From NCBI RefSeq assembly GCF_029232205.1, contig NZ_CP107255.1, positions 810,001 to 842,000 on the forward strand: a DNA stretch of 32,000 nucleotides, given 5' to 3'. Below are positions 1 through 32,000 of the stretch, in pieces. A program made the position numbers and the translations under genes. The number at the start of each line of letters is the position of its first letter. Position 1 is the first letter of the stretch. This stretch comes from Candidatus Saccharimonadota bacterium (GTDB lineage: Archaea > Nanohalarchaeota > Nanosalinia > Nanosalinales > Nanosalinaceae). The notes under the pieces are model-generated. The model was not told where the DNA came from. It ran no database searches and saw nothing but the letters and a program-made list of their open reading frames with translations.

Positions 1-2
1 CT

Positions 3-155
3 TTAATCTCTCTTCAATTTCTTCTTCAAGGCCTTGCTCCCTTTCTTCAAAACATAGGTAACGGCCTTGTACTTCAGATAGTTTTTGCCGATCTTCTTAC
101 CTGATTTCCAGGCCTTCTTCTTTACAGCTTTCTTCAGTTTATCTTTCAACTTCAT
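3..155 (-). CDS. Small (50 aa) extremely lysine-rich protein of unknown function; below the ORF-track length cutoff
   Basis: Hand translation of the minus strand (ATG at 155-153, TAA at 5-3) gives MKLKDKLKKAVKKKAWKSGKKIGKNYLKYKAVTYVLKKGSKALKKKLKRD, with 21 K and 1 R in 50 residues. The ATG lies 1 nt after the trkA stop (TAAGATG). The sense strand is purine-rich like neighbouring genes. I recognise no homolog. Confidence 0.4.
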   Translation of the reverse strand: MKLKDKLKKAVKKKAWKSGKKIGKNYLKYKAVTYVLKKGSKALKKKLKRD

Positions 156-156
156 C

Positions 157-816
157 TTACTGGTCCTGGAAGAACTTATCTAGTTTTTCTTTTTCATCTT
201 CTGGGCCGATTAAGACAAGTTGGTCCTCTTCCTCCAGTTCGATATCGTTCTCGGCTTTCAAAGTATCCTCAGGCTTCACAACAGACAGAACCTGGAAACT
301 CATTGGAAAATGCTTCATAGATTTAAGCTCTCTAATATTTGAACCTGCAAGCTCGGAATCCTCACGGATGGAGGCCTTCAAAACCTCTCTATCATTTGAG
401 AGATTAGCCAACTTCACCAAGTAAGGGTGCTCAACAGAGGAAATAAACTCGGAGAGAAGAATATCTGTATCTCCAATAGTCTCTGCACCGATAATCTGGA
501 AGGCCTCAAAGTACTCTTCATCCTCAATCTTCGAGACAACTTTTGGAACACCGTACTTCTTTCCAAGCGAACAGACAACCATGTTCTGATTGTCATCCTT
601 CAAAGTAGAGATAAGAACATCGGCCTGCGTGATTCCTGCATCTTCAAGAGCTGAAAGAGTGGTCGGAGACTTGTTAATCACCGTGGCCCCTGAAGAAGAA
701 TAAAGCCGTTCACATTTATCCTCATCAGCATCTATAGCAACTATATCATGCCGGCCTTCCAATCGCTCAACCAGCCTTTTCGATAAAGTATTGATACCTG
801 CAATAACTACGTACAT
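157..816 (-). CDS. trkA: Trk-type K+ transport NAD-binding subunit TrkA (RCK N + C domains)
   Basis: 219-aa ORF. The N-terminal Rossmann-like segment MYVVIAGINTLSKRLVERL...DIVAIDADEDKCERL is typical of TrkA-N, followed by a TrkA-C-like half. It starts 2 nt after the trkH stop. Confidence 0.85.
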   Translation of the reverse strand: MYVVIAGINTLSKRLVERLEGRHDIVAIDADEDKCERLYSSSGATVINKSPTTLSALEDAGITQADVLISTLKDDNQNMVVCSLGKKYGVPKVVSKIEDEEYFEAFQIIGAETIGDTDILLSEFISSVEHPYLVKLANLSNDREVLKASIREDSELAGSNIRELKSMKHFPMSFQVLSVVKPEDTLKAENDIELEEEDQLVLIGPEDEKEKLDKFFQDQ

Positions 817-818
817 CT

Positions 819-2243
819 CTACTTGTTTTTGAGAATTCTCTTATTAAATAATGCAAGCAAAGGCAACATCTCCAACCTACCAGCCAGCATAACCACAACC
901 CATATACTCTTAGTCACAGGCGACAACGCCACCATTTTCTGCCCTTCCATGTACACAGGCCCCATATTACCAGCAGCAGAAATAGTACCAGAAAGAGCAG
1001 CCATGAAACTAACATCCTCAACCACCAAAACACCAAGAGTGGCCACAAAAATAACACCAACCCACACAAAGAACAGTACAGAAATAGTTCTGACCACAGA
1101 ATTAGATAATATCTCCCCATCAATCTTAGGCTCATTAACAGCAGTCTCCGGAAGAGAATAAGCCCTCAAACGAGTCTTCAACAACTCAAACAAGGCCTTC
1201 AAACGGAAAACCTTCAGACCTCCTGCGGTAGAACCAAGAGAACCTCCTACAAACATAACTCCAAGGAAAAGAGCCTGCAAAGCAATTGAAAGTGAAGTAA
1301 CACCTATAGTCGAAAAACCTGTTGAAGAGATAACTGCAGCAGAAGTAAAAGTAGAATTAAGCAAAGTCTCAGCTGGACTAAGGCCTTTGCCAATTAATTC
1401 TATAGCAACCAGGCCTGAAACAGCCAGGAAGATAGTAGTATACAGTTTAAACTCTGAGTTCTTCCTGATAGGCCTGATATCTGCACGCAGAAATCTGTAA
1501 AGCAGTACAAAGTTCACTCCGCCGATAAACATGAAGAAGACTGTCGCGGCCTGTATCCTAGCAGGGAATGCTGACATGCTTGCGCCAAGAGTTGAGAAAC
1601 CTCCTGTAGAAATAGTGGCGAAGGCGTGAGCAAATGAGTCAAAAACCGACATACCCATTCCAATGAAAGTACCCATAATCAGCATTGTCAGGAAACCGTA
1701 AACACGCCACAACTCCACAATAGACTTCTTCAGAGAAGGCCTGATGCTGCCAGGATCAGTCTTGTGGGCCTCAGCGGAGAAAAGCCGCCGGGAAATTCCT
1801 CCAGACTCTCTGATCACTGCGATGAAGAAAGTCAGAATTCCAAGACCTCCAATCCACTGCATGAAGGCGCGCCAGAAAAGCATGGATTTGGGCAAGGCCT
1901 CTGGAGCAAGCAACATTGAGATACCAGTAGTAGTCAATCCTGCTGTTGACTCGAAAACCGCGTCAACAGGCGACATAAACTCAAGCAAAGGCGTAGCACC
2001 GATAAAAACAGCTATAAACCATCCTAGCACTGTAGCGTAAAGAGCCTCTGAAATAGTTGGCTCATCAGACGAACCTACGTAGGACAAGAGAAGGCCGAGA
2101 ACAGCTGTAGAAACCGCTGCAAAACCAAAAGAATGGACAGTGGCCTCACCATAGTAGAGGGCAACAGCTACAGGCACAACAATAACAATAGAGAACACCT
2201 GCAGAAACCTTCCAATAATTCTAGAAATAACTGAGGCCCTCAT
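819..2243 (-). CDS. trkH: Trk-type K+ transporter membrane subunit TrkH
   Basis: 474-aa polytopic membrane ORF with four pore-loop-like motifs (LTTTGIS, ISTGGFS, ISSTGFS, AAGNMGP), as in TrkH/KtrB proteins. It forms an operon with trkA. Confidence 0.9.
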   Translation of the reverse strand: MRASVISRIIGRFLQVFSIVIVVPVAVALYYGEATVHSFGFAAVSTAVLGLLLSYVGSSDEPTISEALYATVLGWFIAVFIGATPLLEFMSPVDAVFESTAGLTTTGISMLLAPEALPKSMLFWRAFMQWIGGLGILTFFIAVIRESGGISRRLFSAEAHKTDPGSIRPSLKKSIVELWRVYGFLTMLIMGTFIGMGMSVFDSFAHAFATISTGGFSTLGASMSAFPARIQAATVFFMFIGGVNFVLLYRFLRADIRPIRKNSEFKLYTTIFLAVSGLVAIELIGKGLSPAETLLNSTFTSAAVISSTGFSTIGVTSLSIALQALFLGVMFVGGSLGSTAGGLKVFRLKALFELLKTRLRAYSLPETAVNEPKIDGEILSNSVVRTISVLFFVWVGVIFVATLGVLVVEDVSFMAALSGTISAAGNMGPVYMEGQKMVALSPVTKSIWVVVMLAGRLEMLPLLALFNKRILKNK

Positions 2244-2267
2244 ACCACTGGTTAAGGATTAGGTTGA

Positions 2268-2275
2268 ATAAAAAT
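2268..2275 (-). promoter_or_regulatory. TATA-like box for trkH (minus-strand sense TTTTTATT)
   Basis: A/T octamer centred about 28 nt upstream of the trkH ATG (2243). This spacing fits a leaderless or near-leaderless archaeal transcript. Confidence 0.4.
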
Positions 2276-2413
2276 TCGAGGCCACAGAAATTTGGATTCA
2301 AAAAAGTTTCTGACCAATCTCTACATGCTCGGAAATTATCGTCCTTCCATCCGGAAGCGACGTTACAAGCAGCGCCCTTGGCGATGCGAATGACTGAGCA
2401 GGTGAAACAACCA

Positions 2414-2791
2414 ATGAAAGTTACAATAGGTACAACAAACGGCGACACATTTCAAACAGAAGTAGAAGACAATTCTCAACTAATCGGAAACGAAGTAGGA
2501 GACGAAATCGACGGAGGCCTCGTAGGAGTTCCAGGATACACACTGGAAATTACAGGAGGATCCGACAAAGCAGGATTCCCTATGAGAAAAAGCATCGAAG
2601 GATCCGAAAGAAAAAGAGTACTAATCGAAGACGGATCAGGAATCCAGGCAGAAGAAAAAGGAATCAAACAGAGAAAATCCGTCAGAGGCCGAACAGTATC
2701 AGGCCAGATCGAACAACTCAACACAAAAGTAGTAGAAGAAGGTAGCAAGTCCGTAGAAGAAATCCTTGAAGGAGACGAAGAGGAAGAATAA
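2414..2791 (+). CDS. rps6e: 30S ribosomal protein S6e (eS6)
   Basis: MKVTIGTTNGDTFQTEVEDNSQLIGNEVGDEIDGGLVGVPGYTLEITGGSDKAGFPMRKSIEGSERKRVL matches the S6e family. I prefer the ATG at 2414, preceded by GGTGA at 2401-2405, over the ORF-track start at 2264, whose extra 50 aa look non-coding. The C-terminus is acidic (EGDEEEE). Confidence 0.85.
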   Translation: MKVTIGTTNGDTFQTEVEDNSQLIGNEVGDEIDGGLVGVPGYTLEITGGSDKAGFPMRKSIEGSERKRVLIEDGSGIQAEEKGIKQRKSVRGRTVSGQIEQLNTKVVEEGSKSVEEILEGDEEEE

Positions 2792-2798
2792 AACAGCT

Positions 2799-3107
2799 AT
2801 GGGCCTGGTCACCGAGTACTACCTGTCCTCAGCACTGGAAGAGATAGAACACAGAAGCAACCAGTTAGACCAGTGGTGGGACAACTCCACAAGCAAGGAA
2901 TACATGGAGTCAATTCTTGACTACGACCTTGTAGAAGGAGAACCTGTCGAATACGAAGACAGATTCGGCGAAGTACGTGAAGGAGAGGTAGTAGATAGAA
3001 GGCCCATAACAAATCTTCTAACAGGTCTCAACCCAGAGAGCCCTACCATCTATAGCGTAGGCTCTGGGGGGAGAACTATAACTGTTTCCGAGGATGATAT
3101 ATTATGA
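2799..3107 (+). CDS. Hypothetical acidic protein (102 aa)
   Basis: The ORF lies between S6e and aIF2-gamma. The likely start is the ATG at 2799, 7 nt after the S6e stop. Its stop overlaps the aIF2-gamma start (ATGA at 3104-3107). I recognise no family. Confidence 0.5.
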
Positions 3108-4294
3108 GCGAGCAAATACCTGAGGTAAATATCGGTCTTGTAGGACACGTAGATCACGGAAAAACTACTTTGACCAGAGCACTTTCTGGAAAATGGACCG
3201 ATGAACACAGCGAGGAACTGAAGAAAGGAATCACAATCAAGATCGGATACGCCGACATCACATACTACAGAAACGACGAAGGAACACTAAACGTTAAAGA
3301 AGACGGCGAAAAAGAAAGAACAGTTTCTTTAGTAGATGCACCAGGCCACGAAACACTGATGGCAAACGTCCTATCAGGAGCAGCCATCATGGACGGAGCA
3401 GTACTGGTAATCGCGGCAAACGAAGAATGCCCACAACCTCAGACAAGAGAACACCTCGCAGCACTCGATATTATTGGAGTAGAAAACATCGTAATTGTAC
3501 AGAACAAGATCGACCTCGTAGATGAGGAAGAAGCCCGCGAAAACTACAAGGAAATCCAGGAGTTCGTGGAAGGAACAGTAGCAGAAGACGCACCAGTCAT
3601 CCCAATCTCAGCACAGCAGGAAATTAACATTGACGCAGTCCTGGAAGCAATCGACACAGAAATACAGACACCAGAAAGAGACCTTGAAGCCGACGGAAAA
3701 ATGCTAGTAGCAAGATCCTTCGACATCAACAAGCCAGGAACCTCACCGGAAGGCCTGCACGGAGGAGTAGTCGGCGGATCACTAGTAGAAGGAGAACTGG
3801 AAGTAGGAGATGAAATAGAGCTCAGCCCAGGAATCAATCAAGATGAAGAATGGAGAACTGTCAAGACAGAGATCAAAAGCATCATGCACGGAGGAAACCC
3901 TGTAGAAAAAGGAACTCCAGGAGGCCTTCTAGCAATAGAGACAGATCTCGATCCTTCAATGGCAAAATCCGACGGACTATCCGGCAATATTCTAGGAAAA
4001 GAGGGAACACTTCCAGAGACAACAGAAAACATCACTGTGGAAGTAGACCTGATGGACAGAGCCGTAGGATCCGAACAGGAGAAAGAAATCGAAAATATCA
4101 AACAGAACGAACCTCTAATGCTTAACGTCGGCACCTCAAAGTCCGCAGGCATCGTAACTCAGGCCGGAAAGAAGGTAAAACTCGATCTGAAAGTCCCTAT
4201 CTGCGCTGAGGAAGACGACAGAATTGCTATTTCCCGCCAAATAGGCTCTAGATGGCGACTTATCGGCTATGGAAAAATCATCGATAAGGAATAA
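3104..4294 (+). CDS. eif2g: Translation initiation factor aIF2 gamma subunit
   Basis: 396 aa with GTPase motifs [10 protein letters not shown] (G1), DAPGHE (G3) and NKIDL (G4), followed by EF-Tu-like domains II and III. Confidence 0.95.
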
Positions 4295-4303
4295 AAGAAA
4301 GAG

Positions 4304-4311
4304 TTTATATA
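4304..4311 (+). promoter_or_regulatory. TATA-like box (TTTATATA) upstream of the MscS-peptidase gene
   Basis: Centred about 26 nt upstream of the ATG at 4334. A GGAG/AGGT stretch at 4321-4329 could alternatively act as an SD on read-through transcripts from aIF2-gamma. Confidence 0.4.
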
Positions 4312-4333
4312 CAGCTTTTAGGAGTAGGTAGTT

Positions 4334-5896
4334 ATGGCCGGCATTCTAGATTCTGCACTAGCTTTCATCATGTCAAGCAACACCAGCATTAGAGTAGCAG
4401 TTACACTACTAATCCTAGTTCTAGGCCACCTCACAGTAAAAAGCTTCAACATGATCTACAACCGGCTATGGATACTCAGAAACGACGAATCCACCAAAAA
4501 AGACCTCGAAAGAAAAAGACAGAGACTACAGTACATATCATACATACTTGACGGCCTCGTCATAACAGGAGCCCTATTCTACCTAAACTCCTCAATGACC
4601 GATCAGATCATCACAGAAACAGCAACATACATCCCAGACATACTAACAGGATTTCTAGTAGCAATCCTAGGAGTAATAACAATAAACATATTCGCAAGAT
4701 TCATAGAGGACTTCCTCAAAACAGTTGGAGTCAGAAACTACTTCAGAGAAGCAGGCCTATCAGTAAACGCATTCAAAATAGTATCAACACTCATCAAAGG
4801 ATTCCTATACCTGATCCTACTACAAATAGTACTAGGCCAACTAGGAATCGCACAAAGCACAATCAACGAGCTAGTAACAGCATCATCATGGGCCGTAGCA
4901 TTCCTCATCGCAGGCCTCGTATTCTACGGATTTAAAGACCTGTTCAAGAACTTCGCAGCAGGAGTATACCTCAAGAACTCCAGAATAGTAAGGCCTGGCG
5001 AGGAAGTCAAGATGGACGATGAAACAGGAGAAATCAAGGAAGTATCGCTCTTCAGCACTACGGTCGACACAAACTCAGGTTTCACAGTGCTGGCACCGAA
5101 CAGCCAGATCATGGACTCAAACCTCAAGTTCAAGAGAACAAGAAGCGACCTCGACACGCTGGAAGAAATAACAAGCTACTTCGTAGCACAGGACCCATCA
5201 TTCTGCGGTCCAGCATCAATGGAAATGGCCCTCGAAATCTTCGGATACAGACACGACCAGAAAGAAATAGGAGAAAAAGCAAACGTCGAAGAAGGAGAAG
5301 GAGCCGACGAACACGTCCTAATGGACTCAGTAGAAGAACTAACAAACAACGAAGTCAAAACAGCATGGATCGGCTACGATGACATCACAGAACTTGACGA
5401 AGAATTCAAGGCCTGGTTCAACGACGGAGCACTAATCGTTCCGAACTTCTACAAACCAGAAATATTCCCAGATGCAACAGCAGGCCACTTCGTACTATCA
5501 GTCGGAGTAGAAGGAGATGAAATACTCATCCTTGATCCAAGTGGAACAAACGGAGGAGTATACTACGTAAACAAAGACCAGCTGAAAGAAGCAATGGCAG
5601 AGTTCGGCCACAAGAGAGGATACATCGTGGTCGCACCAAAAGGAACAACAGCACACTGGAGAATCAAGAACGACCTAATCTACGCAGACAAAAGCGCCTA
5701 CGACGAACTATCCAAGACACTGGAAGCCCGACTAAGAAAGATTCTAAGACAGGGCCGCATCCTGAAAAACTCCACACCTTCCTCAATGGAAGACTACATG
5801 GAGAAATGGGGCGCAAGCGAGAAATTAACACGAATATGGATGCCAGAACAATCAAAACAGGGGGAGGACAAAGATGAAACTACTGAAAATAACTGA
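4334..5896 (+). CDS. MscS-like mechanosensitive channel core fused to a C-terminal C39/papain-like cysteine peptidase domain
   Basis: The N-terminal half has several TM helices. It then shows the MscS TM3/beta-domain signature (AVAFLIAGLVFYGFKDLFKNFAAGVYL...RPGEEVKMDDETGEIKEVSLFSTTVDTNSGFTVLAPNSQIMDSNL). The C-terminal half carries Q-x5-C (VAQDPSFCGPASMEMALEIFGY) and a His/Asp motif (AGHFVLSVGVEGDEILILDPS), as in C39-like peptidases. Confidence 0.7.
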   Translation: MAGILDSALAFIMSSNTSIRVAVTLLILVLGHLTVKSFNMIYNRLWILRNDESTKKDLERKRQRLQYISYILDGLVITGALFYLNSSMTDQIITETATYIPDILTGFLVAILGVITINIFARFIEDFLKTVGVRNYFREAGLSVNAFKIVSTLIKGFLYLILLQIVLGQLGIAQSTINELVTASSWAVAFLIAGLVFYGFKDLFKNFAAGVYLKNSRIVRPGEEVKMDDETGEIKEVSLFSTTVDTNSGFTVLAPNSQIMDSNLKFKRTRSDLDTLEEITSYFVAQDPSFCGPASMEMALEIFGYRHDQKEIGEKANVEEGEGADEHVLMDSVEELTNNEVKTAWIGYDDITELDEEFKAWFNDGALIVPNFYKPEIFPDATAGHFVLSVGVEGDEILILDPSGTNGGVYYVNKDQLKEAMAEFGHKRGYIVVAPKGTTAHWRIKNDLIYADKSAYDELSKTLEARLRKILRQGRILKNSTPSSMEDYMEKWGASEKLTRIWMPEQSKQGEDKDETTENN

Positions 5897-6689
5897 CGAC
5901 AAAGACAACGAACAACTAGACCAGCATTTCGACGAAGTAGAAACAGTAAGCATAGAAGAAGTCGCACCAGAGGTAAGAGAAAACAAATCAGACGTAAAGA
6001 TTAACGGAAGATCAGTAGAACAGTTCGACGCGGTCTACGCGAACATACCTGAAAAGAACGCAGTCTTCGGCAGAGTCCTCCTGGAAGTAATAGAGGAAAA
6101 AGGAATCCCTCTGAACTACTCATCAACCTCATTCTTCGCAATGTCAAAGAAAAACTATCTTTACAGCGTGCTGCACGAGAAAAAAGTATCAGCCCCTAAA
6201 ACAGCAGTTATTGCAGACGAAAAATCCGCCAGAAACCTGGAAAACTATCTGAAAGGGCCTCTAGTCGCCAGAAAATTCGAAGGCTTCGAAGAATCAGAGG
6301 AGAAAAAAATAGATACTGTAGAAGATATCAGCGGATTCACTGAAGGAGTTGAATACGGAGAACAGTTCGTACTCTTCCAAGAATTCTCCAAAGGCAGCAA
6401 ATATCGATGCCTGATAGCTGACAACGAAGTAGTATCCCTAGAAGACAACTCAGAGGAATGGTCGATAGGAAAAGACAACCTGCGGTACTCAAACATTCCT
6501 AGCGACATAGAAGAACTGGTAATAGATGCAAAAAACTCTCTAGGCTTCAAAACTGCAGAAGTACTCGTAAGAGACGAAGAAGTGATAGACGTTAATCCAA
6601 ATCCAGATCTGGACATGTACGCAGAAATATCAGGAAAAGACGTATACAAAATCGTGGCAGAAGCAATGAAGGATGGAGCAGAAGAGTAA
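5874..6689 (+). CDS. Divergent RimK-like ATP-grasp paralog, possibly catalytically degenerate
   Basis: 271 aa, colinear with the next gene (FDAVYANIPEKNAVFGRVLLEVIEEKGIP.. versus FDAAYVRTNDEDALFSEHLVEVLNKAGV..). The glycine-rich ATP loop is replaced by KFEGFEESEEKK and the R-x-N-x3-GG motif is missing. It overlaps the upstream gene by 23 nt. Confidence 0.6.
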   Translation: MKLLKITDDKDNEQLDQHFDEVETVSIEEVAPEVRENKSDVKINGRSVEQFDAVYANIPEKNAVFGRVLLEVIEEKGIPLNYSSTSFFAMSKKNYLYSVLHEKKVSAPKTAVIADEKSARNLENYLKGPLVARKFEGFEESEEKKIDTVEDISGFTEGVEYGEQFVLFQEFSKGSKYRCLIADNEVVSLEDNSEEWSIGKDNLRYSNIPSDIEELVIDAKNSLGFKTAEVLVRDEEVIDVNPNPDLDMYAEISGKDVYKIVAEAMKDGAEE

Positions 6690-6691
6690 AA

Positions 6692-7573
6692 ATGAAACTT
6701 GCAATAATATACGGCGATGTATCAACAACACACCAGCTGATTATCGAGGAGGCCGAAGAAATATTTGACTCCGTGCTTGCAGCACCGGTAGACGGCCTTA
6801 AAATGATACACAGCGAAGAAGGAAGCAAAGTACTTTACAAAGATACTGACCTTACAGAGTTCGACGCGGCCTACGTAAGAACCAACGACGAGGACGCGCT
6901 TTTCTCCGAGCACCTTGTAGAAGTACTGAATAAGGCCGGAGTAGTTACGCAGGCAGAGGACGAGTCCTTCTCCTACTCAAACAACAAGTTCTACAGCATG
7001 AAAATCCTGGCAGAGAACAACGTAAACGTACCCGACAGTTTCTACACTCTCTCACCTGAGACAGCAGTCGATGCAGCAGAAGAATTGGGCTACCCTATCA
7101 TCATGAAGACGATCGAGGGAGCAGGAGGCCAGGGAGTAATGAGGGCAAGCTCAGAGAACGAGCTGAAACCTGTTATGGACACAATGAAGTCTTTCGAACA
7201 GGACATCTGCCTCCAGGAATATCAGGAACACGGCGGAACCGACACAAGAGTCATCGTCATAGGCAACGAAATATACGCATACAGCAGATCAAGCAACGGC
7301 GACGAATGGAGATCCAACCTCGCAGCAGGCGGAGAAAGAAAAGAAGCCGACATAACACCAGAAATGAGAGAAGCAGCCCTCACAGCAGTAAGGGCCTCAG
7401 GATTCGACATCGCAGGAGTCGACGTAATCGAAACCGACAACGGAGTCTACGTACTGGAACTAAACAGTGCGTTCGGCCTCTACAAAGCAATAAACGAGAC
7501 AGTAGGCGACAACGTAATCCTCAGACTGGTAGAAAGAATGCATGAACGAGCGATGGAGGCGAACCAGAGTTGA
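6692..7573 (+). CDS. RimK-family ATP-grasp alpha-L-glutamate ligase-like protein
   Basis: 293 aa with GYPIIMKTIEGAGGQGV (Gly-rich loop), CLQEY, TDTRVIVIGNEIYAYSR, EWRSNLAAGGE and AGVDVIETDNGVYVLELNSAFG. These are canonical RimK-type ATP-grasp motifs. Confidence 0.85.
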   Translation: MKLAIIYGDVSTTHQLIIEEAEEIFDSVLAAPVDGLKMIHSEEGSKVLYKDTDLTEFDAAYVRTNDEDALFSEHLVEVLNKAGVVTQAEDESFSYSNNKFYSMKILAENNVNVPDSFYTLSPETAVDAAEELGYPIIMKTIEGAGGQGVMRASSENELKPVMDTMKSFEQDICLQEYQEHGGTDTRVIVIGNEIYAYSRSSNGDEWRSNLAAGGERKEADITPEMREAALTAVRASGFDIAGVDVIETDNGVYVLELNSAFGLYKAINETVGDNVILRLVERMHERAMEANQS

Positions 7574-8601
7574 AAGCAGGCCTCGAACTGGAGTTCTGGG
7601 TCATCGACGAACAAGGAGAACTTGACTACGCCAAGCCCGTCGCAGAAAGAGTATACTTCGCATCACAGGAATTCTCACGGTCAATGATAGAAATACAGAC
7701 AGAACCACACGAAGATGTAGAAGAACTATTGAAAGAGGCAATCTCCAAGACAGAGATACTTGCAGAACTAGCCAAGAAAGACGGCAAACGAATAGTACCT
7801 CTTGGAACACCTCTAAACTCAGGAAAAGTAGAAGTATACGAATCTGAGAGATTCCAGATAGAACAGGAAGTAATAGGCCACGAAGTAAAACACGCAGGAA
7901 GAACAGCAGGCCTCCACATCCACTTCGAAAAAGAAGACTCACTACGACAGCTGAACACTCTAACAGCTCTAGACCCTTTATCCGCACTAATGAACTCCTC
8001 ACCACGGTATCAGGGGAAAGATCTTGCAGATGGATGCAGAAACCAGGTATACAGGCACAAGGCCTGCGGAGCATTCCCAGAACAGAGAGAACTCTGGCCC
8101 TACATGGACTCAATCACCGAATGGCGGGAGAAAAGAGAAAAACTGTTTGAAAAATTCGAGAAAGAAGCAGAGAAAAAAGGAATAAAGCCAGAAAAATTTG
8201 AAAGATTCTTCCAGCCAGAGAACGCAGTCTGGACACCCGTAAAACTGAGAGAAAACTATCCAACAGTTGAATGGCGCGCACCAGACACAGCACTCCTGAC
8301 AGAAGTAATCAAAATAGTAAAAGCCGTCAAACCGATAGTCCAGAAAAAGAAGAGATCAGAACTACCAGACTTCAAAGAAGTCAAACAGGCCTCAGAAAAA
8401 GCAATAACTCAAGGCCTCGAATCCAGAGAAGTCAGAGAATACATCGAAAAAATGGGCGCAGATCCTTCAGATTTCTCACCTATGTCACAGCAACTTGATC
8501 TACCGGAAAAAGTCAGCAGAGAAGAAGCCCGAGAAATAAGACTGGACGTAGCGGAAAAATTGACAGAAGACCTGGAAGAAGCAAAAGAAATGATAGGTTA
8601 A
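7570..8601 (+). CDS. GCS2/YbdK-family carboxylate-amine ligase (glutamate-cysteine ligase family 2)
   Basis: 343 aa with GLELEFWVID, MIEIQTEP and TAGLHIHF motifs. TTG at 7570 is the only canonical start that retains the conserved N-terminus; the upstream in-frame stop is at 7543-7545. GGAGG lies at 7555-7559. It overlaps the RimK stop by 4 nt. Confidence 0.75.
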   Translation: MKAGLELEFWVIDEQGELDYAKPVAERVYFASQEFSRSMIEIQTEPHEDVEELLKEAISKTEILAELAKKDGKRIVPLGTPLNSGKVEVYESERFQIEQEVIGHEVKHAGRTAGLHIHFEKEDSLRQLNTLTALDPLSALMNSSPRYQGKDLADGCRNQVYRHKACGAFPEQRELWPYMDSITEWREKREKLFEKFEKEAEKKGIKPEKFERFFQPENAVWTPVKLRENYPTVEWRAPDTALLTEVIKIVKAVKPIVQKKKRSELPDFKEVKQASEKAITQGLESREVREYIEKMGADPSDFSPMSQQLDLPEKVSREEAREIRLDVAEKLTEDLEEAKEMIG

Positions 8602-9515
8602 AGCTGTTTAAAGGCCTCAACCAGCGCATCCATCACAGGCACTAACTGCTGCTTCATCTCCTCATCACCGTAGAAACCGATTCCCGGCTTCGAATTCAAC
8701 TCAACAATCCACGGCCTTCCATTCTCATCAAAGAACAGATCAACCGAGAAAAGACAGGGCCTGTACTCAAGCTCATCATTCACAGTTTCTATAATCTCCA
8801 GGGCCTGTTCCGGAAAATCCTCAGGACTGACAGCGTGCTGAGAACCTCCCTGCGAGACATTGCTTATCTCGCCATCACTGTACCGAACATAACCGGCCTT
8901 CAGCTCTCCATTCACAACAATACCTCGGAGATCATGAGTGCCTTCAACAATGCCCTCGATTCCCGCACTGCTATCGATAAATCTCTGGACGATATAATCC
9001 TCTTCTATCTCCGGTAAATCTTCCTCATCATCTACGATATGTATTCCTTTACCACCGAAAGCATAGCACGGCTTTAACACAATTTTACCGTACTCCTCCA
9101 GCATCTCACGCACATTCTCCTCCGAAAAAGGCCTAGTCTCCGGCATCATCTCCAGAAATCTTTCATAAGTCAACAACTTATCCTTGCAGAGCTCCTCAAG
9201 CTCAGGATCATTCAAAATTCCAATCTCATTATTGATCTCCTTCTTGAGGGCCTTAGTCTCTTCATCAAAGTGGAACTTGTCGAAAACACCATCAAGCTCC
9301 ACATTCTCTACCTTGCTCCAGAAACCATCTTCATACACCCATCCCCTGGAAAGAGAACCGTCCTCATACCAGTGGTACTGGGCCTGAACAAGCCTCACAC
9401 CTTGATCTCTGGCCCTTTCCGAGAAGTAGCCGTACGCCTCATTTGTTTGGCCATCGAAAGGTTTTTCTCCATCCCAGGTAACTTCCTCATCCCAGAGAAC
9501 TCCAATAGTCTTCAT
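8598..9515 (-). CDS. ATP-grasp ligase (YheC/D- or TTL-like), apparently active
   Basis: 305 aa with IVLKPCYAFGGKGIHIV, YIVQRFI, HDLRGIVVNGELKAGYVRYSDGEISNVSQGGS and FSVDLFFDENGRPWIVELNSKPG. It is convergent with the GCS2 gene, and the two stop codons overlap in TTAA (8598-8601). Confidence 0.75.
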   Translation of the reverse strand: MKTIGVLWDEEVTWDGEKPFDGQTNEAYGYFSERARDQGVRLVQAQYHWYEDGSLSRGWVYEDGFWSKVENVELDGVFDKFHFDEETKALKKEINNEIGILNDPELEELCKDKLLTYERFLEMMPETRPFSEENVREMLEEYGKIVLKPCYAFGGKGIHIVDDEEDLPEIEEDYIVQRFIDSSAGIEGIVEGTHDLRGIVVNGELKAGYVRYSDGEISNVSQGGSQHAVSPEDFPEQALEIIETVNDELEYRPCLFSVDLFFDENGRPWIVELNSKPGIGFYGDEEMKQQLVPVMDALVEAFKQL

Positions 9516-9570
9516 ATAATCAGAGATAACTCAGGCCACAGTTTTAGAGTTAACGAAACAACAGTAAGAT

Positions 9571-9954
9571 ATGACTCAGAAAATCCTGCTGGACACCAAC
9601 TTCCTTGTGGCCTCATTCCAGTTCTCATTCGACCTGTTCGAAGAACTGGACAGACTATACCCTCTCCACGAGCTCTACACACTTGACGACGCAGTAGAGG
9701 AGGCCAAAAGCATCGAAGGAGGAAAGTACGGGCCTCTAGCAGAAAAGTTGATTGAAAAGAAAGATATCGAGGTCCTGGAAACCCATGGAGATGGAGAGGT
9801 AGACGACCTCATAGTAGATGTCAGCGACGAGTTCGCGGTTGCCACAAATGACAAAGAACTCAAACAGCGATTGCTGGATAGAGGCCGTGAAGTAGTGATA
9901 ATCCGCAGCGGCACGCACTTGGAGGTTTTGAACCGTTCCTCGGTAGGGTTTTAA
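9571..9954 (+). CDS. PIN-domain protein (Fcf1/Utp24-like, COG1412-type)
   Basis: 127 aa with LLDTNFLV near the N-terminus and AVATNDKELKQRL. It sits directly upstream of rpo7, as in many archaea. Confidence 0.75.
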   Translation: MTQKILLDTNFLVASFQFSFDLFEELDRLYPLHELYTLDDAVEEAKSIEGGKYGPLAEKLIEKKDIEVLETHGDGEVDDLIVDVSDEFAVATNDKELKQRLLDRGREVVIIRSGTHLEVLNRSSVGF

Positions 9955-10058
9955 AAATTGTCGTCAACCTGTTAAATGTTCCACAGAGGTAGAAGACTAT
10001 AGGGCGCTGAGCCCTCCACAACCTCAGTTTTCTACCAAAAATGGAGGTAGTGTCTCAA

Positions 10059-10631
10059 ATGTACAAAAGAAAAACAATTCAAGAATCAGTAAGAGTTCCC
10101 CCAGAACATCTGGGAGAGAACCTGGAAGAAAGCGTCACAGAAGGCCTTAAAGCAGAAACAGAAGGAAACATTGATCCTGAAGTAGGAGTAGTACTTGCAA
10201 TCGAAGAAGTTAACTCCGTAGAAGGAGGAGAAATCGAGCCTGAAGACGCAGGAGTACACTACGACGTAGAATACTCAGCACTTGTATTTGAACCAGAGCT
10301 TCACGAAGTAGTATTCGGAGAAGTAGTCGACGTCACAAGCTTCGGAGCATTCATCCGTATCGGTCCGTTCGACGGCCTATGCCACGTCAGTCAGGTAATG
10401 GACGAATACGTCAACCACGACGAAGAAAACGGAATGCTTGTATCCGAAGAAAACCAGTTCACACTCGAAGACGGAGACGTCGTAACAGCAAGAATAATCG
10501 CAGTAAGCCTTGGAAAAGAGGACACCAATAAGATCAACCTGACAATGAGACAGCCAGGCCTCGGAAAAGAAGAATGGGTAGAACAGTACGAGGAAGAACA
10601 GGAAGCAGAAGACGAAGAAGGTGAAGAATAG
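10059..10631 (+). CDS. rpo7: DNA-directed RNA polymerase subunit E' (Rpo7)
   Basis: MYKRKTIQESVRVPPEHLGENL... N-terminus plus an S1 domain (GEVVDVTSFGAFIRIGPFDGLCHVSQV). I prefer the ATG at 10059, with GGAGGT at 10043-10048, over the ORF-track start at 10041. Confidence 0.9.
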   Translation: MYKRKTIQESVRVPPEHLGENLEESVTEGLKAETEGNIDPEVGVVLAIEEVNSVEGGEIEPEDAGVHYDVEYSALVFEPELHEVVFGEVVDVTSFGAFIRIGPFDGLCHVSQVMDEYVNHDEENGMLVSEENQFTLEDGDVVTARIIAVSLGKEDTNKINLTMRQPGLGKEEWVEQYEEEQEAEDEEGEE

Positions 10632-10819
10632 TGGCCGAAAAAGCATGCAAAAACTGCAACAGAATTGTAGAAGACGCCACAGAATGCCCAGTATGTAAAA
10701 ACAACGACCTATCCGACTCATGGAGCGGGCTAGTCGTAATCTACGACCCAGAAGACTCACAAATCGCAGAAAAAATCGGGATCAACACGCCCGGAAAATA
10801 CGCAATCAGAGTAAAATAA
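10631..10819 (+). CDS. spt4: Transcription elongation factor Spt4 / RNAP subunit E''
   Basis: 62 aa with a zinc ribbon (CKNC...CPVC) followed by SWSGLVVIYDPEDSQIAEKIGI. The GTG start overlaps the rpo7 TAG by 1 nt. Confidence 0.85.
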   Translation: MAEKACKNCNRIVEDATECPVCKNNDLSDSWSGLVVIYDPEDSQIAEKIGINTPGKYAIRVK

Positions 10820-10835
10820 AAGGAGAAACGATACT

Positions 10836-11267
10836 ATGGAAGCAAACATCACATCAGTAAAAGAAAACCCTCTCCTAGACAGGAGAGAAGTAGAAGTAAG
10901 CCTCAACCACGAAGGAGAGGCAACACCAAGCGAAGAAGATGTAAAATCAAGAATCGCAGCAGAAAACGGAATCGAAACCGAAAACATCGAAGTAGAATCA
11001 ATCTACACCGGTTTCGGAAAACAATCCTCAAAGGCAACACTCAAAGTCATGCAGGACTTCGAATACGACGAAGACCTCGAAGAAGAAGCCCTAGAGGAAG
11101 AAGTAGAAGTCACAGAAGACTACAGAGACGCAGTCGCAGGCACAATCACAGACGCCAAAGACACACTCCAAGACATGGAAGACGTCGACTGGGACGCAGC
11201 CATCGAAGCAGAAAAAGACAACAAAAACCGCACAACACTAATCGACTGGCTTGAAAACCAGAAATAA
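10836..11267 (+). CDS. rps24e: 30S ribosomal protein S24e with a C-terminal acidic extension of about 70 aa
   Basis: The N-terminal ~70 aa (ITSVKENPLLDRREVEVSLNHEGEATPSEEDVKSRIAAENGIETENIEVESIYTGFGKQSSKATLKV) match S24e. The remainder is an acidic tail. Confidence 0.85.
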   Translation: MEANITSVKENPLLDRREVEVSLNHEGEATPSEEDVKSRIAAENGIETENIEVESIYTGFGKQSSKATLKVMQDFEYDEDLEEEALEEEVEVTEDYRDAVAGTITDAKDTLQDMEDVDWDAAIEAEKDNKNRTTLIDWLENQK

Positions 11268-11282
11268 AAGGTGACATAAAAA

Positions 11283-11432
11283 ATGGCAAAACACGAAACA
11301 GTAGCCATCAACGAAAAATACAACGAAGACGGAAGCTACAACGGAGAAAAATGCCCAAGATGCGGCAGCTTCCTAGCCGAACACGAAGACCGCAAAAGCT
11401 GCGGAAAGTGCGGCTACACAAAACACCAGTAA
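11283..11432 (+). CDS. rps27ae: 30S ribosomal protein S27ae (zinc ribbon); not in the ORF track
   Basis: Hand translation gives [49 protein letters not shown] (49 aa), with CPRCG...CGKCG. AGGTGA lies upstream. The position after S24e is the conserved one. Confidence 0.8.
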
Positions 11433-11447
11433 GGCCCCACGCCTTAC
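11429..11447 (+). terminator. Hairpin overlapping the S27ae stop (GTAAGGC-CCCAC-GCCTTAC), followed by a T-rich stretch
   Basis: A perfect 7-bp inverted repeat read directly. It lies at the end of the PIN-rpo7-spt4-S24e-S27ae string, before the kae1 promoter. Confidence 0.3.
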
Positions 11448-11493
11448 CACCACATTTCCTTCATATCAACTTTCTACAGATTCTACCTCTCAA

Positions 11494-11501
11494 CTTTTAA
11501 C
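11494..11501 (+). promoter_or_regulatory. TATA-like box (CTTTTAAC) for kae1
   Basis: Centred about 28 nt upstream of the kae1 ATG (11526), with no SD between them. This suggests a leaderless mRNA. Confidence 0.4.
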
Positions 11502-11525
11502 TTTTCCAAGACAGATTCTTGCTAG

Positions 11526-12503
11526 ATGAAAGTACTAGGCATTGAGTCAACAGCCCACACACTCGGCATCGGAATAGTCGATGAAGAAGAGATACACGCA
11601 AATGTCAAGTCGATGTTCGAGCCAGAGGAAGGCGGAATACACCCGAGGAAGGCCTCAGAGCACCACTACCAGCATGCACTGGAGAAGATCAACGAGGCAG
11701 AGGCCAAGACAGATTTCCAGCTGGAAGACCTCGATGCCATAGCATTCTCTCAAGGGCCTGGAATACCTCAATGCCTTGACGTAGGAGCTGTACTTGCAAG
11801 AACGTTATCGAAAAAATACGAGATTCCTCTAATCGGCGTTAACCACTGCCTGGCACATATCTCTATCGGAATCAGAACTACGGAGGCCGAAAACCCAACC
11901 ACACTCTACATTTCAGGCGGCAATTCCCAGATACTAGACCTCAGATCAGGCCGATACAGAGTTGTAGGAGAGACTCTGGACATTGCACTCGGTAACGCTC
12001 TGGACAAACTAGCCCGGAAACTAGGCTACCCTCATCCAGGAGGCCCGGAGATCGAAAGACTAGCGGAAGAGACAGACGAGATAATTGAAATGAGCTACCC
12101 GATCAAGGGAATGGACTTCTCCTTCTCAGGCCTGACAACAGAGGCAGAAAGAAAAATCGATCAGGTAGATGATGAGGTACTTACCAACAGCTTCCAGGAA
12201 CACGCATACTCAGCAGCGGTGGAAGCACTTGAAAGAGCGATGGCCCAGGAAGAAAGCACCGAGGCCCTGCTCACAGGAGGAGTAGCAATGAACTCCCGGC
12301 TTAGAGAGATGGTGGAGCTTATGTGCGAGCAGCGAGATGCAGAAGCATACTTCCCTCCACACGAATTCTGCATGGACAACGGAGCAATGATCGCACACCA
12401 GGGATTAATCGAGTTAAAGGCCGGAAGACAGACAAGTATAGAAAACTCAAGTAAAAAACCGAACTGGAGGCCTGACCAGGTGGAAGTAGAATGGGGGATT
12501 TAG
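11526..12503 (+). CDS. kae1: tRNA N6-adenosine threonylcarbamoyltransferase Kae1 (not fused to Bud32)
   Basis: 325 aa with VLGIESTAHTLGIGIV, GVNHCLAHI and TGGVAMNSRLREM motifs. Confidence 0.95.
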   Translation: MKVLGIESTAHTLGIGIVDEEEIHANVKSMFEPEEGGIHPRKASEHHYQHALEKINEAEAKTDFQLEDLDAIAFSQGPGIPQCLDVGAVLARTLSKKYEIPLIGVNHCLAHISIGIRTTEAENPTTLYISGGNSQILDLRSGRYRVVGETLDIALGNALDKLARKLGYPHPGGPEIERLAEETDEIIEMSYPIKGMDFSFSGLTTEAERKIDQVDDEVLTNSFQEHAYSAAVEALERAMAQEESTEALLTGGVAMNSRLREMVELMCEQRDAEAYFPPHEFCMDNGAMIAHQGLIELKAGRQTSIENSSKKPNWRPDQVEVEWGI

Positions 12504-13075
12504 AAAAACAGATCGAAGAAGCCAGAGAAGAAATAGAAAAAGGCGGAATAGTAGTATTCCCTACGGAAACTGCATACGGAATAGCAGCGGACGCAACAAA
12601 CAGAATCGCAATCGAAAAAGTATACGAGGCCAAGAAAAGACCTCGAAGCAAAGGCCTGACCGCAATAGTTGACTCACTGGAGACAGCGGAAAAATACGCA
12701 GAACTATCAGAATACGAGAAAAAAGTAGTCAGAGAATTCATGCCGGGGCCTCTAACACTTGTAGCAGAGAAAAAAGACTCTGTACCTGACAACCTGAACA
12801 AGGACTTCGCATTCAGAATCTCATCTGCAGAAGTAGCAGCAGAACTCTCACAGAAAGGCCCGATCACAGCAACATCCGCAAACATCTCAGGAAACGAAAC
12901 CTCATATTCTGTAGACGATATTTCAGAAAAACTTCTGGAGAAAGCCGACTACGTCATCGACGCAGGTAAACTCGAAGACGGGCCTACATCAACAATCGCA
13001 GCAGTAATAGATGGAGAGGTAGAGATCTTCCGAGAGGGACCTATTAAGAAGAACGAGATCGAAAAAGTTCTATAG
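12491..13075 (+). CDS. tsaC: Threonylcarbamoyl-AMP synthase, short YrdC-only form (TsaC/Sua5 family)
   Basis: 194 aa with GGIVVFPTETAYGIAADATN, KKRPRSKGL and ATSANISG. It overlaps kae1 by 13 nt and lacks a C-terminal SUA5 domain. Confidence 0.9.
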   Translation: MGDLEKQIEEAREEIEKGGIVVFPTETAYGIAADATNRIAIEKVYEAKKRPRSKGLTAIVDSLETAEKYAELSEYEKKVVREFMPGPLTLVAEKKDSVPDNLNKDFAFRISSAEVAAELSQKGPITATSANISGNETSYSVDDISEKLLEKADYVIDAGKLEDGPTSTIAAVIDGEVEIFREGPIKKNEIEKVL

Positions 13076-13077
13076 AC

Positions 13078-14751
13078 ATGGCTGTAGGCTACGAATCACT
13101 GGCCCTCCTAATCGGTATCGCAACAATTCTAGGGATAGTAGCAGAAAAAACAAGGCAGCCCAAAGTCATGGCCTACATAATAGCAGGCCTAATAGTAGGA
13201 CCAGTAGGATTCAACCTTATATCCGAAACAGAAATGACCTCACTCTTCTCAGAACTAGGTCTCGTATTCCTTCTATTTCTAATAGGCCTGGAAATCAACC
13301 TTGAAGAAGTAAAAGACGTACTCAAACCAACAATAGGAATAGCAGTCATACAGATGATACTGGTATTCCTCCTCGGCCTGGCCACAACCTACTCACTAGG
13401 ATTCGACCTGACAACCGCCGTATTCATCGGTGCAGCAGCAATGTTCAGCTCCACAGCTCTCGTCGTCAAACTACTAACAAACCTCGACGAAGCCTCCACA
13501 CTACCAGGAAGACTCGACATCGGCATACTACTAGTACAAGACGTAGCCGTAGTACTCATACTAGCCCTACTAACAGTCCAAAGCACCTCACCAACACAGA
13601 TAGCGCTAAAACTTGGAGAAATCTTCGTAATGATCTCCTTTATCGCAGCAATATCCCTCCTATCATCAAAATACCTGTTCTCACGAATACTGAAGAAACT
13701 ATCAGGCAATAAAGCCGCATTCTTCACACACGGAGTAGCATGGGCCTTCCTGTTCATCTCACTATCACAGTACTTCAACTTATCACTTGAAATAGGAGCA
13801 TTCATAGCAGGCGTCGGCCTCGCACAAATACCATACAGCAGAGAACTACAGGAAAGAGTAAGACCAATGACAGACCTCTTCATGGCCATATTCTTCCTGA
13901 ACTTCGGCCTCGGAATCACAGGAGGATCACTACAGGCCTACCTACTAGAAGCCATCATCGCATCAATCATCCTCATAATCGGAAAGTTCGCAATCTTCTT
14001 CCTTGTAGTCGACAGATTCAAATTCACCCCAGAAACCAGCTTCAAAACAGCAATGAACATGACACAGGTCAGCGAATTCGGCCTCATACTCATCAGCCTC
14101 GCAATAACACAGGGATACATCGCACAGGACGTATCAGGCTTCATCAGCATAGTAACAATCCTCACAATGGGAGTATCAGCCTACACAATAAGATTCAAAG
14201 ATGAGATCCATGAAAAAGTCGAACACCTGCTCAACTTCTTCGAAGGAGAAGAAAAAACCGACATCGAAATCAGAAAACTCGAAAACCACGTAGTAGTCAT
14301 AGGATATGACCAGATCGCCAGAAAAGCCTGCGAAACACTCCAGGAAGAATACGAAATACTTGTAATAGACAGAAACTCGGAAAACACAGCAGAACTCTCA
14401 AGATCAAACTACGAATACATCTACGGAGACTTCAAACACGGAGAAATAAGAGAAGCAGCAAAAATACCAGAAGCAGCATTCATAATTAGCCTCTCACCAG
14501 AAAAAGCTGTAAACGACAGAATACTTGAAGAAAAAGACAGAGACTCAACAGCAATAGTAAAAGCCGACAGCATAGAACACGCAGTAGACCTCTATGACAT
14601 GGGCGCAGACTACGTCATAGTCAAAAACCTGCTCACCGGTAACAGACTAAGCGAATACCTGGAACTCTACCTCGAAGACCGAGAACTATTCATCAAAGAA
14701 GTAGAGGCCGAAATGAAAGAACTAAGAGGTGATAAACCATCTCAGAACTGA
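13078..14751 (+). CDS. CPA2/Kef-type monovalent cation:proton antiporter with a C-terminal RCK (TrkA-N) domain
   Basis: 557 aa. A polytopic Na+/H+-exchanger-type membrane domain (MAYIIAGLIVGP...) is followed by a Rossmann segment (ENHVVVIGYDQIARKACETL). Confidence 0.85.
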   Translation: MAVGYESLALLIGIATILGIVAEKTRQPKVMAYIIAGLIVGPVGFNLISETEMTSLFSELGLVFLLFLIGLEINLEEVKDVLKPTIGIAVIQMILVFLLGLATTYSLGFDLTTAVFIGAAAMFSSTALVVKLLTNLDEASTLPGRLDIGILLVQDVAVVLILALLTVQSTSPTQIALKLGEIFVMISFIAAISLLSSKYLFSRILKKLSGNKAAFFTHGVAWAFLFISLSQYFNLSLEIGAFIAGVGLAQIPYSRELQERVRPMTDLFMAIFFLNFGLGITGGSLQAYLLEAIIASIILIIGKFAIFFLVVDRFKFTPETSFKTAMNMTQVSEFGLILISLAITQGYIAQDVSGFISIVTILTMGVSAYTIRFKDEIHEKVEHLLNFFEGEEKTDIEIRKLENHVVVIGYDQIARKACETLQEEYEILVIDRNSENTAELSRSNYEYIYGDFKHGEIREAAKIPEAAFIISLSPEKAVNDRILEEKDRDSTAIVKADSIEHAVDLYDMGADYVIVKNLLTGNRLSEYLELYLEDRELFIKEVEAEMKELRGDKPSQN

Positions 14752-14774
14752 TAAACGTACTAACCGCAGTATTC

Positions 14775-16394
14775 GTGGCCTCATCAGCAATACTGCTCTT
14801 CACAGACTACTTCAACCACCCATCAATACCAGCCTACATACTCGCAGGAATAATAGTAGGAAGATTCTTCCCACAGGAAGAAATGCTATCATTCGTACAG
14901 ATAGGCCTCGCATTCCTTGTATTCATCTTCGGAGTAAAAATGGATCCAGAAAGACTCAGATCAGTAGCCAAAGAAAGCCAGATAGCAGGAGGAATACAGA
15001 TAACAGTCATAGGCCTGATCAGCCTCACAGCAGGATACTTCCTATTCAACTTCAACCCAATAAACAGCATACTCTTCACCCTCTCAGCAGTACTCAGCTC
15101 AACACTCGTAGGCCTCGACATACTGGAAAGAGAAATACACATCAACCTGACACACGCAAGACTCGCAGAATCAATCCACCTAACACAGGACGTAATCGCA
15201 ATACTCATACTGATAGGTCTCGGAAGCGTCCAGACAATCCTCACAAACATCCCACAAAACCTCTACTACGGCCTCATGATCATAGCAGCATCACTCGCCT
15301 TCAGACAAATCCTATTCGACCAACTCACCAAACTCACTGGCGGCTCAAGAGAACTCATGATGCTACTCTCCATCACAGTACTATCAGCATTCATCGGAGC
15401 AGCACAGTACTTCAACATCTCATTAGCAGTAGGAAGCTTCGCAGCAGGCCTCGCAGTATCAAAATACCCATACAACATTGAAATACTTGACACCACAGGA
15501 TCACTGAAAGACTTCTTCTCAGCCATCTTCTTCGTATCACTCGGCGCACTGATCACAACACCAACACAAAAAGTCCTCATGGTATCAGCCCTGCTAATAG
15601 CGCTTACCTCCATATTCAAACCATACACCGTGATAACAGCACTCATCCTCCAAGGCCACAACAAAAGAACATCATACCTCACAGGAATGAGCATTGACCA
15701 GGTCAGCGAACTAGCACTCATAATAGCAATCCAGACACACCTAGCAGGTATAATGAACGACGTACTCTTCCAGGCCATCATACTCACCGCAACATTCAGT
15801 ATGCTAACCTCATCCTACACCCAGAGACACAAAGAAGAAATATACAGATTCATGTCAAAATACGACATCCTGCCGGACGCAGAAACCACCATCAGAACAA
15901 GAATAGACGGAAAACTCGAAAATCATGTTATACTGGTAGGATACGACACACAAGGCAAAAGACTCGCCGACAAACTAAAGGAAGAAAACCAGCAGTTCGT
16001 AGTACTGGAAAACGACCCAGAAAAAGTAGAAGAACTGCACGACAACAACGACAACTACATCTTCAGCGACATAATGGAAGATGAAACCTGGCAAAAGGCC
16101 GAAATAGAAGAGGCAAAACTCATAATCTCAACAATACCTCTTAGATCAGCCTCAAACAAAATAACAGGTCTTGAAACAGATGCAGACATAATACTCAGAT
16201 CAGAAGAGGTAAAAGAAGCAGAAAAACTACTTGAAAACGACAAAGTAATCTACGTAAATATCCCGGACATGACAGGAGCAGAACTTCTCTCAGACCACAT
16301 CGAAGGAATAATGGAAAATGTTAACTACAGAGAAGAACTCAGACGCAAAAACATGCTGGAACTCAGAAAATACCTGCAATCCGAAGAAGGGTAA
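14775..16394 (+). CDS. Second tandem CPA2/Kef-type antiporter with an RCK domain; start uncertain
   Basis: 539 aa, paralogous to the upstream gene (PAYILAGIIVG...; ENHVILVGYDTQGKRLADKL). GTG at 14775 is the only canonical start, but the frame is open from 14736 and the extra residues would complete TM1. Confidence 0.8.
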   Translation: MASSAILLFTDYFNHPSIPAYILAGIIVGRFFPQEEMLSFVQIGLAFLVFIFGVKMDPERLRSVAKESQIAGGIQITVIGLISLTAGYFLFNFNPINSILFTLSAVLSSTLVGLDILEREIHINLTHARLAESIHLTQDVIAILILIGLGSVQTILTNIPQNLYYGLMIIAASLAFRQILFDQLTKLTGGSRELMMLLSITVLSAFIGAAQYFNISLAVGSFAAGLAVSKYPYNIEILDTTGSLKDFFSAIFFVSLGALITTPTQKVLMVSALLIALTSIFKPYTVITALILQGHNKRTSYLTGMSIDQVSELALIIAIQTHLAGIMNDVLFQAIILTATFSMLTSSYTQRHKEEIYRFMSKYDILPDAETTIRTRIDGKLENHVILVGYDTQGKRLADKLKEENQQFVVLENDPEKVEELHDNNDNYIFSDIMEDETWQKAEIEEAKLIISTIPLRSASNKITGLETDADIILRSEEVKEAEKLLENDKVIYVNIPDMTGAELLSDHIEGIMENVNYREELRRKNMLELRKYLQSEEG

Positions 16395-16421
16395 AAAGAG
16401 TAAAGGCCCATAAACAGTAAC

Positions 16422-16994
16422 ATGACGGTAAGAGGCGCCGAAGCCATAATAGAAATACGGGACGACAAAGTAGTCAAGACCCGGGAAAAAAAGAAATACC
16501 GACACCCGGAACTGGACGAAAAAATAAGGAAAGAAAGAACAAAGGCAGAGGCCCGCATCATGGAAAAAGCCCTCAAACACGGCGTCAAAGTACCAGAAAT
16601 TCTCAACCAGAAAGACTACACTATCAAAATGCAGAAAATAGAGGGCCAGACACTCAAACAGGTACTCGAAAAACAGACCGAAAAAATGAAAGAGTACGGA
16701 GAAAACGTGGCCAGAATGCACGACACAGATATAATCCACGGCGACCTCACCACCAGCAACGCAATAGCCGACAAAAAACTACACATAATTGACTTCGGCC
16801 TCTCATCCCACTCAGAAAGAATAGAAGACAAAGCAGTCGACATCCACCTACTCAAACAAGTTCTAAACAGCTCACACCCCGAAATATCGGAAAAAGCCTG
16901 GGAAAAATTCGTGGAAGGATACCAGAACTCCACCAACTCAGAAAAAGTACTGCAGCAACTCAAAGAAGTGGAAAAAAGAGGCCGCTACAAATAA
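16422..16994 (+). CDS. bud32: Bud32/PRPK-type atypical kinase (KEOPS subunit)
   Basis: 190 aa with GAEAIIEI, IIHGDLTTSNAI and IIDFGLS. It is small and RIO-like, as in archaeal Bud32. Confidence 0.85.
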   Translation: MTVRGAEAIIEIRDDKVVKTREKKKYRHPELDEKIRKERTKAEARIMEKALKHGVKVPEILNQKDYTIKMQKIEGQTLKQVLEKQTEKMKEYGENVARMHDTDIIHGDLTTSNAIADKKLHIIDFGLSSHSERIEDKAVDIHLLKQVLNSSHPEISEKAWEKFVEGYQNSTNSEKVLQQLKEVEKRGRYK

Positions 16995-16998
16995 ATCA

Positions 16999-17541
16999 AT
17001 GGCAGAAATCCTCTCACTCCAGACACTCGCAATACTATTTCTCATAGCAATAACAGGCCTCAACCTGCACAGCCCACAGAAATCAGAACACTTCAACGCT
17101 ACCTTGATCAGCATCACGGACGGAGACACCATAGATATTCAGATAAACGGAAGAAACGACACAGTAAGACTTCTCGGCGTTGACACACCCGAAACCCACT
17201 CCAGCAACAATCCCAAAGAATTCGGCCTCCAAGACACAGCCGAAAACAGAGCCTGCCTCGAAATATACGGGGAAGAAGCCGCAGAATATCTTGAAAGAAA
17301 CCTGGACAGCAGCATCAGAGTAGAGACAGATCCTTCAGCTGATAGAAGAGGGAGCTACGGAAGACTACTGGCCTACGTATACAGCGACAACACTTCAATC
17401 AACAAGCAACTACTGGAAAAAGGCCTTGCCAGAGTCTACACAGGAGAATTCACTAGGGAAAAAGAATACCTCAGAATAGAGAAAGAAGCAAAGGAAAAAG
17501 AGAAAGGCCTATGGAGCTGTCCCAATGCCGTAGCCAGATGA
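16999..17541 (+). CDS. Membrane-anchored or secreted staphylococcal-nuclease-like thermonuclease
   Basis: 180 aa. An N-terminal hydrophobic segment (LAILFLIAITGL) is followed by SNase motifs TDGDTIDI...VRLLGVDTPE, GRLLAYVY and LLEKGLARVY. Confidence 0.85.
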   Translation: MAEILSLQTLAILFLIAITGLNLHSPQKSEHFNATLISITDGDTIDIQINGRNDTVRLLGVDTPETHSSNNPKEFGLQDTAENRACLEIYGEEAAEYLERNLDSSIRVETDPSADRRGSYGRLLAYVYSDNTSINKQLLEKGLARVYTGEFTREKEYLRIEKEAKEKEKGLWSCPNAVAR

Positions 17542-18324
17542 ATCTCCACTAGGAAAGATCAATATCTTTCTCTCAGAGACATTCTCAGGACACTCATCGG
17601 CCTCAACAATTTCAACAGGATACTCTCCTTCAATCGTCACATTGCTGTCAGGCCTGACGCTCGCCCTACCTGTAATCTCAAGAGTTCTGCTGCCCTTCCA
17701 CAGAAGATCACTATCGTACTCTTCACGAACATAGAGACTCTTCCTCTCCGGAGCATAGATACATCCATCAAAGGAGGCCGTATCCACTCTTCTCGGAAGA
17801 TAGAAGTTGTTCGATACCGTTACCTCTCCCAGCACAAACTCGTCATCCATGCTGACATTGACAGAATCCTTCCAGTCATAGCTTTCATCGAGATCGCTGG
17901 TTGCAGCATCAACACCGACAAAAACCAGCGCCAATACTGCAATACCGGCAAGGGCCTGACGTGTATTCAGAGGCCACTCATAACCTTTCAAACGCTCCAG
18001 ATTATAACCAGCAACCATGAAGATCACAGCAGAAACTGCTAGAGCCAGTAAAACAACCGGCGGATTCAACTCAAAACGGAAAACAGTATAAGTTACAAAT
18101 ATTATAGCGCTGACACCGGAAAGGCCTGAAGTAATCAACTTGATCTCCTTACCTTCAAGCATCTGAGCAGCTACTGTAAAACCTGCAAAGGCCAGGAAAA
18201 GAAGCATTGATTTTGTCAAGACTGATAAAGAAATCTGAGTTCCAAGCAGGTATGTAGAGGCCGCTACCGCGAAAAAAGCACCTACAGAGTAAAATATTTG
18301 CTGTTGATCGAAGTCGAATTCCAT
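17509..18324 (-). CDS. Hypothetical polytopic membrane protein with a C-terminal soluble domain
   Basis: 271 aa, with about 5-6 predicted TM helices in the first ~140 aa. Its 3' end overlaps the convergent nuclease gene by 33 nt. I recognise no family. Confidence 0.5.
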   Translation of the reverse strand: MEFDFDQQQIFYSVGAFFAVAASTYLLGTQISLSVLTKSMLLFLAFAGFTVAAQMLEGKEIKLITSGLSGVSAIIFVTYTVFRFELNPPVVLLALAVSAVIFMVAGYNLERLKGYEWPLNTRQALAGIAVLALVFVGVDAATSDLDESYDWKDSVNVSMDDEFVLGEVTVSNNFYLPRRVDTASFDGCIYAPERKSLYVREEYDSDLLWKGSRTLEITGRASVRPDSNVTIEGEYPVEIVEADECPENVSERKILIFPSGDSSGYGIGTAP

Positions 18325-18346
18325 AGAGGCCTTATTGTTGGGCCTG

Positions 18347-18357
18347 TTTTAAAATAA
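18347..18357 (-). promoter_or_regulatory. TATA-like element (minus-strand sense TTATTTTAAAA) for the membrane-protein gene
   Basis: Centred about 28 nt upstream of the ATG at 18324. Confidence 0.35.
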
Positions 18358-18426
18358 TTTCTGAGGACTGTATCTTCAGAGACCGGGAAAGCATCTGTGC
18401 TTGACCGGATCGGTATGTGATAAATT

Positions 18427-18867
18427 ATGTCAAGAATGCACAAAAGTTCACGCGGAAGTTCAGGAAGTTCAAACCCTGTAGACAAGAAACAGCCAGACTG
18501 GCTTGACTACGACGAAGAAGAAGTTGCAGAACTTGTTCTGAAGCTTAAAGACGAGGGACATGACCCTTCACAGATCGGAATGAAGCTCAGAGATGAGTAC
18601 GGGATTCCAGACGTCAAGACAGTTACAGGAAAGAAAGTTACACAGATCCTGGAAGAAAACGACGCACAGGACGACCTGCCTGAAGACCTAAGCAACCTTG
18701 TCGAGAAGGCCTCCAACATCAAGGAGCACCTGGGAGACAACAAGAAGGACGAGAATGCAGAAAGAAGACTAAGCCTTGTAGAGGCCAAGATCAGAAGACT
18801 TGCCTCCTACTACAGAGAAGAAGGCCGAATCGACGAATCCTGGAAGTACAGCCGCGACGACCAGTAA
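18427..18867 (+). CDS. rps15: 30S ribosomal protein S15 (uS15; S13e-type N-terminus)
   Basis: 146 aa with MSRMHKSSRGSSGSS at the N-terminus and RRLSLVEAKIRRLASYY near the C-terminus. Confidence 0.9.
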   Translation: MSRMHKSSRGSSGSSNPVDKKQPDWLDYDEEEVAELVLKLKDEGHDPSQIGMKLRDEYGIPDVKTVTGKKVTQILEENDAQDDLPEDLSNLVEKASNIKEHLGDNKKDENAERRLSLVEAKIRRLASYYREEGRIDESWKYSRDDQ

Positions 18868-18960
18868 ATAACCACACATTTTCCTTTCTACTTTCTATTT
18901 ACCTCTTCAATTCTGCTCCTGCATAAAGGATAAAAGAGATTCTAACTGAACTGAAAATTA

Positions 18961-20331
18961 ATGGTTCAAGACATTCTAGACGCAGCCCAGCCAGCTGCAG
19001 AAAAGATCAGAGACTACGAAGGAAAAATCCGGTTAATCGGCCAGTACGACGCCGACGGCATCAACGCTACCGCAATAGCATACCAGATGCTGGAAAGACT
19101 TGGAAAAGACTTCGAATACGAAATAATAAGACAGCTATACGAGGAAGACGTCGAAAGACTAGCAGAAGAAGACGAAGAACTCCTCCTGTTCGTAGACATC
19201 GGATCAGGCCAGTCAAAATTCATCAAAGAATACATAATCGAAAACACCGACAAAGAAGTAATTGTCAGCGACCACCACGAACCACAGATAGAAGGAGACG
19301 ACGAAAGATTCATCCACATGAACCCTCACTTCCTGGGCCACGACGGAGGAGAAGCAATCTCAGCAGCAGGAATGACCTATCTTTTAGCGAAGGCCGTCGA
19401 CGAAGAAAACCACGACCTAATCAAATACGCGCTGATCGGAGCAACAGGCGACGTCCAAAAACAGGAAGGAGAATTCATGGGCCTAAACAAAGACTTGGCA
19501 GAAGAAGCAATCGAAAACGGCCACATAGAAAAACGAAAAGGCCTCGATCTCTACGGAAGATCTACCAAACCACTCCAGAAATCACTGATGTACACCACAG
19601 ACCCTCATCTGGAAGGAGTCAGCAACAATGAGTCCGGTGCCATCCAACTGGTTAAAAGCGCAGGAATCGACATCAGAGAGAACGGTGACTTCCGCACACT
19701 GTCAGACCTAGACGAGGCAGAGGAGAAGAAACTAATCAACGCAATGATCCGCCGCGGATTCCCAGTCCAGCAGCTTCTCAACGATATCTACACACTGGAC
19801 AACGGCTACGAAATCGATGAATTCTCAACAGTCATTAACGCATGCGGCCGACTCGGAGAACCCAAGAAAGGAGTCAAAATACTTCTAGAAAACGACCTCA
19901 AACTCGCAGACAAGATCTCAACAAAATACGGAAGAAAAATCTCCTCCTCACTACGCTACGTCGAAAACAACAAGGAAGACAAAGACGTAGTATACGAAAA
20001 AACAATCGGAGTAATCGACGGAAAAGACAACATCGAAGACGACTTCATCGGAACCGTCACCACCATAACCATGAGCAACGGCCTCTTCAACTCACCAGTC
20101 GTCATGGGAATCGCAGAATCCGACAAAGACAAGATGAAAGTATCCTCCAGAGCATCCAAAGACGCAGTAGAAGCAGGCCTCAACCTCGGAGAAGTAATAG
20201 AAGCAATCTGCGAAGAAATAGACGGCGAAGGAGGAGGCCACAACATCGCAGCAGGAGCAATGATACCAGAAAGCGAGAAAGAAAAATTCATCGAAAGACT
20301 CAACGAGGAAATAGAGGCCCTCGTCTCCTAA
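18961..20331 (+). CDS. Archaeal RecJ/GAN-like DHH-family phosphoesterase
   Basis: 456 aa with DHH motifs QYDADGI, VDIGSG and VSDHH, plus the DHHA1 motif GGGHNIAAGA. It is adjacent to S15, as is common in archaea. Confidence 0.8.
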   Translation: MVQDILDAAQPAAEKIRDYEGKIRLIGQYDADGINATAIAYQMLERLGKDFEYEIIRQLYEEDVERLAEEDEELLLFVDIGSGQSKFIKEYIIENTDKEVIVSDHHEPQIEGDDERFIHMNPHFLGHDGGEAISAAGMTYLLAKAVDEENHDLIKYALIGATGDVQKQEGEFMGLNKDLAEEAIENGHIEKRKGLDLYGRSTKPLQKSLMYTTDPHLEGVSNNESGAIQLVKSAGIDIRENGDFRTLSDLDEAEEKKLINAMIRRGFPVQQLLNDIYTLDNGYEIDEFSTVINACGRLGEPKKGVKILLENDLKLADKISTKYGRKISSSLRYVENNKEDKDVVYEKTIGVIDGKDNIEDDFIGTVTTITMSNGLFNSPVVMGIAESDKDKMKVSSRASKDAVEAGLNLGEVIEAICEEIDGEGGGHNIAAGAMIPESEKEKFIERLNEEIEALVS

Positions 20332-20332
20332 T

Positions 20333-23188
20333 TTACTGAAAAACAAGACTCTTTATCTTGGAGGAGGAAAGGCCTCCAGCATACACTCTTAACTCGTCAA
20401 CAGCGCCATCGTAATTTCTGGTGACAGTGATCTTCTGACTGGAAACAGTATCTGAAAAGGCCTTACTTGCGACTTTTTCTCCACCAACATACAAGGAGAT
20501 AGAAGAGCCATTGTAGACTGCTGAAATCTTATTCCATTTCTCAAAAGGCCTCTCAAACCTCAAAAATTCATCATTTACTTCGAAGACTGCCTCGGACTCT
20601 GACATTGATAGAGAAATATTATCGGAATGGACAATTTCAGGCCTGGCCTGTTCCTCACCTATACTTACTGAAGGTGTTGGCTCAACGTACTTTCTTATCT
20701 TGATGTTTCTAACCCAGTGATAATTATTTGCGCCACCAGTTCTTGCTCCAAAACCAAAGTAATTACCTATATTAAAGTTGGAGTAGGCCTGAACACCTGA
20801 AGTCTGGTTGCCAAGAGTTTGAAGTTTGAAATGAAGTTTACTTCCGTTCCTGTAACCGTATGCTGACGCAGTCTCCCATTGATTTGTCCTAGGGTTTTTA
20901 TTGAAGCTGCCGAAGTTACCGCACTGCGTATTATTTCCGACACCGATACAGTTATCGTGATCATTCAATATCCAGGACAAAGCATTGCCATCAACATCTT
21001 CAGTACTAGGAATACCTGAAGCCCAGCTGTAAAGCCATAGAGCATCAGCATCAGTACCGTTACCGATGTAGTAATCCCAGGAGGCCTTCCAGCCAGGTTG
21101 TGGAGTTCCCTGAGAGTAGTTGAGAGATCCTCTCTGGCCATCAACATTAGCGGTTAACTCCACATACTCCTCCTCTTGATTGTAATTAGCATCATTAGTC
21201 AGTGTTCCATCATAGCCCGATCCAAACAGATCGTAAACATAGTAGGCCTTCTCAGGATTCTCTCCTGCCGTCGCCTCGCTTCCATAATACATCCATATTC
21301 TGGTCTTCTCACCGGCAGGAAGGCTGTCAACCTCAACAACAACCTCTGTAGAATCAGTATTACAGCCTGAAACCACGTCATGATACAGGCGAGAACCCTC
21401 CAGAGAATAGAACCTGAGATCAGAGCAATCAGACCTCATCTTCCCATCCTGAACTAGAGACGCAGTATCAACCGTAAAGTTAACCTGATAGTTACTCAGA
21501 TCCTGGCCCGAACCCTCCTGAACGGAAACCGACTTACGGTACTCAAAAAGCAGATCATCCCAATCAGAAGAAGGTTCAGCCCACGCAGAAAAAGTGAAAT
21601 TATCCTGTATCGATCTCCCTGTAGAAATATTCCGAGAAGCACCAGGACCAAGAGAACCCGAACTCAAAACCCCTTCAGCAGAAAAACCAGCAGAATCATA
21701 GGCCTCCTTTCTGTTCCCCGACTCAAAATCCCATCTACCCACCAGGCCTTCAGAAACACTCTCTCCATTATAGAGAGACTGAATCTCAGAAGAAGTAAGT
21801 GAACGTCTATACACGCGAGCATCATCGATCCTGCCATCAAACCAGCCATTATTCTTATCTCGAACCCCTATGAAAAGATCCTGAGTGCTCCCTGCCAAGG
21901 CCATCTGCGTAGTTGAAGACTCCATTACCCCATCCACATACATCTTCATTCTACTACCATTCCAAGTACCCACAATATGATGCCAAGACCCGTCAGCAAC
22001 CATTGTATTACCGCGCAACTCAGTATGCCCCTTATTCAATTTGCCTGCATAAACACCAAACTCCGGCTCACCGTTCTCAACCGTGATCCTGTAACCCTCA
22101 TCATCACTATCCTGCGTATCAATTATACCTCTAGTATCAGAGCTATTATCTGTTTTGACCCAAGCTGACAAAGTCAGCTCCGACCTGATTTTAAGCCAGG
22201 GACTATTCTCTACTCTAACTCTGTCATCCTCGCCATCAAACATCAGCGCATGATCACCAACTTTGCCAGAAACCCAGCCGCTAGAAGAATTATAATCAAA
22301 ATTCTCTAAATCGCCGTTCAGGCCTCCAGAAAACCAGTTAAGGCCTTGACTACCAGCATAAGTTTTGACAGAAGGCCTGTTAACAGGAGTTTCCTTCACC
22401 CATCCGCTTCCTGTATCTAAATTGTTGTCGTCGAAGTTTCTTGGCTCGGCTGTCCCAGAAGTTGCTTTATCGCTAAGACATTTTTGAGAGGTGGTTACGT
22501 CGCAGCCTAAAGGGCCTTCATTGAAGCTATAGTACCTTACTAGAGATTTTTGTGTAGCAAATTGCTCATTGTAGATACTTTCAATTTGAGAACTGTTTAG
22601 GCCTTCGCTGTACACTCTCACATCATCAATATAGCCATCCCAAGGATGTGTGACTCCTCCTTCATATTCGGAACCAATAGTTAATCTTTCGGTATTGTTC
22701 CTCAACAACTCATCCGGAGAGTCAAAGGTATTAAGCAGAGATCCATTATAGAAAATTTTCATGTGAGTGCCATTAAGAGAGACCGCAATATGCTGCCATC
22801 TTCCTGTTTCAATAACCCTATCAGAATCCCAGTTTAATCTACCGCTTCCTTCAAAGCCGAAAACCACGTGAAACTCTCCATTATCTCTAGTAAAGAGCTC
22901 AAAAACATCAGTAGAGGATTCGCTTGCACCTCCTTTCTGTAATACAGTTATACCTGACTTCTGACGCGGATAAACCCAAGCAGAATAAGTAATCTCATCT
23001 GAAACATTCATTGAACGTGTACTTTTCTGATCAACCAAAACATAATCATCACTACCATCGAACTCCAGACTGTAGCCACGAGAAACCTGAGGATCATCAA
23101 ACCTCCAGTATCCTTCGAGCTGGGCCGCAGAAGACCCGGCAAATGCCAGGAGTATAGCTGCAAAAATTACTGCTTTTGAGGAGTTCAC
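20333..23188 (-). CDS. Large secreted multi-lectin protein: repeated LamG/concanavalin-like domains, a DUF2341-like domain and an L-type-lectin-like domain
   Basis: 951 aa with a GTG start and a signal peptide (MNSSKAVIFAAILLAFAGSSAAQ). Recurrent LamG C-terminal motifs are present (DDVRVYSEGLNSSQIESIYN, DDARVYRRSLTSSEIQSLYNG, VDELRVYAGGLSSSKIKSLV). There is a DUF2341-like block (YRKSVSVQEGSGQDLSNYQVNFTVD...CSDLRFYS). There is also a legume-lectin-like block (ADALWLY...GFGARTGGANNYHWVRNI). Confidence 0.75.
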   Translation of the reverse strand: MNSSKAVIFAAILLAFAGSSAAQLEGYWRFDDPQVSRGYSLEFDGSDDYVLVDQKSTRSMNVSDEITYSAWVYPRQKSGITVLQKGGASESSTDVFELFTRDNGEFHVVFGFEGSGRLNWDSDRVIETGRWQHIAVSLNGTHMKIFYNGSLLNTFDSPDELLRNNTERLTIGSEYEGGVTHPWDGYIDDVRVYSEGLNSSQIESIYNEQFATQKSLVRYYSFNEGPLGCDVTTSQKCLSDKATSGTAEPRNFDDNNLDTGSGWVKETPVNRPSVKTYAGSQGLNWFSGGLNGDLENFDYNSSSGWVSGKVGDHALMFDGEDDRVRVENSPWLKIRSELTLSAWVKTDNSSDTRGIIDTQDSDDEGYRITVENGEPEFGVYAGKLNKGHTELRGNTMVADGSWHHIVGTWNGSRMKMYVDGVMESSTTQMALAGSTQDLFIGVRDKNNGWFDGRIDDARVYRRSLTSSEIQSLYNGESVSEGLVGRWDFESGNRKEAYDSAGFSAEGVLSSGSLGPGASRNISTGRSIQDNFTFSAWAEPSSDWDDLLFEYRKSVSVQEGSGQDLSNYQVNFTVDTASLVQDGKMRSDCSDLRFYSLEGSRLYHDVVSGCNTDSTEVVVEVDSLPAGEKTRIWMYYGSEATAGENPEKAYYVYDLFGSGYDGTLTNDANYNQEEEYVELTANVDGQRGSLNYSQGTPQPGWKASWDYYIGNGTDADALWLYSWASGIPSTEDVDGNALSWILNDHDNCIGVGNNTQCGNFGSFNKNPRTNQWETASAYGYRNGSKLHFKLQTLGNQTSGVQAYSNFNIGNYFGFGARTGGANNYHWVRNIKIRKYVEPTPSVSIGEEQARPEIVHSDNISLSMSESEAVFEVNDEFLRFERPFEKWNKISAVYNGSSISLYVGGEKVASKAFSDTVSSQKITVTRNYDGAVDELRVYAGGLSSSKIKSLVFQ

Positions 23189-23194
23189 TGTCTA

Positions 23195-23208
23195 GAAAAG
23201 GCCTTTTC
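23195..23208 (-). terminator. Perfect 14-nt palindrome GAAAAGGCCTTTTC between the HExxH gene stop and the lectin gene promoter
   Basis: Self-complementary sequence read directly. It lies downstream of the 23241 stop on the minus strand. A terminator role is inferred. Confidence 0.3.
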
Positions 23209-23211
23209 TCG

Positions 23212-23219
23212 AATAAATT
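23212..23219 (-). promoter_or_regulatory. TATA-like box (minus-strand sense AATTTATT) for the multi-lectin gene
   Basis: Centred about 27 nt upstream of the GTG at 23188. Confidence 0.35.
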
Positions 23220-23240
23220 GGTTTGGTATTGAGCTGGGAT

Positions 23241-23987
23241 TTAATCGTAGAGATGGTTTACCGACTCTTCTACCTGATCTCTTAGCCATTCTTTACTCAT
23301 TTCCAGTGGTTCATCTACACCCATGTCTTCACGGTTTATGATATCAGAGTAGACTTCCTGAGCTATTACATATCCTATTCCTTCCCATTCACTGTCCATG
23401 CTGAAGATCGAGCTAGTATTATCTCTATCATACCTCTCTCCCTGCCATTCTCTGTTCTTATCAAGTTCTGCGACAACCTCAGCTGCCGGTCCTTCGTACT
23501 CACGAGGATCTCCTCTCCAGGGATACTCTTTTTCTTCTCTAACGAGTTTCTCTCTATGAAGAGCGTGGCCTTCAAGAATCATTGACTCCCACACAACGTG
23601 ATCAAGATCGCTGATATGATCAAAAAATTCCTGGTGAGCTTCTTCGTGGACAACCATGTTTTTCAGGCCAGCCTCCCAGTAATCAGATTCCATAGAGGCC
23701 GCTACAAAAACTGCGTTTCTTTCAGCATGTCCGTGGGCCTCTTTACCGAGAGAGTAACCTCTGAAGTAGAGGCCTTCAGGAGTTCCTTCTGGCAGCTTTT
23801 CAGTATCTACTTCTGCAATTATTACATCGAATTCAGCTTCCATTCCAAGCACATCTCTGATATCCTGAAATGCTTGCTCAGTCTCCTGCCTGAATGATTC
23901 AAAGTTTTCCGGCTCCTCAACTACATCGGAGAAAAACTCCGGAACTGTCTCGGCGTGAGTTTCTGGATCGTATTTTTCGAATCTCAT
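23241..23987 (-). CDS. Hypothetical protein with an HExxH motif (putative Zn-metallopeptidase-like)
   Basis: Contains MVVHEEAHQEF plus further His and Glu residues downstream. I prefer the ATG at 23987 (MRFEKYDPE...), because the ORF-track GTG at 24008 is only 3 nt from the TATA box. Confidence 0.5.
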   Translation of the reverse strand: MRFEKYDPETHAETVPEFFSDVVEEPENFESFRQETEQAFQDIRDVLGMEAEFDVIIAEVDTEKLPEGTPEGLYFRGYSLGKEAHGHAERNAVFVAASMESDYWEAGLKNMVVHEEAHQEFFDHISDLDHVVWESMILEGHALHREKLVREEKEYPWRGDPREYEGPAAEVVAELDKNREWQGERYDRDNTSSIFSMDSEWEGIGYVIAQEVYSDIINREDMGVDEPLEMSKEWLRDQVEESVNHLYD

Positions 23988-24010
23988 ACAACCACATAGA
24001 AGACACACCG

Positions 24011-24018
24011 TTTATAAA
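24011..24018. promoter_or_regulatory. Palindromic TATA box TTTATAAA shared by divergent genes
   Basis: The centre (24014.5) is 26.5 nt from the S3Ae ATG (24041) and 27.5 nt from the ATG at 23987 on the other strand. Confidence 0.5.
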
Positions 24019-24040
24019 GTTTTGAGTTTGAGTTCTTGGT

Positions 24041-24595
24041 ATGGCTAAGGCTGTTATTCAGAAAAACTGGTACGAGATTCAGGCACCGGACATTTTCAGT
24101 GTCGACGAAGTAGGCGAGACACCTGCCGAGAAACAATCACAGGTAATTGGCAGAACAGTAAAGGAAGGCCTGAACGAAATGATGGAAGAAACAAGCAAAT
24201 ACTACGTAGATGTAACCCTGAAGGTTACAGAAGTTGAAGGTAACAAGGCCTTCACAGAAATTGATGGAATGGAGTGTTCTTCCGAATTTGTTTCAAGAAT
24301 GATTAGAAAAAGATCCGACAGAATGGATCTGGTACACGACACAAATACAAAAGACGGTAGAAAGGTCAGAGTAAAGGTTATCGGAGCAACACTGAAGAAG
24401 ACTTCCTCCGAAACACTCAAGGCCGTAAGAAAAGAACTCTCAGATATCCTCGACGAGAAAGCTTCCGAACAGAGTTACGAGGAGTTCATGGAGAACATCT
24501 TCCTCGACAACGTACAGGAAGACATGAGAGAAGCAGCCAACGAGATCTACCCATTCCGAGAGCTCGAGATCAGAAAGACCGAGCTCAAAGAATAA
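24041..24595 (+). CDS. rps3ae: 30S ribosomal protein S3Ae (eS1)
   Basis: 184 aa with KNWYEIQAPDIF at the N-terminus and a length typical of the S3Ae family. Confidence 0.9.
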   Translation: MAKAVIQKNWYEIQAPDIFSVDEVGETPAEKQSQVIGRTVKEGLNEMMEETSKYYVDVTLKVTEVEGNKAFTEIDGMECSSEFVSRMIRKRSDRMDLVHDTNTKDGRKVRVKVIGATLKKTSSETLKAVRKELSDILDEKASEQSYEEFMENIFLDNVQEDMREAANEIYPFRELEIRKTELKE

Positions 24596-24640
24596 ACTTT
24601 TTCTTCCTCTTACCTATTTCTACTTACATTTTAGAGCATC

Positions 24641-24649
24641 TTTTTTATT
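24641..24649 (+). promoter_or_regulatory. TATA-like box (TTTTTTATT) for the RDD gene
   Basis: Centred about 28 nt upstream of the ATG at 24673. Confidence 0.35.
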
Positions 24650-24672
24650 CCAGACAAGCTATAACACATGAT

Positions 24673-25203
24673 ATGGCAAGTTATGGACGAGCTCCTACTA
24701 GACAGGACACAGACGTAATTGGAAAAAGAGTTGGCGCACAGCTAGTCGACCTATTCGCTGTTGGAGTACTCTCATTCGTAATCCTGCTATTCATGGGATT
24801 CCTGGGAGCTGCAGCAGGAGGATCAGAAAGCGCAGTAGCAGCACTGATGAACAGCCTGGGCTACCTAGTCATCACAGGCCTTCTGATCGGATACAGCTTT
24901 ATCCTGGAAACAGTCTGGAACGGCCAGACAATCGGAAAAAGACTGTTTGGAATCAGAGTAGTCAAAGAAAACGGAGACGAACTCGACGCAGCAGGATCAC
25001 TGATCAGAAACCTTCCAGGCCTAGCATCACTGGGCTTAATCGCCTACCTGGTAGCACTGCTTTCAATGGCATCAAGCGACATGAGACAGAGACTTTTCGA
25101 CAGACTCGCAGGCACAGTAGTAGTCACAGAACACCCACAGAACAATCCACAGCCACAGCAGAACCAGCAGCCAGCACAACAACAGCAAAGGCCTCCACAG
25201 TAA
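24673..25203 (+). CDS. RDD-family membrane protein with a Q/P-rich C-terminal tail
   Basis: 176 aa with GKRVGAQLVDLFAVGVL, QTIGKRLFGIRVV and three hydrophobic segments. The tail is PQNNPQPQQNQQPAQQQQRPPQ. Confidence 0.7.
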   Translation: MASYGRAPTRQDTDVIGKRVGAQLVDLFAVGVLSFVILLFMGFLGAAAGGSESAVAALMNSLGYLVITGLLIGYSFILETVWNGQTIGKRLFGIRVVKENGDELDAAGSLIRNLPGLASLGLIAYLVALLSMASSDMRQRLFDRLAGTVVVTEHPQNNPQPQQNQQPAQQQQRPPQ

Positions 25204-25231
25204 AGAGGCCCGCTTTTACTTTTCCTCTTTT

Positions 25232-25621
25232 TTATCTTAACTCATCCAGCTCACTGTAAAGCTGATCCATACCACCATTCTCTCCGTACGGCATCAACTT
25301 TACCTCCGCACCCTGCGGAATACTGTGATAACGGCCTCCAGGAAACTCGTAAACCTCGCCATCCAGAAGCTTATCATAAACATTCTCACCTAAAACAACC
25401 TCAAAATCACCAATATCGCCGTTCTCAACCTCTCTACCAACTACAGGCCTCTGAAAATGCAGATCCTCCTCATAGGACACATACATATCACCAGCACCTA
25501 GATCTCTGTTATCAGCATCAGCTACAGAACCAGTAACAGGCCCTTCATCAAGATTTTCAAGCTCTCCTTCATCGAAGAAGACGTAAAGTTCACCGGTATC
25601 ATCCGAGAAATTTGCAATCAT
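25232..25621 (-). CDS. Hypothetical acidic protein (129 aa)
   Basis: Clean ORF with codon and strand composition like its neighbours. I recognise no family. Confidence 0.45.
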   Translation of the reverse strand: MIANFSDDTGELYVFFDEGELENLDEGPVTGSVADADNRDLGAGDMYVSYEEDLHFQRPVVGREVENGDIGDFEVVLGENVYDKLLDGEVYEFPGGRYHSIPQGAEVKLMPYGENGGMDQLYSELDELR

Positions 25622-25690
25622 TTTCTACTTCGCATCATAACAAATAGCACCGAAAGCTTAAACCGCAAACCCCTCCACCAGCGTATCTAC

Positions 25691-25698
25691 TATAAAGA
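25691..25698 (+). promoter_or_regulatory. TATA box (TATAAAGA) for tRNA-Lys
   Basis: Located 42-49 nt upstream of the mature tRNA 5' end, which implies a short 5' leader. Confidence 0.45.
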
Positions 25699-25739
25699 TT
25701 TTCCACCTCAATACAACACACAGACATCAACACTACCCT

Positions 25740-25813
25740 GGGCCGGTAGCTCAGTCTGGCAGAGCGCTTGGCTCTTAACCAAGTGGTCGCGGGTTCAAAT
25801 CCCGTCTGGCCCA
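25740..25813 (+). tRNA. tRNA-Lys (anticodon CUU), 74 nt, no intron, CCA not encoded
   Basis: Hand-folded cloverleaf. Acceptor stem GGGCCGG/CTGGCCC (one G-T pair), D stem GCTC/GAGC, anticodon stem CTTGG/CCAAG with loop CT-CTT-AA, T arm GCGGG-TTCAAAT-CCCGT, discriminator A. Confidence 0.9.
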
Positions 25814-25816
25814 AAC

Positions 25817-26197
25817 TCAACTAAAAATTAGACCAAGTAGTATTTCTTCAATAACTGAGTACTTATGTAGTAGAACTAATAAGGCAGCTACGACGAAACT
25901 AATAGCCATGAGAGTTCCTGCCGTCCTATCTAACCTCTGATCTTCCTCAACCTCAGCCCAGGCAATAATCTTAGCAAATATATAGAGGAACGACATAGGA
26001 AAGAGTCCGATAAATACAGAGATAAGAACTTTATCAAATATCCCATAAGACATCAAAGCAGAGTCCTGAGTGTAAAACAAAATAGAATATCCCAGTAAGA
26101 AGCTAGAAATTATTTTAGGCCAAATATCTTCTGCTAAGAGCCTATCAACCTCCAACTTTAAGTCTTCCCGCCAAGACATCAATTTACCTTTTACCAC
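25817..26197 (-). CDS. Hypothetical small membrane protein (126 aa, about 4 TM helices)
   Basis: ORF with hydrophobic segments and no recognisable motifs. Confidence 0.45.
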   Translation of the reverse strand: MVKGKLMSWREDLKLEVDRLLAEDIWPKIISSFLLGYSILFYTQDSALMSYGIFDKVLISVFIGLFPMSFLYIFAKIIAWAEVEEDQRLDRTAGTLMAISFVVAALLVLLHKYSVIEEILLGLIFS

Positions 26198-26279
26198 GAA
26201 TGCTTTTGTTTTTGACGATCACCCAGCAATAATGGCAAACTTCAAGAAAAACAAGTTGACTTCGTCAAAACCCTAACTG

Positions 26280-26792
26280 TTACCTATAGCTTCTGGCCTT
26301 CTCCATTTTAGGCCTTGCGTGCATTGTGCAGTATGCATCATTTGGATTTTTCTCAAAATAATCTTGATGTTTTTCTTCGGCCTTCCAGAATTTCTCCAAC
26401 TCTTTTACCTCGGTAACTATCTGATCTTCGTATTCAGGCCTTTTCTCTTCGATAAAGTCCTCCACTATTCTTCTCTGTTCCTCAGAATCATAGAGTATTA
26501 TTGATCTGTACTGGCTTCCGACGTCGGGGCCTTCTCTGTCTTCTGTTGTTGGGTCGTGGATTCTGAAGAAGAATTCGAGAATCTTTTCTAGAGAGATTTT
26601 TTGTTCGTTGTATTCTACTTTGATGACTTCTGCGTGGCCTGTTTTTCCTGTGCATACTTGTCTATAGGAAGGGTTTTCTGTGTGGCCTCCTGCGTATCCC
26701 GAAGTTACTTTTTCTACTCCTTTGAGTTCTTTGAATGCGGCTTCTGTGCACCAGAAGCATCCTCCGCCAAGCACCACTGTTTCCATAACCAT
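26280..26792 (-). CDS. msrA: Peptide methionine (S)-sulfoxide reductase MsrA
   Basis: 170 aa with GGGCFWCTEAAF, YAGGHTENPSYRQVCTGKTGHAEV and HDPTT. Confidence 0.92.
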   Translation of the reverse strand: MVMETVVLGGGCFWCTEAAFKELKGVEKVTSGYAGGHTENPSYRQVCTGKTGHAEVIKVEYNEQKISLEKILEFFFRIHDPTTEDREGPDVGSQYRSIILYDSEEQRRIVEDFIEEKRPEYEDQIVTEVKELEKFWKAEEKHQDYFEKNPNDAYCTMHARPKMEKARSYR

Positions 26793-26809
26793 ATTTTAGG
26801 CCCTGAATT

Positions 26810-27127
26810 TTAGATCAGTTCCTCTACTTCGACGTGACCTTCTAGAATAAGCCGGCAGTATTCGTGGGCCTCTGCTAGGTCATCGAACTCTCCGTGTTCA
26901 AGTACTGTGCTTGGGCCTAGTCTGCCTTCCCTGTACTGTACGGTGTAGTCGGCTTCTGTGTCTCTGTAGTCTGGTGTTTCCTGTATGTATAGTTCTGAGT
27001 AGTCGTCGGCTATTCTCCGGGTTTCTTTTCCGGCCCGTGTCAGCATTCCGAACTCCCAGCCTCGATCACTGTATTCAGGTTCAAGGTTTTCAGTTGTTGA
27101 AGAAGTTTGTTTTTCGGTTGTAGACAT
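26810..27127 (-). CDS. Hypothetical acidic protein (105 aa)
   Basis: ORF preceded, in mRNA sense, by GGAGG about 9 nt upstream of the ATG and by a TTAAAAAT element about 43 nt upstream. I recognise no family. Confidence 0.4.
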   Translation of the reverse strand: MSTTEKQTSSTTENLEPEYSDRGWEFGMLTRAGKETRRIADDYSELYIQETPDYRDTEADYTVQYREGRLGPSTVLEHGEFDDLAEAHEYCRLILEGHVEVEELI

Positions 27128-27254
27128 TCTGTGCCCCTCCTTTTCGATACTTCGTGGAGGCCGATTTTTAAGCTTCCCGAAAGCTTTTGTAGACCTGCAA
27201 TAAATTACTGGTTAGATATTCCAATTGCCAAAAAATAATTTCTGAGATGATAAC

Positions 27255-27731
27255 ATGGATCCTACCACTATACTGGTTTTAGGCCTTTTGATCGCTGGCG
27301 TAGTTGGCAGTATTCTCCCTATGATGCCAGGTGCTCTTTTCTCGCTGGCAGCGGTCCTGATCTACTTTTTCCAATCGCCGGACCCAAGTATCTTGTTTGT
27401 GATCTTCGGTGCACTGACTTCTGTCTTTGCGCTGGCTGTTGACTGGTTTGCAGGAGCAGTTGCAGCAAATTACGGTGGGGCCTCTAAGAAGACCAGTATG
27501 GCAGCAGCTGTCACAGGTTTCCTTGGTTTCATCTTTCTTGGAGGGCCTGTAGGCCTGGCTTTCGCAGTCTCGCTTACAGTGTTTTTCAGGGAGTACCTGA
27601 TTCATGGCGATCAGGAGGACGGTGCAAAGGCCGCTCTCTACGCGACTATCGGAGTTATGGGATCTGCAATTATTCAGGGCATGTTGACTGGCTCAGTTCT
27701 ACTTGCGTATCTTGTAGCATACCTGATCTAA
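27255..27731 (+). CDS. DUF456-like small membrane protein
   Basis: 158 aa with four hydrophobic segments. The N-terminal GSILPMMPGALFSLAAVLIYFF resembles the DUF456 signature. The assignment is tentative. Confidence 0.5.
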   Translation: MDPTTILVLGLLIAGVVGSILPMMPGALFSLAAVLIYFFQSPDPSILFVIFGALTSVFALAVDWFAGAVAANYGGASKKTSMAAAVTGFLGFIFLGGPVGLAFAVSLTVFFREYLIHGDQEDGAKAALYATIGVMGSAIIQGMLTGSVLLAYLVAYLI

Positions 27732-27735
27732 AAAC

Positions 27736-27743
27736 GTATAACA
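27736..27743 (+). promoter_or_regulatory. TATA-like box (GTATAACA) for the NUDIX gene
   Basis: Centred about 26 nt upstream of the ATG at 27766. Confidence 0.35.
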
Positions 27744-27765
27744 TTGCCTCACAGAAACAGTTAGT

Positions 27766-28257
27766 ATGAATATTTCCAGGAAGGAGTTCAGAGAAGAGGC
27801 CACGGAGGCAACCCTCTGCTTCATCATTCAAGATGGAGAGACACTTCTGATCGAGAAGAAGAGAGGAGTTGGCGAAGGCCTGTTCAACGGTCCTGGAGGG
27901 AAAATCGAGGATAAAGAATCTCCGAAGGAAGCAGCTATCAGGGAGACAGTTGAGGAAACAAGAGTAAGGCCTGAAGAAGTTGAGAAAATTGGAGAGCTTG
28001 AGTTCGTGTTCGGAGATCAACCTTTCATGTTTGTACATGTTTTCAGGGCAGAAGGATTTTCAGGCGATCCCGAGGAAACAGAAGAGGCCCGTCCAGAATG
28101 GTTTAATACTGGAGATCTGCCCTTTGATGAGATGTGGCCCGATGATCGCTACTGGATTCCAAAGATGCTGGCAGAAGAAAAGTTTTTAGCCAGATTTCTG
28201 TTTGATGAAGATGGAGAAGAAATATTGGCCCACGAATTTGAAGAACCAAAATTTTGA
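27766..28257 (+). CDS. NUDIX hydrolase, MTH1/NUDT1-like (oxidised purine nucleoside triphosphatase)
   Basis: 163 aa with the Nudix box GPGGKIEDKESPKEAAIRETVEETRV. It is colinear with my recollection of human MTH1, including FVHVF, RPEWF and LPFDEMWPDDRYWIPKML. Confidence 0.8.
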   Translation: MNISRKEFREEATEATLCFIIQDGETLLIEKKRGVGEGLFNGPGGKIEDKESPKEAAIRETVEETRVRPEEVEKIGELEFVFGDQPFMFVHVFRAEGFSGDPEETEEARPEWFNTGDLPFDEMWPDDRYWIPKMLAEEKFLARFLFDEDGEEILAHEFEEPKF

Positions 28258-28259
28258 CT

Positions 28260-28871
28260 CTATTTCCAGCTAAGATCTAATTCCGTGTATTGCGAATCAA
28301 GATCTACAGTTCTATGACCCATCTCATCCCAGTCAGGAAATTTCCTCTTGTAAGATTCTGGCAGGTCTTCAAATCTATCAAGGTAATCAGCAGCTATTTC
28401 ATCAACTCTATCCACCATTCCCGAGACATTAGCAGGAGTCTTACCTCTCACACCATCATTTTCTACTTCCTCTGTAAGACAAAGCTCTCCTGAAGCATCG
28501 GCGATCCCATACCAGCGTCTAGTTTTGTGGGATTGGTTGTGTCTCCTCATTGCAGAGTCATAGAGTTCAGAGACAAAGTGATCAACTATCATAGTATCAG
28601 AATCCAAATCATTTTCTGCAGCCTCTTCCAAAGCATCAACATACTTAACACAATCAGCTGTAAGCCCTGCATAATGACTGAAAGCCTCAACAAATTGCTG
28701 GCCATCCTCTTCTAAATTCCTATAATTCCTGAACATTACCTCCATAAATCCATAAATATCTTCCAAAGAATCAGCGAAACCTTCATCAGAAACAGAATCG
28801 GGTTCAATAGAATGAATACTTCTCAAATTTTCAGGAAGAGTATCTTGACTGTTCCCTGGCGTCGTACTCAT
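28260..28871 (-). CDS. Hypothetical acidic protein (203 aa)
   Basis: Long clean ORF with native-looking composition. I recognise no family. Confidence 0.45.
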   Translation of the reverse strand: MSTTPGNSQDTLPENLRSIHSIEPDSVSDEGFADSLEDIYGFMEVMFRNYRNLEEDGQQFVEAFSHYAGLTADCVKYVDALEEAAENDLDSDTMIVDHFVSELYDSAMRRHNQSHKTRRWYGIADASGELCLTEEVENDGVRGKTPANVSGMVDRVDEIAADYLDRFEDLPESYKRKFPDWDEMGHRTVDLDSQYTELDLSWK

Positions 28872-29097
28872 AATATACTATAGGTCCTAAAATTTGAAAT
28901 AATCCCAGGTTCCTTTAGCTTAATTCGCAAAAACCCAGATCATCGCGAAAGACTTTTCTACGACAGAGAAAACGGCAATCTCTATGTTGATAATTTAGAA
29001 GGCGAGTAGAACTTCTGAATGTGGAAAAACCTGGTGCGATGCTTGATAAGGCTGCTAACGAGAGTCTGAAATTAGAAGAATTTAGGGAGAGACTAAC

Positions 29098-31104
29098 CTA
29101 GCCTTTTAGAGAAACAGGAAAACCAACAACCCTGGTCTCATACTCTCCTCCCTCTCCAGCAGCATTGAACCTGTACTCATCGGCCAGATCCAGCAATTCT
29201 TCTATATTTTCTTCATCAAGAACTTCTCCTTCCCACTCCTCAGTAAGGCCTCGTGCCGCAACAGAAGTAATTTCAACTTTGAAACCTTCACGAATCAGCC
29301 ACTTCATATACCGGGCCTGGTCCTCCTGCCAGAGCGGAGTAAACACTTTCAGGCCTACCCTATCAGCTAGTTTATCTACTCTATCTCTCTGGTACGTCGA
29401 AGCCAGTGCTCCAGCAACTACTCCTTCAACATTGTACTCTTCACGGGCTTTTTCTAGGCCTTTCCGCAGATCCTCCAGTTCAACCTCTTTCTCACCTTCA
29501 GTCTCCTGAACAAGCAACGGAATTCCAAGTTTCTCCGACTGCTCGTCTAAATGGCCGCGAGACTTCTTCGAGTCAAACATGTAGCTGTCCTTATTCTCCG
29601 ACCTCAAAGTCAGAAGACATGAAATTTTATTATTCCTGCGCTGAATTCTGTAAAGCGCGGCGTTGGAGTCTTTACCACCAGAAGTCAGGGCCACAACCCT
29701 GTTATTTGGTTTTCGTTGAAGATCAGAGATCTTCTGCGATCCAGAAAATCCTCGATTTTCGGATTCGCGTAGAGAATTAAGGTATTCCTGTTTGTGATCA
29801 AATCCTTTGTCGCGTGAAAGCCTGTCGATCGCCTTATCAAAATTGCTGCCGTACTGGGCCGCAGTCTTACCTCTCCACGCCACCTTCTCCGGCACGCCCA
29901 GTTTTTCAGCGGCCTTCCGCAACACATACTTCCTGTAATCATCTTTCACCTTGTACTCTTCCGGGATCGTCAATGCATGTTCAATCAAGTCGTGATCAAG
30001 GAATGGAAGCCTGAGCTCTCGGCCATTACGGAAACTGATAACGTTATCACGGTAGAGATCTCTTTCAAATATCCCTCGAAGGCCTGAAAGACACTCCTTA
30101 TTCAGATATCCTTGCTGACGGTGATAGCCAGCGTAAAGCTGCTCGCTACCTAGGCCAGAAAACACGACTTGCTCGTTATCCTGATTCTTCTGCAATGCAA
30201 AGTGGAAAGGCAGGGCCACACCGTTCTTGACTACGGAGGTAGATGAAATCCAGTCAACGATTTCAGGCAAAACCTCTTCCACTTCTTCAAGACTGGCTTC
30301 GTAGGCCTCAAGTTCGATATCCATTTCCTCGGCAATTTCCTGGGCCCAGTCCATGTCACGCGGCGCATTAACATTTCCATGTTGAATGCCTGCAGTATAA
30401 GCGGTGAAACCCTTATCAAGTTCTTGCAGAGCCGCAGCAATAAGAGTAGAATCGACACCACCAGAGAACAGAAGGCCTACATCTCCTTCAGGAACCCTCT
30501 TCTTCACGGCCCCTAGGAACTTCTCCTTTATCTCTTCAGCAGCTTGATCAATCTCTATGGCCTCTTTCACATCTATTTCAAAGAATTCTCTCTGCTGGAA
30601 AGAAACTTCATCTTCCTCAATATCATATCTAAGTATTCTGCGAGGATGTAGTTCTCGACACTCCAAACCTTCTTTTTCCAAGGCCTGTCTCTCCGATGCA
30701 AAAACAAACTCTTCATCAGAGTACCAGACAGGATTGACTCCGAGAACATCTCTTGCAATTATAATTTCACCATCTTTCAGGTATGCAAATGCGTAGATGC
30801 CGTCAACCTCTTCAAGGCCTTCCACACCTTTCTCATCAAGCAGCTTAAGGAGTGTTTCAGCATCGTTTTCTGTCTCCCAGCCGTATTTTTCGTTCAACTC
30901 TTTCCAGTTGTATATTTCGCAGTTAGCGGAGAGAAGGCCTTTATCCTCGATAGGTTGGGAAAGTTCTCCAACTACTGAGTGAAGGTAGTGGCCTATAGCA
31001 AAGTTTTCTATTTCAACTGTTTCACAGGAGCTGCCTCTGTGACTTAGATGCTGATTCAGGGCCTTTACTGTTTCCCTGTTTTTTGCTCCTGTTATTCCGC
31101 ACAT
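29098..31104 (-). CDS. Fusion protein: class-II glutamine amidotransferase + asparagine-synthetase-like PP-loop domain + C-terminal Dph6/MJ0570-like (diphthine-ammonia ligase family) PP-loop ATPase
   Basis: 668 aa. The N-terminus has MCGI (Cys2 nucleophile), NCEIYN, DGIYAFAY and ARDVLGVNPVWY. The middle has LLFSGGVDST. The last ~215 aa carry VVALTSGGKDSNAALY, VEGVVAGALASTYQRDRVDKL, VFTPLWQ and GEGGEYETRVV, typical of the MJ0570/Dph6 family. Confidence 0.8.
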   Translation of the reverse strand: MCGITGAKNRETVKALNQHLSHRGSSCETVEIENFAIGHYLHSVVGELSQPIEDKGLLSANCEIYNWKELNEKYGWETENDAETLLKLLDEKGVEGLEEVDGIYAFAYLKDGEIIIARDVLGVNPVWYSDEEFVFASERQALEKEGLECRELHPRRILRYDIEEDEVSFQQREFFEIDVKEAIEIDQAAEEIKEKFLGAVKKRVPEGDVGLLFSGGVDSTLIAAALQELDKGFTAYTAGIQHGNVNAPRDMDWAQEIAEEMDIELEAYEASLEEVEEVLPEIVDWISSTSVVKNGVALPFHFALQKNQDNEQVVFSGLGSEQLYAGYHRQQGYLNKECLSGLRGIFERDLYRDNVISFRNGRELRLPFLDHDLIEHALTIPEEYKVKDDYRKYVLRKAAEKLGVPEKVAWRGKTAAQYGSNFDKAIDRLSRDKGFDHKQEYLNSLRESENRGFSGSQKISDLQRKPNNRVVALTSGGKDSNAALYRIQRRNNKISCLLTLRSENKDSYMFDSKKSRGHLDEQSEKLGIPLLVQETEGEKEVELEDLRKGLEKAREEYNVEGVVAGALASTYQRDRVDKLADRVGLKVFTPLWQEDQARYMKWLIREGFKVEITSVAARGLTEEWEGEVLDEENIEELLDLADEYRFNAAGEGGEYETRVVGFPVSLKG

Positions 31105-31178
31105 ACTATCTTGGTTGCAGGTGAAGACTTTTGAGTCTGTAACAGAACCACTAAGTCAGAAATTTACCAGTAACAGCA

Positions 31179-31186
31179 TTTTTATG
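31179..31186 (+). promoter_or_regulatory. TATA-like box (TTTTTATG) for the 31210 gene
   Basis: Centred about 27 nt upstream of the ATG at 31210. Confidence 0.35.
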
Positions 31187-31209
31187 ATTTCAAGTTGTAA
31201 AACTGGCTC

Positions 31210-31578
31210 ATGAGCAAAATAAGGGATAGACTGGGCGACAGACTTGAGCCTGGAAACAGTTCAGGCATGGAACTGAACGAGGAAAAACTACTGGAAGAAG
31301 ATACCACACCAGATAGAGAAAACACAGTAAGCTACCCAATACACTATTCCGAAGGTGCCGAAGGAGATTACGTAACTTTAAACTTCTCAGATCCTGTAGG
31401 CAAAAAGACTCTAATCCCCGACTATACAGCAACCCGCGTATCAAACTCTGATTCAACGGAAGTCTGGAGCGTCGGAGCTGAAGAAGGAACAGTCGAAGTA
31501 GAAGTAGATTCAAACATCAAATCGAAAGATAAACTCGCCAATGCATTGAAAACAGCATACGACGAGGCAATAAGATAG
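31210..31578 (+). CDS. Hypothetical acidic protein (122 aa)
   Basis: Clean ORF with a promoter-like element at the expected distance. I recognise no family. Confidence 0.4.
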   Translation: MSKIRDRLGDRLEPGNSSGMELNEEKLLEEDTTPDRENTVSYPIHYSEGAEGDYVTLNFSDPVGKKTLIPDYTATRVSNSDSTEVWSVGAEEGTVEVEVDSNIKSKDKLANALKTAYDEAIR

Positions 31579-31581
31579 AAA

Positions 31582-32000
31582 CTAGTCGGTGCTGTAGTCA
31601 GCAGAGAAGTCGGAAAGGCCTTTCTGCGAGTTATCTATTGCATCGTATGAGTTAATGACGTCAGCCATTTCAACCTCTACGAACTCGAGCTCGCGGTCCT
31701 CAAGGTAGTCCAGAACTTTATCCGTCATCTTCGGCGCGACAAGAATTCCTCGGATAGTTCCCTGGAACTCTTCATCGATCTCATCCACATACCGCTGAAG
31801 CTGCAGAACAGTGTTGTAATCCGGATTCCTCTTCACCTCTATAACCACATAGTTATTTTCTTCATCACGGGCGAACACATCGATAAATCCTGCAGGAGTT
31901 TCTCTTTCACGTTCAATAACTTTGAGGCCCTCCTCCACTATTTCAGGCTCCTCTTCAATCGACTCATGTATATCTACTTCGTGGCCGGCGATCTTGAGCT
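31582..32000 (-). CDS. nucS: NucS/EndoMS-like endonuclease, 5'-truncated by the window edge
   Basis: The RecB-like nuclease core is present (GFIDVFARDEENNYVVIEVKRNPDYNTVLQLQRYV...GILVAPKMTDKV). The frame stays open upstream of the ORF-track GTG (31938) to position 32000 (..LKIAGHEVDIHESIEEEPEIVEEGLKV..). Confidence 0.7.
   Translation of the reverse strand, partial: LKIAGHEVDIHESIEEEPEIVEEGLKVIERERETPAGFIDVFARDEENNYVVIEVKRNPDYNTVLQLQRYVDEIDEEFQGTIRGILVAPKMTDKVLDYLEDRELEFVEVEMADVINSYDAIDNSQKGLSDFSADYSTD

What the first reader, a model, noticed from the sequence alone, without database searches (positions are those of the whole stretch)
1..32000. AGGCCT (and GGCC in general) is strongly over-represented in all frames, on both strands and in spacers
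Scanning by eye I counted about 83 AGGCCT and about 240 GGCC in 32 kb. This is a hand count and probably a slight undercount. With G+C of roughly 43-46% (spot-checked on a few lines, not computed), zero-order expectation is about 5-7 AGGCCT and about 70-80 GGCC. That gives roughly 13-fold and 3-fold excesses.

About one third of all GGCC sites are flanked A...T. The motif occurs in all three codon phases:
- GAA GGC CTG (E-G-L, AGGCCT starting at 3751)
- AGG CCT (R-P, starting at 4991)
- AAG GCC TGG (K-A-W, starting at 5409)

The codons creating the motif (GGC, AGG, GCC) appear to be the minority synonyms elsewhere; GGA, AGA and GCA dominate by eye. That points to a DNA-level pressure rather than an amino-acid effect. 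The motif also occurs in spacers, for example 18327, 23199 (inside the palindrome GAAAAGGCCTTTTC) and 27273.

Short palindromes are usually avoided in prokaryotes, so enrichment is unusual. Possible causes are very-short-patch-type mismatch repair coupled to a GGCC- or AGGCCT-specific cytosine methyltransferase, a protein-binding or uptake-type signal, or a structural or chromatin motif.
Basis: partly seen in the sequence, partly recalled or inferred. Interest (0 to 1): 0.65.

Follow-up and report, generated by a model that had tools for sequence, protein, structure and literature searches.

The report
Hyper-abundant AGGCCT palindrome in nanohaloarchaea
In this salt-loving nano-sized archaeon the six-letter palindrome AGGCCT is the commonest hexamer in the DNA, filling about two thirds of all places where proteins allow it, which points to an unidentified protein that reads this word, much like the unexplained 'HIP1' palindrome of cyanobacteria.

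Summary
The window has exactly 83 AGGCCT and 243 GGCC at 45.0% G+C. Dinucleotide-preserving shuffles give 7.4±2.7 AGGCCT, and protein- and codon-usage-preserving shuffles give 16.3±3.5 against 79 in coding sequence.

AGGCCT is the most frequent hexamer. It is spread evenly over 36 genes, and 63-64% of all positions that could encode it synonymously do so. "GGCC in general" is not enriched. The excess belongs to A/T-flanked GGCC: 13.4x with both flanks, 3.6x with one, 0.95x with none.

The window comes from a nanohaloarchaeon (DPANN). The same hexamer is 7-23x enriched in some relatives and absent in others. An eight-marker tree needs four gains or losses.

A very-short-patch (T:G-only) repair drive is disfavoured:
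- GGA falls from about 55% to 6% before C, a transversion route.
- Transition neighbours are not erased.
- A Markov model caps such a drive at 4-9x.

In the strict-hexamer clades the pressure also changes amino acids, and nearby sites interfere with each other.

Best reading: a HIP1-like iterated palindrome kept up by selection, or a selection-like drive, on the whole motif. It is read by a Type-II-like protein, possibly a lone cytosine methyltransferase. The determinant was not found, and I found no prior report in the searched literature.

The parts
1..32000 (.). Whole window: uniform AGGCCT excess (2.6 per kb; 2-10 sites in every 2-kb bin) across 36 ORFs of a nanohaloarchaeal chromosome segment
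29..34 (.). AGGCCT site, left of the first complete ORF (probably in a gene cut by the window edge)
110..115 (.). AGGCCT site, left of the first complete ORF
372..377 (.). AGGCCT site in ORF
501..506 (.). AGGCCT site in ORF
1193..1198 (.). AGGCCT site in ORF
1381..1386 (.). AGGCCT site in ORF
1411..1416 (.). AGGCCT site in ORF
1470..1475 (.). AGGCCT site in ORF
1737..1742 (.). AGGCCT site in ORF
1895..1900 (.). AGGCCT site in ORF
2515..2520 (.). AGGCCT site in ORF
3751..3756 (.). AGGCCT site in aIF2-gamma ORF, phase GAA-GGC-CTG
3922..3927 (.). AGGCCT site in ORF
4753..4758 (.). AGGCCT site in ORF
4912..4917 (.). AGGCCT site in ORF
4991..4996 (.). AGGCCT site in ORF, phase AGG-CCT (R-P)
5409..5414 (.). 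AGGCCT site in ORF, phase AAG-GCC-TGG (K-A-W)
7578..7583 (.). AGGCCT site in ORF
7908..7913 (.). AGGCCT site in ORF
8060..8065 (.). AGGCCT site in ORF
8387..8392 (.). AGGCCT site in ORF
8412..8417 (.). AGGCCT site in ORF
8612..8617 (.). AGGCCT site in ORF
9129..9134 (.). AGGCCT site in ORF
10142..10147 (.). AGGCCT site in ORF
10556..10561 (.). AGGCCT site in ORF
11650..11655 (.). AGGCCT site in ORF
12128..12133 (.). AGGCCT site in ORF
12468..12473 (.). AGGCCT site in ORF
12652..12657 (.). AGGCCT site in ORF
13185..13190 (.). AGGCCT site in ORF
13284..13289 (.). AGGCCT site in ORF
13934..13939 (.). AGGCCT site in ORF
14903..14908 (.). AGGCCT site in ORF
15011..15016 (.). AGGCCT site in ORF
15110..15115 (.). 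AGGCCT site in ORF
15446..15451 (.). AGGCCT site in ORF
17055..17060 (.). AGGCCT site in ORF
17421..17426 (.). AGGCCT site in ORF
17505..17510 (.). AGGCCT site in ORF
17650..17655 (.). AGGCCT site in ORF
18122..18127 (.). AGGCCT site in ORF
18327..18332 (.). AGGCCT site, intergenic (18325-18426)
18707..18712 (.). AGGCCT site in ORF
19539..19544 (.). AGGCCT site in ORF
20175..20180 (.). AGGCCT site in ORF
20370..20375 (.). AGGCCT site in LamG-domain ORF (13 of 13 encodable positions realized)
20458..20463 (.). AGGCCT site in LamG-domain ORF
20546..20551 (.). AGGCCT site in LamG-domain ORF
20639..20644 (.). AGGCCT site in LamG-domain ORF
20785..20790 (.). AGGCCT site in LamG-domain ORF
21082..21087 (.). 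AGGCCT site in LamG-domain ORF
21244..21249 (.). AGGCCT site in LamG-domain ORF
21700..21705 (.). AGGCCT site in LamG-domain ORF
21744..21749 (.). AGGCCT site in LamG-domain ORF
22320..22325 (.). AGGCCT site in LamG-domain ORF
22341..22346 (.). AGGCCT site in LamG-domain ORF
22373..22378 (.). AGGCCT site in LamG-domain ORF
22599..22604 (.). AGGCCT site in LamG-domain ORF
23199..23204 (.). AGGCCT site, intergenic, centre of the 14-nt palindrome GAAAAGGCCTTTTC
23770..23775 (.). AGGCCT site in ORF
24166..24171 (.). AGGCCT site in ORF
24246..24251 (.). AGGCCT site in ORF
24876..24881 (.). AGGCCT site in ORF
25017..25022 (.). AGGCCT site in ORF
25189..25194 (.). AGGCCT site in ORF
25445..25450 (.). 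AGGCCT site in ORF
26310..26315 (.). AGGCCT site in ORF
26436..26441 (.). AGGCCT site in ORF
27281..27286 (.).
27551..27556 (.). AGGCCT site in ORF
27876..27881 (.). AGGCCT site in ORF
27967..27972 (.). AGGCCT site in ORF
29246..29251 (.). AGGCCT site in ORF
29351..29356 (.). AGGCCT site in ORF
29456..29461 (.). AGGCCT site in ORF
30080..30085 (.). AGGCCT site in ORF
30303..30308 (.). AGGCCT site in ORF
30473..30478 (.). AGGCCT site in ORF
30681..30686 (.). AGGCCT site in ORF
30815..30820 (.). AGGCCT site in ORF
30935..30940 (.). AGGCCT site in ORF
31616..31621 (.). AGGCCT site in NucS-like ORF

Best explanation
AGGCCT is a lineage-specific, hyper-abundant palindrome of the same kind as the cyanobacterial HIP sequences. 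A directional force that rewards the complete motif acts on all DNA of the cell. This force is either natural selection for site density or a selection-like drive.

Shown:
- The force has pushed about two thirds of all synonymously available positions, and intergenic DNA, to AGGCCT.
- Sites are retained or re-created faster than background synonymous divergence.
- In the strict-hexamer clades the force has changed amino-acid sequences.
- The force weakens when another site lies within about 50 bp.

Inferred:
- The motif is read by a trans-acting protein with Type-II-restriction/modification-like specificity. The grounds are a 6-bp palindrome, flank stringency that differs between clades, and patchy phylogenetic distribution.
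- The most likely reader is the solitary Type II cytosine methyltransferase that the REBASE survey reports for the two complete nanohaloarchaeal genomes it covers.
- The benefit lies in having a read or methylated site every few hundred base pairs, for example self-marking, DNA exchange or repair, or nucleoid organisation.

Very-short-patch repair may contribute but cannot be the main cause.
For: Reality and strength of the excess:
- Searches give exact counts and three null models.
- 63-64% of encodable positions are realized in the window and 52-76% in other enriched genomes. Relatives without the trait show 0-20%.

Whole-motif force:
- Gly GGA falls from about 55% to 6% before C, and GCC rises from 16% to 57% after G.
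- All core one-mismatch neighbours are mildly depleted and none is erased.
- The VSP-only model is capped at 3.8-8.9x.

DNA-level action:
- Pooled intergenic regions are 34x enriched.
- All three codon phases carry sites.
- No extended context and no repeat element surrounds the sites.

Retention:
- 12/19 sites are retained against 5.1 expected, and 12/14 against 2.6.
- In deep comparisons, occupancy of shared positions is independent, odds ratio about 1-2.

Protein-level effect:
- AGGCCT-encodable peptides occur 726 times only in the enriched genome and 404 times only in the non-enriched one. Six control palindromes give ratios of 0.86-1.10.

Interference between sites:
- Pairs 9-50 nt apart number 36 against 52.0 +/- 5.3 under permutation among potential positions, P = 0.0015.

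Trans-factor inference:
- Enriched taxa fall in four separate places on an 8-marker tree (4 changes in 199/200 bootstraps).
- Specificity is a strict hexamer in some clades and relaxed to the half-site AGGCC in the window clade.
- Some relatives avoid GGCC almost completely.
- In the REBASE survey, M3_22 has one lone Type II MTase (m4C type) as its only RM gene. Nanohalobium constans has one Type II MTase (m5C type) (PMC10609329).

HIP parallels:
- PMC4390886 and PMC5861425.
Against: - No methyltransferase, endonuclease or other candidate reader was found in any fetched locus. Whole genomes could not be scanned.
- The two REBASE methyltransferases belong to different classes (m4C and m5C), yet all four enriched lineages share the same hexamer. 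This is awkward if unrelated methyltransferases are the cause. It fits better with one shared determinant of another kind.
- No methylation data exist for AGGCCT. The one published nanohaloarchaeal methylome reports only GDGcHC, and that organism is not one of the fetched loci.
- Known persistent orphan methyltransferase targets (CTAG, GATC, GANTC) are not hyper-abundant, so methylation alone does not predict enrichment.
- The short-range interference was noticed post hoc and is modest.
- Selection of this strength on about 2,500 sites in a small-genome symbiont is demanding, which favours a drive over classical selection.
Confidence: 0.5

Rival explanations
1. DNA uptake- or exchange-type molecular drive. 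A DNA import or cell-to-cell transfer machinery binds AGGCCT preferentially. Alleles carrying the motif are therefore taken up and recombined more often, and the motif accumulates without any benefit to the cell, as proposed for USS and DUS.
For: - The force acts on all positions of the motif.
- It saturates synonymous opportunities.
- It reshapes protein sequences. USS are known to do the same (own knowledge: Findlay and Redfield 2009).
- Sites are positionally interchangeable.
- There are clade-specific 'dialects' of flank stringency.
- Diminishing returns for nearby sites.
- The window encodes a secreted SNase-type nuclease.
- Nanohaloarchaea depend on host-derived nucleic-acid precursors (PMC10266531).
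- Recent preprints link HIP1 to transformation and horizontal transfer (10.1101/2024.09.10.611283; 10.64898/2026.06.24.733823).
Against: - Known uptake signals are 9-12 nt and asymmetric. A 6-bp palindrome gives little discrimination, since foreign DNA of similar G+C carries about 0.2 sites per kb.
- Natural transformation has not been shown in nanohaloarchaea.
- No competence gene was identified here.
- The interference range (under 50 bp) is much shorter than a plausible uptake fragment.
Confidence: 0.2
2. Binding sites of an abundant nucleoid or chromatin protein. A dimeric DNA-binding protein recognises AGGCCT, and selection favours a high density of its sites for chromosome organisation.
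For: - A palindrome suits a homodimer.
- Each flank contributes separately to the enrichment in the window clade: 0.95x, 3.6x and 13.4x.
- Short-range interference under 50 bp is the size of a protein footprint.
- Xu et al. favour a nucleoid-structure role for HIP1 (PMC5861425).
Against: - Known nucleoid proteins have degenerate preferences and do not produce 13-23x k-mer excesses.
- No candidate gene was found.
- A core chromatin protein would not be expected to show four gains or losses among close relatives.
Confidence: 0.12
3. Side effect of very-short-patch (T:G to C:G) repair coupled to an AGGCCT- or GGCC-specific m5C methyltransferase, as with CCWGG in E. coli.
For: - A palindromic Type-II-like motif with cytosines.
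- Eight of twelve single-step differences between the window and L001 at AGGCCT sites are C/T transitions in the core.
- Nanohalobium constans has one m5C-type Type II MTase (PMC10609329).
Against: - GGA (a transversion donor) is depleted more than GGT.
- Transition neighbours are at 0.9-1.7x of zero-order expectation, not erased.
- The model caps the excess at 3.8x or 8.9x, with neighbours going to zero.
- The drive would be site-autonomous, yet sites interfere.
- It cannot explain amino-acid changes that need several substitutions.
- The closest complete relative carries an m4C-type, not an m5C-type, MTase.
Confidence: 0.06
4. RNA-level signal. Because the word is palindromic, every transcript of either strand carries AGGCCU, which could be read by an RNA-binding protein or nuclease.
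For: - The motif is present whichever strand is transcribed.
- Compact intergenic regions are probably largely transcribed.
Against: - A requirement for strand symmetry has no rationale at the RNA level.
- Xu et al. found no RNA or peptide role for HIP1 (PMC5861425).
- Nothing in the flanking context suggests structure.
Confidence: 0.03
5. Artefact of base composition, codon usage or amino-acid composition.
For: Acidic halophile proteomes do create strong k-mer biases (GAAGAA and similar).
Against: - Rejected by dinucleotide shuffles (z about 28) and by protein- and codon-preserving shuffles (z 17.7).
- Rejected by context-dependent codon choice and by the intergenic excess.
- Absent in relatives with the same proteome type and G+C.
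Confidence: 0.01

Closest known systems
HIP1 (GCGATCGC) and the alternative highly iterated palindromes of cyanobacteria, e.g. GGCGCC in Calothrix PCC 7103 (Elhai 2015, PMC4390886; Xu, Lawrence and Durand 2018, PMC5861425)
   Same: - A short palindrome at about 500-2700 copies per Mb, 15-300x over expectation.
- Present in all reading frames and between genes.
- Retained between orthologues beyond background.
- Lineage-specific, with exceptions and variant motifs.
- The sequence looks like a Type II methyltransferase target.
- The mechanism is unresolved, with selection favoured over biased repair.
   Different: - Here the domain is Archaea (DPANN), the word is a hexamer with a GGCC core rather than a GATC core, and the proteome is halophilic.
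- No cognate methyltransferase has been demonstrated.
- The same word recurs in four separate lineages rather than one large clade.
- Kilobase-scale periodicity could not be examined in 32 kb.
DNA uptake sequences (USS of Pasteurellaceae, DUS of Neisseriaceae); own knowledge
   Same: - About one copy per kb or more, in genes in all frames.
- Clade-specific dialects.
- A measurable imprint on protein sequences.
- Explained by a drive acting on the whole motif.
   Different: - USS and DUS are 9-12 nt and non-palindromic, with a known receptor or competence machinery.
- None of that is shown here.
Dcm/Vsr very-short-patch repair and the CCWGG excess with CTWGG deficit in E. coli (own knowledge: Bhagwat and McClelland 1992; Gelfand and Koonin 1997)
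   Same: The over-represented word is a cytosine-methyltransferase-type palindrome.
   Different: - The E. coli effect is well under 2-fold and comes with depletion of the T-containing neighbour.
- Here the excess is 13-23x, uses transversion routes and spares the neighbours.
StuI (AGGCCT) and HaeIII-type (GGCC) restriction-modification specificities, and persistent or orphan GGCC m4C methyltransferases (HG15 of Sulfolobus acidocaldarius, PMC10609329; M.Ssp6803II, own knowledge)
   Same: - The recognition word is identical.
- Some nanohaloarchaeal relatives show the classical opposite signature, near-total GGCC avoidance (L022, L210).
   Different: Restriction-modification normally causes avoidance or no bias in the host genome, not enrichment. 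No such gene was located here.

Membership tests
HIP-type highly iterated palindromes | Short palindrome more than 10x over expectation, hundreds to thousands of copies per Mb | tested here: met
   83 in 32 kb, about 2,600 per Mb. Excess is 13.4x over zero-order, 11x over dinucleotide shuffles and 4.8x over protein- and codon-preserving shuffles. It is the most frequent hexamer.
HIP-type highly iterated palindromes | Occurs in all reading frames and in intergenic DNA, and is not part of a longer repeat element | tested here: met
   Codon phases carry 14, 19 and 46 sites. There is no conserved context beyond +/-1 nt and no tandem or dispersed repeats. Pooled intergenic DNA of enriched relatives is 34x enriched.
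HIP-type highly iterated palindromes | Sites retained between orthologous genes more than background synonymous divergence predicts | tested here: met
   12/19 retained against 5.1 expected (P = 0.001), and 12/14 against 2.6. In deep comparisons occupancy is independent between genomes.
HIP-type highly iterated palindromes | Cognate (often orphan) DNA methyltransferase recognising the palindrome or its core | not testable with these tools
   No MTase lies in any fetched locus. The only evidence is circumstantial. The REBASE survey lists one lone Type II MTase in M3_22 (m4C type) and one in Nanohalobium constans (m5C type), both of unknown specificity.
HIP-type highly iterated palindromes | Quasi-periodic distribution at the 10-90 kb scale | not testable with these tools
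   Only 32 kb is available. At short range, spacing is Poisson-like (CV 0.99) with a deficit of pairs closer than 50 nt.
DNA uptake sequences (USS/DUS) | Asymmetric 9-12 nt motif recognised by a competence receptor | tested here: not met
   The motif is a 6-bp palindrome with only a weak preference at +/-1.
DNA uptake sequences (USS/DUS) | Motif pressure visible in protein sequences | tested here: met
   726 positions against 404 (1.8x). Controls give 0.86-1.10. The effect is strong in the strict-hexamer clades and weak (1.2x) in the window itself.
DNA uptake sequences (USS/DUS) | Natural competence or DNA import machinery co-occurring with the motif | not tested
None was seen in the window.
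VSP-repair-driven word bias (Dcm/Vsr type) | Specific depletion of the T:G deamination neighbours of the enriched word | tested here: not met
   AGGTCT/AGACCT are at 1.45x and AGGCTT/AAGCCT at 0.92x of zero-order. They are no more depleted than transversion neighbours when compared with non-enriched relatives.
VSP-repair-driven word bias (Dcm/Vsr type) | Gains arise through T-to-C only, and the magnitude is bounded | tested here: not met
   GGA drops from about 55% to 6% and GGT from 20-29% to 10% before C. The model's upper bound is 3.8-8.9x, against 13-23x observed.
VSP-repair-driven word bias (Dcm/Vsr type) | vsr-like endonuclease plus m5C methyltransferase in the genome | not testable with these tools
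Restriction-site avoidance | Recognition palindrome under-represented in the host genome | tested here: not met
   The sign is opposite for AGGCCT. Avoidance is seen instead in relatives L022 (GGCC 0.17x) and L210 (1 GGCC in 21 kb).

The most novel reading that the evidence does not exclude
AGGCCT is the first archaeal counterpart of HIP/USS-type genome-wide signals. It would be a 'self' word read by a still unknown protein, either a DNA-exchange or uptake receptor or a chromatin organiser, and not simply a methyltransferase side effect. Its determinant would have moved horizontally between at least four nanohaloarchaeal lineages. Its pressure is strong enough to saturate synonymous sites and rewrite protein sequences in obligate ectosymbionts with 1-Mb genomes.
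Probability: 0.3. Interest if true: 0.85.

Novelty: new member of a known kind. Interest (0 to 1): 0.68.

Why it matters
Hyper-abundant palindromes are a 30-year-old puzzle known essentially from cyanobacteria (HIP1).

An independent case would help for several reasons:
- It has a different word and lies in a different domain of life.
- The genomes are tiny.
- Some members grow in co-culture (for example Nanohalobium constans).
- Sister lineages with and without the trait give a natural comparative design for finding the determinant by phylogenetic profiling.
- The methylation, DNA-exchange and chromatin hypotheses can each be tested directly.

There are also practical consequences:
- AGGCCT density is a strong binning and lineage marker for these MAGs.
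- StuI or HaeIII sensitivity is an immediate wet-lab read-out.
- Codon-usage and dN/dS analyses in these genomes are biased by the motif.

Tried and rejected
- **Longer repeat or mobile element:** rejected. There is no conserved context beyond +/-1 nt and no tandem or dispersed repeats under the sites, including the equal spacings 88/88 and 105/105 nt.
- **Composition or codon artefact:** rejected.
- **Finding the source contig or strain variants for a polymorphism test:** one look-up found nothing. Another returned a 3.4-kb Logan contig identical to the window. The metagenome scan found no relative closer than about 75% nucleotide identity.
- **Searching fetched loci for C5 or N4/N6 methyltransferase motifs:** nothing credible.
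- **Viral contigs with dense AGGCCT:** The dense hits were not halophilic, having basic proteomes and 36% or above 60% G+C. I abandoned this line.
- **Is the window Ca. Nanohalococcus occultus SVXNc, whose methylome is known?** No. Its avoided motif GDGCHC is at ordinary levels here.
- **Positional conservation across deep lineages as a sign of site-specific function:** not found.
- **Literature searches:** searches for AGGCCT or GGCC over-representation in nanohaloarchaea or other archaea found no report.
- **Tool limit:** Methyltransferase genes could therefore not be sought in the relatives' genomes.

Full report
**1. The observation**

Three nulls of increasing stringency all reject chance:
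- Zero-order composition expects 6 AGGCCT and 81 GGCC.
- 100 dinucleotide-preserving shuffles give 7.37 +/- 2.67 AGGCCT, largest 18.
- 1000 shuffles of synonymous codons within each gene preserve protein sequence and per-gene codon usage. They give 16.3 +/- 3.5 (largest 30) against 79 in coding sequence, and 91.4 +/- 7.1 against 227 for GGCC.

AGGCCT is the most frequent hexamer in the window. Nearly all other palindromic tetramers and hexamers are under-represented; for example, CATATG and TAGCTA are 0 against 9.3 expected.

The sites are scattered:
- Gap CV is 0.99.
- There are 2-10 sites per 2-kb bin.
- All three codon phases occur, and genes on both strands carry sites.
- No conserved context extends beyond a weak preference at +/-1.
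- No repeat element lies underneath.

Per-gene occupancy is homogeneous. Genes without a site simply have 0-2 positions where one could be encoded.

'27273' should be 27281, and that site lies in an ORF.

**2. What exactly is enriched**

Splitting GGCC by its flanks changes the picture:

| Class | Observed / expected | Ratio |
|---|---|---|
| A 5' and T 3' (AGGCCT) | 83 / 6.2 | 13.4x |
| One of the two flanks | 119 / 32.7 | 3.6x |
| Neither flank | 41 / 43.1 | 0.95x |

So 'GGCC in general' is not the enriched object. The maximal-order Markov analysis agrees. The signal sits at GGCC (z 19) and AGGCC/GGCCT (z 9), and the hexamer count equals the product of the two pentamer preferences.

A measure that controls for protein sequence is the fraction of CDS positions at which AGGCCT could be encoded synonymously and actually is. 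This is 63-64% in the window: 77/120 with automatic gene calls and 79/126 with curated ones.

Codon choice is strongly context-dependent:
- Gly is GGC in 76% of cases before C and 19% otherwise (odds ratio 12.8, p = 8e-36). Before CT it is 85%.
- Ala is GCC in 57% of cases after G and 16% otherwise (p = 3e-23).

**3. Where the window comes from and how far the trait extends**

The ORFs encode archaeal informational proteins (aIF2-gamma, Rpo7, Kae1, Bud32, S6e, S15, S3Ae, a RecJ/GAN-like protein and NucS). The proteome is very acidic. The nearest species representative is Candidatus Nanohaloarchaea archaeon M3_22 (CP046106.1). Its aIF2-gamma is 94% identical, and 14 kb is collinear at 80.6% nucleotide identity.

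Among about 30 nanohaloarchaeal loci around aIF2-gamma, AGGCCT enrichment is as follows:

| Locus | Enrichment |
|---|---|
| Window | 13.4x |
| L001 (M3_22) | 8.5x |
| L002 | 8x |
| L004 | 20x |
| L009, L015 (Nanohalobium sp.) | 18x |
| L025 | 21x |
| L027 | 7x |
| All the others, including Nanosalina J07AB43 and Nanosalinarum J07AB56 | about 1x |

Further points on extent:
- Realized/encodable fractions are 52-76% in the strongly enriched genomes and 19% in L027. In the rest they are 0-20%, mostly 2-10%.
- In M3_22 the excess continues outside the block homologous to the window (11.5x in 6.9 kb).
- An independent set of metagenome contigs around the RecJ-like gene shows the same dichotomy. 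L202/L203 are 8.7x, L204 17x, L205 20x, L209 23.5x and L211 14.7x. L206-L208 show none.
- In L004, L009, L015 and L025 the signal is a strict hexamer: 18-21x, 1.2-1.8x and 0.3-0.6x for two, one and no flanks. The window clade tolerates one wrong flank.
- Pooled intergenic DNA of the strict clades carries 16 sites in 3,352 bp (34x, P = 2e-19). For the window clade it is 3 in 3.9 kb. For non-enriched relatives it is 1 against 2.1 expected.

On an 8-marker concatenated NJ tree (1,929 columns) the trait needs four changes in 199 of 200 bootstrap replicates. Three enriched groups each have 100% support. L004 pairs with non-enriched Nanosalina in 93% of replicates. Monophyly of all enriched taxa has 0% support.

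**4. How the sites evolve**

Between the window and M3_22, fourfold sites are only 49% identical. AGGCCT sites at positions with conserved amino acids are nevertheless kept in 12 of 19 cases against 5.1 expected from background synonymous divergence (P = 0.001). In the other direction the figure is 12 of 14 against 2.6.

In deep comparisons, occupancy of positions that both genomes could use is statistically independent (odds ratios about 1-2). Many sites lie where the other genome's protein cannot encode the motif at all. Sites are therefore interchangeable. What is maintained is their number, not their location.

At aligned orthologous positions, peptides able to encode AGGCCT occur only in the enriched genome 726 times and only in the non-enriched genome 404 times (1.8x). 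Six control palindromes give 0.86-1.10. The pressure thus reaches the protein level in the strict-hexamer clades (about 2x). In the window itself the effect is weak (117 against 98).

Sites also interfere with each other. When realized sites are permuted among encodable positions, pairs 9-50 nt apart number 36 against 52.0 +/- 5.3 (P = 0.0015). The direction is the same in 10 of 11 loci. The chance that an encodable position is realized rises from 0.47 when another site is 9-20 nt away to 0.68 at 101-200 nt. I noticed this after looking at spacings, so it needs confirmation on whole genomes.

**5. Mechanism**

This makes specific predictions, and they fail:
- Such repair only turns T:G into C:G. 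Yet the dominant Gly codon GGA falls from about 55% to 6% before C, which needs an A-to-C change. GGT falls only from 20-29% to 10%.
- The deamination neighbours are at 0.9-1.45x of zero-order expectation in the window. Compared with non-enriched relatives they are no more depleted than transversion neighbours.
- I modelled all 4,096 hexamers as a Markov chain with ordinary mutation plus an arbitrarily efficient context-specific T-to-C correction. The excess saturates at 3.8x for the inner cytosines and at 8.9x for all four C:G pairs, and the transition neighbours are driven to zero. The data show 13-23x with neighbours present.
- A site-autonomous repair bias predicts neither interference between sites nor multi-step amino-acid changes.

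The data require a force that rewards the finished motif whichever mutation produces it. That force is either selection for site density or a selection-like drive such as biased uptake or recombination. Relative to GC-matched relatives (27/393 = 7% realized), the shift in odds is about 24-43-fold. That corresponds to a scaled coefficient of about 3.2-3.8 (inference).

Several features point to a trans-acting protein with Type-II-like specificity that is gained and lost (inference):
- The motif is a 6-bp palindrome.
- Flank stringency differs between clades.
- The phylogenetic distribution is patchy.
- Some relatives avoid GGCC almost completely: L022 at 0.17x and L210 with 1 site in 21 kb.

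The REBASE survey of archaeal RM systems is only circumstantial support (PMC10609329). It lists a single lone Type II methyltransferase of m4C type as the only RM gene of M3_22. For Ca. Nanohalobium constans it lists one Type II methyltransferase of m5C type, plus Type I and IIG systems. Their specificities are unknown. I could not fetch these genes, and no methyltransferase lies in any locus I hold.

The two enzymes are of different classes while the enriched word is the same in all four lineages. This is a point against unrelated methyltransferases being the cause.

The only published nanohaloarchaeal methylome (Ca. Nanohalococcus occultus) reports GDGcHC, was blind to m5C, and concerns an organism that none of my loci represents (PMC10266531, PMC11001535).

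**6. Comparison with known systems**

The closest match is the HIP family of cyanobacteria. These have comparable densities (300-2,700 per Mb), occupy all frames and spacers, and are retained between orthologues. Individual lineages carry variant hexamer or pentamer palindromes (GGCGCC, GCsGC, rCCGGy). They are associated with orphan methyltransferases, and the function is unresolved. Xu et al. argue for selection over biased repair (PMC4390886, PMC5861425). Recent preprints tie HIP1 to transformation and horizontal transfer.

The defining features I could test are met. The cognate methyltransferase and long-range periodicity could not be tested.

Uptake sequences share the whole-motif drive and the imprint on proteins, but they are longer and asymmetric. 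The Dcm/Vsr effect fails its tests. Restriction avoidance has the opposite sign.

**7. Novelty and verdict**

Six full-text searches found no report of AGGCCT or GGCC over-representation in nanohaloarchaea or other archaea. Subscription-only literature was not covered.

I classify the finding as a new member of a known kind: a HIP-like iterated palindrome in DPANN archaea. The phenomenon is real, strong and lineage-specific. Its reader and its function are unknown.

My confidence by reading:

| Reading | Confidence |
|---|---|
| HIP-like element under whole-motif selection or drive, read by a Type-II-like protein | about 0.5 |
| Uptake or exchange drive | about 0.2 |
| Chromatin binding | about 0.12 |
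| VSP alone | about 0.06 |
| RNA-level signal | about 0.03 |
| Artefact | about 0.01 |

Noticed in passing
L022 (whole locus, 21.2 kb) and L210 (whole locus, 21.4 kb): Two nanohaloarchaeal relatives show the opposite bias. GGCC is almost absent: 13 sites (0.17x) in L022, and 1 site in 21 kb at 39% G+C in L210. This is the classical signature of a GGCC-cutting restriction system in the same phylum.
   Followed up: partly
window 1-32000: Apart from GGCC, GATC and TCGA, all palindromic tetramers are under-represented (TTAA 0.35, CGCG 0.37, TATA 0.40, GCGC 0.41). Several palindromic hexamers are absent (CATATG, TAGCTA, GCTAGC, GGTACC, TGCGCA, ACGCGT) or nearly so (CTTAAG, 1 against 9.3). CGGCCG and GGGCCC occur once each.
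   Followed up: no
pooled AGGCCT sites of window, L001, L004, L009, L015, L025, L202, L204, L205, L209, L211: AGGCCT sites are less often realized within about 50 nt of another site. There are 36 pairs at 9-50 nt against 52 +/- 5.3 under permutation among encodable positions. This suggests diminishing returns or a footprint effect.
   Followed up: yes
window 20370-20639 and 29246-29456: There are runs of equally spaced AGGCCT sites (88, 88, 93 nt and 105, 105 nt) with no underlying DNA repeat. Two exact ties among 81 successive gap pairs is more than the roughly 0.1 expected. Pooled data show no periodicity.
   Followed up: partly
window 20333-23188 (-): A 951-aa secreted protein with three LamG/concanavalin-like domains and DUF2341 has AGGCCT at all 13 positions where it can be encoded synonymously.
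   Followed up: partly
window 23195-23208: A perfect 14-nt palindrome GAAAAGGCCTTTTC lies in the 52-nt spacer between two minus-strand genes, centred on an AGGCCT site. It may be a small hairpin or terminator-like element.
   Followed up: no
window 5874-9515: A cluster of four adjacent ATP-grasp / RimK-like / carboxylate-amine-ligase-like genes, three on the plus strand and one convergent. The second (6692-7573) has homologues in most of the relatives' loci examined.
   Followed up: no
window 16999-17541 (+) and 31582-32000 (-): A secreted staphylococcal-nuclease homologue with an N-terminal hydrophobic segment. There is also a NucS/EndoMS-type mismatch endonuclease gene whose reading frame runs off the right end of the window.
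   Followed up: partly
L024 (whole locus): The nanohaloarchaeon QJJ-5 locus has ATCGAT 46 times against 5 expected, and TCGA and GATC at about 3.3x. This may be an amino-acid (Ile-Asp / Asp-rich) effect or another iterated palindrome.
   Followed up: no
L082, L124, L153 (IMG/VR contigs, 36% G+C): Low-GC viral contigs that are not halophile-like carry AGGCCT at 15-32x and GGCC at 4-7x over expectation, partly in clusters. They appear unrelated to nanohaloarchaea.
   Followed up: no
L004 17512-17528: A direct repeat AGAGGCCTCACAGAGGCCTCA carries two AGGCCT sites 11 nt apart, just downstream of a gene end. It is one of several intergenic site clusters in the strict-hexamer clades.
   Followed up: no

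Follow-up and report, generated by a model that had tools for sequence, protein, structure and literature searches.

In the RimK-RimB(-RimA) system of S6 glutamylation in Pseudomonas and E. coli, the gene for a RimK-type ligase is accompanied by one for a peptidase, the retropepsin RimB, able to trim the ligase product. The rloABC genes of P. aeruginosa encode RloB, a 7TM protein whose transglutaminase domain is inactive, RloC, a RimK-like ATP-grasp enzyme, and RloA, a secreted retropepsin; the RloA peptidases are required for survival of hypo-osmotic stress. RimK-like ligases also act on N-blocked acidic amino acids, yielding NAGGN in bacteria (Ngg/AsnO) and NAAG in mammals (RIMKLA/B, aspartoacylase), dipeptides that serve as osmolyte or signal and whose metabolism includes an AspA-type deacylase. 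RimK itself makes free poly-alpha-glutamate, and RimB is its dedicated trimming protease (PMC11957051).

The window analyzed here, 32,000 nucleotides from Candidatus Nanohalovita haloferacivicina, contains a cassette for which no earlier description seems to exist; its hosts, the Nanohaloarchaeota, are very small halophilic archaea that live as symbionts. The cassette consists of g1 (4334-5896, plus strand, 520 aa), g2 (5874-6689, plus, 271 aa), g3 (6692-7573, plus, 293 aa), g4 (7570-8601, plus, 343 aa, TTG start) and the convergent g5 (8598-9515, minus, 305 aa). Open reading frames, profile searches and reading of the sequence agreed with an earlier note on all five genes, their domain families and junctions: a 23-nt overlap joins g1 and g2, 2 nt separate the g2 TAA from the g3 ATG, the g3 TGA overlaps the g4 TTG by 4 nt, and g4 and g5 have overlapping stop codons in common (TTAA). 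GGAGG-like motifs are located 8-13 nt upstream of g2 and of g4, and an archaeal TATA-box-like motif, TTTATATA (4304..4311, plus), which lies 23-30 nt upstream of the start codon of g1, is likely to be the promoter of a g1-g4 transcription unit. Profile searches assigned MS_channel_2nd and Peptidase_C39_2 to g1, RimK to g3, GCS2 to g4, and ATPgrasp_YheCD to g5, the matches of g2 being sub-threshold.

The cassette resembles RimK-RimB in that no motif is lost where g3 is aligned to E. coli RimK; however, its peptidase is of the papain-like cysteine type and is carried on an MscS-like channel, and the archaeal host adds an obligatory pseudo-RimK (g2) as well as GCS2 and YheC/TTL-like ligases (g4 and g5). 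To our knowledge, bS6 is absent from archaea. With rloABC it shares a membrane protein bearing a papain-like-fold domain, sometimes inactive, beside a RimK-related ATP-grasp and a peptidase, and the hypo-osmotic role of RloA matches the MscS module; but the RloB domain is periplasmic on 7TM, while that of g1 is predicted to be cytoplasmic on MscS and active in most lineages, and the membrane parts show no sequence relationship. Similarity to NAGGN and NAAG synthesis is an analogy only, as g3 and g5 match the NAGGN synthetase model weakly (27 and 22 bits, cut-off 569) and the cassette has no GNAT domain. Finally, related cassettes pair TTL-like ATP-grasps with PF08014 or M14-like (AstE/AspA) hydrolases, as do the tubulin tail enzymes (TTL/TTLL, MATCAP, M14 CCP); this is a family-level likeness, a tubulin-like target being absent and the window containing no MATCAP-like or AstE-like genes.

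The N-terminal half of g1 (4334..5125, plus, aa 1-264), defined by profile match and MscS alignment, is a membrane domain of 4-5 TM helices that includes a pore helix of MscS type (…NFAAGVYL…) as well as the beta-domain. It matches Pfam MS_channel_2nd at aa 202-264 (38.5 bits, cut-off 20.2), aa 108-264 align with residues 31-175 of E. coli MscS (E 3e-7), and hydropathy peaks at aa 17-35, 103-121, 149-167 and 180-204. In the place of the cytoplasmic alpha/beta domain of MscS stands a papain-like cysteine-peptidase domain (5156..5653, plus, aa ~275-440; profile and structure matches) with residues Gln286, Cys291 (the sole cysteine in g1), His385 and Asp401; as it follows the cytoplasmic beta-domain, homology with MscS places it inside the cell. 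The earlier description of this domain as C39/papain-like holds at the profile level (Peptidase_C39_2, 28.5 bits, cut-off 24), but its structure is nearest to phytochelatin synthase, ahead of C39. For the AlphaFold model of the domain (pLDDT 80-94), the best Foldseek PDB match is the Nostoc phytochelatin synthase Alr0975 (E 4e-8), followed by PeiR and then by the C39 domains of PCAT1/ComA (E 1e-5 to 1e-6). The top structure is the glutathione acyl-enzyme of Alr0975, a primitive, glutathione-cleaving phytochelatin synthase, which also tops the sequence-profile matches; Pfam Phytochelatin itself is matched weakly (16.4 bits, below the cut-off of 24.9). The resemblance of the domain to phytochelatin synthase at least equals that to C39. 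The ABC transporters PCAT1/ComA likewise carry a papain-like peptidase with Q/C/H/D residues on the cytoplasmic side of a translocation device; however, their identity to the g1 domain is 14-16%, less than that of phytochelatin synthase, g1 is an MscS-type channel instead of an ABC exporter, and a double-glycine precursor gene is absent. The domain cannot simply be an export protease that removes leader peptides: besides being predicted cytoplasmic and nearest to a glutathione-cleaving enzyme, it is catalytically dead, judged by its residues, in about a third of lineages. Export through the MscS pore is conceivable.

The g3 product is, by its motifs, an intact ATP-grasp enzyme of the RimK family and alpha-L-glutamate ligase type: it matches Pfam RimK (E 1e-36), TIGR00768 (157 bits, over the cut-off of 143) and E. 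coli RimK structures (110 bits, every RimK motif aligned). RimK models give only sub-threshold matches to g2 (TIGR00768, 43 bits, the same cut-off), and profile-profile alignment of g2 with the g3 family by hhalign gives 99.5% probability across 257 columns. In this comparison the glycine-rich loop of g2 is gone (GGxGV to EESEE), Lys is replaced by Arg, and neither the RSN…GG motif nor the Asp Mg ligand remains. These changes mark g2 as a full-length, catalytically degenerate RimK paralog, and it is predicted to be a probable pseudoenzyme partner of g3. A word-indexed search found 165 homologs of g2, nanohaloarchaeal wherever named.

The g4 product matches GCS2 (57.9 bits, cut-off 21) and, under the cut-off of 176, the YbdK subfamily model (67 bits), and falls far short of the cut-offs for all glutamate-cysteine ligase models. 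The motifs GxExE, HxHF and R..YR are invariant across eight aligned orthologs. The product is a divergent carboxylate-amine ligase of the GCS2/YbdK superfamily, and its gene occupies a lineage-variable slot. By bringing together GCS2 (g4), two ATP-grasp enzymes (g3 and g5) and a Cys-His-Asp domain like that of phytochelatin synthase, the window recalls the enzymes of glutathione and phytochelatin synthesis, namely gamma-glutamylcysteine ligase, ATP-grasp glutathione synthetase and papain-like phytochelatin synthase, which belong to these three superfamilies; but g3 is of the RimK type, not GshB, and most nanohaloarchaeal cassettes have no GCS2 gene, which was found in only nine loci. The g5 product matches ATPgrasp_YheCD (62 bits, cut-off 26.8) and TTL (33.8 bits), and its translation retains an intact Lys/Gly-rich loop as well as the Mg motif D…ExN. 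YheC/TTL-like genes of this type occur in 1-3 copies in many loci, and g5 groups with copies that adjoin a MATCAP-like gene elsewhere.

Across the phylum, every slot downstream of g1-g2-g3 is filled with a further ligase-like gene, namely GCS2, one to three g5-type genes, or an uncharacterized P-loop protein. Often it also contains a gene for a MATCAP-like protein (PF08014, 33-37 bits, cut-off 27; HExxH retained in 9/9) or for an AstE/AspA-like carboxypeptidase/deacylase (E 1e-20 to 1e-24). The P-loop protein shows a generic SIMIBI fold only. Its bacterial homologs (36% identity, E 1e-52) are encoded inside arginine operons (argG-X-argC-argD-argF-argB), and in other cases the gene overlaps that of an M20 deacylase; from this distant operon context we infer a role in the metabolism of N-blocked glutamate.

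Conservation was analyzed in 46 nanohaloarchaeal species loci. The cassette is present in every sampled nanohaloarchaeal genome, and g1-g2-g3 are contiguous in all 40+ loci long enough to show them, nearly always overlapping one another (median junctions: g1/g2 -26 nt, g2/g3 -4 nt). The five-gene cassette of the earlier note is thus retained in its core, while GCS2 and the convergent ATP-grasp gene vary between lineages; what is conserved is g1-g2-g3, followed by a ligase/peptidase slot of varying content. The comparison of neighborhoods likewise found the core adjacent across Nanohaloarchaeota, but when haloarchaea and other DPANN were compared, the g1 fusion protein was found in Nanohaloarchaeota only; by the less sensitive word-indexed search, the same is true for the g2 family. 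The catalytic state of g1 covaries with the slot. All 24 loci that have a GCS2 or P-loop gene keep the Gln-Cys-His-Asp tetrad of g1 intact, and in 19 of the 20 loci whose only slot ligases are g5-type the tetrad has decayed by at least 3-4 different substitution routes (Fisher p 1.4e-11, uncorrected and ignoring phylogeny).

Our tentative explanation is that the cassette serves to make and to trim a short acidic (glutamyl) peptide with a cap, which the channel domain cleaves or senses, possibly for osmoadaptation. In this scheme g3, probably in complex with the pseudoenzyme g2, would extend a carboxylate acceptor, provided or capped by the slot enzyme, with alpha-linked glutamate(s): in the window, g4 would form a gamma-glutamyl-type amide and g5 would attach one more residue, and in other lineages the P-loop enzyme may fill the slot role. 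This would yield a small oligo-glutamyl compound with an N-cap, comparable to glutathione, NAAG or NAGGN; in the potassium-loaded cytoplasm it would function as organic anion or osmolyte. The phytochelatin-synthase/C39-like domain, hanging from the channel in place of the MscS cage domain, would bind this product and, given an intact Cys-His site such as that in the window, cleave or transpeptidate it, coupling its level or release to membrane tension. A small-molecule product is favored by the match of the g1 domain to the Alr0975 glutathione acyl-enzyme, by the arginine-operon homologs of the P-loop protein, by the poly-alpha-glutamate cycle of RimK and RimB, and by the rlo operon, where similar parts are paired and RloA is needed under hypo-osmotic stress. 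It is also favored because known GCS2 enzymes join free amino acids and AstE/AspA enzymes hydrolyze N-acyl amino acids. Several points count against this explanation or limit it. First, RimK, TTL and MATCAP are best known as editors of protein C-termini, not as small-molecule enzymes. Second, Nanohaloarchaeota are regarded as salt-in organisms dependent on KCl, and we know of no organic osmolyte in them, which speaks against an osmolyte. Third, since the g1 domain is dead in some lineages, cleavage by it is not essential everywhere, and the rarity of GCS2 means that a gamma-glutamyl cap is not general.

The main rival, which we consider rather unlikely, is editing of protein C-terminal tails: g3, with g2 as an adaptor, and g5 would add Glu or other residues to an acidic C-terminus, that of the channel itself, of ribosomal protein S6e or of another acidic-tailed protein, and the g1 peptidase, or MATCAP-like/AstE-like enzymes in other lineages, would remove them. 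Such a system would be a prokaryotic equivalent of RimK-RimB, or of the TTL/TTLL-MATCAP/CCP cycle on tubulin, and might tune channel gating or translation. It agrees with the S6-glutamylating E. coli RimK being the best solved relative of g3, and with the TTL match of g5, whose nearest paralogs stand head-to-head with MATCAP-like metallopeptidase genes. MATCAP is present exactly where the g1 peptidase is dead, as expected if a trimming activity was replaced; on the other hand, the nearest structural relative of that peptidase cleaves a tripeptide, and GCS2, the P-loop protein and AstE/AspA suggest small-molecule chemistry. S6e, encoded two genes upstream of the cassette, has an 18-aa acidic extension ending in EE in most nanohaloarchaeal loci examined, but acidic C-termini are common in the host proteome, RpoE' being another example. 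Nearly all very short g1 tails with a final E/D belong to dead-peptidase variants, yet in many cases tail length and peptidase state do not go together. In the window, the acidic disordered tail of g1 with its stop codon (EQSKQGEDKDETTENN, 5849..5896, plus; sequence reading) shares its last 23 nt with the start of g2 in another frame; as the tail motif is encoded inside this overlap, the g2 N-terminus may account for its conservation. Translation and transcription genes surround the cassette, with TrkH, S6e and aIF2-gamma upstream and PIN, RpoE', Spt4 and S24e downstream in nearly all loci; these are syntenic phylum-wide, however, and the ribosomal genes are not demonstrably operon members.

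It is improbable that g3 and g5 glutamylate a non-peptide carboxylate, be it on a cofactor, on a lipid head-group or on a precursor of the cell envelope, in the manner of MptN, CofF or the methylofuran enzymes, and that the enzyme-like domain of the g1 channel has a regulatory function unrelated to this. That RimK-family enzymes can act on cofactors is well established in archaea, and g3 scores comparably with MptN (130 bits), LysX (128 bits) and S6-RimK (115 bits), all below the equivalog cut-offs; but nanohaloarchaeal genomes are reduced and are not known to encode synthesis of methanopterin, F420 or similar cofactors, and both the covariation of the g1 tetrad with the slot and the recurrent recruitment of carboxypeptidase-like genes would be left unexplained.

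Very unlikely, too, is that unrelated genes are adjacent merely through high local synteny. Since the flanks keep their order as well, gene order alone is weak evidence and does not single out the cassette. Nevertheless, internal overlaps (23-29 nt and 4 nt) are conserved, while the spacer between aIF2-gamma and g1 is positive in every locus compared (median 43 nt); SD-like motifs precede internal genes; the sole variable position repeatedly gains enzymes of one functional theme; and the catalytic residues of g1 decay as its content changes. Tight coupling, phylum-wide conservation and this covariation support the functional linkage proposed in the earlier note.

A RiPP or graspetide-like pathway, in which the ATP-grasps macrocyclize a ribosomal precursor and the C39-like domain cuts a double-glycine leader during export, is scarcely credible: PCAT transporters, whose fused C39-type domains have that role, are among the structural matches, and many g1 tails have G or GG ahead of the acidic stretch, but the ligases are of RimK, YheC and GCS2 types, the graspetide maturase model is matched at 26 bits (cut-off 350), a pore of MscS type is no exporter of peptides, and the peptidase is dead in many lineages retaining the ligases. 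As noted earlier, a precursor ORF has no space (spacers of 39 nt and 55 nt, the other junctions overlapping or nearly abutting), so that a non-ribosomal peptide or protein-tail modification is likelier.

Between the peptidase domain and the tail, g1 has a helical extension (5654..5848, plus, aa 441-505) seen in no family but the fusion. It is conserved in the family alignment, with numerous invariant columns and the motifs …TTAHWRIKNDLIYADK…RLRKILRQGRILKN…TRIWxP, and is modeled by AlphaFold with low confidence.

The five genes of the cassette occupy exactly the positions claimed in the earlier note: g1 (4334-5896, forward strand, 520 amino acids), coding for an MscS-like channel joined to a papain-like domain; g2 (5874-6689, forward), coding for a degenerate RimK paralog; g3 (6692-7573, forward), coding for an intact RimK-type ligase; g4 (7570-8601, forward), coding for a GCS2-type ligase; and g5 (8598-9515, reverse), coding for a YheC/TTL-like ATP-grasp protein. 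The junctions claimed there were confirmed by reading the sequence: the TGA of g1 ends 23 nt past the ATG of g2, the TAA of g2 is followed after 2 nt by the ATG of g3, the TTG start of g4 overlaps the TGA of g3 by 4 nt, and g4 and the convergent g5 have overlapping stops in a common TTAA. Profile searches (Pfam, NCBIfam) bore out the families of g1 (MscS-like and C39_2), g3 (RimK), g4 (GCS2) and g5 (YheC/TTL). GGAGG-like motifs are present upstream of g2 and g4, and a TTTATATA box is located 23-30 nt upstream of g1. A scan for sigma-70 promoters and terminators gave no enrichment over shuffled sequences, as expected for an archaeon. The locus is reproduced in a Logan contig. In a Logan assembly of the same organism (L001, 2389-3578), the aIF2-gamma gene is called as two genes of 221 and 136 amino acids, probably because of an assembly frameshift; the window copy is intact.

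The channel half of g1 matches PF00924 (pore-lining TM3 and beta-domain; 38.5 bits against a Pfam cut-off of 20.2), and its residues 108-264 align to residues 31-175 of E. coli MscS (TM1-TM3 and the beta-domain, E 3e-7). No match to g1 was found past MscS residue 175, that is, in the cytoplasmic alpha/beta domain and C-terminal beta-barrel of MscS; in g1 the papain-like domain, together with a helical extension, takes the place of the vestibule region. From these alignments g1 is predicted to be an MscS-like channel, with a predicted cytoplasmic enzyme domain because MscS topology places it there.

The papain-like domain has the oxyanion Gln and the catalytic triad (Gln286, Cys291, His385 and Asp401 in the window protein), a Q-C-H-D tetrad that is lost in about a third of g1 homologs. 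On the proposed C39/papain-like assignment the profiles are divided: PF13529 (C39_2) scores above its cut-off (28.5 bits against 24), PF03412 (C39) just misses its own (21.8 bits against 22), and PF05023 (Phytochelatin, C83) falls well below (16.4 bits against 24.9); the best structural match lies outside the C39 domains. A structural model built on 12 homologs (pLDDT 80-94 within the enzyme domain) had 2bu3, 6th5 and 2btw as its best Foldseek matches in the PDB (E 4e-8, 21-23% identity, TM about 0.6). These top matches are Nostoc Alr0975, a primitive phytochelatin synthase, including its glutathione acyl-enzyme, and the predicted fold and catalytic-triad geometry of g1 are Alr0975-like. PeiR and then the C39 domains of PCAT1/ComA (14-16% identity) came next in the Foldseek order, and Alr0975 was also the best PDB profile match (E 0.015). 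The arrangement differs from that of C39 exporters, in which the domain is fused to an ABC transporter and a double-glycine leader substrate is encoded nearby: the membrane part of g1 is MscS-like, and neither the cassette nor its borders in the window leave room for a small ORF. The enzyme domain is followed by a conserved helical extension of about 65 amino acids and then by a disordered acidic tail. The conserved terminal motif of g1, DE-x-[ST]-E-[DN]-N, is specified by its final 23-29 nt (5874-5896 in the window, and the corresponding junctions elsewhere). Read in another frame, this stretch also gives the conserved g2 N-terminus M-K-L-L-K-I-T, and the tail motif may be a frame by-product of the g2 overlap.

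The four ligase genes differ in how closely they follow known families. First, g3 scores 157 bits against TIGR00768 (cut-off 143), and its Lys, GGxGV loop, QEY, RSN..GG and D…ExN motifs all align with E. coli RimK (110 bits), which identifies it as a predicted bona fide RimK-family ligase; it reaches none of the equivalog models tested (S6-RimK, MptN, LysX and CofF), and the assignment is at the family level. Second, g2 is a full-length paralog of g3 (hhalign 99.5%, 257 columns) that attains 43 bits against the 143 of TIGR00768. Acidic residues replace its Gly-rich loop, and the Lys, the RSN..GG motif and the Mg-binding Asp are lost; these changes uphold its description as degenerate and mark it as a predicted pseudoenzyme. 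Third, g4 contains a GCS2 domain (57.9 bits against 21 in Pfam) with GxExE, HxHF and R..YR invariant in eight aligned orthologs. It falls below the models for the YbdK subfamily (TIGR02050, 67 bits against 176) and for glutamate-cysteine ligases (26-51 bits against 332-409), it has no match among PDB sequences, and is classified as a putative divergent GCS2 member. Finally, g5 matches PF14398 (62 bits against 26.8) and PF03133 (33.8 bits against 20.1), and its translation has an intact Lys/GGKG loop and D…ELN motif, as predicted for a YheC/D-TTL-like ATP-grasp enzyme.

In total, 218 homologs of g1 were detectable; among the 120 matches listed, nearly all were about 500-530 amino acids long, and all were nanohaloarchaeal where named. 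Scanning a single genome for each GTDB species yielded 46 loci, all nanohaloarchaeal except one evidently mislabelled record. This record (L031, JBLGBK010000004.1), from a GenBank MAG labelled Colwellia polaris, has the complete cassette on a contig typical of nanohaloarchaea and was probably mislabelled or mis-binned. An exhaustive HMM search of 1.84 billion representative proteins with the C-terminal module of g1 gave 62 strong matches, all of them the same fusion or its fragments, and none of the fusion outside Nanohaloarchaeota; the weaker matches were generic stand-alone C39_2 or phytochelatin-synthase proteins. By a less sensitive, word-indexed search, g2 was also found only in Nanohaloarchaeota. 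Of the five genes, whose co-occurrence the earlier note proposed to check, g1-g2-g3 are contiguous in every locus long enough to show them (median junctions of -26 nt for g1/g2 and -4 nt for g2/g3, with +43 nt upstream of g1), whereas g4 and g5 vary by lineage.

The flanks are syntenic too, with TrkH, S6e and aIF2-gamma on one side and PIN, RpoE', Spt4 and S24e on the other; therefore, gene order alone proves little, and the cassette appears to have entered a string of housekeeping genes once, in an ancestor. A CDC123-like link to the neighbouring aIF2-gamma gene (the idea comes from PMC4431377) was rejected, as g2 is a RimK paralog and the adjacency is phylum-wide synteny. The S6e protein (2264-2791, forward) has an acidic C-terminal extension of about 18 amino acids, with EE, EEE or EEEE ends in most loci examined; Pyrococcus S6e stops right after …NVKLV, and the poly-acidic end of RpoE' (10041-10631) is similar. 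A 113-aa ORF between S6e and aIF2-gamma (2766-3107, forward) has no Pfam match and is probably a lineage-specific insertion, since the position is empty in Nanosalina-type loci.

The region between g3 and the PIN gene forms a variable slot. In the clade of the window it contains g4 and g5, and in some other loci only g4. A third type has between one and three g5-type genes, accompanied in nine loci by a gene for a MATCAP-family metallopeptidase that exceeds the PF08014 cut-off and retains HExxH. In the Nanosalina clade, and in Nanoanaerosalina, Asbonarchaeum and QJJ as deep branches, the slot instead has a gene for an uncharacterised 345-aa protein with an N-terminal beta-domain and a SIMIBI P-loop domain. 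This P-loop gene adjoins a gene for an AstE/AspA-like zinc hydrolase in five loci. The MATCAP-like, P-loop and AstE/AspA-like families have no member in the window. The MATCAP (DUF1704) genes are head-to-head with a TTL/YheC-like ATP-grasp gene (L013, L021, L023, L024, L028, L031, L040, L041 and L045), so that the archaeal slot pairs the two families that run the eukaryotic tubulin tyrosination cycle. For the P-loop protein, searches with Pfam, NCBIfam and PDB profiles, and with Foldseek on a high-confidence model, led no further than generic SIMIBI matches, namely HypB, SRP/FtsY, dethiobiotin synthetase and a short P-loop stretch of DUF1611. Its bacterial homologs (36% identity, E 1e-52; L051 4438-5601, L052 5638-6729 and L053 6001-7023) are translationally coupled in arginine operons of the order argG-X-argC-argD-argF-argB-argE, or overlap a gene for an M20 deacylase. 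By analogy, the family may supply a missing glutamate-capping step comparable to that of ArgA. Literature searches on MATCAP/DUF1704 and DgcN/DUF1611 found nothing on this topic.

The state of the g1 tetrad follows the content of the slot. It is intact in all 24 loci with a GCS2 or P-loop gene in the slot and degenerate in 19 of the 20 with g5-type ligases only, including all nine with MATCAP (Fisher p 1.4e-11, uncorrected for phylogeny). The degenerate patterns (DSED, ESQD, ETQD, EAQD, ESGD, KTHD, QNSD, ECED, QCND and ESRD) fall into at least 3-4 separate lineages of a neighbor-joining tree of g2 and g3. Since they differ between separate lineages, they indicate what appears to be repeated decay after a shift of the slot, and not one inherited lesion. 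This covariation is our strongest evidence, and it suggests that the enzyme domain of g1 and the slot enzymes act on the same molecule, as well as that MATCAP-like peptidases take over upon the death of the cysteine peptidase. The dead g1 domains are still well conserved, which suggests a persisting binding role. The pattern can be regarded as a natural experiment that points to the partners sharing a substrate.

As to the nature of this substrate, we favor, tentatively, a short capped oligo-glutamyl compound that would be made by the cassette and cleaved or sensed by the g1 domain, with an osmoadaptive role. Several observations point this way. A small molecule is suggested by Alr0975, the closest structural match to the g1 domain, which cleaves glutathione, a tripeptide. 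The substrates ligated by known GCS2 enzymes are free amino acids, those hydrolysed by AstE/AspA enzymes are N-acyl amino acids, and the P-loop homologs sit in contexts (argG-argC, M20) of N-blocked glutamate metabolism. Moreover, RimK itself produces free poly-alpha-glutamate and is opposed by a protease devoted to this (PMC11957051). Among described systems, the rlo operon of P. aeruginosa comes closest to a channel-anchored version. Its products are a RimK-like ATP-grasp, a retropepsin and a membrane protein whose papain-like-fold domain is inactive, and the RloA peptidases are required under hypo-osmotic stress (PMC11957051). No retropepsin-like RimB gene, as in RimK-RimB systems, was found in the cassette or its flanks, and bS6, the target in those systems, is not known from archaea.

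The main rival, which we consider rather unlikely, is editing of protein C-termini in the style of RimK or of TTL/MATCAP, with S6e and the channel's own tail as candidate targets. In most of the nanohaloarchaeal loci examined, the acidic extension of S6e (18 aa) has EE as its end. Very short g1 tails ending in E or D are enriched among the dead-peptidase variants, which also speaks for such editing, but the association has many exceptions, and the conserved tail motif overlaps the g2 start in another frame. For these two reasons the idea that the acidic tail serves g3 or the peptidase of g1 itself as a substrate or pseudo-substrate was set aside, and it is retained only as part of this tail-editing reading. 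Improbable in our estimate is a new kind of mechanosensitive device, in which seven g1 enzyme domains would form the channel vestibule. They would bind an enzymatically made acidic oligopeptide, provided by the slot ligases and the co-translated pseudo-RimK/RimK pair, and cleave it, and membrane tension would then control the breakdown or release of this peptide osmolyte or counter-ion. If true, this would be an osmoregulatory principle not yet known from salt-in organisms, one that arose a single time, in the nanohaloarchaeal ancestor. A RiPP or graspetide was rejected because no precursor ORF was found in or next to the cassette, in agreement with the earlier reading, and maturase models remain far below cut-off (TIGR04187, 26 bits against 350).

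Operons of amidoligases and peptidases are of a known kind, examples being RimK-RimB, rlo and the glutathione/phytochelatin systems. The cassette is a real, coherent feature, and four of its properties appear to be new: the fusion of MscS with an enzyme, the constant pairing of RimK with a pseudo-RimK, a slot in which ligases of unrelated superfamilies replace one another, and the coupled decay of the peptidase. A description of the cassette was not found in the searchable literature, the 2009 survey of amidoligase neighbourhoods aside, or in titles and abstracts on mechanosensitive channels in nanohaloarchaea, and no literature linking Nanohaloarchaea with RimK was found; the survey, by Iyer et al., reportedly predates nanohaloarchaeal genomes. 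As far as we found, no MscS channel has been described before in which an enzyme stands where the cytoplasmic cage would be.

The nanohaloarchaeal genome measures about 1 Mb, and these archaea are dependent on haloarchaeal hosts. Even so, every sampled lineage keeps this module of three to seven genes at the same place, with g1 found in no other group and g2 seen only here. A module with this distribution likely meets a need that defines the lineage, for instance in osmotic or ionic homeostasis, or in controlling translation or the channel. The analysis also offers a testable role for prokaryotic MATCAP (DUF1704) homologs and, as a side result, brings to light the P-loop family of bacterial arginine operons. 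Co-cultures exist for several nanohaloarchaea, which opens the predictions to tests with mass spectrometry and by heterologous expression.

Two other genes in the window encode large proteins. The first (29098-31104, reverse strand; 668 amino acids) combines glutamine amidotransferase and asparagine synthase (E 6e-40) with a C-terminal Dph6-type diphthamide synthase (E 2e-51), and may be a glutamine-dependent diphthamide synthetase. The second (20333-23188, reverse strand; 951 amino acids) contains three laminin-G/concanavalin-A-like lectin repeats and DUF2341, and looks like a large surface protein, as expected in an ectosymbiont.
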